From NCBI GenBank assembly GCA_963821525.1, contig CAWGED010000019.1:576001-640000 (forward strand): a DNA stretch of 64,000 nucleotides. Direction: 5' to 3'. Below, in pieces: positions 1 to 64,000 of the stretch. How positions within the stretch are numbered: position 1 is the first letter of the stretch; each line of letters begins with the position of its first letter. The notes under the pieces were generated by a model. It ran no database searches, had not been told where the DNA came from, and was given only the letters and a program-made list of their open reading frames with translations. Position numbers and translations under genes: made by a program. This DNA is from an uncultured Gemmatimonadales bacterium (GTDB lineage: Bacteria > Gemmatimonadota > Gemmatimonadetes > Gemmatimonadales > GWC2-71-9).

Positions 1-995
1 CGCTCCTGGCCGGGGTTCGGCGGGAGGCCATCGGCGAGGCGCAGTACGATCTCTCGGCGGATGGCACACTGCTCTACGCACCCGGCGCGGACGCGACGAT
101 CGGCAGGATGGTCAGCCTTCGGGCTGGAGGAACGCCGCAGCCGCTGCCGGTGGAGACGGCAGACTTCCAGCGCTACGACCTGAGCCGCGATCGGCGCTGG
201 CTGGCGGCGGCGGTACAGGCCACCGAGGGCCTTGAATTGCGGGTCTACGATCTGCGCGACGGGCAGCATTTCACCTGGCTCAAGGGCGGAAGTGGTGCGC
301 CATCCGATCTGGAGTCCCGGATGGAGGGTGGCTGCTGGTGGCGGTGCGCGATTCCACACGCTTTACCATCCTCCGCGGCACACCAAGCTCGGGGGCCCGG
401 CCGGACACGCTGGCGAGCTGGGAGTTCGACCGCGCGAATCCCGATCCGATCGACCTGCACGACGATCATCTGGCGGTGGCGCAGAACTGGGCCGGGTCCA
501 CCGCCATGCGCTTCGACCCCAGTCTCGCCCATCCCACCTTCGACACCGTGCTCACCGGCGGGCGTTTCCCGTCGGTGTCCCGAACGGGAAGCTCCTGCTG
601 TACCAGACACTCGAGGGAGGCAGGATCGAGGTCACCTCCTTCCCGGTGAGTGGGCGCCGCTGGCAGCTGGCCTCGGACGGCGCCGAGCCGCTCTGGCTCT
701 CGGCCACCGAGGTGCTGTACCGCAAGGGAGTCTCCTGGTACCTGGCCCGGCTCAATCCGGAGACCGGCGAGCCCGCCGGCGCCGCGACCTTCTGGGCCCG
801 CGATCCGCGCTTCTCCGACACCTCGGGCTGGTCCAACCGGCCGTCGCACGACGGAGGGATCATCTACGTCCAGGGTCCGGGAGAAGTGACGGCGTCGTAC
901 TTCGCGTGATCCCGAACTGGGTGGAACAGATGAAGGCGGCGGTGGACGCGCTCCATGAGCGGCTCGGCGGGCGAAAATCGACAATAATTGCCTGA
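1..995 (+). CDS. K0: C-terminal beta-propeller part of a probable Ser/Thr kinase-propeller protein (5'-truncated by window, frameshifted)
   Basis: Fragments in several frames (DLSRDRRWLA, RWQLASDGAEPLW, VIPNWVEQMK) match the C-terminus of the double-propeller kinases downstream. The kinase domain itself is outside the window. Confidence 0.6.
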   Translation, partial: LLAGVRREAIGEAQYDLSADGTLLYAPGADATIGRMVSLRAGGTPQPLPVETADFQRYDLSRDRRWLAAAVQATEGLELRVYDLRDGQHFTWLKGGSGAPSDLESRMEGGCWWRCAIPHALPSSAAHQARGPGRTRWRAGSSTARIPIRSTCTTIIWRWRRTGPGPPPCASTPVSPIPPSTPCSPAGVSRRCPEREAPAVPDTRGRQDRGHLLPGEWAPLAAGLGRRRAALALGHRGAVPQGSLLVPGPAQSGDRRARRRRDLLGPRSALLRHLGLVQPAVARRRDHLRPGSGRSDGVVLRVIPNWVEQMKAAVDALHERLGGRKSTIIA

Positions 996-1006
996 CACCT
1001 GACACC

Positions 1007-3645
1007 TTGACCATCGACCTCGACTATCGACCGCCCTCGCCGACCGCTACCGCATCGAGCGGGAGCTGGGCCAGGGCGGCATGGCCACCGTGTATCTCGC
1101 CCAGGACCTGAAGCACGACCGAAGGTCGCGATCAAGGTGCTGCGTCCCGAACTCGCCGCCGTGATCGGGGCCGACCGGTTCCTCTCCGAGATCAAGACCA
1201 CGGCCAACCTGCAGCATCCGCACATTCTGCCGCTCTTCGACTCCGGGCGACGTGCCGAGTCGGCCGACCTCGTTCTACGTCATGCCGTTCATCGAGGGCG
1301 AGAGCCTCGCGACCGGCTCAATCGGGAGAAGCAGCTCCCGATCACTGATGCGGTACGGATCGCCACCGAAGTCGCCTCCGCCCTCGACTACGCCCACCGG
1401 CACGGCGTCATCCACCGCGACATCAAGCCGGAGAACATCCTGCTGCACGATGGACGCGCGCTGGTGGCCGACTTCGGAATTGCGCTGGCCGCGAGCAAAG
1501 CCGGCGGCAGCCGGATGACCGAGACCGGGATGTCGCTCGGCACGCCGACACTACATGAGCCCCGAGCAGGCCATGGGTCAGCGGGAAATCACCGCCCGGA
1601 GCGACATCTATGCCCTCGGTGCGATGACCTACGAGATGCTGACCGGCGAGCCGCCGTTCAGCGGACCCACCGCGCAGGCCATCGTGGCGAAGGTGCTCAC
1701 CGAGGAGCCGCGGCCGCTGATCCCCCGCCGCCACACCATCCCCCCCGACGTAGAAGAGGCCGTCCTGACCGCGTTGGAGAAATTGCCCGCGGATCGGTTC
1801 GATTCGGTCGCGGAGTTCGCCCGGGCGATCGGCGGCGATGGCAAAGGAGTGCGCTCGCCTGGAAAGCGAAGGCCGGTCCCGGCTCCCCGCCCATCCCGTC
1901 AGCTCTACCTGGCCCTCGCCCTCGGATCAGTCGCGCTGCTCGCGGCAGGCTTCTACGCCGGTTCGCGCCGGGGCGCGAGCGATTCACCCATCAAGGGACT
2001 CGGTGTCTCCACCAAGGTCACCTGGGATCCTGGGCTCGAGATCGAGCCGGCGCTCTCTCCGGATGGTAAATACCTGGCGTACGCCGCCGGCAACACGACC
2101 AGCCTGCGGATCTACGTGCGGCAAGTGAATGGCGGACGCCCGATTCCGCTCACCGAGGATTCGCTGGAGGTGCAGACCAATCCGTCCTGGTCGGGGGACG
2201 GCTCCCGCATTCTGTTCCTTTCCAACGGCGGGGTATTCAGCGCACCTTCCGCCGGCGGGGCGGCCCGACCGGAGATGCGCTCTCCACCGGGACTGCAGAT
2301 CATCTCCGCGGTCATGTCGCCCGATGGACAGACTCTCGGATATGCCGCAGGGGACTCGGTCTATCTGCGCGATGCGTCGGGGGCCGGCCGGCCTCTGGCC
2401 CGAGTGGCCGAGGCCTCGCTGTGCCAGTGGTCTCCCCGAGGCGAACTATTGGCCTGTGCGTCCGGGAATTCCTTCTACTCACGGGTCGGCGCGTTCTTCG
2501 GCAACCTGTCGCCCAGCCGGGTGACCGTGATCCGGGTGAAGGACGGGAGGACGACGACGGTAACTGACAGTACCTCCATCAATCAGAGCCCGGTCTGGTC
2601 TCCCGATGGGAAATGGCTGTACTACGTCTCGAGCAACCAGGGGCCGAGAGACGTCTTCGCGATTCGGATCGGGCGTGACGGCCGACCGATCGGCGCAGCG
2701 ACGCGGCTTACTGCGGGGCTCGGGGCCCAGTCAATCGCGCTGTCCGGAGACGGGCGCCGGATCGCGTACGCTGCATACGTGGGAACCTCGAACATCTGGT
2801 CGCTGCCGTTTCCGCCCAACGGCGAGACCCAGGCGAACGCGGTGCCGGTCACCAGCGGATCGCAGACCATCGAAGGCGGCCGGCCCTCGGTCGACGGCAC
2901 CTGGCTCTACTATCCATCAGATGTCAGTGGCAACTCCGAATTGTACCGGATGCGGCTGCCACACGGAGAGCCGGAGCAGTTGACCACCGATCCCAGCGAC
3001 GATTTCTCCCCCAAACCTTCGCCTGATGGCCGTGAGCTCGCCTTCCATTCGTGGCGCGCGGGCACCCGCGATATCTATGTGCTCCCGCTCGATGGTGGAC
3101 CGATACAGCAGGTAACCTCCACCCCACTCCAGGAGTCAGGGCCCGACTGGTCGCCCGACGGGCGAGCGCTGGCCTACGCCATGTTTGGCCAGCCGGGAGG
3201 CATTCGAGTCGTGCGGCGGAATACGGCCGGCGTTTGGGGCACGCCGGTGGAGCGAAGCTCGGCTGGGGTCTTGCCGGAGTGGTCTCCCGACGGGCGCTGG
3301 ATCGCTTATACCAGCACATTCCTGGGTGGCTCACTCTTCATCGTTGGTCCTGATTCTGGGGCGCCCCGGCTGGTCCTGGATTCCACCAATACCTGGGGCA
3401 TCCGGGCGCAGATGGCACATTGGAGCCGGGACAGCCGGACCCTCTATTTCAAGTCGGGGGATGCCAGGGGGAACGCCGCCTTCTGGGCCATTCCAGTGAC
3501 CGGAGGCACCCCGCGTCTGCTCATCCGGTTCGACGATCCCACTCGTCCCGCCTCTCGCCCCGAATGGTTCATCGGCAAAGGCCGGATGTATTTCGCGATT
3601 CAGGATCGGCAGAGTGACATCTGGGTGATGGAGGTGCGGAGGTGA
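1007..3645 (+). CDS. K1: Ser/Thr kinase - TM - TolB/PD40 beta-propeller (frameshifts in 5' part)
   Basis: GQGGMATV G-loop, [11 protein letters not shown] and MSPEQ across ORFs 1137/1252/1555. TM LYLALALGSVALLAAGFY, repeated WSPDG motifs, C-terminal SDIWV. Confidence 0.9.
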
Positions 3646-3734
3646 AAGGGGACTTGTCCAACATCTCGCCGTCCCTCACCACCGCCCTCGCCGACCGCTA
3701 CATGATCGAGCGAGAGCTGGGTCAGGGGGGCATG
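3642..3734 (+). pseudogene. Kinase 5' stub (…[21 protein letters not shown]) truncated by a palindromic element
   Basis: GTG overlaps the K1 stop. Kinase similarity ends at GQGGM, just before the hairpin element at 3746. Confidence 0.85.
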
Positions 3735-3745
3735 GTGCGCCGGTC

Positions 3746-3847
3746 CGTCGCTAAAGCGACGACTCGGCTATTGTCGCTAAAGCGACGTGACTTGGGAGGT
3801 AGGAGTCACTTCAGTGACATCAGCCGAGTCGCGGCTTGAGCCGCGGA
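3746..3847. mobile_element. Miniature non-autonomous derivative of the IS200-like element (both ends, no transposase)
   Basis: 3746-3786 matches the reverse complement of 14579-14619, and 3805-3847 matches the reverse complement of 14081-14124. Only 18 nt separate the two ends. Confidence 0.8.
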
Positions 3848-3883
3848 CCGGCAGACTATAGACTCGCAACACACGACCGGCGA

Positions 3884-6236
3884 TTGACCATCGACTCTCG
3901 ACTCGCCGCCGCCCTCGCCGACCGCTACCGGATCGAGCGGGAGCTGGGCCAGGGCGGTATGGCGACGGTGTATCTCGCCCAGGACCTGAAGCACGACCGC
4001 AAGGTCGCGGTAAAAGTGCTGCGACCCGAGCTGGCCGCGGTGCTCGGCGCCGAGCGATTCCTGGCTGAGATCAAGGTCACCGCCAATCTCCAGCATCCCA
4101 ACTTGCTGCCGCTCTTCGACTCGGGTGAAGCGGGTGGCTTCCTCTACTACGTCATGCCGTACGTCGAGGGAGAGACGCTGCGAAGCCGCCTCGAGCGCGA
4201 GCGGCAACTCCCGGTCGACGAGACCTCCCGCCTGATCACACTGATGGCCGGAGCACTCGACTATGCCCATGCCCGCGGGGTGATCCATCGCGATCTCAAG
4301 CCGGAAAACATCCTGCTCCAGGCCGGCCAGCCGGTGATCGCCGACTTCGGCATCGCACTGGCGGTGGCCCAGGCCGGCGGCTCCCGGGTTACCGAGACCG
4401 GACTCTCACTCGGCACTCCGCACTACATGAGCCCGGAGCAGGCGGCCGGCGAGCGCAACATCGATGCGAAATCCGACCAATACGCGCTCGCGGCGGTGAC
4501 CTACGAGATGTTGAGCGGCGAGCCGCCTCACACCGGCCCCACTGCCCAGGCCATCATCGCCCGGATGATGACGGAGAAGCCCCGGAGCCTGCAGGCGACC
4601 CGTTCCAACGTGCCGGTGGGGGTGGATCTCGCCGTCGGGCGGGCGTTGGCCAAGTCACCGGCCGACCGGTTCCCGTCCTGCGACGCCTTTGCCCAGGCGC
4701 TGGTTGCCGGCATGACCTCGGGTGCGGCTACTGTCGCCGACGCGGCTGTCCCACGGCGTCGCGGGCGATGGGTCGCCGCCGCCATCGCCCTGGTTGTGTT
4801 GGCTGGTGCGGCCCTGGGACTGACACGCTATCTGGGTGGAAGCGCCAGCGACCATTGATTCGATTGCGGTCCTCCCGCTCGACAACTATTCCGCCGACTC
4901 CACCCAGGACTACTTCGCCGAGGGGATGACGGATGAGCTGACCAGCGACCTCGCCATGATCAGCCAGTTGCGGGTCACCTCGCGCGGGTCGGCGATGCAG
5001 TTCAAAGGCAGGAATCGCCCGCCGACCCCGGAGATCGCGAAGGCCCTCGATGTCGACGCCGTTGTGGAGGGCTCAGTGTCCCGCTCCGGTGATCGGGTGA
5101 GGATCACCGCCCAGCTGATCGATGCCAGGGCCGACCGGCATCTTTGGGCCGAGACCTTCGAGCGCAATTCGAGCGACGTACTGGCACTCCAGGCCGAGCT
5201 GGCGTCGGCCATCGCCAGTGCGATCAACGTGCGGCTGACGCCGGGGGAGCAGTCCCGCCTCTCGGCTGCGCCGACCGTGGATCCGGGAGCCCACGACGCC
5301 TACCTCAAGGGGCGGTTCTTCTTCAATCGTCCGAGCGACGAGAACCTGCAGAAGGCCATCGTACAGTTCAACGAGGCGATCAAGCTGAGCCCGAACTTTG
5401 CCCCGGCGTATTCGGGGCTCTCGGATGCCTACACCTGGGCGGCCTACAACGAGGGATTCATTCGTGCCAGCGAAGCGAAGCCCCTGGCGAAAGCCGCCGC
5501 GGAACGGGCGGTTCAGCTCGACAGCCTGTCGGCGGAAGCCCACACCTCGCTGGGGGTCTACCTCGCTTGGTTCGACTACGACTGGGACCGAGGCGAGCGG
5601 GAACTCCGTCAGGCGATCGCCCTCAATCCCAGCTACGCCTACGCGCACGACCAGCTGAACCAGCTGCTGGGAATCATCGGTCGCTTCGACGAGGCGATTG
5701 CCGAGGGCCAACGGGCCATCGCGCTCGATCCACTGTCGCCCTCGATCCTGGAGGACCTGGCGACGACGTTGATCTACGCCGGCAAGGCGGCGTCGGCGCT
5801 GGAGCTTGCGAAAAAAGCCGCGGAGCTCGACCCGACCTTCTTCTTCCCGCCGGCTACGGAGGGGATTCTGGCGCTCCAGACCGGCAACTACCGCGAGGCC
5901 ATCGCGAAGTTTGAGCGCTCGCGGGCCCTGGATGCCCCGCCGTTCGTGACCGCCTACCTGGCGTACGCGTAGGGCATCTCCGGTGACCGCAGCCGCGCGA
6001 TGGCGACGCTCGGAGAACTCCAGAAGATGTCGCACGGGGAGGAGGCAGCCCCGTTCAACCTGGCACTGGTGTATCTCGGCCTCGGCGATCACGCGCGCGC
6101 GCTCGACTATCTCGAGCAGGCACATGCGGCCAGCTCGGAGATGCTGGTCTGGCTCAAGGTGGACCGGATCTACGATCCGCTGCGGTCGGAGCCGCGCTTC
6201 GTAGCCCTGATGAAGCGCCTGAACTTCGTCCAATGA
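3884..6236 (+). CDS. K2: Ser/Thr kinase - TM - TolB-N-like domain - TPR repeats (frameshift ~4850, in-frame TAG at 5970)
   Basis: HRDLKPEN and DFG motifs, TM WVAAAIALVVLAGAALGL, IAVLPL…DYFAEGMTDEL, TPR helices, C-terminal DPLRSEPRF. Confidence 0.9.
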
Positions 6237-6282
6237 GGCGCACGGGCTGAGCGGCTTGAGGAATCGGCGGCTCGGCACTATT

Positions 6283-6360
6283 CGGCAATCGGCAATCGAT
6301 AACGGGCAATAGCCTGACAACCTGACACCTGACACCTTGACCATCGACCCTCGACTATCT
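6283..6360. repeat. Heptamer repeat ladder (GGCAATC)n-(CCTGACA)n-(ACCATCG-like)n
   Basis: Visible 7-nt periodicity. The same succession of units occurs at ~977-1030 and ~11405-11470. Confidence 0.75.
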
Positions 6361-8619
6361 TCCGCGCTCGCCGATCGCTACCGGCTCGAGCGGGAGCTGG
6401 GCCAAGGCGGCATGGCGACAGTGTATCTGGCCGAGGATCTCAAGCACCGACGAAAGGTCGCGGTGAAGGTGCTGAAACCCGACCTGGCCGCGGCACTCGG
6501 CGCTGAACGCTTCCTGCGCGAAATCGAGACAACCGCGAATCTCCGCCACCCTCACATCCTGCCGTTGCTTCGACTCGGGCAGGTCATGGCGTCGACGGAC
6601 GATCTTTCTCTTACTACGTGATGCCGCTGGTGGAAGGAGAGTCCTTGCGCGATCGACTGAAGCGGGAGACGCAGCTGCCAATCCCGGACACGGTGGCGAT
6701 CATTCCGCGAAGTAGCCGACGCGCTGGCCTACGCGCACGGTCGAGGCGTGATCCATCGCGATATCAAGCCGGAGAACATTCTGCTCGAACGGGGCCATGC
6801 CGTCGTCGCAGATTTCGGTATCGCGCGTGCGGTGAGCACTGCGGGCGGCGAGAACCTCACCCAGACCGGCATGTCGCGTGGGCACTGCCGGCCTACATGA
6901 GTCCGGAGCAGGCCCTGGCCGATCAATACGCTCGACGCCCGAAGCGACCAGTACAGCTCTGGGCTGCTGTCCTCTACGAGTGCCTGACCGGCGAGATCCC
7001 CTTCGCCGGCAGCGCCGGTGCCATGCTGGGCGCAGCGGATAACCGAGTGCACCACCGTCCGCGCGCAACAAGCGGCCGGAGGTTACCGCCCAGGTTGACC
7101 ACGCCCTGTCGTACGCGCATTGAGCCACCGATCCATCGGCGCGGTTTGCCTCCTGCCAGGAACTGGCCGCGGCGCTGGTGGCGCCACACTTCGCTCCCAG
7201 GCCGGGTGCGCGGCACTGGCGCGGCGAGGCATCGTTGTCCTGCCATTCGCCAACCGGAGTCCCGACGCCGACAATGAATACTTCAGCGACGGGCTCACCG
7301 AGGAGATCATCGCCGACCTCGCCCGGATCAAGGCGCTGAGTGTCATCTCCCGCACCTCGGCGATGCAACTCAAGGGGACCGACAAGAACGTGAAGGTCAT
7401 CGGCCGGGAACTCGGCGTGCGCTACGTGCTGGAAGGAAGCGTGCGGAAGGCCGGCTCGAGCCTCAGGATCACCGCACAACTGGTCGATGCCGACACCGAC
7501 ACACCGCTCTGGTCGGAGAAGTACAGCGGCACCATGGACGACGTGTTCGAGGTGCAGGAGCGGGTGTCCCGCGAAATCGTGAAGGCGCTCGGCGTGACGC
7601 TGAGTCCCGACGAGGACCGTCACCTGGCGCAACGGCCGATCGAGAACGTGCAAGCGTTCGAGCTGTACCTGCAGGCGCGTCTCGAGTTCCGGCGCTACGG
7701 CGCCTCGATCGACCACGGCTTGGCGTTGCTCAACCGGGCCATCGAGATCGAAGGCGAAACTCCGCCGCTTCAGGCACTCGTCGCCTGGGCCAAAGTCTCC
7801 CTGGTCCGCTCCGGCCATGCACCCGATGGGCGACCGCTGGACGAAGCCGAGGCGGTGGCGAAGGCCCTGATCCTGCGTGCTCCGGAGGCGCCCTACGGCC
7901 ACGCCCTGCTGGGATTCATCGGCTATGAGCGCTGCCGAATGGCCGATGCGGTGCGCCATCTGCGGGCCGCACTCGAACGCGAACCCAATGATGCCGATGC
8001 CTTTTTCTTTCTCGGCGTTTCCTACATCGCAGCCGGCCAGGAGGCTCTGGCTGCGGAGACAGCGGCTCGGCTGATGGCATCCGATCCACTTTCACCATTG
8101 GGGTGGATGTTGACCGGCGTCGTGCCGTGGTTCATGGGGCGGCTCGGGGAGGGATTGCCAAGCCTGGTCCGAGCGGTGGAGCTGGACCCCGAAAACCTCC
8201 TGGCGCGTTGGTGCCTTGGGTACACCCATACCCTCGTGGGAGATGTGGAGGCGGGGACGAAGCATGCCGAGGTGCTCCGAACCAAATCGCCGGACCTGCC
8301 TTACACTCGCCATCTTCTGGCCCTGGTCGCGGCACTCTCCGGCCAGAGCGAAGCCGCTCTCAAACACCTGGCATCGGTGGAAGGTCTCGACGGCCACCAC
8401 AAGATGCATCTGGCCGAGGCCTTCGCGATGGCCGGTGACATCGACCGGGCACTCTCCCTGCTCGAGGAGGCGGTCAACCAGGGCTTCCATCCCTATCGCT
8501 TCATCGCGGAGTATTGTCCCTTCATGGCTCCGCTCCGCGGATTGCCGCGGTTCGAGGCGCTTGCCGCCCGCGCCCAGCGACTCACCGCGGAGTTCGGTAT
8601 CGCGGGAGGTAACTCATGA
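6337..8619 (+). CDS. K3: Ser/Thr kinase - TolB-N-like - TPR, no TM seen (multiple frameshifts in kinase part)
   Basis: [15 protein letters not shown]…[16 protein letters not shown] is readable in the DNA at ~6754-6777. [27 protein letters not shown] followed by TPRs. Confidence 0.85.
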
Positions 8620-8646
8620 GCGACGCGAGGCCCGACTCGCCGCATA

Positions 8647-8695
8647 CCGGTCCGTCGCTAAAGCGACGACTCGGCTATTGTCGCTAAAGCGACGT
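8647..8695 (+). repeat. REP-like double hairpin (GTCGCTAAAGCGAC x2), a single end of the IS200-like element
   Basis: 49 bp identical to 3740-3788. Confidence 0.85.
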
Positions 8696-8714
8696 CTCAC
8701 ACACACGACGTCCA

Positions 8715-11374
8715 TTGACCATAGACCATCGACTATCGACCGCGCTGTCTGACCGCTACCGCATCGAGCGGGAGTTGGGCCAGGGCGGCATGGCCACGGT
8801 CTACCTCGCCGAGGATCTCCGAGCATGGCCGCAAGGTGGCTATCAAGGTCCTCCGCCCCGAGCTCGCCGCGTCGATCGGGGCCGAACGGTTTCTGCGGGA
8901 GATCAAGACGATCGCGAAGCTGCAGCATCCCCACATTCTCGGTCTCATTGATTCCGGAGAGGTCGAGGGGGCCGCGTACTACGTGATGCCCTTCGTGGAA
9001 GGGGAATCGCTGCGGGACCGGCTCGATCGCGAGAAGCAGCTCGCCATCACCGACGCGGTCCGCATAGCCACCGAGGTCGCCTCGGCCCTCGACTATGCGC
9101 ACCGCCACGGGGTGATCCACCGCGACATCAAGCCCGAGAACATCCTGCTGCACGATGGCCAGGCCCTGGTCGCGGACTTCGGGATCGCACTCGCCGTGAC
9201 TCAGGCCGGGCGGCACCCGGATGACCGAGACCGGCCTGTCGCTCGGCACGCCGCACTACATGAGCCCCGAGCAGGCGATGGGCGAGCGCGAGCTAACCCC
9301 GCGGAGCGATGTCTACGCCCTCGGTTGTCTGACCTTCGAGATGCTCGCTGGAGACCCGCCCTTCACCGGGCAGCACCGCACAAGCCATCGTCGCCAAGGT
9401 CCTGAGTGAGAAACCGCCTTCGATCCGGCGGCTGCGCGACCGGGTTCCCGAATCGGTCGAAGAGGCGGTGTTCGTCGCCCTCGAGAAGCTTCCGGCTGAT
9501 CGGTTCGCGACCGCCGCCGAGTTTGCTACAGCACTGAACGGAGGCGGCACCAGCGCCCCGCGCCACGGCAGCACCAGTGCGAGGAGCCGAATCGCCGAGC
9601 CGCCGAGCCGTCGAGTAGCATTCCTCCTGCTCCTCGCCCTCATGCTCGGCGCTGGCTGGTTCCTCGGGCGTCGAAATAGCAACGCCGCCGCAGGACCGCC
9701 GTCGAGTCGTCTCGCGATGTTGTCACCCGCTCTGGGAGGGTCTGGGGCCGGCGGATTGCATCGCCAGCTGACGCTCACGCCCGACGGTTCCGCGGTGGTC
9801 TATGTCGGCGCTTCGGTTCGACAGGGGGCGACCACACTGTGGATTCAGCGAATGGACCAGCTCGAGCCCGCGCTGATTCCTGGGAGCGAACTCCTTCTCG
9901 CCCCTCAAGTGTCGCCCGACGGACGATGGCTCGCGGCCCAGAACGTCGCCGGCGATGTCATCCGCTTCCCCATGCAGGGCAGCACTGCCCAGCCGGCCCC
10001 TGTGTCCCGCGGGTTCTCCTTCTTTGCCTGGGGTCCCGACGGGAGTCTGTGGATTACCCGGGCACCGTTCCGCACAGTCGAGCGGGTGGCCCAAGGAAGT
10101 GATTCACTCGAGGTGCGCATCAAGGACCTGAGTCGAGGCCAGTACATCCAACAGATACTCGATGATGGGAGGCGCGCTGTCGTAGTTCAGGGCGACGGAT
10201 CTTCGAGTGGCCCATGCTTCATTATGGACCTCGCAACCGGCCGGTTGACCCCGCTGATCGAAACGCCCATCACCGCCGCGCGCTATGCCGCGGGATATCT
10301 GATTTACGCCCGGCCGGATGGAACCCTCCTCGCCGCTCCGCTCGATGCGCGTCAGACTCGAATCACCGGCGAGGCAGTTACCGTCGCAGAGGGAGTCTCC
10401 GTGACCGGAGGCGGCGACGCCCAGTTCGCGGTCGCGCCCAGCGGCACCTTGGTCTACGTCCCCGAGGAGCCGAGGTCACTGGTGTTCGTCGACCGGTCCG
10501 GATCGGCGCGGTCGGCGACCGAAGCGCGCCAGAACTTCCATGCCCCCTCGTTTTCGCCCGATGGGCGCCGCGTGTCGGTGGATTTCGTTTCCGCCGACGG
10601 CCGGGACGTGTGGATCCTCGATCTGGACCAGGGGACGCTTTCCGTGGTACCTTCGATCGCGACGGACACGACGCGGTGTGGACCAGAGACGGAAAGCAGA
10701 TCACCTACACGTCGTACCGCTCCGGCGTCTTCGGGGTCTATCGGACCCGCCCGGGCAGCGGCGCGCCCGCCGAATCGCTGCTGGCCTCGCCGTCGCTGGG
10801 CTACACCGGCCAGTGGCTGCCCGACGGTAGCGGGCTCGTGACCGTGACCTTCGACCTTCAGCCCCGATCGGGTCAGGACATCGGCCTCGTCACCCACGGC
10901 GGCCACGGACCGATCGAGCCGATCGTCGCCACGCCGTATCGGGAGTTGTACCCCTCCCTTTCTCCCGATGGCCGCTGGCTGGCGTTCGTCTCCGATCAGT
11001 CGGGACAGAGTCGAGTGTATCTGCGCCCGCTCCAGGGAGACGGTGATCAAGTTCAGATCTCCCAGGGCAACGCCGATGAGCCGGTCTGGGGGCCGGATAG
11101 CCGGGAGCTGTTCTATCGCGCCACCGATACCGGGCGACCCGAGCTGATTGCGGCCAGGCTCGAAACCACTCCGACCCTTCGAGTCCTTGAGCGGCGCCCG
11201 CTCTTCTCGGTCGAGAACTACGTACCGGCCACGCCACACGCCAGCTATGCCATCTCACCCGATGGCAAGACCTTCGTGATGGTCCAGCGCAACCCGGCGA
11301 GCCGCATCATGGTAATCCAGAATCTGCCGGGTCTGGTGGGCCGGCTGCGCGACGCGCAGAGTGCGCCCCATTGA
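8715..11374 (+). CDS. K4: Ser/Thr kinase - TM - double beta-propeller (frameshifted)
   Basis: Kinase motifs in ORFs 8715/8836/9221. TM VAFLLLLALMLGAGWFL, SPDGRWLAF repeats, C-terminal IMVIQNL. Confidence 0.9.
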
Positions 11375-11445
11375 GTCGGGGCCTCAGCCGCGAACTAGCG
11401 GCATATCGGCAACCGGCAATCACCTGACCCCGACACCTGACACCC

Positions 11446-13868
11446 TTGACCATCGACCATCGACTATCGACCGCGCTGTCTGACCGCTACCGCATCGAGC
11501 GGGAGCTGGGCCAGGGCGGCATGGCTACGGTGTACCTCGCACAGGACCTCAAGCACGATCGCAAAGTGGCCGTGCAAGCTGCTGCGTCCGAGGAACTCGC
11601 TGCGTCGCTGGGGCAAGGAGCGCTTCCTCCGCGAGATCAAGGTCGCGGCCAATCTGCAGCATCCGCACATCCTGCCGTTGTATGATTCGCGGTGAGGCCG
11701 ACGGGGTCTGCCTGTACTACGTCATGCCGCTATCGTCGAAGGCGCAGTCGCTCCGCGACAAGCCTGCACGAAGGAGAGGCGAGCTGCCGATCGGCGGACG
11801 CGGTGCGCATCCTGCGCGAGGTCGCCGACGCGCTGACCGTAAGCCCACGGTCACGGCGTGGTTCACCGCGACATCAAGCCGGAAAACGTGATGCTGCGCG
11901 GCCGGCACGCCGTGGTGATGGACTTCGGCGTGGCTAAGGCGCTCAGCGCGGCCCGGGCGGCAGTCAGCTCACCACGATCGGCGTCGCCCTCGGGCACGCC
12001 GACCTACATGGCGCCGGAGCAGGCAGTGGCCGATCCCCACGTGGATCATCGACGGAAGGCGCGACCTCTACGCGCTTCGGCGTGGTGGCGTACGAGCTGC
12101 TGGCGGGACAGCCGCCCTTCACCGGGACCACCCAGCAGGAGATCCTGGCGGCGCACGTGACCGCGGACGCGCCGAGCCGGTCGCCAACCACCGGCCGGCC
12201 ATGCCGCCGGCGCTGGCCGCCGCGGTGATGCGGTGCACTGGAGAATCGGCCCGCCGATCGGTGGCAGAGCGCCGAGGAGTTGATCACCCAGCTCGAATCG
12301 GTCTTGACCCGAGCGGCGGGATAACGCCGACGGCAACGTCTGCCGGTCACCGCGGTTCCCGCACCAGGGCTCCCGTCGCACGCTCGCAGCGTTCGCGGTC
12401 GGGGCGATTCTGCTGGTGGCCGGGGTCGAGGCGTGGCGGGTTGACCCACCACGCCGGGGAGAATCGTCCGGTGTTTCCTCCTCCGGGATCGCCAGGCGCG
12501 TCGGCTGTCTTTGCCTTTGCGAGTCGCGGAGCGCGGGACGACCTCGGATGCGTACCTGGGCGACGGCATGGCGACCGACTTGACCAACGACGCTGGCCGG
12601 AATGTGACCGGCCTCCATGCGTATCCGCGCGAACGTTCGCGCCTTCGCCCTGCGGGGCGAAGACCGCCCGCGAAGATGGGGCGGCGCTCACGGCGGACGC
12701 CATGGTGTCGAGGGTACCGTCGGCAAAGTCGAGAACCGGCTGCGGGTGACGGTGTCAGCTGGTGAACGTCGCGGATGAGGCGGTATCTCTGGAGTCAGCG
12801 ACTACGACGTGAGCGCGAAAAGGATCTCTACGCCCTCCAGGATTCGGCCGCGGCCGCGATCGCGATCGGCGCTAGGGGAAGTCGGTCTCGGCCGGCGAGA
12901 CGATCCGGCTCTCGTCGGCGCACCGCACCGCGAACCCGGAGGCCTACGATCTCGTCCTGCGCGGCCAGTTCCTGACGGAGCAGAACACCGAGGCCAGTCT
13001 CCAGCAGGCCATCGCGCTGTTTGAACGAGCCGCCGCTCTCGATTCCACGTACGCCGATCCGTGGAACGGGATCGCTCAGGCCTGGATCTTCCTCGCCGAT
13101 ACCTACCTGGCCCCGCGCGCGGCGGTTCCTCCGATGTCTGCCGCGATCGACAAGGCTCTGGCGCTCGATCCCAGGTCGGCGTGGGCGCACGCACTCAAGG
13201 GAAGCCTGCTCTCCGCGTATCTCCGTGACTACGCGGCCGGGGAACGGGAGTATCTCGCGGCAATCGCCCTGGACAGTACCACGACATTCGGCGGCGACTA
13301 TGGCTGGGTGCTGCATTCGCGCGGCCTGGAACCGATTCGGCATTGGCGGTTTTTCGCCGGGCGCGGCGGCACAATCCGTTTGCCTTCGCCCCGCTGAATG
13401 GAATCGTGGCCGTCATGAGTAATGCGGGGATGCTGGACAGCGCCATCAGTGCTTTGCCGCGCCCTCCAACAGATGGGCCCACACTCATGCGGAGATCAGC
13501 TGCTGATGCAGATGGGCCGGGCACGAGAGGTGGTCGTCGCGTGGAAGGCGAAGCCCTCCACCACACCGGATGAGACGCTGGACCTGGCCGAGGCGTTGGC
13601 GCTGGCCGGCGATCCCGCGGGCGCGCGACGCGAGCTCTCGGCGGCGCTCAGCGCCGCGGGGTCTCGCTATGTCCGCGAGGACAACGTCGCGGCCGTCTAC
13701 CTCGCCCTGAAAGACACCGCCAGGACACTGGAATGGCTCGGACGGGGCCTCGATGCCCAGGCGGCGAACATGGCTACGATCAATCGCAATTGGAGATTCA
13801 AGCCGCTGCATGGCTACCCGCCCTTCGACGCCATCGTGAGAAAGGCGGGGTTGCAGCCGTCGCCATGA
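11446..13868 (+). CDS. K5: Ser/Thr kinase - TolB-N-like - TPR (very heavily frameshifted; possible pseudogene)
   Basis: [15 protein letters not shown]…, [43 protein letters not shown]-terminal [10 protein letters not shown]. Confidence 0.75.
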
Positions 13869-13993
13869 ACCGACTGGCAGGGCGGTGAGGGGAGCAGTCG
13901 ATAGTCGATGGTCGATGGTACCGCACCGTACGGGAACGTAGTGTTTGCGCCGGTGTCCCAGGATTTGACCCCATATCCATGGACCACCGATCA

Positions 13994-14077
13994 TTGACCA
14001 TCGACCATCGACTATCGACCGCGCTGTCTGACCGCTACCGCATCGAGCGGGAGCTGGGCCAGGGCGGCATGGCCACG
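13994..14077 (+). pseudogene. Kinase 5' stub ([28 protein letters not shown]) interrupted by the IS200-like element
   Basis: First 80 bp identical to the K5 start (11446-11525). Kinase similarity ends 3 nt before the element end at 14081. Confidence 0.9.
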
Positions 14078-14523
14078 CTTTCCGCGGCTGAGAGCCGCGG
14101 CTCGGCTGATGTCGCTGAAGCGACGGGCCGGGCGGTCCAACCCGGTATGGCCTCATCGGGATGGTGCGTGTGCTGATGGCGCACATAGGCTGCCGCCACA
14201 CCCCGTTGGCGAGGACTCACACTGATCACGCTGTATCCTTTGGCCCATCGCAGGGCGGGGTCCTGCAGTGGCGCGCCACGATTGATCAGGGTAGCGGTGC
14301 CGCCCTTCATGCGTTGCAGCAGTCGGGGAATGACGGTAGAAGGATGCAGGCGCACCAGCAAATGCAGGTGCGTGGTCACGATACCGAGCTCGAGTACCCG
14401 CGCCCGCTCCTGCCGAGCAATAATGGGGAGATGCTTCCAGAGGTACTCGGCACGGGGCCGATCTATGGTCGGCTGACGATCACGGGTGGTCCAGACGATA
14501 TGGACCAGGAGCTGATGATGCAT
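14035..14523 (-). CDS. tnpA: IS200/IS605-family Y1 HUH transposase (TnpA / RAYT-like), no TnpB
   Basis: N-terminal HIVWTT strand, HUH motif HLH, and W..GY…SVS……YV..Q..HH catalytic Tyr motif. Confidence 0.9.
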   Translation of the reverse strand: MHHQLLVHIVWTTRDRQPTIDRPRAEYLWKHLPIIARQERARVLELGIVTTHLHLLVRLHPSTVIPRLLQRMKGGTATLINRGAPLQDPALRWAKGYSVISVSPRQRGVAAAYVRHQHTHHPDEAIPGWTARPVASATSAEPRLSAAESVAMPPWPSSRSMR

Positions 14524-14619
14524 ACATCAGGATCGACGCATCCCTCGATTGCGGCGGTACCATTCCAACGCACCGCAGGTCGCTTTAGCGACCTCAGCCG
14601 AGCCGTCGCTTCAGCGACG
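14081..14619 (-). mobile_element. IS200-like element: tnpA flanked by two REP-like double hairpins in inverted orientation
   Basis: Left end CCGCGGCTGAGAGCCGCGG-CTCGGCTGAT-GTCGCTGAAGCGAC (14082-14124). Right end GTCGCTTTAGCGAC-CTCAGCCGAGCC-GTCGCTTCAGCGAC (14579-14618). Confidence 0.8.
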
Positions 14620-14647
14620 AGCGCGGGCGGCGATCCTGAGAATCACG

Positions 14648-17350
14648 ATGCTTGACTCGCTCTCCCGCCTTACCGCCGCCCTCGCCGACCGCTACCGCAT
14701 CGAGCGGGAGCTGGGCCAGGGCGGCATGGCCACGGTGTATCTCGCCCAGGACCTGAAGCACGAGCGCAAGGTCGCGGTCAAGGTGCTGCGACCGGAGCTC
14801 GCGGCGGTGATCGGCGCCGAGCGATTTCTGAGCGAGATCAAGACCACGGCGAACCTGCAGCATCCGCACATTCTGCCCCTGTTCGACAGTGGGCGGACGG
14901 GCGGCAACGGGGACGAGCGGGCGGACGACTTCCTGTTCTACGTCATGCCGCTGATCGAGGGCGAGTCGCTCCGCGACCGGTTGAATCGCGAGAAACAGCT
15001 CCCGATTGGGGATGCGCTCCGCATCGCAACCGAAGTCGCGAGTGCGCTGGACTATGCCCACCGCCACAACGTCATCCATCGCGACATCAAGCCCGAGAAC
15101 GTCCTGCTGCACGACGGGCGCGCGCTGGTGGCCGACTTCGGAATTGCACTGGCCGCGAGCAAGGCGGGCGGCAGCCGGATGACGGAGACCGGGATGTCGC
15201 TCGGTACTCCGACCTACATGAGCCCCGAGCAGGCGATGGGAGAACGGGAGATCACCGCCCGCTCCGACGTCTACGCCCTGGGCGCCATGACCTACGAGAT
15301 GCTGCTGGGGGAGCCGCCGTTCACCGGGCCCACGGCGCAATCGATCGTGGCGAAGGTGATGACCGAGAAGCCGGCTTCGCTCATCTCGCGGCGGGATCGG
15401 ATCTCACCGGCCGTCGAGGATGCGGTGCTGACCGCGCTGGAGAAGCTGCCGGCCGACCGGTTCGGGAGTGCAGCGGAGTTTTCGGCGGCGTTGAATGGGG
15501 ATAGCGGCTCGGCGACTCGGCGGCTCGGCGGCTCGGCCCCGCAGCCCGAGGCTCGGCGGGGCGTAGGCCGGCCCGCGCTTTATGCGATGCTGGTCATCAC
15601 CTCGCTGGCCGCGGTCTTCTTCGCCTGGCGCGCCGCGCATCACCCCGCCGGCCCGGTCACCCGACTCACACTCGACCTGCCGGAACTCAGGGTCAATCAC
15701 CTCAGCTACTACGGGAGCGCCCTCGCGGTGGCTCCCGACGGCTCGTCGCTGGTTTACGTCACCGAGAGTCCGGGCACGCCTACCCGGCTCATGGTGCGGG
15801 AACGCGGGAATCTTACGCCGCGGCTGCTCGAAGGGACCGACGGAGCGGATGGGCCGTTCTTTTCGCCCGACGGCCGCTGGGTGGCTTACACCGCCGCCAA
15901 GAAGATCTTCAAGGTGCCGGTCGCAGGGGGGACTCCGGTGCTCGTCGCGGATGCGGCGGCCAATGAGCTGGCCAGCGGAACCTGGCTGGACGACGGCCGG
16001 ATCGTCTTCACCAATCAGTCCTTCGAGATCCTTACCGTGCCGGCGGCCGGGGGGCAGGTTTCCCGGGTCGTACCACCACCCGTCAGCTTCGGCTGGGCCT
16101 TTCCCACCGCGCTGCCGGTCAAGGATGTCATCCTGATCACCGAGTGCAGCAACAACTGCTCGCGGATGAACCTGTTGGCCATGAATCTGAAAACGCTGGC
16201 GCGGGACACCATCCTTCCCAACACCTCACGGGGCTTCTACCTCCCCACCGGTGATCTCCTCGCGGTGCAGCAGGATGGCAACGTGGTGGCGGGACATTTC
16301 GATCTCGGCAAGCTGCGATATACCGATCCACCCGTCGTGGTGCAGAGCGCAGTCCAGCTCGAACTCGGCATCACGCCCGAGCTGGCCGTGGCAAATGACG
16401 GGACGCTCATCTACCTCGCCGCCAATCAGACGGGAACCGATGCGACCATCGCACGGGTGGATCGGACCGGCAAGGCTCGGGTGCTCGATCCCGACTGGAC
16501 GGCGCGGGTCAGCAGCCTGGCCCTCTCGCCCGACGGGCGCCGCGTCGGGATCAGCACCCTCGAGCAGTCCGGCAATGTGCTCTGGATGAAAGAGCTCGAC
16601 GCCGGCCCCCTGACCCAGCTCAGCTTCGACGGCACCATCAACTACCGCCCGTCGTGGCGCCCCGACGGACGCAGCATCAGCTTCACCTCGGACTTCAAGG
16701 GACTGGCCTCGTACCTGTACACGATGCGGGCGGATGGCAGCGACAAGCCGGAGCGAGTCCTGCCCAACGAACCGCTCCAGGTCGATGAAGCGGTCTGGTC
16801 ACGGGATGGCCGCTGGCTGGTGTACCGGACCGGCGTCACCGGAGGCTCGCGCGACATATACGCCCGGCAGCTCTCGGGCGACACCAGCCGGATCACCGTC
16901 GCGGCCGGCGCCGCCGATGAGTACATGGCGGCGCTTTCGCCCGACGGCCGCTGGATCACCTACGTCTCGGTCGAATCAGGCAAGGAGGAGGTCTACGTCC
17001 GGCCTTTTCCCGAGACCAGCAGGGCGCGGTGGCAGGTCTCCGCGGCGGGCGGATCCAATCCCGCCTGGTCGCACTCGGGACGTGAATTGTTCTATGTCGA
17101 CCGGGCCGACAGCCTGATCGCGGTGAGCGTGACCGGTACCACCGACTTCCAGATCGGCCCCAGGCGCGCGCTGTTCAGCACCCGGCCATTCCTGCTGCTG
17201 CCATTTCACCGCACGTACGACGTGTTCCCCGACGATCAATCGTTCCTGCTGCTCAAGCGTCCGTTCACCGCCACCACCGAGGCCAATCGGCTGACGGTCG
17301 TGCTGAACTGGTTCAGTGAGGTGAAGGCGAAGGTGAGACAGGGGAGGTGA
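14648..17350 (+). CDS. K6: Ser/Thr kinase - TM - double beta-propeller (intact)
   Basis: Single ORF with all kinase motifs, TM ALYAMLVITSLAAVFFAW, SPDG repeats and C-terminal VVLNWFSEV. Confidence 0.95.
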   Translation: MLDSLSRLTAALADRYRIERELGQGGMATVYLAQDLKHERKVAVKVLRPELAAVIGAERFLSEIKTTANLQHPHILPLFDSGRTGGNGDERADDFLFYVMPLIEGESLRDRLNREKQLPIGDALRIATEVASALDYAHRHNVIHRDIKPENVLLHDGRALVADFGIALAASKAGGSRMTETGMSLGTPTYMSPEQAMGEREITARSDVYALGAMTYEMLLGEPPFTGPTAQSIVAKVMTEKPASLISRRDRISPAVEDAVLTALEKLPADRFGSAAEFSAALNGDSGSATRRLGGSAPQPEARRGVGRPALYAMLVITSLAAVFFAWRAAHHPAGPVTRLTLDLPELRVNHLSYYGSALAVAPDGSSLVYVTESPGTPTRLMVRERGNLTPRLLEGTDGADGPFFSPDGRWVAYTAAKKIFKVPVAGGTPVLVADAAANELASGTWLDDGRIVFTNQSFEILTVPAAGGQVSRVVPPPVSFGWAFPTALPVKDVILITECSNNCSRMNLLAMNLKTLARDTILPNTSRGFYLPTGDLLAVQQDGNVVAGHFDLGKLRYTDPPVVVQSAVQLELGITPELAVANDGTLIYLAANQTGTDATIARVDRTGKARVLDPDWTARVSSLALSPDGRRVGISTLEQSGNVLWMKELDAGPLTQLSFDGTINYRPSWRPDGRSISFTSDFKGLASYLYTMRADGSDKPERVLPNEPLQVDEAVWSRDGRWLVYRTGVTGGSRDIYARQLSGDTSRITVAAGAADEYMAALSPDGRWITYVSVESGKEEVYVRPFPETSRARWQVSAAGGSNPAWSHSGRELFYVDRADSLIAVSVTGTTDFQIGPRRALFSTRPFLLLPFHRTYDVFPDDQSFLLLKRPFTATTEANRLTVVLNWFSEVKAKVRQGR

Positions 17351-17351
17351 G

Positions 17352-17545
17352 TGGAGACGGAGACGGGAGACGGGAGACGGAGGACGGGGGACGGGAGACG
17401 GGGCGGACGGGCGGACGGAGGGCGGACAGGGCGGACCGACGAACCGACGAACCGACGAACCGACGAACCGACGAACCGACGAACGTTAACGGCTGACGGC
17501 ATCTAACAACCAACGACCATTGACCATCGACCTCGACTCACGACC
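17352..17545. repeat. Composite microsatellite: (GGAGACG)n, (GGGCGGAC)n, (ACCGACGA)6, then GAC-phased heptamers into the K7 start
   Basis: Six perfect ACCGACGA copies at 17435-17482. The other units are read directly from the sequence. Confidence 0.9.
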
Positions 17546-20194
17546 GCTCTCGCCGACCGCTACCGCATCGAGCGGGAGCTGGGCCAGGGCGGCATGGCCA
17601 CGGTGTACCTCGCCGAGGATCTCAAGCACCGGCGCAAGGTGGCGATCAAGGTGCTCCGGCCGGAACTCTCCGCCGTGATCGGAGCGGACCGCTTCGTGCG
17701 CGAGATTCAAACCATCGCGGCACTGCAGCATCCCCACATTCTCGGCCTGATCGACAGCGGCGAAGTGAACGGCACGGCGTACTACGTGATGCCCTTCGTC
17801 GAAGGCGAAAGCCTGCGGGATCGGCTCAACCGGGAGAAGCAACTTCCCATTCTCGATGCGGTGCGTATCGCGACCGAAGTGGCCTCGGCCTTGGACTACG
17901 CCCACCGCCATGGAGTCATCCACCGCGATATCAAGCCCGAGAACATCTTGCTGCACGATGGCCAGGCCCTGGTGGCCGACTTCGGCATTGCCATCGCCGT
18001 CTCCACGGCCGGTGGCAACCGAATGACAGAGACGGGAATGTCGTTGGGGACCCCGCATTACATGTCGCCCGAGCAAGCCATGGGCGAGCGCACCATCACC
18101 GCCCGCTCCGATGTGTACGCCCTGGGCTGCGTGCTCTACGAGATGCTCTCGGGAGACCCGCCGTTCACCGGATCGACCGCTCAGGCCATCGTGGCGCGGG
18201 TGATGACCGAGGCGCCCCGTTCCCTCCTCACCCAACGACGCACGATTCCGCCGCACGTCGAGGCGGCGGTGTTCACCGCGCTCGAGAAATTACCGGCCGA
18301 CCGGTTCGAGGGGGCCAGGGCATTCTCCGAGGCGCTGAGTGATTCCCGCTTCACCGCGACCGGGACAACCTCCAGCGCAGCGGTCGCGAGGGTCAAACCA
18401 AAGCTGGATCGCAGGTGGCTCTACACCGGGCTGGCCCTCGCCATGCTGCTGCTCGTCGTCGCGGCGGCCGGGTGGCTGCGTCCGATGCCGGGCGCCCCGA
18501 CCACGCGTCAGCGTGTGCTGCTCTGGCAGCATCCGGTCGGGCAATTCCTGACGCCGGGCTCGGAGCGAATCATGACCCAGGCCGCCATTGCGCCCGACGC
18601 CTCGAGCATCGTCTTCAGCGACCGGAGCAACGACTCGACCCCGCTCATGCGGAAGCTCCGGGATGAGACCCAGGCGAGACCGATTGCCGGGACGGAGGGA
18701 GGGCTGTCGCCGTTCTTCTCCCCGGACGGCAAGTGGGTCGGCTACATGACCATCGATGGTAGGCTGCGGAAGGTTCCGGTCGAGGGTGGAGGTGCCATCA
18801 CCCTCGCCACCGATGGCGACAACACCTACCCCATCGCCACCTGGCTGGATGACTGGACGATCGTGTATCCGGACGCCTCTCAGCGGCTACGCCGGATACC
18901 TGGGGACGGCGGTCCCAGCCGTCCAGTTCGGAGCGACACTACGCCGGGACGCCAGAACATTGGGACAATCGCGCCACTACCCGGCAGTCACGGGGTGTTG
19001 TACAGCGCCTGTCCCGGGAACTGTGCCATCGAGTCGTCGCTCTACGTGTTCGACTTTGCGGCCGACAGTGGCTGGCTTCTCGTCTCCGGTGCGGCCGGGG
19101 GCTGGTATGCGCCCACGGGTCACCTGCTGTACACCGATCGGGCAGGAGGATTGTTTGCTGTCGGGTTCAATCCCAAGACACTCAAGATTACTTCGGGCGC
19201 CATTCCCATCATAGACGATGTGGCGCCGGACGAATTCACCCTGTCGGCCTCCGGCAGCGCGCTCTACTCGCTCAATGTCGACCGTGGCGGCGGGGCGGAA
19301 CTGGTGCTGGTCTCGCTCGATGGGAAGGCCGAACCACTCGATTCGAGCTGGCGGGCGGACTTCGCGTATCCGGCAATCTCACCCGATGGTAAGGCACTGG
19401 CCGTGAGTGTGCGGGACGGTCCGACCCAACTCTGGATTCGGCGGTCCGACGGAACCCGGCAGAAGCTGACGCAGACCGGCTCGGTGAACTGGCGGCCCTT
19501 CTGGACCCCCGACGGACGATCGGTCGTCTTCCTCTCGGATGTGAGGGGCGGGGGAAGCCAGGACGCCTATGATATCTATCAGATGAGGGTCGACGGGAGC
19601 GGGCCGGCCCAGCTGCTTCTGCATCACAGCTCCGGGCTCTGGGAAGCCGAAGTGTCACGGGATGGGGAATGGCTGGTGTTTCGTTCCGATGAAGCCGGGG
19701 CCGATGCCAACATTCGGGCTCGGCGCCTTCACGGAGACACGGCCCTGGCGCCGGTGGTGGTCGACAAGAACACCAGCACCATGATTTCACTCTCCCCGGA
19801 CGGCCGCTGGCTGGCCTACGGATCCGATGCGACCGGACGGCGGGAGGTCTACGTCACGGCGTTCCCATCGGCGAGCTCGACTCATCTAGTCTCCCGCGGC
19901 GGCGGCATCGAGCCCCGCTGGTCGCACAGTGGCCGGCAACTGTTCTTCAAGAGCGGCAATCAGATGATGGCGGTGGACGTCACCCCCGGGACGACGTTTG
20001 TGGCCGGCACTCCTCGCCCACTCTTCTCCCTATCCGGTTACCGCTCGGCCCGAAATCGGCAGCAGTACGATGTGGCACCCGACGACAAGCACTTCGTGAT
20101 GATCCGGGAAAGGACCACTGACACCCCCACCAATGTGGTGTATGTCGAGAACTGGTTCGAGGAGCTCAAGGCGAGGGTGAAGGCGAAGCATTGA
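17520..20194 (+). CDS. K7: Ser/Thr kinase - TM - double beta-propeller
   Basis: ORF 17594-20194 plus a 5' TTG-ACCATCG start that is 1 nt out of frame. TM WLYTGLALAMLLLVVAAAGWL, C-terminal VENWFEEL. Confidence 0.93.
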
Positions 20195-22541
20195 GCACGA
20201 TTCCGGAATCACTCATTGCCGCCCTCGCCGACCACTACAGGATCGAGCGGGAGCTGGGCCGGGGCGGGATGGCGGTCGTCTATCTCGCCGAAGACCTGAA
20301 GCACCACCGGCGGGTCGCGATCAAGGTGCTCAAGCCGGAACTCTCCGCGATAGTCGGGAGCGAGCGGTTTCTCCGGGAGATCGAGATCGCGGCGACGCTG
20401 CAACATCCTCACATCCTTCCGCTCTTTGACTCCGGACAAGTGACCGCAGGTCATCCCGAGCGAAGCGAGGGACCCCAGTCGTTCCTCTACTACGTGATGC
20501 CATTTGTCGAGGGTGAATCGCTACGGGAGCGGCTTACCCGGGAGACGCGGCTTCCCCTCGACACCGCTCTGCAGATCATCCGCGAAATCGGGAGTGCGCT
20601 GCAGTACGCCCACGAGCACAATGTGGTGCATCGAGATGTCAAACCAGAGAACGTCATGCTGTCCGGAGGCCATGCCGTCGTGGCGGACTTCGGCATCGCC
20701 CGGGCACTGCAGGCCAATGCGGAGCAGCTGACCATCACGGCATGGTGGTTGGTACCCCGCAGTACATGAGCCCGGAACAGGCCAGCGGTGAGGTCGTGGA
20801 CGGCCGGTGCGATCAGTACAGCCTGGCTTGCACCTTGTACGAGATGCTGGCCGGCAAGCCGCCCTTCGTCGGGCCCACGCCCCTCGTGGTCCTGGCCCAC
20901 CACTCGGCCGCGCCGATCCCGAGCTTGCGTGGGAGCCGGGAGGACGTGCCGGCAGCGGTAGCGGGTGCCGTTGCGAAGGCGATGGCCAAGCGGTCTGCGG
21001 ATCGCTTCCCCTCGATACCCCAGTTTCTCGATGCGCTGGATCCGCGGCAGATGACCGCCGTCATGCCGGTCTCGTCTCAACGCCGCTCGAGGCAAGCGAC
21101 TGCGATCGCGGCTGGCGCACTTCTGGTTGCGGCCTTGTGGTGGGTAATCATGAAACGCGGATCCCACCCGGTGCCGAGCGGAGTCACCGCGATCGCGGTG
21201 CTTCCCTTCCTCGATTTGGCCGGTAGCCCGGACACGACCTACCTGGGACTCGGAATGACCGATGGGCTCATCGCCGATCTGGCTGAGGTGGGCTCGCTGA
21301 AGGTCATCTCACGCTCCTCCGGTGCGACGGCCCAGGGCGCGGCACGATCGCTCGCGGATCTGAGCAGCGAGCTGGGAATTCAAGGCGTAGTGCAGGGCTG
21401 GATCGGCAGGATCGCCGATACGGTTCGCGTGAGGCTGCGATTCCTTCACGCCCCAGACAGCACAATACTTTTTGCGAAGGATTATCAGCGTCGCCTCGGT
21501 GAGCTGCCGGACCTGCAGCGGGAGATCGCGACGGCCCTCACCGGCTCAATCGGCGCAAGCGTCAAGGGGACCGAACAAAGCCGGCTCGCTGTACGCGGCG
21601 CAGTGGAGCAGCGCGCCTATGAAGCGTTCCTTCGCGGCCGGTTCTACCTGGAGCAGGAGGAAGTGGAACTGGCACGGGCCCAGTTCGAGCAGGCGAGCCG
21701 TATCGCACCGGACTGGGCCCCTCCTTACGTGGGCATGGCGAACTACTACACATCGCTTCCTTTCTACACCGACGTTCCACCGGCGGTGGTGCTGCCCAAG
21801 GCCCGTGCGGCGCTGGTCCATGCCCTGCAGCTGGACGAGACCCTGGCCGAGGCGCACGCGGTCAACGCCTACATCCGGGCCTACTATGAATGGGACTGGC
21901 GCGCGGCAGAGCAGGAGTTCAGGCGGGCCCTCGAGCTGAGGCCCAACTATGCAGACGCGTACTTTTCCTACAGTCGCTTTCTGGCCTCACAGCGCCGCTT
22001 CGATGAGGCCATTGCCCAACTCGGCCACGCCGTGGAGCTGGACCCGCTCTCTCTTTCCCTCCAGACCAACCGCGCCCTGCTCGAGTACTTCGCCGGACGC
22101 TACGACAAGGCCAAGCAGGGGCTCATGGACGTGCTCAAGAGCGACTCCACCGACAGGCTGTCCAAATGGGGGCTGGCACTGGTTGCCGAGCAGCAGGGGC
22201 GGGTGGATGAAGCGATCACGATCCTGGAGCGATTAGGCGGGACTAGCCTCAACACCAAGTCTTCGCTGGGTCATGCCTATGGGCTTGCGGGGCGAGCCAC
22301 GCAGGCCCGGAGTGTCCTGCGCCTCCTTCAGACCGAAGCCGAGCGCAGCTACGTGCCATCCTATTTCTTTGCACTCGTGCACACCGGGCTGGGCGAGCGT
22401 GATCAGGCGCTCCGGTATCTTGAAAAGGCTTATGAGGAGCGTTCTACCGTGTTGGCCTATGTCCAGATCGATCCGCGATTGGCCTCGCTCAGGACGGAGC
22501 CACGGTTTGTGGCTCTGGTCCGGCGTCTCAACGGCGAGTGA
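20191..22541 (+). CDS. K8: Ser/Thr kinase - TM - TolB-N-like - TPR (frameshift ~20740)
   Basis: [11 protein letters not shown] and [35 protein letters not shown], TPRs, C-terminal [13 protein letters not shown]. Start overlaps the K7 stop. Confidence 0.92.
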
Positions 22542-22596
22542 ATCGTGCCTTCATCCGCGGACGAGCAGACTCACGACTCACGACTCACGACGACCA

Positions 22597-25220
22597 TTGA
22601 CCATCGACCATCGACTCTCGACCTCGCTCGCCGACCGCTACCGCATCGAGCGGGAGCTGGGTCAGGGCGGCATGGCGACCGTGTATCTCGCCGAAGATCT
22701 CAAGCACCACCGGAAGGTCGCGATCAAGGTTCTCCGGCCGGAGCTCGCCGCGGTCGTCGGAGCCGACCGTTTCGTGCGGGAAATCGAGACCACCGCCGGC
22801 CTGCAGCATCCCCACATCCTCGGACTCATCGATTCCGGCGAGGTGAATGGCACCGCGTACTACGTCATGCCGTTCGTCGAGGGCGAGTCGCTGCGCGACC
22901 GGATCACCCGGGAGAAGCAGCTCCCGCTGGATGACGCACTGCGCATCGCACGGGAGGTCGCGGATGCGTTGAGCTACGCCCACAACAAGGGCGTCATTCA
23001 TCGCGACATCAAGCCGGAGAATATCCTGCTGACCAGCGGTCACGCGGTGGTCGCCGACTTCGGCATCGCCCGGGCCATCAGCGCGGCGGGCGGCGAACGG
23101 CTCACCGAGACCGGACTCGCGGTCGGCACGCCGGCGTACATGAGCCCGGAACAGGCCGCCGGGAGATCGCGACCTCGATGGGCGCAGCGACCTGTACGCG
23201 CTGGCCTGCGTACTCTACGAAATGCTGGCGGGTGAGCCGCCCTTCAGGGGACCAACAGTCGAGGCCGTAGTCCGGCAGCATCTCACCGTCGAGCCGCGAT
23301 CGGTCACCCAGTTACGGCCCGCGGTGCCGGCGGAAGTGGCGGAGGCACTGAACCGCGCGCTGGCCAAGACGCCGGCGGACCGGTTCAATCCAGTAGGGCA
23401 GTTCTCGGAGGCGTTGGGACGAGGAACCTTCGCGCCTCGCGATGGCGGGACTCGCGTCGTCTCCTGCCCCGCGCTCCAGCGCACCGGTCATCGCCGCACT
23501 TGCCATCCTCGCCCTCGGCGCGATCGGCATATGGTATTGGCGCCATCGTGGTCCTGCTCCGCTCGAAGTGCAACGGCGGACTCAGGTGACGATCGATCCC
23601 GGACTCGAGCTCGATCCGGCGCTCTCCCCCGATGGGAAGTTCATCGCCTACTCCGGGCCGAAGGGCGCGCTGATGGTGCGGCAGGTCGAAGGCGGGGTGC
23701 CAATCGCGGTCGTGCGCGATGGCGGCGGGACCGGGCGCTGGCCCACCTGGACGCCTGATGGTCAGCGTATCCTCTATATGTCGCAGCGCGGGATCGAGAT
23801 CGTGCCGGCGCTGGGCGGAAGCTCCCGTCTCCTGATGGCAGACAGCGCCAGGCCCCGCGGAGTGGCCATCGCGCCTGACGGGAAGTCGTTCGCGTTTGCC
23901 TCCCACGACTCCATTTTTGCCAAGCCGCTGGATGGCGGAGCGCCGCGACTCGTCACCGTGGGTTGGGAGGTGCATTCCTATGCCTGGTCGCCTGACGGCC
24001 GCTGGATCGCCTTCGTCTCGGGCAACCGCAGTACATCAACTCCAGCGACCTGGGGAACTTCGCGCCGAGCAGCATCTGGATAGCTCCGGCGGCCGGTGGC
24101 GCTTCGATTCGGGTGACCGACGACCAGTTCCTGAACGTCAGTCCCGCCTGGACTCGGCGGGGATCCCTGCTCTACCTCTCCTCTCGCGACGGGGGCCGCG
24201 ATGCATACGAGGTCAATCTGACCCGCTCCGGGGCGCCATCGGGTGCGCCTTCCCGACTCACCACCGGCCTCAATGCACTCAGCATCAGCATGTCGCTGGA
24301 CGGCAGCCGCTTCGCCTACTCGGCGTTCAGCGAGACGTCGAACATCTGGTCCATCGCCATTCCCACGAGCGGTGCCGTTTCGATCTCGCAAGCCACTCCG
24401 GTGACCGCCGGAAGCCAGATCATCGAGAACATCGGGGTGTCGCATGATGGTCAATGGGTTGCGTTCAGTTCTGATCGAGGCGCGGGTTCCCAGATCTACC
24501 GCCTGCGACTGGGCCCGGGGCCGGGGAACCGCAGCAGCTGACATCCGACTCTGTAGGCGCGTACTGGGCCGATTGGTCTCCTGATGGAAGGGAAATCGCC
24601 TTTCATGAATTCGTTGGGGATCACCGCGAAGTTTTCGTCATGTCCTCGGATGGGAACTCCCCCGTCCAGGTCACGAGAGGTGCGGGACGACGAGCGCTCA
24701 CCGGACTGGTCTCCGGACGGCAGGCACCTGATCCTGATCGCGAACTGGGGCACCCACCCTGCCCTTCACATAGTGACGCGCGGCCAGGATGGGAAATGGT
24801 CAGCGCCGCAGCCGTTTACCATCGTCATCGGCTCTGACACCATTGCCACGCGAATCGGGTCGTGGTCCCCCGATGGCAAGTACATCGCGTGTGGATGTGG
24901 CCCGGGAGGGGTTGTGCTCGCTCCGGTGGCGGGCGGCTCGGCCCGCCGACTGGCCTCTCCGTTCCCAACCAATGGCTGGACCTTTCCGCAATGGTCGGCG
25001 GATGGGAAAGTCATTTACCATATCGTCGAGGATTCGGGCAGGGTAATGGGCGTCGCCGCGGTTCCGGTTTCCGGAGCGCCGCCCCGACTCGTCCTGCGCT
25101 TCGATGACCCGGCACGTCCCTGGCACCGCTATGGATTCCGGGTTCGCGGCGACCGGATCTATTTCACCCTGGGCGACCTGCAGAGCGACATCTGGGTCGC
25201 ACGAGGTAGGGAGACAATGA
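22597..25220 (+). CDS. K9: Ser/Thr kinase - TM - TolB/PD40 propeller (several frameshifts; uncorrected frame runs to 25270)
   Basis: Kinase motifs in ORF 22273, TM VIAALAILALGAIGIWYW, WSPDG repeats, C-terminal SDIWVA. Confidence 0.88.
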
Positions 25221-25266
25221 GGCGATTTCAAATTGGCAAATTTCAAGTTTGCAAATTTCTGATTTC

Positions 25267-25296
25267 ATGACCATCGACCAGCGACTTTCGACCGCC
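25267..25296 (+). pseudogene. Minimal kinase start stub (MTIDQRLSTA) after AT-rich 7/8-mer repeats
   Basis: 25268-25295 is identical to the K12 start 31960-31987 and is out of frame with K10. Confidence 0.65.
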
Positions 25297-25328
25297 CCTT
25301 CGGCGCCAAAGCATCCTCTGGAGTCAGG

Positions 25329-27959
25329 ATGAGTAGTGAGCGCCTCAGGGCAAGCCTCTCCGACCGCTACCGCATCGAGCGGGAGTTGGGCCAAGGCGGC
25401 ATGGCGACGGTATACCTCGCCGAGGACCAGAAGCACCGGCGCAAGGTCGCGATCAAGGTGCTCCGGCCGGAACTCGCCGCGGTGATCGGCGCGGATCGGT
25501 TCGTCAGAGAGATTCAGACGATCGCCGCGCTGCAGCATCCCCACATCCTGGGCCTCATTGACTCGGGTGAGGTGAATGGCACCGCCTACTACGTGATGCC
25601 GTTCGTGGAAGGCGAATCACTCCGGGACCGCCTCAATCGGGAGAAGCAGCTCCCCATTCCCGATGCGATCCGCTTCGCGACCGAAGTGGCAGGGGCCCTC
25701 GACTACGCCCACCGGCACGGCGTCATTCATCGCGACATCAAACCTGAAAACGTGATGTTGCACGATGGCTCCGCTCTGGTGACCGACTTCGGCATCGCGT
25801 TGGCAGTCACCTCGGCGGGTGGAAACCGGATGACCGAGACGGGGATGTCGCTGGGCACCCCGCACTACATGAGCCCCGAGCAGGCGATGGGCGAACGGGA
25901 GATTACCGCCCGGAGCGACATCTACGCCCTCGGTGCGATGACCTACGAGATGTTGACCGGCGAGCCTCCGTTCAGCGGACCTACGGCCCAGGCGATCGTC
26001 GCCAAGGTGCTCACCGAGGAACCGAGACCTCTTGTCCCGCGACGCCACACCATTCCGGCAAACGTCGAGGACGCAGTGCTGACTGCTTTAGAGAAGCTCC
26101 CCGCCGACCGCTTCGGAACTGCGCAGGAGTTTGCCAATGCACTGAAAGACGGAAAGGCGGAGACCCGGGAAGAAAGAAGACGACAGTCGAGCGCGCCTGC
26201 ATCGCAGCATCGCCTCCCGTTGATGGTTGGAGCAATCGCGCTGCTCGGGGCTGCGTTCTGGCTGGGGCGCGGAAGTGCCCGCAGTGAACCGCTGCCCCTG
26301 AGTTTCGGCCCGGCGATCAAGGTGACCTGGGATCCTGCGATGGAAGTCCTCCCCGCCATTTCCCCGGACGGGAAGAGCGTCGCCTACGCAAGCGGGAACA
26401 GCACTCGCACCCGGATCTTCGTCCGTTCGATCGCTGGAGGTCGGTCCATTGCCCTCACCGACGACACCAGCCAGGTGCAGTCCCATCCCCGCTGGTCGCC
26501 GGACGGAAGTCGAGTGCTGTTCCTCCAACGGGGAGGGGTGTTCAGCGTCCCGGCCTCTGGTGGAGCGGAAACGCCGGAGGTCCCACCGAGCCGGACCAGT
26601 CCCGTGGGGTCGGCGGCCTGGTCCCCGGATGGCAAGAGCATCGGATACGTCATCGGAGACTCGCTGTTCGTTCGTGATCCGGGAGGCGCGTCTCGGGCGA
26701 TTGCGGGTTTCTTCGAGCCCAGCGGTTGTCAGTGGAGTCCCGATGGGGAGTACATCGCGTGTACCTCGGGCAATGCGGTGTCGACCACGATCGGCCAGCT
26801 CTTTGGAAATCTCTCTCCCAGCAAGATCGTCACCGTCCGCGTCAAGGACGGCTTGGTCTCTCCCATCACCGATAGCCTTTCGTTTAATCTGAGTCCCATC
26901 TGGTCGCCCGATGGCCGGTGGCTCTATTTCGTCTCCAATCGCTATGGCCCTCGTGACGTGTTCGGGGTGCGGATGAGCGGGGGCAAGCCCTCGGGAACGG
27001 TCTTGCGATTGACTACGGGGCTCAAGGCACACACGATCTCGATTTCTGCCGATGGGCAGCGGCTGGCCTTCGCCAACTTTGAGGTCGAAAGCAATGCCTG
27101 GTCGTTCCCGATCCCAGCCCATCCACCGGTGATCGCCACGGGCGAAACCCAGCTCACCTTCGGGATGCAGCTGGTGGAGTCGGCCGATCTTTCCCCTGAC
27201 GGACGCTGGCTACTCTATGACTCCGACGTGAGCGGGAACGCAGATGCGTATCGGATGCTGCTGCCAAACGGTACCCCGGAGCAACTGACTACCGACCCCA
27301 GCGATGACTTCTTCCCCACCTATTCGCCCGATGGCAAAGAGGTCGCTTTTCATTCCTGGCGGGGAGGATCGCGTGACGTCTACGTCTTGCCGCTCGATGG
27401 CGGCCCACTTCAACGGGTGAGTTCCTCGCCCCGCCAGGAAGCGATCGCGGACTGGTCACCCGACGGCAACCACCTCACCTTCTCCGATTTCTCCAGCACC
27501 GGTGGGATCTGGACCGCCGAGCGACGCAACGGCGTGTGGCAGCAGCCGGTGCTGCGGCTCTCCCACGGATACTGGTCCCGCTGGTCCCCCGACGGCGGAT
27601 TCATCGCGTTCAGCAGCCAGCTTGCCGGCGGCTCCATCTGGGTCATGCCGGCGGACTCGGGTCCGCCGCGCCTCCTCGCCGATTCGACCGGGCCCGACGC
27701 CTTCGTCGGCGATCAGCCAGTGTGGACATCAGACGGGCAATCGATCATCTCCCGCCGGGACACTCCGGAAGGGGCGACCCAGTTCTGGTCGGTCCCCGTT
27801 CACGACGGCCCTCCCCGGTTACTCATCACCTTCAATGCCGGGGGCCTGACGCCGAGTCGCGGAGGATGGGTAGTTCGGGCCAATCGCTTCGTGTTTACCG
27901 CGCAGGCCCAGCAAAGCGACGTGTGGGTGATGGAGGTCGGTGGGGCCTCAAGGAGATAG
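25329..27959 (+). CDS. K10: Ser/Thr kinase - TM - TolB/PD40 propeller (intact)
   Basis: 876-aa ORF with kinase motifs, TM LPLMVGAIALLGAAFWL, WSPDG repeats and C-terminal SDVWV. Confidence 0.95.
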   Translation: MSSERLRASLSDRYRIERELGQGGMATVYLAEDQKHRRKVAIKVLRPELAAVIGADRFVREIQTIAALQHPHILGLIDSGEVNGTAYYVMPFVEGESLRDRLNREKQLPIPDAIRFATEVAGALDYAHRHGVIHRDIKPENVMLHDGSALVTDFGIALAVTSAGGNRMTETGMSLGTPHYMSPEQAMGEREITARSDIYALGAMTYEMLTGEPPFSGPTAQAIVAKVLTEEPRPLVPRRHTIPANVEDAVLTALEKLPADRFGTAQEFANALKDGKAETREERRRQSSAPASQHRLPLMVGAIALLGAAFWLGRGSARSEPLPLSFGPAIKVTWDPAMEVLPAISPDGKSVAYASGNSTRTRIFVRSIAGGRSIALTDDTSQVQSHPRWSPDGSRVLFLQRGGVFSVPASGGAETPEVPPSRTSPVGSAAWSPDGKSIGYVIGDSLFVRDPGGASRAIAGFFEPSGCQWSPDGEYIACTSGNAVSTTIGQLFGNLSPSKIVTVRVKDGLVSPITDSLSFNLSPIWSPDGRWLYFVSNRYGPRDVFGVRMSGGKPSGTVLRLTTGLKAHTISISADGQRLAFANFEVESNAWSFPIPAHPPVIATGETQLTFGMQLVESADLSPDGRWLLYDSDVSGNADAYRMLLPNGTPEQLTTDPSDDFFPTYSPDGKEVAFHSWRGGSRDVYVLPLDGGPLQRVSSSPRQEAIADWSPDGNHLTFSDFSSTGGIWTAERRNGVWQQPVLRLSHGYWSRWSPDGGFIAFSSQLAGGSIWVMPADSGPPRLLADSTGPDAFVGDQPVWTSDGQSIISRRDTPEGATQFWSVPVHDGPPRLLITFNAGGLTPSRGGWVVRANRFVFTAQAQQSDVWVMEVGGASRR

Positions 27960-28088
27960 TCGTGGGTCGTGGGTCTTGAGTCACGACCAACGACCACGGT
28001 CAAATTGTCCCGCGTTTCCGGAGCCTGAGCGGTCCGCGCTCTGGCGTGTTCTGCACTGCCCGCCCATCTTTGCGGCCACCAGCCACTC

Positions 28089-29558
28089 ATGCAGCCAATT
28101 CCCGAACGTCTAAAAGCAGCCCTTGCCGACCGCTACCACCTCGAACGGGAGGTGGGACAAGGCGGAATGGCCACCGTGTACCTGGCCGAAGACCTGAAGC
28201 ACCACCGGAAGGTGGCGCTCAAGGTGCTCCGCCCGGAACTTGCAGCGGCACTCGGCTCCGAGCGTTTTGTCCGTGAAGTCGAAATCGCGGCCCATCTGCA
28301 ACACCCCCACATCTTGCCACTCTTTGACTCGGGCGAGGCCGACGGCTTCCTCTACTACGTGATGCCCTTCGTCGATGGCGAGTCCTTGCGGGAGCGGCTC
28401 AAGCGCGAACGAGCAATCCCCATCGTCGAAGGAGTACGCATCCTTCGCGAGGTAGTGGACGCGCTGGCCTACGCGCATCAGCACGGCGTCGTGCACCGCG
28501 ACATCAAGCCCGATAACGTGATGCTCTCCGGCCGGCACGCAGTGGTCACCGACTTCGGCGTGGCCAAGGCCGTGAGCGCAGCGGGTCAGGACAAGCTCAC
28601 GACTGTCGGCGTGGCCCTCGGTACTCCGGCATACATGGCGCCGGAGCAGGCCATGGGCGAGACCAATCTCGATCAGCGGGCCGATATCTACTCGGTCGGT
28701 GCGCTGGCCTACGAGCTTTTCACCGGTTCGCCCCCGTTCGACAAGGCCACCGCGCAAGCGCTGCTTTCGGCCCACGTCCTCGAGAAGCCGGTCCCTCCTT
28801 TGACCCGGCGTGCGGAGATGGCGCCCGCCTTGTCGGACCTGGTGATGCGCTGCCTCGAAAAGGAAAAGGACGCGCGCTACCAGACCGCTGATGAGATGAT
28901 CCCCGCCCTCGAGGTTCTGGGCACCCCTAGCGGCGGGGTCACTCCCACGCACACCCGTCCCCTGCTGGCGGCCAAGATCAGGCGAGGGCGGAGCGGGGGC
29001 ATCGTCGGTCTCGTCGCCGCGGCGCTCGTTGTGCTCGCAATGGCGGGTTGGATGCTCTTCCGTCGACCAGGAACGGGCAGTGGAAGGATCAATCAGTTGG
29101 CCGTGCTCCCAATTCAGGACCTTTCGGGGAAGGATCAGGTGTTCGTGGATGCCATGCACGACGCGTTGATCAGCGCCATCGCCCGGAAGCAGGTGGTGGG
29201 CGTGGTCTCCCGTTCGGCAGTGATGCGCTTCAAAGGCGCCTCCGGCACAACTGAGGAGATTGCAAGGGCGCTCCATGCCGATGCGGTCATCGAGGCCACC
29301 GTTTTCCGGGATGGTGACCGGATACGGATCAACGTCCAAATGACCGAACCCATTACCCTCCGCTACCTCTGGGCCCAAACCTATGAGCGAGATGTGAAGG
29401 ACGTGCTCGACGCCCAGCGGGAGATCGTAGACACCATCGCCGCCGAGGTGGCCGGCGCGCTCAAGGGACAGACTCCCGCGCCGCATGCCGGCGCCATGCT
29501 CAATCGACCCACAGGCGACCTTTACGTCCTCGTCCCCAGGGAGAAGCGGCCAACATGA
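28089..29558 (+). CDS. K11: Ser/Thr kinase - TM - TolB-N-like domain (no TPR)
   Basis: HRDIKPDN and DFG motifs, TM IVGLVAAALVVLAMAGWML, then LAVLPIQDLS…FVDAMHDALI. Confidence 0.92.
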   Translation: MQPIPERLKAALADRYHLEREVGQGGMATVYLAEDLKHHRKVALKVLRPELAAALGSERFVREVEIAAHLQHPHILPLFDSGEADGFLYYVMPFVDGESLRERLKRERAIPIVEGVRILREVVDALAYAHQHGVVHRDIKPDNVMLSGRHAVVTDFGVAKAVSAAGQDKLTTVGVALGTPAYMAPEQAMGETNLDQRADIYSVGALAYELFTGSPPFDKATAQALLSAHVLEKPVPPLTRRAEMAPALSDLVMRCLEKEKDARYQTADEMIPALEVLGTPSGGVTPTHTRPLLAAKIRRGRSGGIVGLVAAALVVLAMAGWMLFRRPGTGSGRINQLAVLPIQDLSGKDQVFVDAMHDALISAIARKQVVGVVSRSAVMRFKGASGTTEEIARALHADAVIEATVFRDGDRIRINVQMTEPITLRYLWAQTYERDVKDVLDAQREIVDTIAAEVAGALKGQTPAPHAGAMLNRPTGDLYVLVPREKRPT

Positions 29559-31486
29559 GAATCCCCCTTGTCGTGGTCACACTCGGCGCGCTGGCAGTCA
29601 TGGGGTGCCGTGAGAAATCCGCGGGAACGGAGCGCACAGTGCTCACACCGGGCGAAGGGACCTACCGCTACGCTCGCTACTCGCCCGACGGAACTCGCCT
29701 CGCGTTCGTTACCGACCAGGGGGGCAAGCTGGCCGTGTGGACAGCCGGGGCGGACGGGAGTCGGGCCCGGGCAGTAAGTCCGGCATCCAGTTGGTTGATG
29801 TACCCACGCTGGTCGCCGGACGGAAAGTCGATCGCGTATTTGTCGGATGCCGCGGCCCCGCCGGACGTGTGGGCAGTGCCGGCCGACAGCGGAGAAGCGC
29901 GGCGCCTGACGAGCGCACCGAGCCTGGAATTCAACGAGCGCTGGTCGCCCGACGGCAGCCGCATCCTCTATTCCGGTAATCAGTCGGGGAATTTCGACCT
30001 GTACATGGTCTCGCCCGAGGGAGGGGCATCCGAAATCCTGCCAGCCGGCGGGGGGAACAAGTTCGCCGAATGGTCGCCCGACGGGAAACGCATCCTGTAC
30101 AGCCGTGTCGAAGGAGGAAAGACCACGATCTGGGTCCTTACGCTCGACAGCAAGACGACGAAGCAGATCACGACCGAGGGCCATGAGACTCCCATAGAGT
30201 GGTCGCCGGACGGGAGAGAGATCCTCTACACCTCGGACCGCACCGGGCTGCGCGACGTGTGGGTGGTGCCGGTGGACAGCGGCGACCCACGGCAACTCAC
30301 CCGCGACATCCGCGGCGATTGGGCCCCGACCTGGTCGCCTGACGGACGCTGGGTGGCATATCTCTCGGGGGCCGGTGGGCAGCAGGATGTCTGGATCGTC
30401 GCAGCCCAGGGAGGTCAGCCGATCCGGGTCACGAACGACGCGGGAGAGGAGGAGCGACCTGATTTGGACGCCCGACGGCAAGGGGGTCACCTTCTCCTAC
30501 ACCGAAGGGGTCGCTCAGCTATGGGTGCAGCCCGTGGCGGGCGGCGAGCCGCGGCAGCTCACCACGGGCCTCAAGGAGCCGTTGGAGCCACAAGTCTCCC
30601 CGGACGGCAAGTGGGTCGCTTTCAACTCCTATCGAACGCGGGAAACAACGACGTGTGGGTCGTTGGCATTGCCGGCGGTGAACCCCGACAGCTCACCACC
30701 AGTGACGCTAACGACTTCACGCCTCGATGGTCGCCGGACGGGTCCCGCATCGCGTTCATCTCCTCCCGGAATGGGAATGACGACATCTGGGTCGTGCCAG
30801 CCTCGGGCGGCGAGCCCACCCGGCTTACCTCCTTCACCGGCGATGAGGGCGATCCCCAGTGGTCGCCGGATGGCCGCACCATCGCGTTCGATGCCAGCTT
30901 CGAAAGCTCAACCAACGACATCTGGAGCGTACCTGCGGAAGGCGGGACACCGACCCGGCTCACCCGACTCGGGAACGCCTCAACACCCCGGTGGTCTTCG
31001 GATGGGCGGACGATCGCATTCTTCATGGGAAAGACCGGCCAAGGCCAGATCGCTACCATCCCGGCAACCGGTGGTCAGCCGGTACAGCTCACGAGATCGG
31101 TATTCAGCGGCCTTCAAGAATGGTCGCCCGACGGCCGTCGGCTCGCGTTCGTAACTTTTACGGCGAAACAGTTCGAGGTGGCCATCATCGGAGCGGACGG
31201 TTCGAATCTCCGCACCCTCACGTCCAATGACGTGTGGGACCTCTTTCCGGTGTGGTCGCCGGACGGCTCAATGATCGCGTTCGCCACCCAGAACAAGGGC
31301 CACTACGACATCGCCGTGATGGATTCGTCGGGCGCGAACCTGCGGGTTCTTACCAACACGCCGGCAGACGAGGCGGCGCCCCAGTGGACGCCGGACGGAA
31401 AGTCGTTGGTCTTCTCTTCAGTCAACGAGAATCGCAAGCTGGTGACGGTACGGGTCGAGTCGTTGCTGGCGAGGAGTGCTCCTTGA
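29555..31486 (+). CDS. PD40/TolB-like multi-repeat beta-propeller lipoprotein
   Basis: Signal peptide with lipobox-like VMGC and about 14 W[ST]PDG-type repeats. A compensating frameshift pair lies at ~30460-30630. Confidence 0.88.
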   Translation: MRIPLVVVTLGALAVMGCREKSAGTERTVLTPGEGTYRYARYSPDGTRLAFVTDQGGKLAVWTAGADGSRARAVSPASSWLMYPRWSPDGKSIAYLSDAAAPPDVWAVPADSGEARRLTSAPSLEFNERWSPDGSRILYSGNQSGNFDLYMVSPEGGASEILPAGGGNKFAEWSPDGKRILYSRVEGGKTTIWVLTLDSKTTKQITTEGHETPIEWSPDGREILYTSDRTGLRDVWVVPVDSGDPRQLTRDIRGDWAPTWSPDGRWVAYLSGAGGQQDVWIVAAQGGQPIRVTNDAGEEERPDLDARRQGGHLLLHRRGRSAMGAARGGRRAAAAHHGPQGAVGATSLPGRQVGRFQLLSNAGNNDVWVVGIAGGEPRQLTTSDANDFTPRWSPDGSRIAFISSRNGNDDIWVVPASGGEPTRLTSFTGDEGDPQWSPDGRTIAFDASFESSTNDIWSVPAEGGTPTRLTRLGNASTPRWSSDGRTIAFFMGKTGQGQIATIPATGGQPVQLTRSVFSGLQEWSPDGRRLAFVTFTAKQFEVAIIGADGSNLRTLTSNDVWDLFPVWSPDGSMIAFATQNKGHYDIAVMDSSGANLRVLTNTPADEAAPQWTPDGKSLVFSSVNENRKLVTVRVESLLARSAP

Positions 31487-31514
31487 AAGTCGACTGTCAT
31501 GTGTCGTCGGTCGT

Positions 31515-31585
31515 CACGACTCACGACTGCAGACTCTCAACTCTAGACCCACGACCAACGACCATTGACCCTCGACCAGCGATCT
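31515..31585. repeat. GAC-phased degenerate heptamer ladder (CACGACT CACGACT GCAGACT CTCAACT CTAGACC CACGACC AACGACC ATTGACC CTCGACC)
   Basis: Direct 7-nt periodicity in the sequence. Confidence 0.8.
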
Positions 31586-31677
31586 CCTCCGCACTCGCCG
31601 ACCGCTACCGCATAGAGCGGGACCTGAAGCACCACCACAAGGTGGCGATCAGAGCTCCAGCCGAACTCGCGTCGTAA
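31561..31677 (+). pseudogene. Kinase 5' stub with the Gly-rich loop deleted
   Basis: Reads [31 protein letters not shown]…; [14 protein letters not shown] (14 codons) is missing. Confidence 0.8.
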
Positions 31678-31958
31678 GTCTTGAGTCGTAGGACCCACGA
31701 CCACTGACCATCGACTATCGACGGCCGCCCAGCGACTTTTCCGACGGCCGAGACCAATGATGGCGGGCAGAGGTCATCCGGGTAGCTTTAGAACGCACTC
31801 CTGATCCAAATAACGCGAGACAGACCAGCACCCCCGCTTGGGGGAATAACATGCTGAGCCGGCGGTGAGGTAACCGTTATAACGCTCCTCGACACCAAGG
31901 CACGCTCGGAGCGACCGTCTTTCCCGTCTCCCCGTCTCCCATCTCCCAGGGTTAGGCC

Positions 31959-34634
<2,676 letters not shown>

Positions 34635-34647
34635 GCGGAGCCACACG

Positions 34648-37300
34648 GTGACTACTGAGCACCTCAGGGCAAGCCTCGCCGACCGCTACCGCATCGAGCG
34701 GGAGTTGGGCCAGGGCGGCATGGCGACGGTCTACCTCGCCGAGGACCTGAAGCACCGGCGTCGGGTCGCCATCAAGGTGCTCCGGCCGGAGCTCGCGGCG
34801 GTGATCGGCGCCGAGCGGTTCGTGCGGGAGATCCAGACCATCGCGGCACTCCAGCATCCCCACATCCTGGGTCTCATCGACTGGGGCGAGGTCAACGGGA
34901 CCGCCTACTACGTGATGCCGTTCATCGAAGGCGAATCGCTGCGCGACCGGATCACCCGCGAGAAGCAGTTGTCCATCGCCGATTCGGTACGGATCGCGAC
35001 TGAAGTAGCCAGTGCCCTCGATTACGCCCACCGTCACGGCGTGATCCACCGCGATATCAAGCCCGAGAACATCCTGATGCACGACGGCCAGGCTCTGGTG
35101 GCCGACTTCGGGATTGCACTCGCCGTGAGCAGCGCCGGCGGCTCCCGGATGACCGAGACCGGCATGTCGCTCGGCACCCCGCACTACATGAGCCCCGAGC
35201 AAGCGATGGGCGAACGAGCGATCACCGCCCGCTCCGACATCTATGCCTTGGGCTGTGTGACCTACGAGATGCTGACCGGGGATCCGCCCTTCACCGGCAG
35301 CACCGCGCAGGCGATCGTCGCCAAGATGATGACCGAGAAGCCGATCGCGCCGTCGCGAGTGCGGGACACGGTTCCGCCGGCTGTCGAAGACGCAGTGCTC
35401 ACCGCCCTCGCCAAGCTTCCGGCCGATCGGTTCACCTCCGCCGCGGAATTCGCCACCGCCCTGCGGGATCCCGCACGAATCACCCGAGCCTCGACCTCCA
35501 CCCCGATCACCGCGCCGACGACCTGCGCCGCGATGGTCCGTCCGCTCGGCGCTGCCCTGGGCGCTGGCTGCCGTCGTCGCTGTGCTGGCCCTGGTGAGCT
35601 GGTCCCGCACTCGGACCACGACCAGCCCCGTCACTCGCTTCGAAATACGTCCCGCCTTCGGCACCCAGTTTGGATATCCGATCAACGGAGTGGCGATGTA
35701 CCTCGCACTCTCGCCGGATGGCCGCCAGGTGATCTACACCGGAAGCCGCGGGGGAAGCGACTGGGCGCTTTACATCCGGAATCTCGACCAACTGGATTCC
35801 CGCCTGCTCCCCGGAACTGAAGGTGCGGTCGCGCCGGAATTCTCCCCCGACGGGAAATGGATCGCCTTCGGCGCACCGGACGGGAGCCTCAAGAAGCTCA
35901 TGGTGGACGGGACCTCGCTCACCACGCTTTGCCAGGTTGATGTGAGTGGCATCGCGGGCCTGACCTGGACCTCCAACCGTGAGGTGGTCTTTACCCGAGT
36001 GAATCTCACGGGGCGCGGGCTGTGGCGGGTGCCGGCCGACGGGGGGCAGCCCGTCGAGTTCTCCCAATTCGATTCGGCGAGCGGGGAGCGACTGCAACTC
36101 TCACCGCGCTCGACGCCCGACGGGAAGCTGGTGTTCTACAGCAGCACGAGGGCCAGCGTTCTGGATCTCAAGATCGGCGTCGCCTCCACCGCCAGCGGGA
36201 AGACCAAGGTGTTCACCGATCTTCTCGGCGCGCGCGTGCTCGGCTTCTCCGACGGCTTCCTGCTCTATGTGCGGATCGATGGCGCGCTCATGGCGGTACC
36301 CTTCGACCCCGGTACTCTCAAGATCGGAGCACCGCTCCAGATCCTCGACAGCATCGCGACGCGTGGCTGGCAGTCGCCGGCGGCGCTTTCCGCCAATGGG
36401 GCCCTGCTCTACCAGCGCGGGGGACTGACCAGCCAGCTGGTGCGGGTGGATCAGCACGGTGACGCGCAGCTCCTTCTCGATTCGCCGCGGATGTACGCTC
36501 ACCCTCGCCTCTCTCCCGATGGGCGACGCATCGCCTTCGAAGCCCAGGCCGGCGCGGGCAACGAGATCTGGATCGCCGATCTTGCGTCGCAGACCGCGGA
36601 GCGCCTCACCCGGGAGGGATTCAACGACCGCCCCGAATGGACTCCGGACGGAAGCCGGGTGATGTACGTATCCGGACGAACCAAGGCGAATTCGATCTGG
36701 TGGCAACCGGCCGATGGCAGCGGTACCGCGGAGATGCTCTTTCAAGGACCGGATGCGATTCGAGAAGCGGTCTTCGCCCACGGTGGTGAGGAAATCGTAT
36801 ATCGGATGGATACGCCGGACAGCGGCCGGGATATTTATCGGCTCCCGCTTGGACAGAAAAAACCGGTGCCGATTCTGACCAACATTGATGACGACAAGCA
36901 GCCCCGGGTCTCGCCCGATGGAAAGTGGCTCGCCTATATCTCGAACGCGTCCGGGCGGGAAGAAGTGTATATCAGGCCGCTGGCCGGTGGACCGCGCACC
37001 ACGGTCTCGCGCGACGGCGGAGGAGAGCCGCTCTGGTCCCCCGACGGGAAACGTCTCTACTACCGGGTCGGCGCTCGACTGATGGCCGCCGGTATCGTCA
37101 CCACACCATCGATCTCCGTCACTTCGCGGGACACGCTGTTCGAGGGGCCCTACATCACCGATCCATGGCACCCGAATTACGATGTCTGGCCGGATGGCAA
37201 GAGCTTCGTGATGCTGCGGCCGGTCGAGGAGAACCGGCAGCTGGTCATGGTGGTGAATTGGATCAGGGAATTGCGGCAGCGGACCGGGAAGGCCAAGTAA
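34648..37300 (+). CDS. K13: Ser/Thr kinase - TM - double beta-propeller (frameshift ~35520-35580)
   Basis: ORFs 34648 and 35582 join into one gene; C-terminal VVNWIREL. Confidence 0.92.
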
Positions 37301-37414
37301 CGCTTCACGATTTGATGAGCGACCCTTGACTGATCTCATTCACAGCCCTGAGCTTGAGGCGAGCAGCTTTTCCCGTCCCCCTTCTCCCTTCTCCGCAGTT
37401 AAGTCGAGGATTCC

Positions 37415-38293
37415 ATGACCCAGCCTGTCATCGCGCCGGACACCACGGCGCGGAAGCCACGGGACGACGAAATCGACGTCTATGGGATCACCCATCCCGG
37501 CAAAGTGCGCAAGGACAATCAGGACCATTTTCTGATCTGTTCGCTCCGACCCGGGGTCGTCGTCCACCACACCAGCCTGCCCGACACGGGGCGGTGGTCC
37601 GGGGCGGAGCGATTAGCGTTTCTCGCCATGGTCGCCGATGGGGTGGGCGGGAGCGCCATGGGCGAGGAGGCGAGCCGACTGGCGGTCGCCGGCATCACGG
37701 ACTATGTGACCCAGTGCGTGCACACCTACTACACCGCCGACTCCAGCAATGACGCCGGCTTTGCCGACGCGCTCGTCGAGGCGGCGATGCAAGTGCACGC
37801 GCGAATCGTGGAGCAGACCCGGGAAGCGGACGACCCGCGAGGTGGGTCCACCACGCTGACCCTGTGGATTGGCGTGTGGCCCCGGGCCTACCTGCTGCAG
37901 GTGGGAGACAGTCGCTGCTACACGCTCCGGGAAGGAGTCCTCACCCAGATCTCACGGGACCAGACGATGGCCCAGGAGCTGATCGACGCCGGCGTGCTCA
38001 AGCGCACCGAAGTCCGTCGTACCCGCTGGGCGCACGTGCTCTCCAGCTCCATCGGAGGACACCAGACCGCGCCGGTGGTTACCCGCATGGACCAGGAGTG
38101 GGGCAGAGTCGGCCTTCTCTGCAGCGACGGTCTCACCAAACACGTCTCGGACGAACGGATCGCCGAGCAGCTGCGGAATATGAGTTCGGCCAAGCAGGTC
38201 TGCGAGGCGCTGCTGCAGGATGCTCTGGATGATGGCGGGACCGACAACATCACCATCCTGGTGGGACGACCGGTTCGGAAAGACCTCGCGTGA
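37415..38293 (+). CDS. PP2C/PPM-family Ser/Thr protein phosphatase (soluble, PrpC/Stp1-like)
   Basis: GKVRKDNQD, VADGVGG, VGDSRCY, LLCSDGL and GGTDNIT motifs. Confidence 0.95.
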   Translation: MTQPVIAPDTTARKPRDDEIDVYGITHPGKVRKDNQDHFLICSLRPGVVVHHTSLPDTGRWSGAERLAFLAMVADGVGGSAMGEEASRLAVAGITDYVTQCVHTYYTADSSNDAGFADALVEAAMQVHARIVEQTREADDPRGGSTTLTLWIGVWPRAYLLQVGDSRCYTLREGVLTQISRDQTMAQELIDAGVLKRTEVRRTRWAHVLSSSIGGHQTAPVVTRMDQEWGRVGLLCSDGLTKHVSDERIAEQLRNMSSAKQVCEALLQDALDDGGTDNITILVGRPVRKDLA

Positions 38294-38361
38294 CGGATGC
38301 CTCTCCGGCGTTGACCGCCGCCCTCGCCGACCGTTACCGCATTCTGCTGGAGCGGAAATGA
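38290..38361 (+). pseudogene. Kinase 5' stub (MTDASPALTAALADRYRILLERK*) bridging phosphatase and dehydratase
   Basis: GTG overlaps the PP2C stop, and its TGA overlaps the dehydratase ATG. Confidence 0.8.
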
Positions 38362-39334
38362 AAACCACCGAGTCCGTTCGTCCCATAGACCTCGCCGAGA
38401 TTCGCGAGGCCCAACGTCGCATCGCGGGAACCATCTTCCGTACGCCGCTGGTCCGTCTCGAGCTGGGACCCGGCTTTCCCGACATTCGGCTCAAACTCGA
38501 AGTGCTTCAGCCCATCAATGCCTACAAGCTGCGCGGCGCGGCCAACGCGGTCGCCATGCTGTCCGACTCGGAACGAAAGCGTGGGGTCTGGACGATCAGC
38601 GCCGGCAACGCGGGACAGGGAGTCGCCTACGCCGCGAGAGCAGCCGGTGTCCCCTGCACCGTTGTCGCGATCGAAACCGCTCCCGCCTCAAAGCTCGAAC
38701 GGATGAAGGCGCTCGGCGCCAAACTGGTGCTGGTGCCCTACGAGGTGGCCTGGAAGGCGCTCGACGAGCGGGCCTAGCCGGGGTCGAAGGAACCTTCATT
38801 CACCCCTTCGATGACGACAATTTCATCGCCGGGCACGCGACGATGGGGCTGGAGATTCTGGAGGACGCGCCGGAGACGGCGGCAGTTATCGCCGCCATTG
38901 GTGGCGGTGGACTCATCACGGGCGTCGCGAGTGCCATGAGAGCCATCAAACCCGAGATCAAGGTGTGGGGCGCCGAACCGGAGACCGCTGCTCCGCTGTC
39001 GCTCTCCCTCGCTAGCGGGTCCCCTCAGTCATTCAAGGACTGGAAGGCATCGTTCGTGGATGGTGCCGGCGGACAGAGTGTCTTCCCCCGGATGTGGGAG
39101 CGGATGAAACCGGTGGTGGATGGTTGTATTGTTGTAACGCTGGACGAGACGAAACGGGCCATGCGATTGATGGCCGAGAAGGCGCGAATCATCGCGGAAG
39201 GCGCGGGATGCTTGCCGGTCGCGGCCGCTCTGACCGGGAAAGCGGGACAAGGTCCCATCGTCGCCATCGTCTCCGGCGGGAATATCGACCTGCAGAAATT
39301 CTCCGATCTGATTGGCACGACGCCGCGTGCATGA
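38358..39334 (+). CDS. PLP-dependent threonine/serine dehydratase (or serine racemase-like), no ACT domain; interrupted ~38775
   Basis: LKLEVLQPINAYKLRGA PLP-lysine motif, SAGNAGQG, IGGGGL, VSGGNID. Confidence 0.9.
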
Positions 39335-39457
39335 CGGCGTCGGCAGTCGAGTGTCGATGGTCGATAGTCATCAGTCCTGACCCGGGACTCAAGACTCGGG
39401 ACGCATCATTCAGGCCTGTCGAATCCAAGTACTAATCACGTCTACCGACATCGACCA

Positions 39458-42151
39458 TTGACCATCGACCATCGACTATCGACCGCTTTGTCCGACCGCT
39501 ACCGCATCGAGCGGGAGCTGGGCCAGGGCGGCATGGCCACCGTCTACCTGGCCCAGGACCTGAGGCACGACCGCAGAGTCGCGGTGAAAGTCCTGCGCCC
39601 CGAGCTGGCCGCCGTCATCGGCGCCGAGCGGTTCCTGAGCGAGATCAAGACCACCGCGAACCTGCAGCACCCGCACATCCTCCCGCTCTTCGATTCCGGC
39701 GCCGCCGACAGCTTCCTCTTCTACGTCATGCCGTTCGTCGAAGGCGAGTCACTGCGCGATCGGCTGAGCCGGGAGAAGCAGCTGCCGATCCCGGACGCGG
39801 TACGGATCGCCACCGAAGTCTGGGTGCCCTGGACTACGCCCACCGCCACGGCGTCATCCATCGGGACATCAAGCCGGAAAACATCCTCCTGCACGATGGC
39901 CGGGCGCTGGTCGCGGACTTCGGGATTGCGCTGGCAGCCAGCAAGGCGGGCGGCACTCGTATGACCGAGACCGGCATGAGCCTCGGCACGCCGATCTACA
40001 TGAGCCCCGAGCAGGCGATGGGGGAACGGGAGATCACCGCGCGGAGCGATGTGTACGCCCTCGGCTGCGTGCTGTACGAAATGCTGGTGGGAGAGCCGCC
40101 ATTCACCGGGCCCACCGCGCAGGCGATTGTTGCCAAGGTGGTCACCGAGGAGCCGCGCGCGCTAAGACCCAAGCGACACACCATCCCAGCGAATGTCGAA
40201 GCGGCGACGATGACGGCACTCGAGAAGCTGCCGGCCGACCGGTTCGCCAGCGCTGCGGAGTTCGCTGCGGCGCTGGGCGAGGCGTCGTACGGCACCGAGC
40301 GTGTCACGGCCACGACGACCGCCGCAGCCCGGCGAGACACACAGCGCCGAGGGCGGTATCTCCCTGCAGTGCTGGCTGCGCTGGGAGGTCTGGCGCTCGG
40401 CGCATCGCTCCTGAGCATGCTGCGCTCTCCGGTCTCGGCACCCGTCACCCGCTATGGTCTGTCGCTCCCCCCGGACCAGGAACCGGTGCGGGAATGGCAG
40501 GTGATCCCCTCTCCGGACGGGTCTCAGATCGCCTACGTGGGCCCGGCCGAACGCACGACGCAAATCTGGATCAAGCGACGGGACCGTTATGAAGCTTCTC
40601 CGCTCCCGGGGACGCTTGGGGTGACCAACTTCACTTGGTCTCCCGACGGCGCGGTGGATCGCGTTCACCCAAGGCACTCAACTCAAGAAGCAGCCGGTCG
40701 TAGGAGGAACCGCGACCACGCTGGCTGATAACGTGTCAGCCTTTCCAGGAATCGCCTGGCTGGATGACGGGAATATCGTCTTCATTCGAGCCGGCGGAAT
40801 CGCGCTCATGCGAGTGGCGGAAAGCGGCGGGGAGCCCGCCGAGGTCCTGACGGATAGCACCGGAATTGGCCTGCTCACCCCATTGCCCGGAGGGCGAGGC
40901 GTGCTCTTTGGTCGCTGCCGGCGCAACTGCTCCCAGTTGGATCTCTGGGTGGTCGACCTGAAGTCGAGCAAGTCGCACCAGGTAGTTCCCGGTGCGGTCA
41001 TGGGACACTACGTGAAGACCGGGCACCTCCTGTTCGTCCGGCCGGATGGCGGGCTGTTCGCGGCACCGTTCAGCCTGCGCTCTCTGGATCTGACTGGCCC
41101 GGCGGTTCCCGTCCTGGATAGTGTAGCGGTGCTCGGTGGAGTCTACCCGCTGTTCGCGGTTTCCTCCTCGGGTACCTTGGTGATGCGTTATGGAGCGGCA
41201 CCGGCAGCAGGGCAGCAGTTTTCCATGGTGTGGGTGGACCGCACCGGGCGCGTGACGCCGGTCGATTCGGGTTGGACCCTTCAGTTTACCAACTTTGGCG
41301 AAAACTACGGGTGGGCCCTGTCGCCCGACGGCAAGCGATTGGCCCTTGGCCTCGCGACAGACGCCGGCGACGACATCTGGGTCAAGCAGCTTCCGCGAGG
41401 TCCCTTGTCACGGGTCTCCTATGACGGGGCGTCGGAATACCGGCCTCGGTGGATGCCGAACGGGCGCGAAATCATGTTCGGGTCCAACCGGGCCGGCACC
41501 GGGACCGGGGGGCTGTACTCACGACCTGCCGACGGCACCGGTTCGGATTCGCTCATCCTGCGCGCGGAACAGGGGATCTTCGAGAGCGTCTGGTCACCGG
41601 ACGGCCGCTGGCTCCTGTTCCGGACTGGTGGCACCGTGGGCCAGATGGGAGGGCGGGACATCGTAGGTATTCGTCCCGGCGTCGACAGTGCGCCGGTGCC
41701 GGTGGTGGTGACCCCCTATGACGAAGAAGCGATCGCGATCTCACCCGACGGACGATGGCTGGCCTACGAGTCCAACGAAACCGGGAAAACCGAGGTGTAC
41801 CTCCGGCCATTTCCAAACACCAACAGCGGCAAGTGGCAGATCTCGAATGGCGGAGGAGTCGCTCCGCTCTGGGCGAGGACCGGTCGCGAACTTTTCTACG
41901 TCAGCGCTGCGCGCGACATGATGACCGCCACTATCGGCCCCGGCGTCCAGCCGACGATCGGGACCCCACGGATTCTCTTTCATCTCCGGGATGACCTCTA
42001 TATGACGCCTACGGAGTTCTACACCCCGTTCGATGTCGGTCCGGACGGCCGCTTCATCATGGCGCGAAGCGAGACCCCCGAAGCAATTTTTAACGCCCCG
42101 CTGGTCGTGGTGGACAACTGGTTCGAGGAGCTGAGGCAGCGAACCCATTGA
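39458..42151 (+). CDS. K14: Ser/Thr kinase - TM - double beta-propeller (frameshifts ~39820, ~40650)
   Basis: ORFs 39458, 39961 and 40733 join into one gene; C-terminal VVDNWFEEL. Confidence 0.92.
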
Positions 42152-44814
42152 CCATCCACCCCAGACTCTCGACCGCCCTCGCCGACCGCTACCGCATCGA
42201 GCGGGAGCTGGGCCAGGGCGGCATGGCCACCGTCTATCTCGCCCACGATGTGCGGCACGATCGGAAGGTGGCCCTCAAGGTTCTCCGACCAGAGCTGGCC
42301 GCCGTAATCGGAGCCGAGCGATTCCTCGCCGAGATCAAGACCACGGCCAACCTGCAGCATCCGCACATTCTGTCGTTGTTCGATTCGGGAGAAGCGGACG
42401 GGACGGTGTTCTATGTCATGCCCTACGTCGAGGGCGAGTCGCTGCGCGACCGACTCTCGCGCGAGCATCAGTTGCCGGTCGAAGAGGCAATCCAGCTCGC
42501 GCGCGAAGTGGCCGACGCGCTGCAGTACGCGCACAATCACCACGTAATCCACCGCGACATCAAGCCGGAAAACATCCTGCTGCACGGCGGGCACGCCCTG
42601 GTCGCCGACTTCGGCATCGCACTCGCCGTGAGCCGCTCCGACGGCGGGACCCGGATGACCGAAACCGGGATGTCGCTCGGCACCCCGCACTACATGAGCC
42701 CCGAGCAGGCGATGGGAGAGCGGGAGATCACCGGCAAGAGCGACGTGTACGCGCTTGGTTGTGTGCTGTACGAGATGCTGGTGGGCGAGCCGCCATTCAC
42801 CGGCCCCACCGTGCAGGCGATGGTGGCGCGGGTGATGACCGAGGAGCCTCGCTCACTCACCATCCAGCGGAAGACGATTCCGCCGCACGTCGAGGCCTCG
42901 GTCCGGAAAGCGCTGCAGAAGCTGTCGGCGGATCGCTTCGCCTCCCCGGCGGCCTTTGCCGACGCACTGGTCCATCCCGAGAGCATGGCGCTTCCGACCT
43001 CGGCCGGGATGCCGGCCGCTTCCCCTGCCTCATCGGTGGCGTGGAAGCGCCGGTTTGTGATAGCCGCGGCTCTGGGCACTCTCGCGACTGTAGCGGCGAT
43101 CTTGGCCTCGATACGAAGTGCACGCATCGGGTCCGCCGGCCCAGACTGGTCCTACCTGAATTTCGGAGACAGCCTCCAGGTCCAGACCAACCTGCCCGCT
43201 CTCGCCTATTCGCCCGACGGCTCCACCATCGTGATCAAGAGCGACGTCCAGAACGGTCGGCTCTGGCTCAAGCGTCGAGCAGATCTCAACCCCACGCCGA
43301 TTCCGGGCACGGAACGCGCCACCAGTCCGGTGTTCTCCCCCGACGGGAAGTGGATCGCCTTCATTCGGGATGGACAAGTCAGAAAGGTCGGGGTCGATGG
43401 CGGTGGCGCCGTCACCCTCGCCGACACGGCCTTCAACCTCGCCCTCACCTGGCTCGATGACGGTTCGCTGATCTACAGCCCCACCCTCTTCAAGCTCAGC
43501 CGCATCAGCTCCGCTGGGGGGCCGTCAACCGTGGTCCTCGAAGATTCGACGCTCTTCGGATTGGCTCCGAGTGGGTTTACCCCGCTGCCCGGTGGGCGCG
43601 GGATCCTCCTCACTTCCTGCAATGCTGGCTGCGTCTCGATGACGCTCTTGGTCCTGGACCTGAAGACCCGGACGCAGCACACCCTGCTCCCGGACGTGGC
43701 CCAGGGCTGGTACCTCCCTGGCGGCAGGCTGCTGTATGTGCGTCGTGATGGCACCGCGATGGTGGCCCCCTTCGATCTCGATAAACTGCAGATCACGGGC
43801 GCGGCCGTCCCGGTGCTCGAGGGTGTGCTGGTCAGCGTGGGGTTTGCCCAGCTTGCATGGTCGCCATCCGGGTCGCTGCTCTACGTGCGTGGCGAAGGGC
43901 TTTCGCCTGACCAGCTGCTGTTCCGGGTCACCCGAGACGGGGCTGTGGCTCCCCTCGACACGTCCTGGGTCGCGCAGTTCACCTCGCCGGTGGTGTCCCG
44001 GGATGGACGTCGAATCGCGGTGGGTGTCGGCGGCACGGTCAGCGCTCTCAACATCTGGGTCAGGTCGATGGACCGGGGGCCGGCGACCCGGCTCACGTTC
44101 GGCGGCCAGGATCGTCGGCCGGCCTGGTCACCCGACGGACGGCTCATCGCCTTTGTGCGGGACACCGCTGCGGGCAGCGTCGTGATGGCGCGGCCGGCTG
44201 ACGGGGCTGGCTCCGACCGGCTATTAGCACGGCTCGACCGGATCGTCCAGGAGGTAGCCTGGTCGCCGGACGGCCAATGGCTCGTGCTCCGCACCGACAA
44301 CGGCGCGGCGGGCGCGGGCGACCTCGTCGGGGTGCGGACCAGCGGGGACACCACTCCAGTGTCCCTTGTCGCGAGCCCCTTCACCGAGCTCCACCCCGCC
44401 GTCTCACCCGACGGCCGCTGGCTGGCGTACTGCTCCAACGAGTCGGGGCGCAATGAGATATACGTGCGGCCCTTCCCGAATACCGATGGCGGGCGCTGGC
44501 AGGTTTCGAGCGGCACCGGGAACGAGCCGCGGTGGTCGGGTGACGGGCGGGAGCTGTTCTACCTCGACGACACTCGCCAGCTGATGGCCACTCGCATTGG
44601 CTCGGGGCCTTCTTTCTCGACCGGTGAAACCCGGCGAATCCTCGACGCCTCCGGATTCACCGGCCAGGTCTTCCATCAATCGTATGACGTGGCTCCCGAT
44701 GGACGGTCGTTCCTGTTCGTCGGGCCCCGGAAATCCCGGGCGAACTCGCGGGGCCCGCAGGTAGTGCGGGTGGACAACTGGTTCGCCGATCTCAAGGCAC
44801 GGGTAAAGCGGTGA
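42148..44814 (+). CDS. K15: Ser/Thr kinase - TM - double beta-propeller (intact)
   Basis: 888-aa ORF whose start overlaps the K14 stop; C-terminal VDNWFADL. Confidence 0.95.
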   Translation: MTIHPRLSTALADRYRIERELGQGGMATVYLAHDVRHDRKVALKVLRPELAAVIGAERFLAEIKTTANLQHPHILSLFDSGEADGTVFYVMPYVEGESLRDRLSREHQLPVEEAIQLAREVADALQYAHNHHVIHRDIKPENILLHGGHALVADFGIALAVSRSDGGTRMTETGMSLGTPHYMSPEQAMGEREITGKSDVYALGCVLYEMLVGEPPFTGPTVQAMVARVMTEEPRSLTIQRKTIPPHVEASVRKALQKLSADRFASPAAFADALVHPESMALPTSAGMPAASPASSVAWKRRFVIAAALGTLATVAAILASIRSARIGSAGPDWSYLNFGDSLQVQTNLPALAYSPDGSTIVIKSDVQNGRLWLKRRADLNPTPIPGTERATSPVFSPDGKWIAFIRDGQVRKVGVDGGGAVTLADTAFNLALTWLDDGSLIYSPTLFKLSRISSAGGPSTVVLEDSTLFGLAPSGFTPLPGGRGILLTSCNAGCVSMTLLVLDLKTRTQHTLLPDVAQGWYLPGGRLLYVRRDGTAMVAPFDLDKLQITGAAVPVLEGVLVSVGFAQLAWSPSGSLLYVRGEGLSPDQLLFRVTRDGAVAPLDTSWVAQFTSPVVSRDGRRIAVGVGGTVSALNIWVRSMDRGPATRLTFGGQDRRPAWSPDGRLIAFVRDTAAGSVVMARPADGAGSDRLLARLDRIVQEVAWSPDGQWLVLRTDNGAAGAGDLVGVRTSGDTTPVSLVASPFTELHPAVSPDGRWLAYCSNESGRNEIYVRPFPNTDGGRWQVSSGTGNEPRWSGDGRELFYLDDTRQLMATRIGSGPSFSTGETRRILDASGFTGQVFHQSYDVAPDGRSFLFVGPRKSRANSRGPQVVRVDNWFADLKARVKR

Positions 44815-44857
44815 GGTGGTCCCGAATGCGATCTCCGAGCTACGACCCACGACCACG

Positions 44858-44873
44858 TGGCACGGGGCTCGCT
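44858..44873 (+). promoter_or_regulatory. Candidate sigma54 (-24/-12) promoter
   Basis: TGGCACG-GGGC-TCGCT versus consensus TGGCACG-N4-TTGCW (one mismatch). Confidence 0.4.
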
Positions 44874-45160
44874 TGAGGCTGAGCAAAGATTCCCGACAAT
44901 CGACCGGATTAACGAACCTTCAGGCCTGTTGACCTGACGGCTCTGTGCGCCGTGAACGCGCAGCAAAGTGTCTTCCGGTCACAACGGGGGCGGTGTGGCG
45001 TGGCCACGAGCACCCGGCGCTCTCCGACTTGCTTTGTTGGGTCCGCGTCCCCATTCTTTTGCCGCTCTACTTACAGACAGTGGTGCCCATGAAGGTCGGA
45101 GTCAGGAACGACCGGACCGATGGTATGGCTCGGAACCTCGTCCAAGGAACGGATTCGGCC

Positions 45161-47562
45161 ATGCGCCGCCTCGCGCTCGGTTGTACGCTCATCGCTCTAA
45201 TTACCGCCGCCTGCTCCAGCGCCCCCGATCAGGCGACGGCGCCAGCTGCTACGAAGGCGGCCGGTCCGCTTTCCTCACTCAACTGCAGCGCCGATCCGGC
45301 AAGCATCACGGCCCTGTCGATCGACCTCTTCCCTGGCGGCAATCAGAATGCTGTTCTGACGCGCTGGCTCCAGATCGCTGACCTGCTGAGTCCGCCTTCA
45401 CCCTATGACCCCGCATCGGCCAACAGCAATACCTATAGCTTGGTTGACTACATCCTCGGCAAGTATTCCAATGGTCAGACGGTAGGAGGTCAGAGCCCGG
45501 CCAACGCAGCCAAGGTGGTCTCGCTCGTCAACCAGATATTCTGCTTCTCTGGCATCAACGCCTCGCTGTCCGGCTTGGGCCCCGACGAGGGAGCCGGTCT
45601 TTACGGGCCGAACTCCCCGGCCACCCTGATCACCACGGGCAACAAGCAAGGTGGCGTCTCGCTGCCCCCCGGCAACGGGAACGTGACCGCCCAAACGCTC
45701 ATCACCATCCACCGGGTGCCAGACTTCCCCGGTCCGCTGCTGACACCGCTGGACCAGTTCCCGCTGTATTACGAGTTCAGTTCCTCGAGCGGCGAGGAAT
45801 TCAACCTGGACGCGGTGGTCGGCGTCTGCTCTTCGCTCCGGATTTCAGCCGGCTCAGCGTCGCGCACAACGTTCCGGAACCGGCTCCAACACGATCGAGA
45901 TCCTGCCGCTTGCGACCGCAGGATTCCTCGATTGTTCCAATGCCTCACTCAGCCTCGAGTCCCAACCCCTCGCTTCGAGAGTTTGCCAACTGGGGCCTGG
46001 GACGAGTCGGACGGGCGATCCAGTCGGTGCTTGATGCCCGCTCAGCTCTCCGCCGCCAGTGTCCTCGTAACTCGTAGGTTCGCTCGGCGGAACCGCCAAG
46101 AAGTTCAGCCCCTTCGGGACCGTGGATACCCTCGGCTTCGAGACCGGTGCGGCTCCGACCTCAGGCCAGAGTGCCCCGGAAGGCGGGACGGTTACCACCC
46201 CGCCGGCCGTAAACGTCTAGACTCCGCTCGGCGTAGGGATGAAGGGAATCACGGTGACCTTCAGCGTGACCGGTGGTGGTGGCACCCTGACGCCCGCCGG
46301 TGGGGGATCGCCCTCGTCGTCTGTCATCGCAACAACCGATGACACGGGATATGTGGCAACCGGGAGTTGGACCCTCGGTACGGGGACGAATACTGTCACC
46401 GCCGTCGCGACTCCACCCCACCCTGCCAGCGGAATTGACCCCCTCACGGGATTGGCGTTCACTGCCACCGCGAATCCGCCGGTCAAGCTGGGTTACAGCG
46501 TGCAGCCGACCAACCAGACCGCCGGCACTGCCTTCGGGGTGACGGTTGTCGTGCAGGACGTGAATGGCGCGACGGTTCCAGCCTCGAGCGCCGGCGTCTC
46601 GCTGACCTTGAACGGTGGTCCTGCGGGAACCCTGCAGGGCACCGCGACCGCTACCGCGAGCCAGGGCGTCGCCACTTTCAGCAACCTGGTGATCACGCGC
46701 GCGGGGACCTACACCATCACCGCCAGCTCCTCGCCGCTCACCAGTGCGACGAGTTCCAGCTTCACCATTTCGGCCGCAGCCCCTCTAACCATTGCCATCA
46801 ACGCCGGCAATAATCAGACTGCCGCCGAGGGAACTGTCCTCGGTGTCGCGGGAGGAACCACTGCTCCGTCTGTGATCATCAAGGACGCCTACCTGAATCC
46901 AGTCTCGGGAGTCGGGGTCACCTTCGCGGTGGCGAGTGGCGGCGGCGGTGCCAGCGGCAGCTAGCCAGACCACGAGCGCCAGCGGCATCGCGACGGTCGG
47001 CAGCTGGACCATCGTAGCTGGAACCAACACCCTGACGGCGTCGGCGCCCTCCATGGGAGTGCTCGCCTTTGTGCAGTTCAGCGCGACCGGCACTTCCACC
47101 ACGACGGTGCTGGCCAACTGCTCGCCGACCAATGGCAACGGCGACGAGCTTACCCGGGCGTTCTATGTCAACAAGCTTGGCAAGACGATCAAGCAGGTGA
47201 CGCTCTACCTGGCGTCCAACGATCCGGCCAGCGGTCCCACGCCTTACACGATCCAGCTCCAGGCCAGCGCCGAGAGCTTTGGCGCGACGCCCTTTGGGAC
47301 CAGCACTCAGAACGTGATCCTGAAGGGCCAGGCTGGCCAGAACCTTCCCACGAATTTCATCTTCCCCAACTCGGCGATTCCTAACGGGACCAAGAACGTG
47401 GCCTTCCAGTTCAAGGTCCTCAGCAATCCCAATAACGCCAAGGTGTTCTTCGCGCGCGGTGCGACGAGCTGCAGTTCCATCACCGAAACCGCCGGCGTGT
47501 TGCCCCTCCCGCTGAGCACCCCACTCGGCAAAGGCGTGGGAGTGAGGATCCTGGGGAACTAA
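45161..47562 (+). CDS. Large Ser/Thr/Gly-rich lipoprotein with Ig-like (Big-1-like) domains (frameshifted)
   Basis: Lipobox ITAAC. Repeated VTF.V..GGG……TT…G.A…SWT.G.GTNT.TA units in ORFs 46239 and 46936. Confidence 0.75.
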
Positions 47563-47584
47563 GCCCGGGAGCAGGACGATCAGG

Positions 47585-47619
47585 AGACAGCCCCGACGAT
47601 TGTCGGGGCTGTCTTCGTT
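47585..47619 (+). terminator. Intrinsic terminator-like hairpin
   Basis: AGACAGCCCCGAC-gatt-GTCGGGGCTGTCT, a 13-bp stem followed by TCGTT. Confidence 0.7.
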
Positions 47620-47706
47620 AGGGCACTTTGGCATCCTAGGTCGCGCAGAAGTGACCCTCTAACTCCTTGAAATCCTGCCGTTTCCTGCCAAATCGGCGGA
47701 AAGTCA

Positions 47707-47721
47707 CGGTACATGGCTTGC
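47707..47721 (+). promoter_or_regulatory. Candidate sigma54 promoter of dnaK
   Basis: CGGTACA-TGGC-TTGC gives GG-N10-GC spacing with an intact TTGC, ~77 nt before the ATG. Confidence 0.4.
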
Positions 47722-47755
47722 CCTTCCGCGCCTCGATCACCGCCGGCCTCAGTAA

Positions 47756-49712
<1,957 letters not shown>

Positions 49713-49877
49713 AGCATTAAGCCTGTTAGCTTTTAGCCGTTGGCTTTGAGCCGGGGAGTCTCCGGCCGGGGCCAACGGCTGTTATTTTTGGCAGATCGTA
49801 ACGGAATGCGACGCAAACCACCGACGGCGCATCCCACGTAGACTAGATTGTTTGCCGAGCCCCTTTGGGAGAAACCG

Positions 49878-51437
49878 ATGTCCGTACGTACTTTGAACTG
49901 GCTCAAGTTCGGTGGGTTGGTGATCCTGGCCTTTGCGCTGGGACTCTTGTTCGCCGGCCTGCTGGATCTGCCCAACCGATCCACCGCCCAGGAAACAGCT
50001 TCTTCAGTCATCACGCCGGTACAGGCACCGTCGACCTCCGCCACACGGTCGCTGACGGAGCTAAGCGACGCTTTCGCAACCGTCGCCGAGCAGGTTAGGC
50101 CGAGCGTGGTGTTCATCCGCAGCCAGCGGACCGAGACGGCATCGCGTCAGCAGCAGCCGCAGATGCCCCCCGGCTTCGAGCACTTCTTCCCCCGTCAGCC
50201 ACGACGTCCTGAAGTAGAGCGCGGCTCGGGATCCGGGTTCATCGTCTCGACCGACGGCTATATCCTGACCAACAACCATGTGGTGGAAGGGGCCGAGAAG
50301 GTCACCGTCCGCCTGGTCGATCGGCGTGAGTTCGAGGCGAAAGTGGTAGGGACCGACCCGCTCACCGACGTAGCAGTTCTCAAGGTGCCGGCCAAGGGGC
50401 TCACCGCGGCGGCGCTGGGCAACAGCGATGACGATCGGGTCGGCGAATGGGTGCTGGCCATCGGCAATCCACTCGGAGATCAGTTCACCTTCACCGTCAC
50501 CTCCGGCATCATCAGCGGCAAAGGACGGCGCCTGCAGGGGCTTCAGCGCAGCCAGTCCACCATCGCCGACTTCATTCAGACCGATGCGGCCATCAATCCG
50601 GGCAACTCTGGCGGCCCGCTGGTCAACGTGAAGGGCGAGGTCATCGGTATCAACTCCGCGATTGCGAGTGAGACCGGGTTCTACTCGGGATATGGCTTCG
50701 CGATTCCGATCAATCTGGCCCGCGTCGTCATGAATCAGCTGGTCACTTCGGGTAAGGTGCACCGCGCGGCCCTGGGTATCCTGGTCGAGGACGCGAGCCC
50801 AACTGACGCCGAGTACGTCGGACTGGATGAGATTCGGGGCGTGCTGGTCCGGGGCTTCCCGGACAGCGTGGCCTCACCAGCGGAGAAGGCGGGCCTCGAG
50901 CAGGGCGACGTGATCATCGCGATCGACGGCAAGCCGGTGAATTACGTGGCCCAGCTCCAGCAGGTGGTCGGCTTCCGGCAGTCCGGCGAGATGGTAAAGG
51001 TCGAAGTCGCCCGGAAGGGTGGAGTGCGGAAGACCTTCAACGTCCGCTTGATGGAGCAGCGCGAGGAGACTCCGGTCGCCGAGCGCGAGGACAGCGAGCA
51101 GCCGGAGAGCAATCGCAACGCCGTCGCCATGGATCTTCTGGGAGTCTCGGTGCAGACCGTGACTCCGGCTATTGCGGAAGATTACGATCTGGACCAGAAC
51201 ACTAAGGGCGTGCTCGTGGTGGATGTCCAGCCAAACGGTCCCGCCTACGAGACTCTCTATCCGCCCGATGAAGGCGGACCCGACATCATTCAGTCGGTCG
51301 AGGGCAAGTCGGTGAAGAACGAGGCAGAGCTTCGCGATGCCCTGAAGGCCTCCGGCAAGGGGTCGATCGTAACCCTGAAGATCTTCAACGCCCGGGTTGG
51401 TCAGTCCCGGATCGAGCGGGTGAAGCTCACCCCGTAA
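49878..51437 (+). CDS. htrA: HtrA/DegP-like serine protease with two PDZ domains
   Basis: GSGSGFI, TNNHVV, DVAVLK and QTDAAINPGNSGGPL motifs, followed by two PDZ domains. Confidence 0.93.
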   Translation: MSVRTLNWLKFGGLVILAFALGLLFAGLLDLPNRSTAQETASSVITPVQAPSTSATRSLTELSDAFATVAEQVRPSVVFIRSQRTETASRQQQPQMPPGFEHFFPRQPRRPEVERGSGSGFIVSTDGYILTNNHVVEGAEKVTVRLVDRREFEAKVVGTDPLTDVAVLKVPAKGLTAAALGNSDDDRVGEWVLAIGNPLGDQFTFTVTSGIISGKGRRLQGLQRSQSTIADFIQTDAAINPGNSGGPLVNVKGEVIGINSAIASETGFYSGYGFAIPINLARVVMNQLVTSGKVHRAALGILVEDASPTDAEYVGLDEIRGVLVRGFPDSVASPAEKAGLEQGDVIIAIDGKPVNYVAQLQQVVGFRQSGEMVKVEVARKGGVRKTFNVRLMEQREETPVAEREDSEQPESNRNAVAMDLLGVSVQTVTPAIAEDYDLDQNTKGVLVVDVQPNGPAYETLYPPDEGGPDIIQSVEGKSVKNEAELRDALKASGKGSIVTLKIFNARVGQSRIERVKLTP

Positions 51438-51460
51438 CCGGGATAGAGTCCCGGGACTTC

Positions 51461-51489
51461 GAAGAGGCCGGCTTTTTGCCGGCCTCTTC
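51461..51489 (+). terminator. Terminator-like hairpin after htrA
   Basis: GAAGAGGCCGGC-ttttt-GCCGGCCTCTTC, a 12-bp perfect stem. Confidence 0.65.
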
Positions 51490-51553
51490 TCGTATCCACC
51501 TGTTTCTCGTTGGGGAAGACCACAGCCAAGTTATTGGTAACAGGAGGCTTGCG

Positions 51554-52120
51554 ATGCTTAAGGCCAGGCTGGTGTTGAGCGCGGTGCTGGCGATCAGTAT
51601 CGCCGCAACTCGCGTCTCGGCACAGGATCGCTGGGCAAATGCCGACCAACAGCTGGCCCGGCTCGACCCGTCGGCATTCACCAAGGTGCCCCCTGGTGTC
51701 GTCGCGGCGCTCCAAGCCAAGCACTGCACGATCCCCCAGGCCACCGGCGATCCGGCCCCCCACAACATTATCCGCGGGAGCTTCGTCAAACCCGGTCAAA
51801 CCGACTGGGCGGCACTCTGCTCCCGCGCCAAGGCCTCCGCGATCATGATCGTCTGGGGTGGTGAAGCGGCCTGCTCCGATGAGCTGGAGGTCCGGGAGGA
51901 CCGGGCCTATCTCAAGCGGGTAGCGGGAGACAAGATCGTCTTCACTCGCCGCATCGCCCCAGCCAGCCGCGAAGGGATTCAGCGTCTCTACGACCGCTAT
52001 GGCGGCGTGAAGCCTCCGGCCACCAATCGCCAGGGAATCGAGGACATCACCGAGGGCGAGGGGTCGGAGATTCGGTTGTGCAATGAGGGGAGATGGATTG
52101 AGCTGACGGGACGGCAGTAG
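51554..52120 (+). CDS. Hypothetical secreted protein
   Basis: AGGAGG RBS, signal peptide ending VSA-Q, coding-like GC3 bias. Confidence 0.75.
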   Translation: MLKARLVLSAVLAISIAATRVSAQDRWANADQQLARLDPSAFTKVPPGVVAALQAKHCTIPQATGDPAPHNIIRGSFVKPGQTDWAALCSRAKASAIMIVWGGEAACSDELEVREDRAYLKRVAGDKIVFTRRIAPASREGIQRLYDRYGGVKPPATNRQGIEDITEGEGSEIRLCNEGRWIELTGRQ

Positions 52121-52122
52121 TC

Positions 52123-52425
52123 GGCGGACCAAGAGCGGGCGGACCTAAAAGGGGCGGACCAAAAGCGGGCGGACCTAAAAGCGGGCGGACCGGCGGACAT
52201 AAGCCGTAGGCGATAAGCCGTAAGTGCACCTCATCCCGAGGCGCGAAGCGACGAGGGATCTAGTCCCCTTACCTTGGACTCCGGGTAAGGACGCTAGATC
52301 CCTCGCTGCGCTCGGGATGAGGTGCCTTTTGCTTATGGCTTATGGCTTATGGCCTACGGCTTACGGCTTATGGCTTACGGCCTATGGCTTACAGCTTTGT
52401 CTGACGGCTAACAGCTGACGGCTAG
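52123..52425. repeat. Nested repeat region: GGCGGACC 15/16-mers, inverted heptamer arms (CATAAGC/GCTTATG) and a ~100-bp palindromic element (52226-52325)
   Basis: GCACCTCATCCCGAG…GAGGGATCTAG pairs with CTAGATCCCTC…CTCGGGATGAGGTGC. About 9 GCTTA[TC]G-type units follow. Confidence 0.85.
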
Positions 52426-52985
52426 TTCAGCTGAGTAGTAGGCACGTAAACCTGAATCTCCGCATCCTGCCCCGGCAGTACGTGCACCCCGCAGTACCAA
52501 GTGTCCCCAAACGCTCCCGCATCGGTCGGGATCACGTGCAGGTCGTACTTGGCAGACTCGAGTCCGGCGATCGAGAAACTTCCGTCGACATCGGTTTCTA
52601 TATCGGCCACGACGTCGTCCTGAGGACGTCCGCAACCTTCGACCGGGGGAGGCGGCGGCGGAGGTGGCGGCGGCGGTGGAAACCCAGACCCAGTGGTGTC
52701 ATGCAGGAAAGCCAGCCCGTGCCCTTGGATGGCGGCGGGGTCGTCGGGCTGCCCAAAGGGTAGCGAATCGGTCGGCACCGAGCCCGCGAAGATCACGACG
52801 ACGCGGCTCGGCACACTGACCGCGGTACTGTCGGGACCAAAGGTCAGTCCATTGACCTGGCCGCTGATCGACGAATTGCCCCCGTGCAGCCCGGAAGCGG
52901 GTGACAGGGTTGGGGATGAGTTGTCGCTGCAGGCGGCGAGCACCAGCGAAGCGAGCAGCAGCCCCCGGATCGGGTGGTTCTGCAT
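52422..52985 (-). CDS. Hypothetical lipoprotein with poly-Pro linker and transthyretin/carboxypeptidase-regulatory-like fold
   Basis: Lipobox LAAC, a 12-residue Pro run, and the TDVDGSFSIAGL…YDLHV pattern. Confidence 0.75.
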   Translation of the reverse strand: MQNHPIRGLLLASLVLAACSDNSSPTLSPASGLHGGNSSISGQVNGLTFGPDSTAVSVPSRVVVIFAGSVPTDSLPFGQPDDPAAIQGHGLAFLHDTTGSGFPPPPPPPPPPPPVEGCGRPQDDVVADIETDVDGSFSIAGLESAKYDLHVIPTDAGAFGDTWYCGVHVLPGQDAEIQVYVPTTQLN

Positions 52986-53145
52986 CAAGTCCTCTCAAGC
53001 TCAAGACGTTGTGGTTTTCCGGCCCGCCTGTCCGTCCACTGACTAGGAGCGGGCGCTATCTGCGGTCCTGACAACAAGACCCGCCCGACCTGTCTCCCGT
53101 CACTCGTTTCAACTCGCGCCGGCCGCCGGACCTGAGGTGTGACAG

Positions 53146-53718
53146 ATGGCCCTGTCATCGGGTCTCTCAGAGGTGAGCCAGACCGATGCCGTCCTCGTGC
53201 AACGCGCCCTGGCCGGCGATCAGGCTGCGTATGCCGAGCTGATGGCACGGCACCGGCGCCGGCTGGAAAGATACGCCTGGTTTCTGCTGGGCAACCGGGA
53301 AGATGCCGAAGAGGTATTACAGGACACGTTCTTGCGCGCGTTCAGGGGACTCGACCGCTGCCAGGAGCCATCCCGGGTCGGGACCTGGATGTTCCGGATT
53401 CTGGTGAACCGCTGCCGGAGCCGGCTAGCCAGGGTCGACCTGATCGAGCGGGGCGCGGCGGCCGATGCGGCATTCGCTGTGGCACGGTCGGAGGGCGAAT
53501 CGGAGCGGGGCGAGTGGCGCGAGGAAATCGAGCGAGCCCTGAAGGAGCTTACTCCCGATCAGCGAGAGGCCTTCTTGCTCAAACACGTCGAAGACTTCAG
53601 TTATCAGGAAATCGAGTCGCTCACCGGCGCACCGGCTTCCGCCCTGCGCATGAGGGTGCTGCGGGCGTGCGAAGGACTGCGCCGCCGTTTGCGGGAAGGA
53701 TCACCAGATTATGCCTGA
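53146..53718 (+). CDS. ECF (sigma-70 group 4) RNA polymerase sigma factor
   Basis: DAEEVLQDTFLRAF, WMFRILVNRC, and region 4.2 LTPDQREAFLLKHVEDFSYQEI. Confidence 0.95.
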   Translation: MALSSGLSEVSQTDAVLVQRALAGDQAAYAELMARHRRRLERYAWFLLGNREDAEEVLQDTFLRAFRGLDRCQEPSRVGTWMFRILVNRCRSRLARVDLIERGAAADAAFAVARSEGESERGEWREEIERALKELTPDQREAFLLKHVEDFSYQEIESLTGAPASALRMRVLRACEGLRRRLREGSPDYA

Positions 53719-54235
53719 TTCCGAAGACCGGATAGACGATCCCGTAGTCGCCGCGGTTGTGGCGGAGCTCAAGCACGGACCGGTGCCCTCGCTCTTGGTC
53801 GAGGATCGAGTGATCGGCGCCCTCAATCATGACCTCAAGGCTCATCGAGTGCGGTCGCGGCTCCAATCTCTGGCTCGGGCGGCTGCGATAATGCTCCTGG
53901 TGGCGGGAAGTGTAGTCGCTACCTGGCTCGGCTCCCGCCGGCTGGTAGGTTCGCCGGAGGCCATCGGCGCAGCGAGCCAACCGGTCAGATTCACCCTGGA
54001 GGCTTCCGGCCTCAGGCGAGTCGCGGTTGTAGGAGACTTCAACAACTGGGACCCTCGCGCGACTCCTATGCGGCGCCATGGTGGGACCTGGGACATCACC
54101 CTGCCCCTCCGGCCCGGCCGCTACCGCTACAGCTTCGTCGCGAACGATCAGGAGTATCTCGCCGATCCAGGACGCCCACCCGCAGGCGACGATGATTTCG
54201 GAACTCCGACCTCGGTCATCACGGTGGTGAACTGA
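53711..54235 (+). CDS. Putative anti-sigma factor: TM helix plus CBM48/AMPK-beta-like glycogen-binding domain
   Basis: Overlaps the sigma gene. TM AAAIMLLVAGSVVATWL, then VAVVGDFNNW…LPLRPGRYRYSF…D..D.FG. Confidence 0.85.
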   Translation: MPDSEDRIDDPVVAAVVAELKHGPVPSLLVEDRVIGALNHDLKAHRVRSRLQSLARAAAIMLLVAGSVVATWLGSRRLVGSPEAIGAASQPVRFTLEASGLRRVAVVGDFNNWDPRATPMRRHGGTWDITLPLRPGRYRYSFVANDQEYLADPGRPPAGDDDFGTPTSVITVVN

Positions 54236-54816
54236 TGGTCACCAAGGCAATTCTTCTGCTCTCGGTTTTCGGGTTCGGATCGCTGTTAGCTCAAGACTCC
54301 AGACTCCAGACTCGTCTCCCCGCCGACGTCGCAAGTCAAGTACAACGACTGGTAGATAGCGCTGCACAAAGCGGCCTTCCGACCGAGCCCCTGATCCAGA
54401 AGGCCCTCGAGGGTCAAAGTAAGGGAGCTGAGGGAACCCGCATTGTTGCCGCGGTTCGGACTCTTTCCGGCCAACTCGGTGAATCGAAGACCGCACTGGG
54501 CCCCAGTGCTCCTGAGGCCGACATCGTAGCGGGTGCGGCCTGCCTCAAGGCCGGCGCCACTCCGGCGATGATCACCGAGCTGCGCCGGCTCCGTCCCGAG
54601 CAGTCGGTTGCCGTCCCGCTCGGAGTGCTGAGCGATCTGGTCGCACTCGGCGTCGACGTGCCCAAGGCGTGGGAGCAGGTCCACTCGCTCGCCGCGGCAC
54701 ACGGGCCCGATACCGATTTCCTCGCTCTGCGCGACCGGGTCAGCGCGCCGAACACCAGGCAGCCACCGGGGCCGGTACAGCCCAAGCTGGTGCCGTCAGG
54801 TAACTCGCCGCCATGA
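54235..54816 (+). CDS. Hypothetical secreted helical protein
   Basis: Signal peptide; start and stop overlap both neighbouring genes. Confidence 0.8.
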   Translation: MVTKAILLLSVFGFGSLLAQDSRLQTRLPADVASQVQRLVDSAAQSGLPTEPLIQKALEGQSKGAEGTRIVAAVRTLSGQLGESKTALGPSAPEADIVAGAACLKAGATPAMITELRRLRPEQSVAVPLGVLSDLVALGVDVPKAWEQVHSLAAAHGPDTDFLALRDRVSAPNTRQPPGPVQPKLVPSGNSPP

Positions 54817-55953
54817 GAGCGACGCGGGCACCATGGGTTGCGGTCGCATTGATCCTGAGCTGGTCCCCAGCTCAGGCGCAGGTGCAAGGATCGGTCGAAA
54901 CAGGGCTCGGGGGAATGCAGTATCAGGGAAATCCGGGTGCCATCGCGTCGCTCGCGCCGAGTCTCTCCTGGTCGAGTTCGTTCTTCCGTATGAGCGCCGA
55001 GGGTGCGTATACCGGTTTCGGAGACGAGCGTGAGGGGACGGCCGGTCGCGCCAGCGCTTCGCTATTCGGCAGGCTTGGCGAGCGATTCATGGCAGAAGGC
55101 TTTGGTACCGCCACGGGACAAACCGGGCCTCACCTCTCCGAAGGCGCCTGGCTGGCCGGAGCAAGGCTTCATTACCTGGGGGGATCGCAGGGACTATGGC
55201 TGGGTGGCGCGCGCGGGAGCGAACCCGGCAGCCCGACATGGAGAATTGAAGCAGGGTACTGGCATGACCTGGGTCCCGTCAGCCTCCAGCTCCAGGCGGG
55301 ACAGACGATGATACAGGCTACCGAGCTCCGGACGAGGCTCGGCTCCGACACGCTCACCGTCGATACCGTCCTCGTCAATCAGAGCAAAGCCCGAAGCGAT
55401 CTCTCGGCCTGGCTCAGATGGGCTGGGGGTCCGTTCCAGTTGGGGCTGGGTGCCGGCCGGCATGGGAACATCGCTCGACCGGCGGATGTGTGGTGGGAAT
55501 CTGAAGCGGCCTGGTGGATCTCTCCGCGGTTTGCGCTGGTGGGGGCCGCCGGCGACCGGCCCACGGATCTGACTCTGGGGATGACCGGAGGGCGCTACCT
55601 GCTGCTCTCGATTCGCGCCAACCTCACGGCTCCAGCTCCACGGATTCCGCTTCCTGTCCCCGCGAGGGTGTCAACAGGCTTTCGCATCGAGCGAATCAAC
55701 TCGAACGCAGTTGAATTCAGTCTGCCTGGCCGTGGGGCACACCTGGTGGAGCTGATGGGTGATTTCACCGACTGGAAGCCGGTGCCGCTGGAGTACGCTT
55801 CCTCGGGATGGTGGCGCATCGTGCTGCCGGTGAGCGATGGAGTTCATCAGGTCAACGTGCGCTTCGATGAAGGGATCATGGGAGGCGCCGCCTGGAGTGA
55901 CCGCGGTAGCCGATGAGTTTGGGGGAGTATCGGGACGCATCGTCGTTCAGTAG
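54813..55953 (+). CDS. Secreted / outer-membrane beta-rich protein with C-terminal CBM48-like domain (frameshift ~55875)
   Basis: Signal peptide AQA-Q, alternating beta-strand pattern, VELMGDFTDW…GVHQVNVRFD, and a shifted tail …DEFGGVSGRIVVQ*. Confidence 0.8.
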
Positions 55954-55975
55954 GCAGAAAACCAACGTGATTTCG

Positions 55976-56008
55976 AGGTCCTGGCCGTACTCGGTCGGGA
56001 CCTTTCTT
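55976..56008 (+). terminator. Intrinsic terminator-like hairpin
   Basis: AGGTCCTGGCCG-tact-CGGTCGGGACCT (with G:U pairs) followed by TTCTT. Confidence 0.6.
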
Positions 56009-56075
56009 GTCTCTGGCACCGGCGCCAGCATGCCCGTATCGTTCTGCACTCAGCAACCCGACCCCGGACTCGATC

Positions 56076-58339
56076 GTGCCAGCCCAAGCCGAACAATTGC
56101 GGAGTGCCTTGAGCGACCGCTACACCATCGAGCGCGAGCTCGGGCGAGGCGGGATGGCGACGGTGTACCTCGCACGGGATCTCCGGCACGATCGTCCGGT
56201 CGCGCTCAAGACGCTGCACCCCGAGCTCGCCTTGAGCCTCGGCAGCGACCGGTTTCTCCGGGAGATCCGTCTTACTGCGCGGCTTCAGCATCCCCACATC
56301 CTCACCGTGCTGGACTCGGGTGACGCGTCCGGGCTGCTCTGGTTCACCATGCCGTTCATCGACGGCGAGAGTCTACGGGCTCGACTGCTGCGCGAACGAC
56401 GGCTCGAGGTGGAACCAGCGCTCAAGATCGTGCGCGAAGTAGCCGACGGGCTGGCTTATGCCCACGAGCACGGCATCGTGCACCGCGACATCAAGCCGGA
56501 GAACATCCTCCTCTCCGGTGGGCATGCACTCCTGGCCGACTTCGGCATCGCACGCGGATTCCGCTCCGAGAACGAAACCCAGCTCACAGTCATCGGTCTC
56601 GCGGTAGGCACTCCTGCCTACATGAGTCCCGAGCAGGCGGTGGGAGAGGCGGTTGATCCCCGGAGCGACATCTACAGCCTGGCCTGTGTGCTCTACGAGA
56701 TGCTTGCGGGTCAAGCGCCGCACGGCGGTGCTAGTGCCCAGGGCATGATCGCCGCACGGTTCACGACTCCACCCAAGGGCCTGCGGCAAATGGGAGTGGA
56801 TGTTCCCGAGGCGGTCGAGTCGGCGACCCTCAGGGCGCTCTCCCCTGCTCCGAATGACCGGTTCACCACGGCGGCGGAGTTCTCGGCGGCATTGAGTGCG
56901 GCTCCCAAGCCCAGGGCAACCCCGATTCCCGACAAGTCGCTCGCGGTACTGCCGTTCCTCAATCTCAGTCCAGACCCCGAGAACGAGTTCTTCGCCGACG
57001 GAATGACCGAGGAGCTGATCGGCGCACTCACCAAGGTGGACGGGCTGCACGTCGTCTCCCGGACATCGGTCTTCGCTTTCAAGGGAAAGCAGCAGGACAT
57101 CCGATCGATTGGCAGCCAGCTCAACGTGCGCACCGTGCTCGAAGGCAGCGTGCGGCGGGCGGGGCGACGCCTGAGGGTCGCGGTGCAGCTCACCGACGTC
57201 GACAACGGTTACCATCTTTGGTCCGACAGCTTCAATCGTGAGCTGGAGGACGTGTTCGCGATCCAGGACGAGATCTCGCGGGCCATCGTAAATGCGCTGC
57301 GAGTGCGACTGTTCGGAGCGGCGCCTGTACTGGGAGCTGTACCGGCACGCGCCGATGCGGACCCTGGTCCGGCGTGCCACCGACGACATCGAGGCCTACA
57401 GTGCCTACCTGAAGGGCCGTCATTTCTGGAACCGGCGCCACGAGGCGGACCTGCGGAAGGGTCTCGATTTCTTCCAACAGGCTCTGGCCCGCGATCCCAA
57501 CTACGCCCTGGCCCACGCCGGCATCGCCGATTCCTACGCGATCCTGGGCTTCTACTGCATGATGCCGCCGACCGAGGCGTTTCCCGCCGCAAAGGCCGCG
57601 GCGCTCAGAGCCCTCGAGATCGATCCGACCCTGGCCGAGCCGCATCCTACGCTGGCGTACTGCGCGATGTATCACGACTGGGACTGGACCGAAGCGGAGC
57701 GGGAATTCCACACTGCGATCGAGCTGAATCCGGGGTATTCCACCGGCCACCAGTGGTACGGAAACTTCATGGCAGTGATGGGACGGCGGGATGAGTGCGT
57801 TGCGGAATTCGAGCGGGCGGTTGCCTTGGATCCGCTGTCGGGGCTCAAGATAGCCGCGGTCGGATGGGGCTACTACTTCGGGAGACGCTGGGACGAGTCG
57901 ATCGCACAGTCGACTCGGGCTCTGGAGCTGGATCCCACTCTGGCCGTGGCTCACTGGTGGATGGGGCTGGCGTTGGGCCAGATCGGCCAGTTCGACCGGG
58001 CGATCGCGGAATTCGAGGAGGGAGTCCAGCTCTCCAACCGGAATTCGGTAGGGCTCGCGATGCTGGGGAATTGTCTGGCGACGGTCAGGCCGGCTTGCAG
58101 GCGCTCGCGAGATCCTGAACGAGCTGTACGCGATCGAGCGGGAGCGATACGTCTCGTCCTATGATATCGCGGTGGTACTGGCCGGCTTGGGAGAGGTGGA
58201 TTCGGCGGTCGATCGACTCGAGCAGGGTTACAAGGAGCGGACTCACTGGATGGCACTGCTCAGGGTAGATCCCCAGTTGGATCCCTTGCGAGACCATCAC
58301 CGGTTCAAGCGGTTGCACGAGAGTTTGCGATTCCCATAG
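56076..58339 (+). CDS. K16: cytoplasmic Ser/Thr kinase - TolB-N-like - TPR (frameshifts ~57360, ~58090)
   Basis: HRDIKPEN and DFG motifs, SLAVLPFLNLSPDPENEFFADGMTEEL, TPRs, no TM segment. Confidence 0.92.
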
Positions 58340-58380
58340 AAGGAGCACTGGCCTTATTTCCGACCTCGATTGAGACCACA

Positions 58381-58820
58381 ATGAGGATTCGCGTCTTTGT
58401 CCAGAACGAAGCGGGTTCAATTCAAAAGAATCAGCACGACGAAAAGACCCTCCAGTATCTCCATTCCGAATCCATCGCTCACGCGTATCCCTTCCCTTAC
58501 GGTTTCGTGATCGGCACGGAAGGCGGAGACGGCGGGAATGTGGATTGCTACGTGATCACCACCCAGACACTCAAGACCGGCCAAATCGTCGAGTGCGAGG
58601 CGATTGGCCTATGGAGCAATTCGAGGACGGCGTCGAGGATCACAACATCCTGGCTCGATTGCTGGACGAACCGGTTGTCCTCAATGAGGTAATGGAAGCC
58701 GCTCTCACAGAGCACGTGCTAGCGTGTTTTCGAGCTGCCAGCGTAGGCATCGCAGTAGGCCGCTTTCTCGGGCGGGATGCCGCGCTAGCCCACATTTCCT
58801 CTCATTTGGAACCTGCGTGA
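58381..58820 (+). CDS. Soluble inorganic pyrophosphatase-like protein (frameshift ~58610)
   Basis: YPFPYGFVIGTEGGDGGNVDC and EDGVEDHNIL resemble family I PPase motifs (YP.NYG, D.DP.D, D…D.K), but are degenerate. Confidence 0.7.
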
Positions 58821-58836
58821 AGCGCCGGGAAGCTCG

Positions 58837-59667
58837 ATGAGCGACAGCGAGGGCGACTACGGCCATATCGCGGCGTTCTACGCCCTCGGCCTCGAACGAG
58901 ACCGGCTCCTCGGTGGCCAAGGCGCGCTCGAGTTCGCCCGTACCCAGGTGTTGTTGGAGCGATATCTCCCGGCGCCTCCCGCGGTGATCGCCGACGTTGG
59001 TGGCGGTCCCGGACGATACGCCATCTGGCTCGCCAAGCGTGGATACCAGACCCACCTGGTGGATCCTGTGCCCCTGCACATCGAGCAGGCGCGCGCCGCG
59101 ACCAGCCGTCGGCCGGGAGTTACGCTGGCCAGCGCAGAAGTGGGCGACGCGCGCGCACTCCGACTACCGGACGCGAGTGTGGACGCGGTGCTTCTGCTCG
59201 GCCCCCTCTACCACCTGCCCGAGGCCGCCGACCGCCTCCAAGCCCTTGCCGAAGCACGACGGGTGTGTCGACCGGGGGGAATGATCCTCGCGGCGGCGAT
59301 TTCGCGCCTTGCTTCAACGTTGGACGGGCTGCGGGGTGGTTATCTCGCGGATCCGACCTTCGCGGCGATTGCGGCAAGCGACCGGCGAGACGGGGTGCAT
59401 CGCAATCCGACCGGCGACCCGACGTACTTCACGACCGCGTACTTCCATCGGCCGGAGGAGCTGAAGGAAGAGTGTATGGCAGTGGGCCTGAAACACGAAG
59501 CGACGCTCGGCGTCGAAGGACCTGGGTGGCTTTTGCCGGACCTGGACGCTCGGCTCGCCGATGCGGGCCGCCGGGCGGTGCTACTCGAATCACTCGCTGC
59601 GCTCGAGGCCGAGCCGACGATACTTGGGGTGAGCGCGCACCTGCTCGCCGTGGCGCGGAGAACCTGA
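58837..59667 (+). CDS. Class I SAM-dependent methyltransferase
   Basis: ADVGGGPGRY motif I, GDAR, DAVLLLGPLYHL. Confidence 0.92.
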   Translation: MSDSEGDYGHIAAFYALGLERDRLLGGQGALEFARTQVLLERYLPAPPAVIADVGGGPGRYAIWLAKRGYQTHLVDPVPLHIEQARAATSRRPGVTLASAEVGDARALRLPDASVDAVLLLGPLYHLPEAADRLQALAEARRVCRPGGMILAAAISRLASTLDGLRGGYLADPTFAAIAASDRRDGVHRNPTGDPTYFTTAYFHRPEELKEECMAVGLKHEATLGVEGPGWLLPDLDARLADAGRRAVLLESLAALEAEPTILGVSAHLLAVARRT

Positions 59668-59679
59668 GGATCAGCCGAC

Positions 59680-60798
59680 ATGAATGTTGATGAGGTCCGT
59701 AAGCTCTTCCCGGGGCTCAAGGATACGATCTACCTGAACACCGCCACGATGAATGTCGGATGTACGCCGGCGAGAGAGGCGTACGAGCGTGCGGTGGAAC
59801 AGTGGTCGGCGGGGCGGTTCGACTGGCCCGAGGCCGAACGTGCCGGCGAGGATGCCCGCCGCAGGTTCGCGCAGATCGTGGGTGCACAACCGGAGGAGGT
59901 CGCGATCGTCCCGGCGGTGAGTGTGGCGGCCGGCATCGTCGCGGCCAATATGCCCACCGCCGCTCGCGGCGAGAACGTCGTAGTTGCCGATATGGAGTTC
60001 GCGTCGAACTACTACCCCTGGGTTCTCCTCCGCGAGCGGGGCTATGAGATCCGCACGGTGCCGTTCAGCGATGATGGAATCTCAGCCGATGCCTACGCCG
60101 CGGCAGCGGATGGCGGAACCCGTCTCATCGCAGTAAGCGCGGTGCACTCGCCCAACGGCTTTCGGACGGATCTGGCATCGCTCAGCCAGGTAGCGGGTCG
60201 CTCCGGAGCCTGGCTCTTCGTAGATGCCTGCCAGGCGGCGGGAGCCGTCCCCCTCGATGTCGTCCGGGACGGGGTCGATTTCCTGGCGGCCTCGAGTCAC
60301 AAGTTCCTCCTCGGCTCCCGAGGCATGGGCTACCTCTATGTTCGTCCCCAGCTCATCGACAGAATGCAGCCCATTTTCCCGGGATGGAAAGCCGCTCGGA
60401 AGCCGCTTGAAGCGTTCTACGGTCCGAAGATGGACCTGTCTCCTACGGCCTCGAAGCTCGATACTTCTCTGATCTGGTTCGCCGCACTCGCCGAGCAGGC
60501 GTCGCTGGGCCTGTTTCAGCGGTTCGGGATTCAGGCCATTCTCGAACGCAACGCCTCGCTCTCGCGGAGGTTGCTGGACGCGCTGGGCGCACGCGGCACC
60601 AAGGTGCGGCCGTTTCCAGAACAGCATCGCTCCACGATCGTATCGGTGCCCGTCGAAGACGCCGAGGCCGCCATGGCCCGTCTTCGCGCCGCAGGAGTTG
60701 TGGCCTCGATGCGAGCCGGGCGGATCCGGTTGGCGGTGCACTTCTACAATCTCGAAGAAGATATCGATCGGGTAGCCGCGCTTCTCGCAGAGGGGTGA
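59680..60798 (+). CDS. Aminotransferase class V / cysteine desulfurase-like PLP enzyme
   Basis: IYLNTA, FVDACQAAG, SSHKFLLG and RLAVHFYN motifs. Confidence 0.92.
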   Translation: MNVDEVRKLFPGLKDTIYLNTATMNVGCTPAREAYERAVEQWSAGRFDWPEAERAGEDARRRFAQIVGAQPEEVAIVPAVSVAAGIVAANMPTAARGENVVVADMEFASNYYPWVLLRERGYEIRTVPFSDDGISADAYAAAADGGTRLIAVSAVHSPNGFRTDLASLSQVAGRSGAWLFVDACQAAGAVPLDVVRDGVDFLAASSHKFLLGSRGMGYLYVRPQLIDRMQPIFPGWKAARKPLEAFYGPKMDLSPTASKLDTSLIWFAALAEQASLGLFQRFGIQAILERNASLSRRLLDALGARGTKVRPFPEQHRSTIVSVPVEDAEAAMARLRAAGVVASMRAGRIRLAVHFYNLEEDIDRVAALLAEG

Positions 60799-60955
60799 GC
60801 GTCGCACCGGCGCCACGGCCCAGCTTCAGTGAGTGGTGGGAATCCGTCTGACAAGAGTCGCTCCAATAAGCTGAAGCTGACGATCCGACCCGCTGGCGCG
60901 TGGCCACTTCGGCTCGTATCGTCATCCCGCAACCGTCCTTCTCCCGAAATGGATA

Positions 60956-61591
60956 ATGACCGGATCCAGCGACAAGCTCATTCTTGAGAATCGGCACACC
61001 GGCGAGCGACTCGAGATGTTTCGTGTCGCCCGAAATGGCGAGACCTGGCTGGCGCTTCGAGGCTCGTTGCCACCTCACCGGAAAGGGCCGCCACTCCACG
61101 TTCATTACCACGCGGCGGAGGAATTCCGGGTTATCGCGGGCACGATGAGCGCCGTCGGAGATGGACGGCATATCCAGGTCGCCGCCGGAGAAACCGCGAC
61201 CTTTCCTCCCGGATCGGTGCACACCTGGTGGAACGACGGCGACGAAACGCTGGTCGCCCATGGGTACGCCAAACCCGCGGGCGATCTGGATCGCCATCTG
61301 CAGGCGGCATTCGACGTCATCAACAGCGGGCCAGCCGAGCGGCCGCCGCTCTTCTACATGGCGCGGGTAACCTGGCGGCATCGCCGGACTCAGGCCGTGG
61401 TCGTGATGCCGCGCCCGATTCAGGCGATCGTGATTCCTTTGATCGTTCTGGTGGGAACCCTGCTCGGTCGGTATCGGGGGACCGACTGGCCCGGTTCGGC
61501 GGCCAGGTGCCGGGACGCGCCGTTCGTGGAGGACCCAGCACCGGAGGAGAAGTTGACCGGCCGGGAGGCAGAGGCTGACGGTTCATTTTGA
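60956..61591 (+). CDS. Cupin-domain protein
   Basis: PPLHVHYHAAEEFRVIAG…PPGSVHTWWN cupin motifs. Confidence 0.88.
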   Translation: MTGSSDKLILENRHTGERLEMFRVARNGETWLALRGSLPPHRKGPPLHVHYHAAEEFRVIAGTMSAVGDGRHIQVAAGETATFPPGSVHTWWNDGDETLVAHGYAKPAGDLDRHLQAAFDVINSGPAERPPLFYMARVTWRHRRTQAVVVMPRPIQAIVIPLIVLVGTLLGRYRGTDWPGSAARCRDAPFVEDPAPEEKLTGREAEADGSF

Positions 61592-61639
61592 ATCTCGTCG
61601 CTGCCCGAGGCCGTCAGGCAGACTCGAAAGGAGCTCGGC

Positions 61640-61969
61640 ATGACATTCAACCCCAGGATCTGGCGTCCCATCGCGATTGGGCTGAGCGCGATTAACCTCG
61701 TGGCCACAGGCTTTGCCGCTCAGGGAGGCGAGGGGTGGCATGCCGGGATTCACGCGGCGCTGGCGCTCGCCTTCGGGCTATGGGCGCAAAATCTCAGAGG
61801 CCGACCCTCGTCGCTCGACCAGGGTGAGATCCCCGCTCGTCTCGAGTCACTCGAGATCGAAGTGGGCAACCTGCGGCGGGAGCTGGGCGAGGCGCAGGAG
61901 CGGATCGACTTTACGGAGCGGGTGATGGCGCAGGCGCAGGAGCAGCGGCGAGTGGGACCGGAGAAGTAA
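61640..61969 (+). CDS. Small membrane protein with C-terminal coiled coil
   Basis: GGAG RBS, two hydrophobic helices, C-terminal ELGEAQERIDFTER. Confidence 0.75.
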   Translation: MTFNPRIWRPIAIGLSAINLVATGFAAQGGEGWHAGIHAALALAFGLWAQNLRGRPSSLDQGEIPARLESLEIEVGNLRRELGEAQERIDFTERVMAQAQEQRRVGPEK

Positions 61970-62044
61970 GGAGCAACGCGAAGGGTACAGCGAGTTGAGT
62001 GGTCAGGCTGATGGACCGCGGTGGGCCGGGCAGTACCAAAAAGT

Positions 62045-62238
62045 GCGAGACCGGCCCCCACCCCTTGGGGGGAATATCAACCCGGTGAAAGTCAGCTTGG
62101 TAACCGTAGAAACCCGGAACCGGTGTCAGGCCCCGCTGACGACTGCAAATAAAACGCGAGCGCGCCCCCCAGCCCAAGGGGGAGTATTGACCCTATGAAG
62201 GTCCTCATGGTAACCGCCAGAACGCCGAACCGGTCTCA
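62045..62238. repeat. Diverged tandem duplication (period ~110 bp) of a motif also present at 31815-31885
   Basis: GCGAG…CCCC..GGGGGA[AG]TA…GGTAACCG with conserved spacing in all three copies. The two tandem copies also share GAACCGGT.TCA. Confidence 0.7.
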
Positions 62239-62287
62239 AATTCTCATGCTGCCACACCATCGTCGGAACCAATGCTTGCTTATCGTC

Positions 62288-62698
62288 ATGCGCCTACTGA
62301 CCGCCATTCCTCTCATCCTCCTTGCCTCATGGGCGACTCCCGCTCACGCCCAGGAATCTCCCATCCTCGGCTCCTGGCACGGCACATCAACCTGCGTTGA
62401 CAAGGTGAAGTTCCCGGCGTGCAATGACGAAGAGGTCATCTATGACGTGACCACGGCGAGGGGAGACACGGTCACCTTGCGAGCAGACAAGGTGGTGAAC
62501 GGAGCTCGCGAGTTCATGAACGAATCGCAATTTGTTCGGGGGGCCGATGGCTCGTGGACGGCGGAGATTGAGACCCCGCGATACCACCTTCGCCTCGTGA
62601 TAGCCGTTGAGCGGGACGTCATGAAAGGCCGCCTCATGACGCTGCCGGATCAGGTGCTCGTACGGCGCATGTCCCTGCGGCGCGTCGGGACGGAATAG
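62288..62698 (+). CDS. Hypothetical secreted protein
   Basis: Signal peptide MRLLTAIPLILLASWATPAHA-Q, then GSWHGTSTC…C. Confidence 0.75.
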   Translation: MRLLTAIPLILLASWATPAHAQESPILGSWHGTSTCVDKVKFPACNDEEVIYDVTTARGDTVTLRADKVVNGAREFMNESQFVRGADGSWTAEIETPRYHLRLVIAVERDVMKGRLMTLPDQVLVRRMSLRRVGTE

Positions 62699-62754
62699 AA
62701 CCCTCTCGTTGTAAGGATGTGGGGACGTGGCCCGTTCCCGGTCCCCGCTTCTCC

Positions 62755-62796
62755 CCGTTCACCGTTCACCGTTCACCGTTCACCGTTCACCGTTCA
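62755..62796. repeat. (CCGTTCA)6 heptamer microsatellite
   Basis: Six perfect copies; the run overlaps the amidohydrolase stop codon. Confidence 0.9.
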
Positions 62797-64000
62797 TTAT
62801 TGCTCAGCAGCCCCGCCCGATCCACCGGCTTCCCGCCTAGAATCACCTCCCGAATCCGTCTCGTGTCCTTGATATCGCGCCAGGGCTCGGCGCCCGGCTC
62901 GAGAATGATGAGGTTCGCGATCTTGCCGGCCTCGATCGAGCCGAGCTCGGCATCGTGCCCCAGGATGCGCATGGACTCGAGCGTCCCCACCCGGATCGCC
63001 TCCAGTGGAGTGAGACCAGCCGCTACCATGCGCTCCAATTCCAGATGCGCGCCCCAAGGGAATAGCGGCGCGTCACATCCCACGCCGAACAGCACGCCGG
63101 CATCGTGCAGGGAACGCATCTGTTCGATCATGAGGCGCCCCTGCCCGACGATCCAATACGCAGGATCCGACGCGCCGAAGGGTTTCAGATCGCGCTTCGC
63201 CGCGACCGTGAATGGCAGCACGTCGGGCCTTCGCAGGAAGTTGCTGTCAGCCATCCAGATCTCTTCCCAGGAGGTCAGCATGCTGGTCGGGATGACGGCA
63301 ATCCGGCTCGCGTGCAACACGGCCGTGATATCCTCGTGCAACGGTGCGTTGAACCGCTCGCCGCAGGTGTTGCCTAAGTGCTCCTTCGAGTCCATTCCGG
63401 CGGCGAGCAAGGCGAGCGGAAGAATGCAATGCCCGGTAGTCCGCAGGCCGGCCCGATGCGCGGCGTCGATCAGCCGAGTCACCCCATTCCAGCCGTGGAA
63501 GGTCCGGATCTTCATGTGCTCGGCACCGTGCGCGAGCAGGAGGTCCACAGCGCGGCCGATCTGGCCGGGATCGCGCTCGGGTTCCAGTCCCTGCTCGATG
63601 CCATTGCTGAATGCCCAGTCGGTGTAGAGCTGGAACCCGCCGAAACTGGTCCACGGAAGGACCGCGTCACCCGAGAAGGATTCATCGGCTCGGGCCGCAA
63701 CCGTCGCGAGATCGCTCCCCTGGTCTCGCAGTACGGTGACCCCGTTGTACAAGGCGCCGCGCATCTGTTGGGCACCGTCCTGATGCGAGTGCATGTCGGA
63801 GAGACCCGGCAGGAGGACCGCCCCGCCGGCGTCGATCGCCTGAGCATCTTTGGCCTTCAGGGTTCCCGGCGCTCCGATCTTCTCGATTCGGCCATTTCGC
63901 AGGAGGAGGTCCCGCGGCTCGGTCGGCGGGTTACCGGTGCCGTCCACGATGCGCGCATTAGTGATCAGGAGCGGCGGAGGCGTGGGGACGACATAGGTGA
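62787..64000 (-). CDS. Amidohydrolase-family protein (5' end beyond window)
   Basis: LLPGLSDMHSH metal motif, GCDAP, and GSIEAGKIANLIIL. Confidence 0.9.
   Translation of the reverse strand, partial: TYVVPTPPPLLITNARIVDGTGNPPTEPRDLLLRNGRIEKIGAPGTLKAKDAQAIDAGGAVLLPGLSDMHSHQDGAQQMRGALYNGVTVLRDQGSDLATVAARADESFSGDAVLPWTSFGGFQLYTDWAFSNGIEQGLEPERDPGQIGRAVDLLLAHGAEHMKIRTFHGWNGVTRLIDAAHRAGLRTTGHCILPLALLAAGMDSKEHLGNTCGERFNAPLHEDITAVLHASRIAVIPTSMLTSWEEIWMADSNFLRRPDVLPFTVAAKRDLKPFGASDPAYWIVGQGRLMIEQMRSLHDAGVLFGVGCDAPLFPWGAHLELERMVAAGLTPLEAIRVGTLESMRILGHDAELGSIEAGKIANLIILEPGAEPWRDIKDTRRIREVILGGKPVDRAGLLSNNER

Follow-up and report, generated by a model that had tools for sequence, protein, structure and literature searches.

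The kinase gene array of this Gemmatimonadales soil bacterium (genome G000) is large and illustrates clearly how recombination keeps a receptor repertoire variable. It probably represents a tandem set of single-pass receptor kinases of Hanks type that is typical of the lineage and evolves by birth, death and exchange of genes via homologous recombination. The window, i.e. the whole stretch of DNA analysed (64,000 nucleotides), holds 15 kinases in positions 1–44814, all on the + strand, with HRD motifs at 1413, 4286, 6754, 9118, 11864, 15077, 17921 and 20629 (K1–K8) and at 22999, 25728, 28494, 32361, 35047, 39859 and 42550 (K9–K15), and the tail of K0 lies at its left edge, as described before. 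A preliminary description had put the array at 15 or more kinases in ~45 kb; the count of 15 stands for the window, and the leftward extension of the contig, proposed there as a check, adds six more kinases up to the left end of the array at C19:546325. The whole array comprises 21 co-oriented Hanks-type kinase genes over ~75 kb, with 21 of the 84 HRD motifs of the genome as against 1.45 expected.

The conserved kinase motifs claimed earlier were recovered throughout, HRDxKxxN, DFG and PEQ, and with them a Gly-loop, being found in 15/15 window kinases and a readable VAxK in 14/15; in K5 the lysine site falls at a frameshift. The seven array kinase domains scanned whole match PF00069 (Pkinase) with E ≤2e-45, and by sequence motifs and this match the array members are classed as Hanks-type Ser/Thr kinases. 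The nearest solved kinase structure is that of PknB of M. tuberculosis (E 1.5e-59); the PknB/Stk1 model NF033483 gives 258–315 bits against a cut-off of 450, and PASTA is not among the families listed.

Besides kinases, the array interior holds features overlooked earlier, namely kinase-start stubs, REP/REPIN elements, a Y1 transposase, a propeller lipoprotein and a PLP enzyme; the features below lie on the + strand unless stated. The 3' end of K0 (1..983; kinase-TM-double propeller) belongs to a gene whose start, preceded by a stub and a REPIN, lies outside the window on the left. K1 (1007..3645; kinase-TM-TolB/PD40 double propeller) carries 1-bp indels, those at 1019, 1121 and 1548 being corrected in short-read contigs, and is followed by a kinase-start stub, reading to ELGQGGM, with a 115-bp REPIN hairpin (3654..3852; hairpin 3738–3852, z −5.8). 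K2 (3884..6236; kinase-TM-TolB-N-like-TPR) has an indel at 4847 and an in-frame TAG at ~5970, its orthologue in the congener G003 being an open frame. K3 (6337..8619; kinase-TolB-N-like-TPR, without TM) has many indels and is possibly a pseudogene; a half REPIN behind a degenerate stub (8647..8695, strand not assigned) separates it from K4 (8715..11374; kinase-TM-double propeller), whose sensor is 99.6% identical to that in G003. At the site of K5 (11446..13868; kinase-TM-TolB-N-like-TPR), G003 has another gene with the same 5' block, 97% identical over the first 110 bases and ≤76% thereafter.

The transposase unit begins with a kinase-start stub and left REP (13994..14125), spanned by independent contigs; the Y1 (HUH) transposase of IS200/REP-associated type (14035..14523, − strand; PF01797 5e-18) has a frame that crosses the left REP, and the right REP (14580..14622) consists of a small hairpin, a CCGA foot and a hairpin. 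K6 (14648..17350) and K7 (17520..20194) are open kinase-TM-double propeller genes with V.NW tails, the K7 sensor being nearer to G004 than to G003, and the start of K8 (20191..22541; kinase-TM-TolB-N-like-TPR; one indel) overlaps the K7 stop. K9 (22597..25270; kinase-TM-TolB/PD40 propeller; indels) is followed by K10 (25329..27959; kinase-TM-TolB/PD40 double propeller; open), which is absent from G003. K11 (28089..29558; kinase-TM-short TolB-N-like domain; open), found in the same short form in G001, is coupled to a PD40 double-propeller protein with a lipoprotein-like N-terminus (29555..31486), and this pair is conserved in G001, which has the one pair orthologous to it that was found.

A stub without REP (31565..31677) precedes the kinase-TM-double propeller genes K12 (31959..34634; open) and K13 (34648..37300; indel). 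The PP2C phosphatase (37415..38293) is, as stated earlier, the only one of the window array, and further homologues lie elsewhere in the genome. Of a kinase lost by deletion, the start and the final codons persist as a stub (38290..38361), which is still coupled to both neighbours; G003 keeps a longer remnant, and in G001 and G004 an intact kinase gene precedes the PLP enzyme. Behind the PLP-dependent (PALP) enzyme (38358..39334; indel) come K14 (39458..42151; kinase-TM-double propeller), replaced in G003 and with a sensor 95% identical to that of G004, and K15 (42148..44814; kinase-TM-two six-bladed propellers; open). All three C-terminal classes distinguished earlier were recovered, as were the stop/start overlaps (K7/K8, K14/K15, K11/next gene). 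Promoter and terminator scans of positions 1–20000 stayed at chance level (1 vs 2.0 and 7 vs 7.1, respectively), and RNA sequencing runs contained at most 0.11 of the sequence words. Heptamer microsatellites show no array specificity (6.7 vs 6.3 per 100 kb), and one heptamer-like start motif is array-specific (10/20 copies).

By hydropathy, one TM helix separates the kinase from the C-terminal domain in 11/11 intact array proteins of G000, and a hydrophobic segment scoring ≥1.5 follows the kinase in 72/77 intact proteins overall. The receptor-like label, given earlier to all 15, holds for the TM-bearing kinases and fails for K3, in which no transmembrane segment was detected and which is hence not receptor-like. 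From this topology the C-terminal sensors are inferred to be extracytoplasmic and ligand-binding; the receptor would consist of a cytoplasmic kinase, one TM helix and a periplasmic double β-propeller or TolB-N-like/TPR domain. Structure prediction, suggested earlier for the extracellular part, was run on the K15 sensor with 121 of 125 available sequences and gave two six-bladed TolB-like propellers with a pLDDT of 92.5 (40.7 for the single-sequence model). The model is closer to the TolB propeller (Z 28.3, rmsd 2.7, 257 aligned) than to that of PknD (Z 20.9, rmsd 3.0, 238 aligned). PknD likewise joins a kinase and a TM helix to an extracytoplasmic six-bladed propeller, but this is a single NHL-type propeller, whereas the array has two of TolB/PD40 type; PknB and PknD are, moreover, single genes and not a variable array of 21. 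In the Foldseek list the top places go to chains with tandem propellers, LRP6 among them, and the LRP5/6 ectodomains share the tandem six-bladed arrangement at 10–12% identity and a TM-score of ~0.35.

The earlier contrast of similar kinases with diverged sensors is confirmed by median identities of 62% and 12%, respectively, among the 11 intact array proteins, and of 73% and 18% among nine propeller proteins, array kinase paralogues being only 44–82% identical to one another. Periplasmic ligands of the propellers may be peptides, proteins or fragments of the envelope, and their binding might activate the kinase, from which the signal could pass to FHA proteins or SARP-type regulators, with PP2C resetting it; a SARP-like gene abuts one array kinase and the genome has six FHA domains. 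A shared output of the array kinases with one phosphatase, assumed earlier, is likewise an inference, in view of the further PP2C homologues of the genome and of the limited identity among the kinase paralogues.

The 15 genes had been called full-length, which is true of open frames for only 6/15 (K6, K7, K10, K11, K12 and K15), the other nine having 1-bp indels. These broken frames, the in-frame stop of K2, the deletion remnants and the disruption of K3 in both G000 and G003 could point to a largely neutral, recombination-prone dump, in which paralogues pile up and decay and variation is non-adaptive. This is unlikely, as the set of broken genes in G003 differs from that in G000, dnaK of G000 is also split into three pieces, short-read contigs correct indels in K1, K2 and K5, purifying selection acts on both sensors and kinases, and lineages of sensors are retained from genus to genus. 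Most frame breaks resemble errors of long-read sequencing; at K3–K5 the density of indels (2.7 per kb vs ~0.3 in the flanks) could include real decay. It is hardly credible that paralogues from dispersed loci were wrongly joined by the assembly at their conserved 5' block to give the array, even though the assembly is rich in indels and breaks of short-read contigs fall at 5' blocks (joints with sides <30 bases, 14/15 among those listed, being disregarded). The longest exact repeat among kinase parts is only 65 bp, G003 is collinear over the array and both flanks, and the G004 array ends at the same dnaK flank. The syntenic array of G003, together with short-read contigs of separate studies that span the K1-stub and stub-transposase-K6 junctions, led to rejection of the misassembly named earlier as a possible refutation.

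Gene content and order differ among congeners, in line with the variable repertoire proposed earlier. G003, of the same genus and with flanks 90–91% identical, has 19 kinases at the locus and shares 14 of the 21 kinase genes of G000. G004 has the order PP2C-K9...K13-K2...K14-K6-dnaK, as compared to K2-K6-K9-K13-PP2C-K14-K15-dnaK in G000, all on one strand. The sensors of K0, K14 and K7 are 96.7, 95.4 and 94.7% identical to those of G004, whose flanks are 82–87% identical; these identities show that three sensors have moved between species, read against a noisy flank dS baseline (median 0.17, range 0.04–0.95, n=14). In separate kinase and sensor trees, another check proposed earlier, 20 of the 31 strong splits among sensors are contradicted by a strong split among kinases, the kinase trees being short and GC-biased. 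Owing to the differing content and order and the conflicting trees, neither the fixed gene content nor the tree congruence named earlier as evidence against a variable repertoire was found.

The earlier phrase "interchangeable sensor modules" has to be qualified. Sensors that are ≥80% identical keep the same partner as their nearest kinase in 14/14 cases, which indicates that whole genes move in the short term. In other genera, paralogues have kinases 93–95% and sensors 27–32% identical, and kinase-sensor reassortment is seen between genera, as well as in a few transfers from species to species. The same-codon excess among paralogues peaks at codons 1–20 (1.42 vs 1.00–1.25 elsewhere) and exact shared 5' stretches reach 65 bp, while in other genera the 5' excess is unmarked (1.21 vs 1.05–1.23). 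At the level of sequence comparison, crossovers are shown to fall often within a ~100-bp 5' block. The conserved first ~35 codons would serve as a common crossover site, and with such a shared site any stretch between two 5' blocks would act as a cassette, be it a kinase gene, a cargo gene or a 220–270-bp unit of REPIN, leader and fresh start. The 5' block folds weakly and variably (K15 z −2.3 and −1.1; −7.6 to −21.0 kcal mol−1 over 26 copies), and its folding was left out as evidence.

For the repertoire called diversified earlier, the dN/dS check proposed then gives whole-domain sensor values of 0.00–0.21 in 18/19 pairs and 0.52 in the remaining, mosaic pair. The sensors are old and, judged by these values, conserved, under purifying selection and not fast-diversifying. 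In its patchy content and its transfer between species the array recalls defence islands, and together with TPR and propeller sensors and a cytoplasmic K3 this might suggest an innate-immune locus whose sensors detect phage or competitor proteins and whose kinases trigger dormancy or death. Such a role is very unlikely, given that no diversifying immune-type signature (raised sensor dN/dS or >1) is seen among the 19 pairs with whole-domain values, that MAD6 and PglW models score far below cut-off, and that the cargo genes encode a peptidase, an acylase, a phosphatase and a PLP enzyme.

The REP-bearing junctions have one layout, a kinase-start stub followed by a REP hairpin and a fresh kinase start. 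The REP stem lies at +50 from the Asp codon of the stub in 12/13 junctions, the thirteenth having a 4-bp deletion, and the transposase unit keeps this register although its REP ends differ from those of the REPIN. Fixed-register junctions occur in all five congeners, where 9/9 full-length REPIN matches lie behind stubs, and the only metagenome match has the same layout. An order-wide junction pattern failed to match G000 itself and was set aside. The REPIN is an inverted REP doublet folding as a long hairpin (z −5.8 and −6.4, 0/200 shuffles), like known REPINs (PMC3116915), but copies are few (2–10 per genome) and linked, in a single register, to duplicated kinase starts, 21 of 27 REP matches in five genomes lying at kinase starts, instead of the random extragenic scatter of many copies. 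The Y1 unit has the REPtron layout of an HUH/Y1 gene between inverted hairpins with a CnGA foot, which it shares with class 3 TnpA-Y1 REPtrons as characterized in PMC6006769; its protein scores 59.9 bits with the IS200 model (cut-off 55) and 22.4 with the RAYT model (cut-off 80).

The fixed register could suggest that the Y1 enzyme and REPs form a site-specific, gene-restoring element, which cuts kinase 5' ends at a fixed point, supplies a replacement start, and excises or reorders cassettes; TnpA-REP enzymes cut and rejoin single-stranded DNA near REPs, according to PMC8266576. This is doubtful: one ancestral junction spread by 5'-block recombination gives a fixed register too, the strict junction occurs in 3/251 family genomes, all of one genus, while arrays are found order-wide, most gene boundaries and 3/6 stubs found in G000 lack a REP, and the G003 array lacks the transposase unit. 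An unlikely extension is a programmed, integron-like receptor library with the first 35 codons of the kinases as recombination site, in which a domesticated class 3 Y1 transposase and REPINs would target a fixed nucleotide, give a replacement start, insert, excise and reorder receptor genes, and let species trade sensors. Under homologous recombination, REP units would spread as passengers, leaving the next kinase intact. At three junctions (G003 m2, L168 and G001 C85) the stub has bases in common with the following gene that are specific to that gene, so that plain cassette swapping needs local conversion; general long-stub duplication of the gene's own start was rejected, the own gene ranking first in only 2/8 rankable junctions.

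Integron cassette arrays consist of co-oriented units that are gained, lost and reordered, as are the array units, but these are kilobase paralogues and not mixed cassettes. An HMM built from the genome's own attC sites finds none in the array and 63 on contig C3, the generic attC pattern gives one site in the array (both strands) vs 38 strand-hits on C3, and the only IntI above cut-off sits on C3, with no integrase beside the array; an integron cassette array was ruled out on these grounds. Plant receptor-like kinase clusters group paralogues with similar kinases and varied ectodomains; the array differs from them and from LRP5/6 in its N-terminal kinase and in that diversifying selection is not seen, and the likeness to eukaryotic receptor-kinase clusters is one of analogy only. 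Myxobacteria have 99 and 317 eukaryote-like kinases, a kinase:phosphatase ratio of ~7:1 and, as reported in PMC2887360, very low kinase-phosphatase co-organisation. G000 is likewise kinase-rich (84 HRD motifs in 4.3 Mb), but in contrast to that report, a quarter of its kinases lie together with a PP2C in one co-oriented array.

Gemmatimonadota abound in soil, and to our knowledge their signalling is almost undescribed; a literature search with thin subscription-journal cover found no relevant paper on kinase expansions or arrays in the phylum. With the array, a delimited collection of sensor lineages, old, conserved and carried by kinases that are almost interchangeable, can be tested singly; it is also a natural instance of a receptor repertoire in a bacterium that changes without an integrase, by an exchange resembling that of cassettes. 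The fixed-register REP units and the transposase further make REPIN site choice and entry testable on one short substrate.

The genome under study (G000) comprises 4.33 Mb in 19 contigs, with the window at C19:576001-640000. Fifteen kinases (K1-K15), all on the plus strand, lie within 1-44814, and the Gly-loop, HRDxKxxN, DFG and PEQ motifs are present in 15/15. The tandem array of the preliminary description is real, but the reported extent of about 45 kb falls short, as six further kinases lie to the left; the array holds 21 of the 84 HRD motifs of the genome in about 75 kb (1.45 expected). The three C-terminal classes described there, PD40/TolB propellers, double propellers with a V.NW tail, and TolB-N-like domains with or without TPR, were also recovered.

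Misassembly was ruled out by the shortness of the repeats (longest exact repeat in the kinase parts, 65 bp), by the collinearity of the congener G003 with G000 across both flanks, and by junction-spanning independent contigs, which cover 2349-3687 and 14044-14704 without gaps. Kinases of this type occur in 41/41 genomes searched, a tally including the unpublished G018, and extracted stretches of other genera display arrays of 4-11 such kinases. Of K1-K15, only K6, K7, K10, K11, K12 and K15 are open frames. Most broken frames look like long-read errors, since dnaK directly downstream is likewise split (three pieces), other genes are broken in G003 (K1, K2, K4, K8 and K9 orthologues open; K6 and K7 broken), and contigs of four public runs fix indels at 1019, 1121, 1548, 4847, 12757, 12786 and 13448, among the matches listed. 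K3, with many indels in G000 and G003 alike, and the TAG stop in K2 may be exceptions to this reading.

The G003 locus holds 19 kinases, 14 of them with sensors (the C-terminal domains past the transmembrane segment) common to G000; seven are found only in G000 and five only in G003. The G003 gene at the place of K5 retains the first 110 bases (97%) and is divergent beyond. In G004, another congener, orthologues are reordered ahead of the same dnaK, and further orthologues lie in a second array. Identity to G004 is 95-97% in the K0, K14 and K7 sensors, as compared to 82-87% in the flanks, and the K4 sensor matches its G003 counterpart at 99.6%; these values point to movement of the sensors between species, albeit with a noisy dS baseline. 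When K7 and K14 are compared with G004, dS is 0.44-0.46 in the kinase part and 0.12-0.14 in the sensor; the greater divergence of the kinase part places the crossover inside the gene. In 18/19 pairs, the dN/dS of the sensor lies at 0.00-0.21; the K0 sensor pair, a mosaic, gives 0.52.

Other content was also observed at these loci. An opposite-strand island of about 30 kb, apparently of polysaccharide export genes, is inserted within the kinase array of G004 (C1, about 1396000-1425000). An exported metallophosphoesterase-like gene (translation judged by eye), without counterpart in G000, lies between the K13 orthologue and PP2C in G003, and such a gene, likewise judged by eye, precedes PP2C in G001. 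Between K15 and dnaK (window 44945-46964) is a frameshifted gene whose exported product has a bacterial Ig-like domain; this stretch gives no alignment with G003. At 53146-55916, an ECF sigma factor gene precedes one for a glycogen-binding (CBM48/AMPK) protein and two unknown genes, and a lone kinase with a TolB-N-like/TPR tail (56007-58164), 14 kb right of the array, has the same place in G003 and G004.

Kinase partnership was compared across 77 intact proteins: it is preserved in 14/14 cases for sensors with 80% identity or more, and in 6/26 for those with 50-80%. In trees of 55 propeller proteins, 20 of the 31 strong sensor splits clash with a strong kinase split; sensor lineages run across genera, while kinases often cluster by genome.

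Synonymous identity of paralogues within this genus is highest in codons 1-20. Many kinases have a TTG start and first codons of a 7-base repeat (window 1007, 3884, 6337, 11446, 13994, 17520, 22597, 31959 and 39458); this array accounts for half of all copies of the motif in the genome. The G000 array also contains six stubs, or truncated kinase starts. Some stubs are deletion remnants, judging from the kinase ahead of a PLP enzyme in G003, of which the start plus the 27 final codons remain and which is intact in G001 and G004. Behind other stubs lies a 115-bp hairpin formed by a pair of inverted REPs (CCGA foot), and behind this the leader and fresh start of an intact kinase; these units, 220-272 bp long, occur in 5/5 congeners and one metagenome contig. 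The REP stem starts 50 bases past the Asp codon of the stub in 12/13 junctions, two pairs of which are possibly orthologous. This fixed register is most simply explained by a single junction spread by recombination. A bolder reading is that a Y1 transposase targets kinase starts. The unit ahead of K6 carries such a transposase between its REPs, an arrangement shared with class 3 REPtrons (PMC6006769); REP systems are described in PMC6006769, PMC8266576 and PMC3116915. Single REPs of the array family lie beside putative tRNA genes in two extracted loci (L191, G000:C14; L131, G001:C207). No attC sites were found in the kinase array, though the genome has a chromosomal integron on C3 (about 6600-38900), which comprises an integrase and numerous attC sites; attC-like matches also occur on C10 and near C19:511400.

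A single hydrophobic segment lies about 160 residues past HRD in 72/77 intact proteins, including 11/11 from this array; K3 has none. The K15 sensor was modelled as two six-bladed propellers (pLDDT 92.5), the second of which matches TolB (Z 28.3, rmsd 2.7, 257 aligned). Chains with one propeller align over the range 1-550 of the model, an indication that the first propeller is closed by the V.NW tail. The C-terminal domain of K11 is short and TolB-N-like; the gene overlaps the next one, whose product is a propeller protein with a lipoprotein-like N-terminus. The two, kept as a pair in G001, may form a split receptor.

TolB-type propellers bind proteins, and the left part of the array carries, as cargo, a propeller-bearing S9-type peptidase and an acylase-like gene (L002:11233-13389 and L001:10564-13020). 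On these grounds, the sensors would bind peptides, proteins or envelope fragments in the periplasm. Ligand binding would activate the kinase, and output would pass via FHA proteins (six FHA domains in the genome) or SARP-type regulators. A SARP/BTAD-like regulator lies directly upstream of an array kinase (L001:18360-19154), an AfsR/AfsK-like pairing; it has eight homologues in the genome, three within 2.5 kb of a kinase. The one PP2C in the array does not show a shared circuit; the genome has other PP2C homologues.

The nearest characterised proteins are PknB and PknD, and myxobacteria are described as having expanded kinase families with few phosphatases (PMC2887360). No paper on such kinase arrays was found in the literature searched. 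The array is real and, judged from the sequences compared, is best read as a recombining receptor-kinase repertoire with REP passengers.

Follow-up and report, generated by a model that had tools for sequence, protein, structure and literature searches.

Kinase 5' stubs, a double-hairpin Y1 transposase element and a shared 5' homology block in a tandem kinase array of Gemmatimonadales

TIRtrons (TIRYT; Di Nocera et al. 2013, PMC3733652) are described as a Y1 transposase gene between terminal inverted repeats, some of them double-palindromic, with the repeat also dispersed as single, dimeric and grouped copies; the main text of that report does not name Gemmatimonadota and is not known to describe gene-start duplication. 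According to Quentin et al. 2018 (PMC6006769), TnpAY1 transposases of subclass 1.2 carry a Y---Q--HH motif, a short core, low copy number and no tnpB, are generally devoid of terminal structures and come mostly from Cyanobacteria and Bacteroidetes. REPINs and their RAYT/TnpA-REP proteins (PMC3116915, PMC3479197, PMC8266576) are reported to combine two inverted hairpin units and a spacer into one long hairpin, to form tandem clusters that take in flanking DNA, and to be cleaved and joined at variable distance from the hairpin. In tandem paralogue arrays such as esaG and tipC, short conserved blocks are reported to drive loss, expansion and mosaics with no dedicated recombinase (PMC9484751). In dusA IMEs and SXT in prfC, incoming DNA supplies a new 5' end, the target keeps working and the old start is left as a fragment; as that source describes them, these elements rely on a tyrosine integrase acting at a single fixed att site (PMC8409611).

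We analyzed a window of 64,000 nucleotides, the whole stretch of DNA considered here, from a soil bacterium of the Gemmatimonadales (genome G000), which holds a long tandem run of signalling-kinase genes. Six kinase 5' fragments (stubs) lie where a first-pass annotation had placed them, each followed by other DNA and then by a complete kinase, and the kinase stays intact via a second 5' end. Its proposal of one mechanism for all six did not hold, their origins being mixed: three (3642, 8616, 13994) each lie against a 41-nt double-hairpin arm that belongs to an IS200-like Y1 (HUH) transposase element, one (38290) is an internal deletion and two (25267, 31565) are arm-free remnants. We lean towards a reading in which a 5' homology block is the crossover point of the array, and stubs arise through element-linked duplication or deletion or through plain loss of a kinase body. 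The features of the arm-abutting stubs are as follows.

3642..3738, plus strand: kinase 5' stub ending after the GGM codons; the same in G003
3739..3852, unstranded: non-autonomous mini-element (REPIN/MITE-like), a pair of 41-nt double-hairpin arms in inverted orientation around an 18-nt spacer
3853..6236, plus strand: leader and complete kinase K2, TTG start at 3884
8616..8645, plus strand: short decayed stub whose ATG overlaps the upstream stop; identical in G003; spanned by contig X2
8646..8696, plus strand: single arm (half mini-element), with the K4 restart at 8715
13889..14022, unstranded: heptamer-repeat inverted repeat, its right arm being the start of stub 13994
13994..14077, plus strand: kinase 5' stub that ends at GGMAT and matches the K14 start at 80 of 84 nt
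14078..14619, minus strand: complete element, Y1 gene between two inverted double-hairpin arms (14082-14124, 14579-14619); spanned by contig X6
14035-14523, minus strand: tnpA, IS200-like HUH/Y1 transposase of 162 aa with HLH and Y---Q--HH motifs, its tail running through the arm
14648..17350, plus strand: complete kinase K6 (Pkinase and PD40 propeller), divergent from tnpA

What follows stub 13994 is a complete Y1 transposase element, so a DNA-breaking enzyme lies within the window, contrary to the earlier statement that no recombinase is visible; no site-specific integrase or resolvase was found near the array. The protein matches PF01797 (64 bits, cut-off 23) and NF033573 (58.6 bits, cut-off 55) and has the HUH motif and catalytic Tyr of the IS200/IS605-family TnpAY1. 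Subclass 1.1, whose insertion sequences come in several near-identical copies in a genome and often carry tnpB, did not fit, with one cognate copy among four Y1 matches in G000. The Y---Q--HH signature (found in 16 of 30 tnpA loci) and low copy number place it in subclass 1.2, an assignment based on motifs and not on a tree, and the space between the arms is too small for tnpB. Unlike subclass 1.2 as described (PMC6006769), the window element has conserved, covarying arms, and its W motif is WA instead of the WQ listed there. The element has the TIRtron layout, its Y1 gene being flanked by terminal inverted repeats that are in part self-complementary and are also found dispersed; unlike TIRtrons as reported (PMC3733652), it lacks GGGGWSAS and its protein fits subclass 1.2, not 2.1, the main-group traits (GGGGWSAS, HTH tail, subclass 2.1) being absent from the arm consensus and from the 162-aa Y1_Tnp-only protein.

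The arms are REPIN-like in structure, an inverted doublet folding into a long hairpin. Compensatory change maintains the stems, with both sides altered in 28 cells (0 of 500 shuffles), and the mini-element at 3739..3852 folds at -39.4 kcal/mol (z = -6.9). Unlike REPIN/RAYT systems, there is no GTAG foot (GTAG at 1 of 180 arm feet), the protein scores under the RAYT cut-off (NF047646, 21 bits against 80), copies number tens at most and junctions fall inside coding sequence. For mobilisation of the mini-element in trans by tnpA, the observation is limited to co-occurrence of arms and tnpA. The arm pattern gave no control matches in 201 genomes. Among 222 arms, 18 abut a stub, 34 face a kinase start and 168 have no adjacent kinase, counts drawn from loci partly picked for holding arms or arrays and from kin that are not independent; in the scan-only subset (130 arms), 8 abut a stub and 20 face a kinase start. 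At L172, an arm-abutting stub has no restart within 300 bp. No common cleavage dinucleotide could be fixed at the junctions, and an Rfam scan of the window gave no match at gathering score. Literature searches, with most subscription journals and supplements outside their range, returned nothing relevant on Gemmatimonadota kinase arrays or repeats, and general papers alone on heptamers and TnpA capture.

We compared these junctions with related genomes and with independent assemblies. Three of the six stubs are common to a second species, G003, in which the 3642 and 8616 junctions are nearly base-identical and the 38290 stub is present in longer form. Short-read contigs from other runs (contigs, not raw reads) span 8333-8747 (X2) and 14044-14704 (X6), and a contig across 3642 stops at 3743, a few bases inside the element; hundreds of kinase-to-kinase joints appeared in the contig comparison, mostly other organisms', and none was counted as an empty allele. 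The window has many one-base frameshifts, several absent from other runs. The 13994-type GGMATV junction recurs with the full element, at the same junction position, in another genus (G359). The K2 orthologue in G004 (96.9% body identity) has neither stub nor mini-element and has another leader. Stubs 8616 and 25267, of only about 10 codons, score under the kinase DNA profile.

The ATGA/GTGA overlaps with the upstream stop at 8616 and 38290 were confirmed, as were the TTG-ACC-ATC-GAC starts of K2, K4 and K14. The "non-repeat start" described for 3642 is fortuitous: in G002 the same upstream kinase is followed by an 83-nt heptamer leader and the TTG found at window position 3654, so the GTG overlap arose by leader loss, and this TTG is probably the true start. 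This G002 gene (C434) is the intact 3642 allele, with the heptamer leader and a different full body. That continuation into a different body is fitted equally well by deletion.

The remaining stubs have no arm.

25267..25295, plus strand: stub of ten codons that shares 27 identical bp with the K11 start at 31961; no arm
31565..31735, plus strand: decayed, internally deleted stub that reaches to about codon 54, then a second leader fragment at 31704; no arm
37415..38293, plus strand: PP2C-type Ser/Thr phosphatase
38290..38361, plus strand: internal-deletion remnant that joins a kinase 5' end to the final codons of the native kinase preceding the dehydratase
38358..39334, plus strand: threonine/serine dehydratase-like PLP enzyme, interrupted near 38777; K14 start at 39458

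In G003 the remnant is longer, and in G001 and G004 the dehydratase is preceded by an intact kinase 3' end; these alleles show that 38290 is a loss of the kinase body with both ends retained. The view of the dehydratase as inserted DNA falls with this comparison, which identifies it as the native neighbour of the deleted kinase. The 27-bp sequence shared by 25267 and the K11 start has only these two copies genome-wide, and in G003 the genes between them are missing at this place; in G001 the propeller gene upstream of 31565 directly precedes a full kinase. Stubs 31565 and 25267 likely go back to plain loss of a kinase body whose ends stayed in place.

Over their first 45-90 bp ([19 protein letters not shown], in many cases with a heptamer leader upstream) the array kinases are near-identical, sharing a block of raised nucleotide identity common to all paralogues; homogenisation of the paralogues is strongest in the [13 protein letters not shown] block. 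In the first 15-codon window, synonymous identity between paralogues is 1.44-1.55 times the codon-usage expectation, the top window in four of four genomes. Stub breakpoints cluster in the DRYRI...GQGGM block, as the first-pass annotation had expected. Breakpoints are confined to the first ~56 codons. In five congeneric arrays, next to 97 complete kinases, 15 stubs end no later than codon ~54 and one break lies further on; 12 of the 15 abut an arm at codons 28-30 and three have none, as do two of five in a second sample. Elsewhere in G000, none of 62 kinase matches is a stub. A single fixed site is not supported, with independent junctions after RY, ERE, GGM, ATV and VKVL, and one fixed att site is ruled out since junctions vary between lineages. 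A sister arm family has its own junction after ERE in G084 and G204, and this junction type matched in one of 401 genomes, a sample that does not include G204.

Cassette-like reshuffling of the array between species was observed, with shuffled order and collinear flanks, and orthologous bodies differ between species in the starts and neighbours that they have. Of 25 orthologous pairs whose bodies are at least 90% identical, twelve show less than 70% identity over the 11 codons before the block. The contrast is modest: 20 of 100 control windows taken slightly further into the kinase are also below 70%, and two of the twelve pairs reflect a one-base assembly error. These comparisons point, with that modest contrast, to mosaic alleles and to gain and loss with crossovers in the block. 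The arrays are in this respect like esaG and tipC; unlike in those, the block sits at the very N-terminal end of kinase genes of ~2.7 kb, and modules that have no body (element, cargo) travel on it too. Rhs orphan-tip displacement is a related kind of tandem-paralogue recombination.

The stub-arm-restart layout recurs across Gemmatimonadota, with tandem stub-element units, and is present also at tRNA-Ser. There, the 5' half is duplicated around an arm in G000, G001, G003 and G004, and the site is empty in G159. The empty allele that had been suggested as a check was found for a homologous case, a G003 stub whose private start is duplicated in G003 and whose empty allele is G002:C71 (body 95.6% identical); for the window stubs, no exact empty allele was found among four congeners, nor for 8616 and 13994 in five genomes. 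A metagenome scan for stub-arm junctions returned five loci, of which L245 was true and four were chance matches. Element-linked duplication is thus shown as an outcome by the empty allele, the tRNA-Ser half and the tandem units.

We consider it unlikely that all stubs are ordinary deletion remnants. On that view, an intergenic element or a cargo operon preceded the next kinase, and a deletion reaching up to it removed the body of the kinase before; the 5' ends that persist would all be short, kept by overlap with the upstream gene or by a length insufficient for removal through recombination. Stub 38290 is such a remnant, a further 5'-plus-3' remnant lies in G003, the intact 3642 allele has another body, arms in G159 and G200 often separate the end of an intact kinase from the start that follows, and stubs in G143 precede toxin-antitoxin operons coupled to the next start. 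However, deletion accounts neither for the duplicated 5' half of a single-copy tRNA-Ser nor for the duplicated private start with its empty allele, which refute it as the sole cause, and independent deletions would not produce one junction 12 times over behind different starts.

Less probable still is that the Y1 transposase acts as a dedicated, integron-like recombinase that would recognise the arms and favour one site within the kinase 5' block, moving kinase cassettes and start modules directly, without host recombination. Relatives of tnpA that have arms are often found immediately ahead of a kinase start (for five of the seven closest, a kinase match is no more than 1.5 kb away), in several junctions the hairpin begins 11 nt from the ATG of GGM, some genomes carry one arm per ~2.8 kb of array, and REP-associated TnpA is reported to cleave and join at variable distance from the hairpin (PMC3479197, PMC8266576). 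Yet breakpoints vary between lineages, a shuffled-type array of 22 kinases (G089) had no arms found, most kinase junctions of the window lack an arm, and weaker tnpA relatives are not near kinases. Replacement of 5' ends by an integron or integrase did not fit either, with varying breakpoints and no adjacent tyrosine or serine recombinase: G000 (81% complete) has three tyrosine recombinases, the nearest ~200 kb beyond the window, and no resolvase matches. Compared with dusA IMEs and SXT, there is here no nearby integrase, modules measure 0.2-0.7 kb and breakpoints vary between lineages.

Clean insertion of the element into GGMA|TV, killing the start, with rescue by gene conversion from an arm-leader-start copy, would give the same final layout from templates that are common (arms before kinase starts), but we regard it as very improbable: no unrescued intermediate was seen, 32 of 32 kinase-facing arms face a complete start, and tRNA-Ser has no template. 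Long-read assembly artefacts, to which the frameshifts of the window might point, are scarcely credible as the source of junctions that recur in other species, fragmented assemblies and independent contigs, and are refuted for 3642, 8616, 13994 and 38290 (25267 and 31565 lie outside contig coverage).

Under the reading we favor, the 5' homology block would be the swapping point at which kinase genes are reshuffled and lost, their bodies being shuffled by homologous recombination within it. A double-hairpin Y1-family element would often sit just upstream of a gene, and duplication or deletion would take the element and other DNA along with the opening 15-30 codons of the gene that follows. The segment from the outer hairpin foot through these codons may be duplicated or circularised, giving the junction "gene 5' part, then arm foot". 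We infer a putative activity of TnpA in making the first junction: the cut may come from TnpA overshooting to a look-alike site, or the junction from template switching at the hairpin via short microhomologies. As the module carries its own copy of the block, it could enter any other kinase by homologous recombination, presumably leaving the old start as a stub and providing a new in-frame start; such spread would explain one junction behind at least nine different starts. Loss of a body with its ends retained, as shown for 38290, is the second route to stubs, and the scarcity of longer remnants is probably due to their recombining with the next kinase and so being lost.

These findings extend the known TIRtron/REPIN elements and the homology-block shuffling of tandem paralogues. 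They name a route for the turnover of one of the largest bacterial Ser/Thr-kinase arrays, with a 45-90 bp N-terminal coding block behaving as a universal exchange site across the whole family, and provide a repeat family not yet described. Its cognate Y1 transposase and the sequences of its natural junctions come with it, which opens the spread of REP/TIR-type elements to tests in vitro. Such elements live inside gene starts, even that of a tRNA, without inactivating them. A family of Gemmatimonadales Y1 transposases might even work by 5'-end capture, excising their arms with the start of the gene behind and re-entering matching starts (kinases, tRNA-Ser) harmlessly, as the engine of an integron-like, recombinase-free array, an idea we hold as doubtful; if it were true, an HUH transposase family would be the engine building and reshuffling 20-30 sensor kinases.

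The window (C19:576001-640000) covers the larger part of a tandem kinase array whose members join a Hanks-type Ser/Thr kinase to a PD40 propeller or a TPR-like tail; a motif screen counted 22 full kinase copies at C19:546-645 kb, and tblastn revealed 86 kinase-domain loci in the genome (G000). All six orphan kinase 5′ fragments (stubs) described by the first-pass annotation were found in the window sequence (3642, 8616, 13994, 25267, 31565 and 38290), and two further stubs lie upstream of it (C19:556748 and C19:574130). Junctions 3642 and 8616 also occur in the congener G003, where the 38290 stub has a longer form. Contigs of independent runs, compared at contig level over window 1-15500 (which leaves 25267, 31565 and 38290 outside), span 8333-8747 and 14044-14704. 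Several one-base frameshifts, dense at 11500-13500, 6550-7150 and 1000-1560, are absent from other runs' contigs, so we regard the window's frameshifts as assembly errors.

The array is closed on the right by dnaK and a DegP-like protease (window 47798-51437), with flanks collinear with G003. Long 7-9-nt microsatellites, often inverted pairs, occupy gene junctions (C19:556400-556620; window 17353-17484 and 52123-52423), change fast between species and build the MTID-type starts. Behind the FDSG motif of the kinase domain lie small in-frame insertions derived from repeats (window 20446-20472 and 14903-14928), one of them a CGTC-type palindrome present also at 52230-52325. A possibly regulatory non-coding motif without a match in Rfam (AACGCGA, a C-run/G-run hairpin, then GGTAACC) recurs 5′ of array genes:

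Window 31812-31875: AACGCGA...GGTAACC motif
G000:C10:126143: same motif
Congeners: three sites in G004, one in G003

The minus strand after stub 13994 encodes a 162-aa Y1 transposase, flanked by two inverted 41-nt arms, each consisting of two hairpins linked by CTCGGCT. The earlier statement that no site-specific integrase is visible overlooked this transposase; no integrase was found near the array in G000. The 8616 insert is a single arm, and the 3642 insert is a mini-element in which two arms, separated by 18 nt, fold up as a single hairpin (z -6.9). The arm pattern was found in 32/201 family genomes (G018 being counted among the non-matches) with zero control matches, and records carrying the repeat are mostly titled Gemmatimonadota. 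In 20 hand-picked arms, whose inner stem is fixed by the search pattern itself, all 260 stem cells are paired, with 28 two-sided stem changes, a number reached in 0/500 shuffles. Conservation stops sharply at the stem foot, leaving a weak flank (GAGCT/CGGTC/GAGTC) with no GTAG in its conserved part. A second Y1 transposase with sister arms lies at L001 (G000:C12:49270-49960; further loci of this kind are L324, L325 and L315); a sister arm family related to its arms adjoins kinase stubs in genomes G084 and G204, with the junction after ERE. Near-identical regions on C12 (L002) and C1 (L003) carry the same Y1 gene, which points to a segment duplicated in the assembly or to a mixture of strains.

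Among 222 distinct arm matches from all loci examined, a set enriched for arrays by choice of loci, 18 adjoin a kinase stub, 34 point at a kinase start 58-233 nt away and 2 lie behind a tRNA; the remaining 168 fall in none of these classes and include chance matches outside the phylum. In the genome-wide-scan subset, the counts among the matches listed were 8/130 at stubs and 20/130 facing starts; kinases make up ~2% of genes by our estimate from the tblastn count. Junctions end after RY, ERE, GGM, GGMAT(V) or VKVL. Further stubs followed by a complete element are present at L157 and in genome G359 (tnpA 86% identical, junction at the same place as in the window), and G004, L115 and L245 have stub-element units in tandem. 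Arms also follow tRNA-Phe (3′ end repeated) and tRNA-Leu genes (L071:7967-8140; L080; L048, L046 and L089). At L326 (G143:C22), a toxin-antitoxin-like gene pair follows each of two kinase stubs, its stop overlapping the start of the kinase behind it.

Stub breakpoints cluster near the kinase 5′ end, as had been proposed. A DNA profile built on kinase codons 1-277, less sensitive for divergent kinases and missing the shortest stubs, yielded 97 complete kinases, 15 stubs ended by codon ~54, one break near codon 260 and six contig-edge matches in five congeneric arrays; 12 of the 15 stubs adjoin an arm, at codons 28-30. Four other genomes gave 40 complete kinases, three stubs and one break at codon ~102, and eight more gave 107 complete kinases, five stubs at codons 20-23, one internal piece, one late break and one edge match. 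No stub appeared among 62 matches to this profile elsewhere in G000. By a rough hand tally, with independence judged by eye, 17/21 probably independent junctions end by codon 56 versus 15% expected (p about 4e-11).

The stubs have both insertion-type and deletion-type origins. The first-pass annotation held that DNA enters the kinase 5′ end and leaves the old start behind; the observation was real, and the interpretation was right in part. In G002:C71, a leader and private start (VNTLDALATS) run through GHGGM into the body, whereas the G003 counterpart has the same leader and start, a mini-element, a second start copy and the same body at 95.6%; this comparison supplies an empty allele for a homologous case. 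Similarly, G000, G003 and G004 have two copies of the tRNA-Ser(CGA) 5′ half, one on either side of an arm and heptamers (decayed in G001; a plain gene in G159), an arrangement not easily explained by loss of a paralogue body:

L270:637-852 (G000:C5) and L271-L274, four congeners: tRNA-Ser(CGA) 5′ half, arm, heptamers, full tRNA-Ser

At 3642, simple insertion is opposed by the intact G002 allele, whose continuing body matches K2 (the kinase after this stub) at only ~72% and which shows the GTG overlap to be secondary. Stub 25267 shares 27 bp with the start of K11, a sequence present nowhere else in the genome, and is ambiguous between insertion and deletion. Stub 31565, probably of deletion type, is decayed; its upstream gene precedes a full kinase in G001. 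Stub 38290 is a deletion-type remnant: in G003 it runs on into 28 codons matching the end of a full kinase that overlaps the dehydratase start in G001 and G004, and the dehydratase is accordingly not inserted DNA.

The near-identical first 45-90 bp of array kinases (the block) probably serve as an exchange site. When 14-16 paralogues with intact frames were compared in each genome, the opening 15-codon window showed a synonymous identity of 0.65-0.73 versus 0.38-0.62 elsewhere, or 1.44-1.55 times the codon-usage expectation versus at most 1.39 times. Gene order differs among G000, G001, G003 and G004 within collinear flanks. Across 25 orthologous pairs whose bodies are ≥90% identical, the 11 codons before the block were <70% identical in 12; since 2 of the 12 reflect an assembly indel and 20/100 control windows immediately downstream of the block were likewise below 70%, this contrast is real but modest. 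Start swaps are clear for K6, which carries a different start in each of three species, and for K7.

The arrays thus display a homogenised 5′ block, shuffled bodies, gene starts duplicated around the element, and plain deletions. The first junction may have arisen from TnpA cutting both the arm foot and a similar-looking site within the following gene, or from template switching at the hairpin; by direct reading, kinase and arm foot share short matches at several junctions, and REP-associated TnpA is described as cutting and joining at variable hairpin distance (PMC3479197, PMC8266576). A module ending in the block would then enter other kinases by homologous recombination, explaining one junction behind many starts, and long remnants would be removed by recombination with neighbours.

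In its workings the element resembles a TIRtron that has given rise to REPIN-like derivatives (PMC3733652; PMC3116915), and its protein carries the TnpAY1 subclass 1.2 signature (PMC6006769); the RAYT/GTAG and multicopy-IS tests place it outside both groups. The kinase array behaves like the homology-block arrays of esaG and tipC (PMC9484751), and the outcome resembles 5′-end replacement by dusA and prfC elements (PMC8409611), here without their integrase. The literature searches made turned up no description of these arrays or the hairpin repeat, though supplements such as the TIR lists of PMC3733652 could hold related repeats. Because no integrase lies near the array and some arrays have no arms, the element is a passenger and occasional cause of array change rather than its proven engine.

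Follow-up and report, generated by a model that had tools for sequence, protein, structure and literature searches.

A doublet-associated TnpA lineage and duplicated gene starts in a kinase gene array of the Gemmatimonadales

A hairpin doublet, with or without tnpA, separates a start stub from a leader, a second start and the rest of the gene at three unrelated targets: Ser/Thr kinase genes, tRNA-Ser and a gene of the HDAC family. The junctions are fixed for each target and lie near the foot of a hairpin. To account for them, we lean towards a REPtron-like system whose insertion at a gene start leaves the gene restored, and in which TnpA would carry out the joining step. The window, that is, the whole stretch of 64,000 nt analysed here, lies on contig C19 of genome G000; the named relatives are all Gemmatimonadota.

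The cassette and its setting

A tandem array occupies most of the window. Its Ser/Thr kinase genes, which end in PD40 or TPR tails, share a conserved 5' block encoding a 20-residue segment. The cassette and related units are listed in Table 1.

Table 1. Coordinates of the tnpA cassette and related features in the window.
Feature	Position (nt)	Strand	Remarks
Second unit: kinase stub (3642-3735), then inverted doublet pair (3746-3846)	3642..3846	+	REPIN-like, without tnpA
Single doublet	8653..8693	+	upstream of a kinase; no clear stub
Kinase 5' stub	13994..14077	+	TTG start; 28 residues, ends at GGMAT
tnpA, Y1 HUH transposase	14035-14523	minus	PF01797, E 1.3e-17; 162 aa
tnpA core	14137-14523	minus	129 aa; 33-aa tail is read-through of left doublet
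Left doublet	14078..14124	+	4-nt foot, hairpin 1 (14082-14100), CTCGGC-TGAT linker, hairpin 2 (14111-14124)
Right doublet	14577..14624	minus	hairpin unit 14579-14619; inverted relative to left doublet
Leader, ATG (14648) and second copy of kinase 5' block	14625..14734	+	replacement start; compare G458
Intact Ser/Thr kinase with PD40 propeller	14648..17350	+	PF00069 + PF07676

The first 80 nt of the kinase stub (nt 13994–14073) are identical to the start of the preceding kinase (nt 11446–11525; 75/75 in the best match), and nt 14030–14077 recur as nt 14687–14734, identical over 48 nt. Because the kinase downstream keeps a complete second 5' block, a simple insertion of IS200 type into a kinase was rejected. 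In genome G458, an orthologous kinase body (91%) has a different leader and no cassette. The second unit in the window is followed by a kinase at nt 3884, and the same junction recurs several times along the arrays of G458 and G483. The cassette junction is also present in independent metagenome contigs (L022, L023, L024 and L040), and Logan contigs from other runs cross the cassette (nt 14044–14704 and 14060–14647); joints mapped from reads were mostly cross-paralogue noise, and only contigs spanning the cassette were used. An assembly artefact caused by repeats might be suspected in so repetitive an array, several kinases of which are frameshifted, but the same junction in independent contigs and runs, and in divergent genomes, refutes this explanation.

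Several of the kinase frameshifts in nt 1000–13900 look like assembly errors, with one-base indels in Logan contigs of other runs at nt 1121, 4847, 12757, 12786 and 13448. Inverted heptamer arrays (ACCATCG type) at nt 13880–14010 and 39335–39486 form a small insert, which L023 lacks at nt 13880–14010, and heptamers of this type provide the TTG start of many array kinases. Nt 38290–39490 comprise a kinase stub, a gene of the PALP family (threonine dehydratase-like) split over two ORFs, heptamer repeats and a kinase, and represent cargo between duplicated starts, without doublets. Another palindromic repeat family (GTCATCCCGAGCGAAGCGAGGGA), which we take to be linked to GIY-YIG genes, is found at nt 20446–20472 and 52299–52325, and between kinases in relatives too.

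The tnpA reading frame has no stop ahead of the left doublet and is open through to nt 14035. With a PF01797 core, the HUH motif (H52-L-H54) and a catalytic tyrosine (Y113-x-x-x-Q117), the product belongs to the TnpA-Y1 (HUH) superfamily; it scores 59.6 bits against NF033573 (cut-off 55) and only 22 bits against the RAYT model NF047646 (cut-off 80). The earlier note had described an IS200-type motif, and Y---Q rather than Y---NP is indeed present, but the full tyrosine segment (YVRHQHTHH, i.e. Y---Q--HH) is the signature given for subclass 1.2 in the accessible text of PMC6006769. There is no space for a tnpB gene beside tnpA, and the description of a TnpB-less tnpA between two inverted hairpin-linker-hairpin ends holds good. 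Ratios of dN/dS against 11 relatives are 0.06–0.18 (one extra pair had a dN of 0 and one was saturated), which points to purifying selection. The structure model has a pLDDT of 93.5, with ISDra2 TnpA as the top fold match, and the protein is predicted to be catalytic.

The doublet-associated tnpA family occurs in 63 of 401 genomes, and in 60 of 166 within the family to which the window's organism belongs. These tallies, and the count of strict doublets below, take in rows from five genomes flagged as unpublished (G057, G182, G457, G494 and G521), on which no specific claim rests. Hairpin doublets flank most members, and the subclades occupy different loci. G000 has two members that are 51% alike, the second of which (L001, C12:49437–49817) has a variant hairpin and no adjoining kinase. 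Many relatives (P0021, P0026, P0027 and others) are proteins of 270–300 aa with two tandem Y1 domains.

Each of the two cassette doublets consists of a hairpin, a CTCGGC linker and a GTCGCTNNAGCGAC hairpin. The left and right doublets have folding z-scores of about -3.5 and are more stable than all 200 shuffles. GTCGCTNNAGCGAC occurs seven times in the window (0.02 expected) and 11 times in the genome, and further copies at nt 3746–3846 and 8653–8693 bear out the earlier observation that the ends are copied elsewhere in the array. Strict doublets number 1–29 per genome in the 39 genomes (of 221) that have them, far fewer than classical REPs. Across the family (343 distinct doublets), the base at the second position ahead of hairpin 1 tracks the first base of the linker (T in 72 of 88 with A, C in 142 of 255 with G), indicating that the stem extends below a one-base bulge and that the element starts approximately 5 nt ahead of the visible hairpin. 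In the window the element starts immediately after GCCACG. The hairpin does not begin 3 nt after the GGMAT codons, as had been noted: kinase identity ends at nt 14077 and the hairpin starts at nt 14082, a 4-nt gap (CTTT). The commonest feet are GAGCT, CGAGT, GAGTC and CGGTC, and the doublet family lacks the GT[AG]G tag that marks the foot of RAYT-associated hairpins. The doublet pattern had no matches in viral contigs, and a plasmid search gave a single match (30%).

Doublets also adjoin tRNA-Leu, -Gln, -Phe and -Asn genes (L167, L169, L180, L319, L366, L367, L388, L398 and G000:C14:2890). Two near-identical tnpAs of subclass 1.2-like type (L002 and L003; G000:C12:7145 and C1:35924) have GC-rich hairpins of their own (CGCCCCGAAGGGGCG type), unlike subclass 1.2 as described, without REPs, in the accessible text of PMC6006769. 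Since their flanks are identical, they perhaps reflect a duplicated part of a contig.

Stubs at kinases, tRNA-Ser and an HDAC-like gene

The flanks of 226 distinct pattern-derived doublets were surveyed, 37 of which had no flank. Among the 189 scored, 49 are within 700 nt of a kinase start (chance expectation about 1.7%, estimated by hand from a total of 53 motif hits over 4.33 Mb), 12 are near a tRNA and 128 are near neither. Doublets are enriched near kinase starts, in line with the earlier note's reading, yet they are not exclusive to them. A first flank count (85 hits among 329 doublets; control 21/600) had mixed stubs with tandem element repeats and so was redone; 43 'other' hits in the redone count were mostly repeat-on-repeat and were not counted, and two further stub candidates (L126 and L112) were rejected as element repeats.

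Short kinase 5' blocks make up 49 of 180 distinct blocks. A doublet is linked to 27 of these stubs, 26 of which place the hairpin arm at +52/+53 as counted from the Asp codon, although the 27 are related sequences rather than independent events. In the remaining 22 no doublet was detected; their ends are scattered between 17 and 92, and among them are cases of decayed doublets, of other inserts and of frameshifts. In the window's array, stubs at nt 3642, 13994 and C19:574130 are doublet-linked while those at nt 31594, 38323 and C19:556748 are doublet-free, so that other processes also make stubs in the array. One of the doublet-free stubs at nt 31551–31680 and G000:C19:556748 has an internal deletion. 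In L025 and L026, a GTAG-tagged REP-like hairpin is inserted within a kinase stub, and in L321 and L324 REPINs lie ahead of kinases that have no stub.

Of the rows in a quick 142-row tree, 22 are tnpAs with a kinase start no more than 700 nt away; 21 of them share a single clade of 28 rows (support 93). The kinase junction is common to tnpAs that are only 70% identical and must therefore be old; the confinement to a single clade and a single junction site agrees with an early origin in one or a few events, which recombination then spread.

The same scar is found outside the kinases. At C5:984235, a 37-nt 5' half of tRNA-Ser and the whole tRNA are separated by the same doublet. Among the 14 tRNA-Ser loci displayed, four (G000, G458, G483 and G446, from two genera) have this stub-doublet-tRNA layout, G108 has a decayed stub, G297 has a doublet upstream without a stub, and eight have neither. 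The G446 locus reads doublet, leader, 5' half, then doublet, leader, whole tRNA, the first of these doublets being an additional one ahead of the stub; as its two leaders differ, a simple tandem duplication of recent date does not explain it. In L061 and L090, which belong to another tnpA subclade, an antisense cassette is placed between a stub of 21–23 nt and an intact HDAC-family gene. The order in L090 is the shared upstream flank, a 23-nt stub, the cassette and then the gene start again, while L404 (90% aa) is the empty site, having the same upstream gene as L090, an HDAC-like start at the position of the stub, and no insert. The HDAC-like start motif is present in 14 of 29 loci, none of which has a stub in the 150 nt shown. 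The stubs of L061 and L090 each match the start of their own gene, the start in L061 being different. Deletion cannot account for the empty site and the stubs copied from their own gene, which indicate that the gene start was duplicated on insertion.

Deletion has to be weighed at the kinases as well. An element upstream of one kinase could have cut in the previous kinase, removing its body and leaving its start as a stub. This would suit the leader of the window stub, which matches that of the downstream gene at only 15 of 36 nt, and the 15 of 19 stubs that are not copies of their own gene's leader. The other four (L141, L164, L165 and L226) do copy their own gene (33–35 of 36 nt) and are left unexplained by adjacent deletion, as are the single-copy targets (tRNA-Ser and the HDAC-like empty site), and we consider it improbable.

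It is likewise improbable that the window copy of TnpA targets the Gly-loop codons of kinases and actively makes the stubs of the array. Such targeting would agree with the fixed kinase junction, with the location of six of the eight strict doublets of G000 in the array, and with the kinase-linked clade, in which 21 of 28 rows adjoin a kinase start. The junction is old, however, the window array has three doublet-free stubs, and the scars at tRNA-Ser and the HDAC-like gene mean that the kinase Gly-loop is not a special target. Together with the 128 doublets that lie elsewhere, these scars led to the rejection of kinase-specific targeting.

The junction offsets are -1 at the tRNA, -1 to -10 at the kinases and -13 at the HDAC-like gene, and no single cleavage motif was found that explains the junctions at all three targets. 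The tetranucleotide GTCT occurs near each, a post hoc hint only, as just 63 of 136 kinase blocks have it.

Large Gemmatimonadales kinase arrays reshuffle at the shared 5' block. In three contigs about 97% identical to the window, the leader of the stub at nt 3642 is joined straight to the tnpA cassette, and the intervening block of about 10 kb with four kinases, bounded by the two stubs, is missing. The kinase bodies behind the cassette are non-orthologous: the tnpAs of L029 and L032 are at least 93% alike while the C-terminal parts of the kinases are 30% alike. The place of stub and REPIN units within the array varies in G458 and G483, and G483 has one stub-REPIN pair in tandem; despite several stub and doublet units there was no tnpA hit in the arrays of these two genomes, both 75% complete. 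The G483 array is scrambled relative to the window at plain 5' blocks as well, so reshuffling alone does not implicate TnpA.

Possible routes to a duplicated start

Under the explanation we lean towards, TnpA acting on single-stranded DNA and bound to a doublet upstream of a gene would cut at the 5' foot of hairpin 1 and also 20–90 nt into the gene, and would join the gene start to the hairpin foot, either through a circle or by unequal sister exchange, with IS608-like chemistry. IS608 itself is excised to a circle. The unit, now tailed with a gene start, would re-enter empty alleles or paralogues via that homology, by TnpA or by homologous recombination, and entry would leave the native start as a stub and supply a new one. 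Joining by the TnpA family would be rare and spread by homologous recombination easy in the kinase array, where one old junction, located at the Thr/Val codons that follow GGM, may have been spread and reshuffled through recombination in the conserved 5' block. Precursor-like states with a doublet and no stub (G297, L321 and L324) and tandem states (G446 and G483) fit such capture and re-entry. According to the accessible text of PMC8266576, TnpA_REP makes flexible cuts 5' and 3' of the hairpin. Against this model speak the number of targets (three only, each possibly a single event), the relatedness of the 27 kinase stubs, the differing junction offsets, the doublet-free stubs, the reshuffling of the array at 5' blocks in general and the unlike leaders of G446.

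A doubtful but serious alternative is that TnpA does no more than spread doublets into intergenic spaces. Host repair (through hairpin-induced breaks, template switching or microhomology) would then generate the stubs, which would persist because a duplicated start rescues the gene. This would accommodate the array's doublet-free stubs and its elements of heptamer repeats, the short stretches of homology that some junctions show between target and element foot, and the stubs in genomes without a kinase-linked tnpA. Host repair does not readily predict that the junctions hug the hairpin-1 side and are fixed for each target, or that the own-gene duplications at the HDAC-like gene are merely 21–23 nt, a length that is short for RecA-type conversion.

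The earlier note had called this enzyme the best candidate in the window for creating the stubs. The fixed site and the enrichment near kinase starts are in its favour, whereas the scars at the other two targets, the doublet-free stubs, the stubs of G458 and G483 without an array tnpA, and the second family member in G000 are not. The TnpA family is a good candidate for having made the junction; the window copy is not tied to making the stubs of the array. More speculatively, this TnpA lineage may practise homology-tailed homing by means of the captured start of the next gene, and nicks at the junction may promote swap, gain and loss of kinases, making it a domesticated diversifier of the array. 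A homing unit of this kind would enter any allele or paralogue without damage, and the 3' ends from nicks would lie in the conserved 5' block. The insertion route is directly testable, given an enzyme of 129 residues, a substrate of 43 nt and three natural junctions, one of which has an empty site.

Relation to known systems

In a 39-row tree, with reference rows from Gemmatimonadota picked by profile score and motif (the IS200-like rows by NF033573), the lineage falls outside the RAYT-like (100/99), IS200-like (98/100) and 1.2-like (94/97) branches, the bootstrap not being settled; its deep position is not fixed by either this tree or the quick 142-row tree. The IS200-like assignment of the earlier note was not upheld by the tree, nor did a RAYT assignment emerge. 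The enzyme appears to come from a lineage of class 1 that is associated with doublets and separate from IS200 proper, subclass 1.2 and the RAYTs.

The system in the window works like a REPtron, although it is not a RAYT. REPtrons and REPIN-RAYT systems, as described in PMC8266576, PMC3337134, PMC3733652 and bioRxiv 2021.07.10.451892, likewise have a low-copy conserved Y1 nuclease between inverted palindromic repeats, which are dispersed in intergenic DNA, have a bulged stem and also form REPIN-like and tandem arrangements. The window enzyme differs in being of class 1 (Y---Q, not Y---NP), in lacking a GTAG tag and in having two-hairpin ends; moreover, its tnpA family is found at several unrelated loci, and the units carry a duplicated gene start. 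RAYT-like genes are not known to move. The spread of REPs and REPINs in vivo is stated to be unresolved in PMC8266576.

With subclass 1.1 of the IS200/IS605 family (ISDra2, IS608), the window TnpA has in common the fold, the catalytic motif, a passing NF033573 score and hairpins at both ends, but its lineage lies outside the IS200 clade, with low numbers of divergent copies, inverted ends and no tnpB. Canonical IS200/IS605 insertion causes no duplication. Subclass 1.2 (Quentin 2018, PMC6006769, accessible text) resembles the window TnpA in its Y---Q--HH signature, low copy number and absence of TnpB. The WQ motif and C-terminal domain of that subclass are missing from the window TnpA, which has WAKGY and HHPDEAIPGW where these were compared, by eye, with the 1.2-like L003 and L253, and REP-like repeats, absent from subclass 1.2 in the same text, flank the window family. 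In the tnpA_REP-procA system of picocyanobacteria (bioRxiv 2020.03.09.984088), a Y1 gene is also antisense to an expanded family with a conserved 5' part; it was proposed to be a diversifier, though the authors' note says that causality is not supported. That enzyme is of subclass 2.1 and faces the 3' end of procA, and no stubs are described (bioRxiv 2020.03.09.984088).

In the main texts surveyed, there was no account of a start-duplicating insertion or of this lineage; the supplement of PMC6006769 may list members. Islands that integrate at tRNA genes also bring with them part of the gene they enter, which is thereby restored; they are driven by integrases and mostly restore the 3' part. In the window family, an HUH enzyme is associated with the 5' part, and protein genes are targets too. 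REPtron-like systems would then comprise two independent lineages, this second one standing on the IS200 side of the family.
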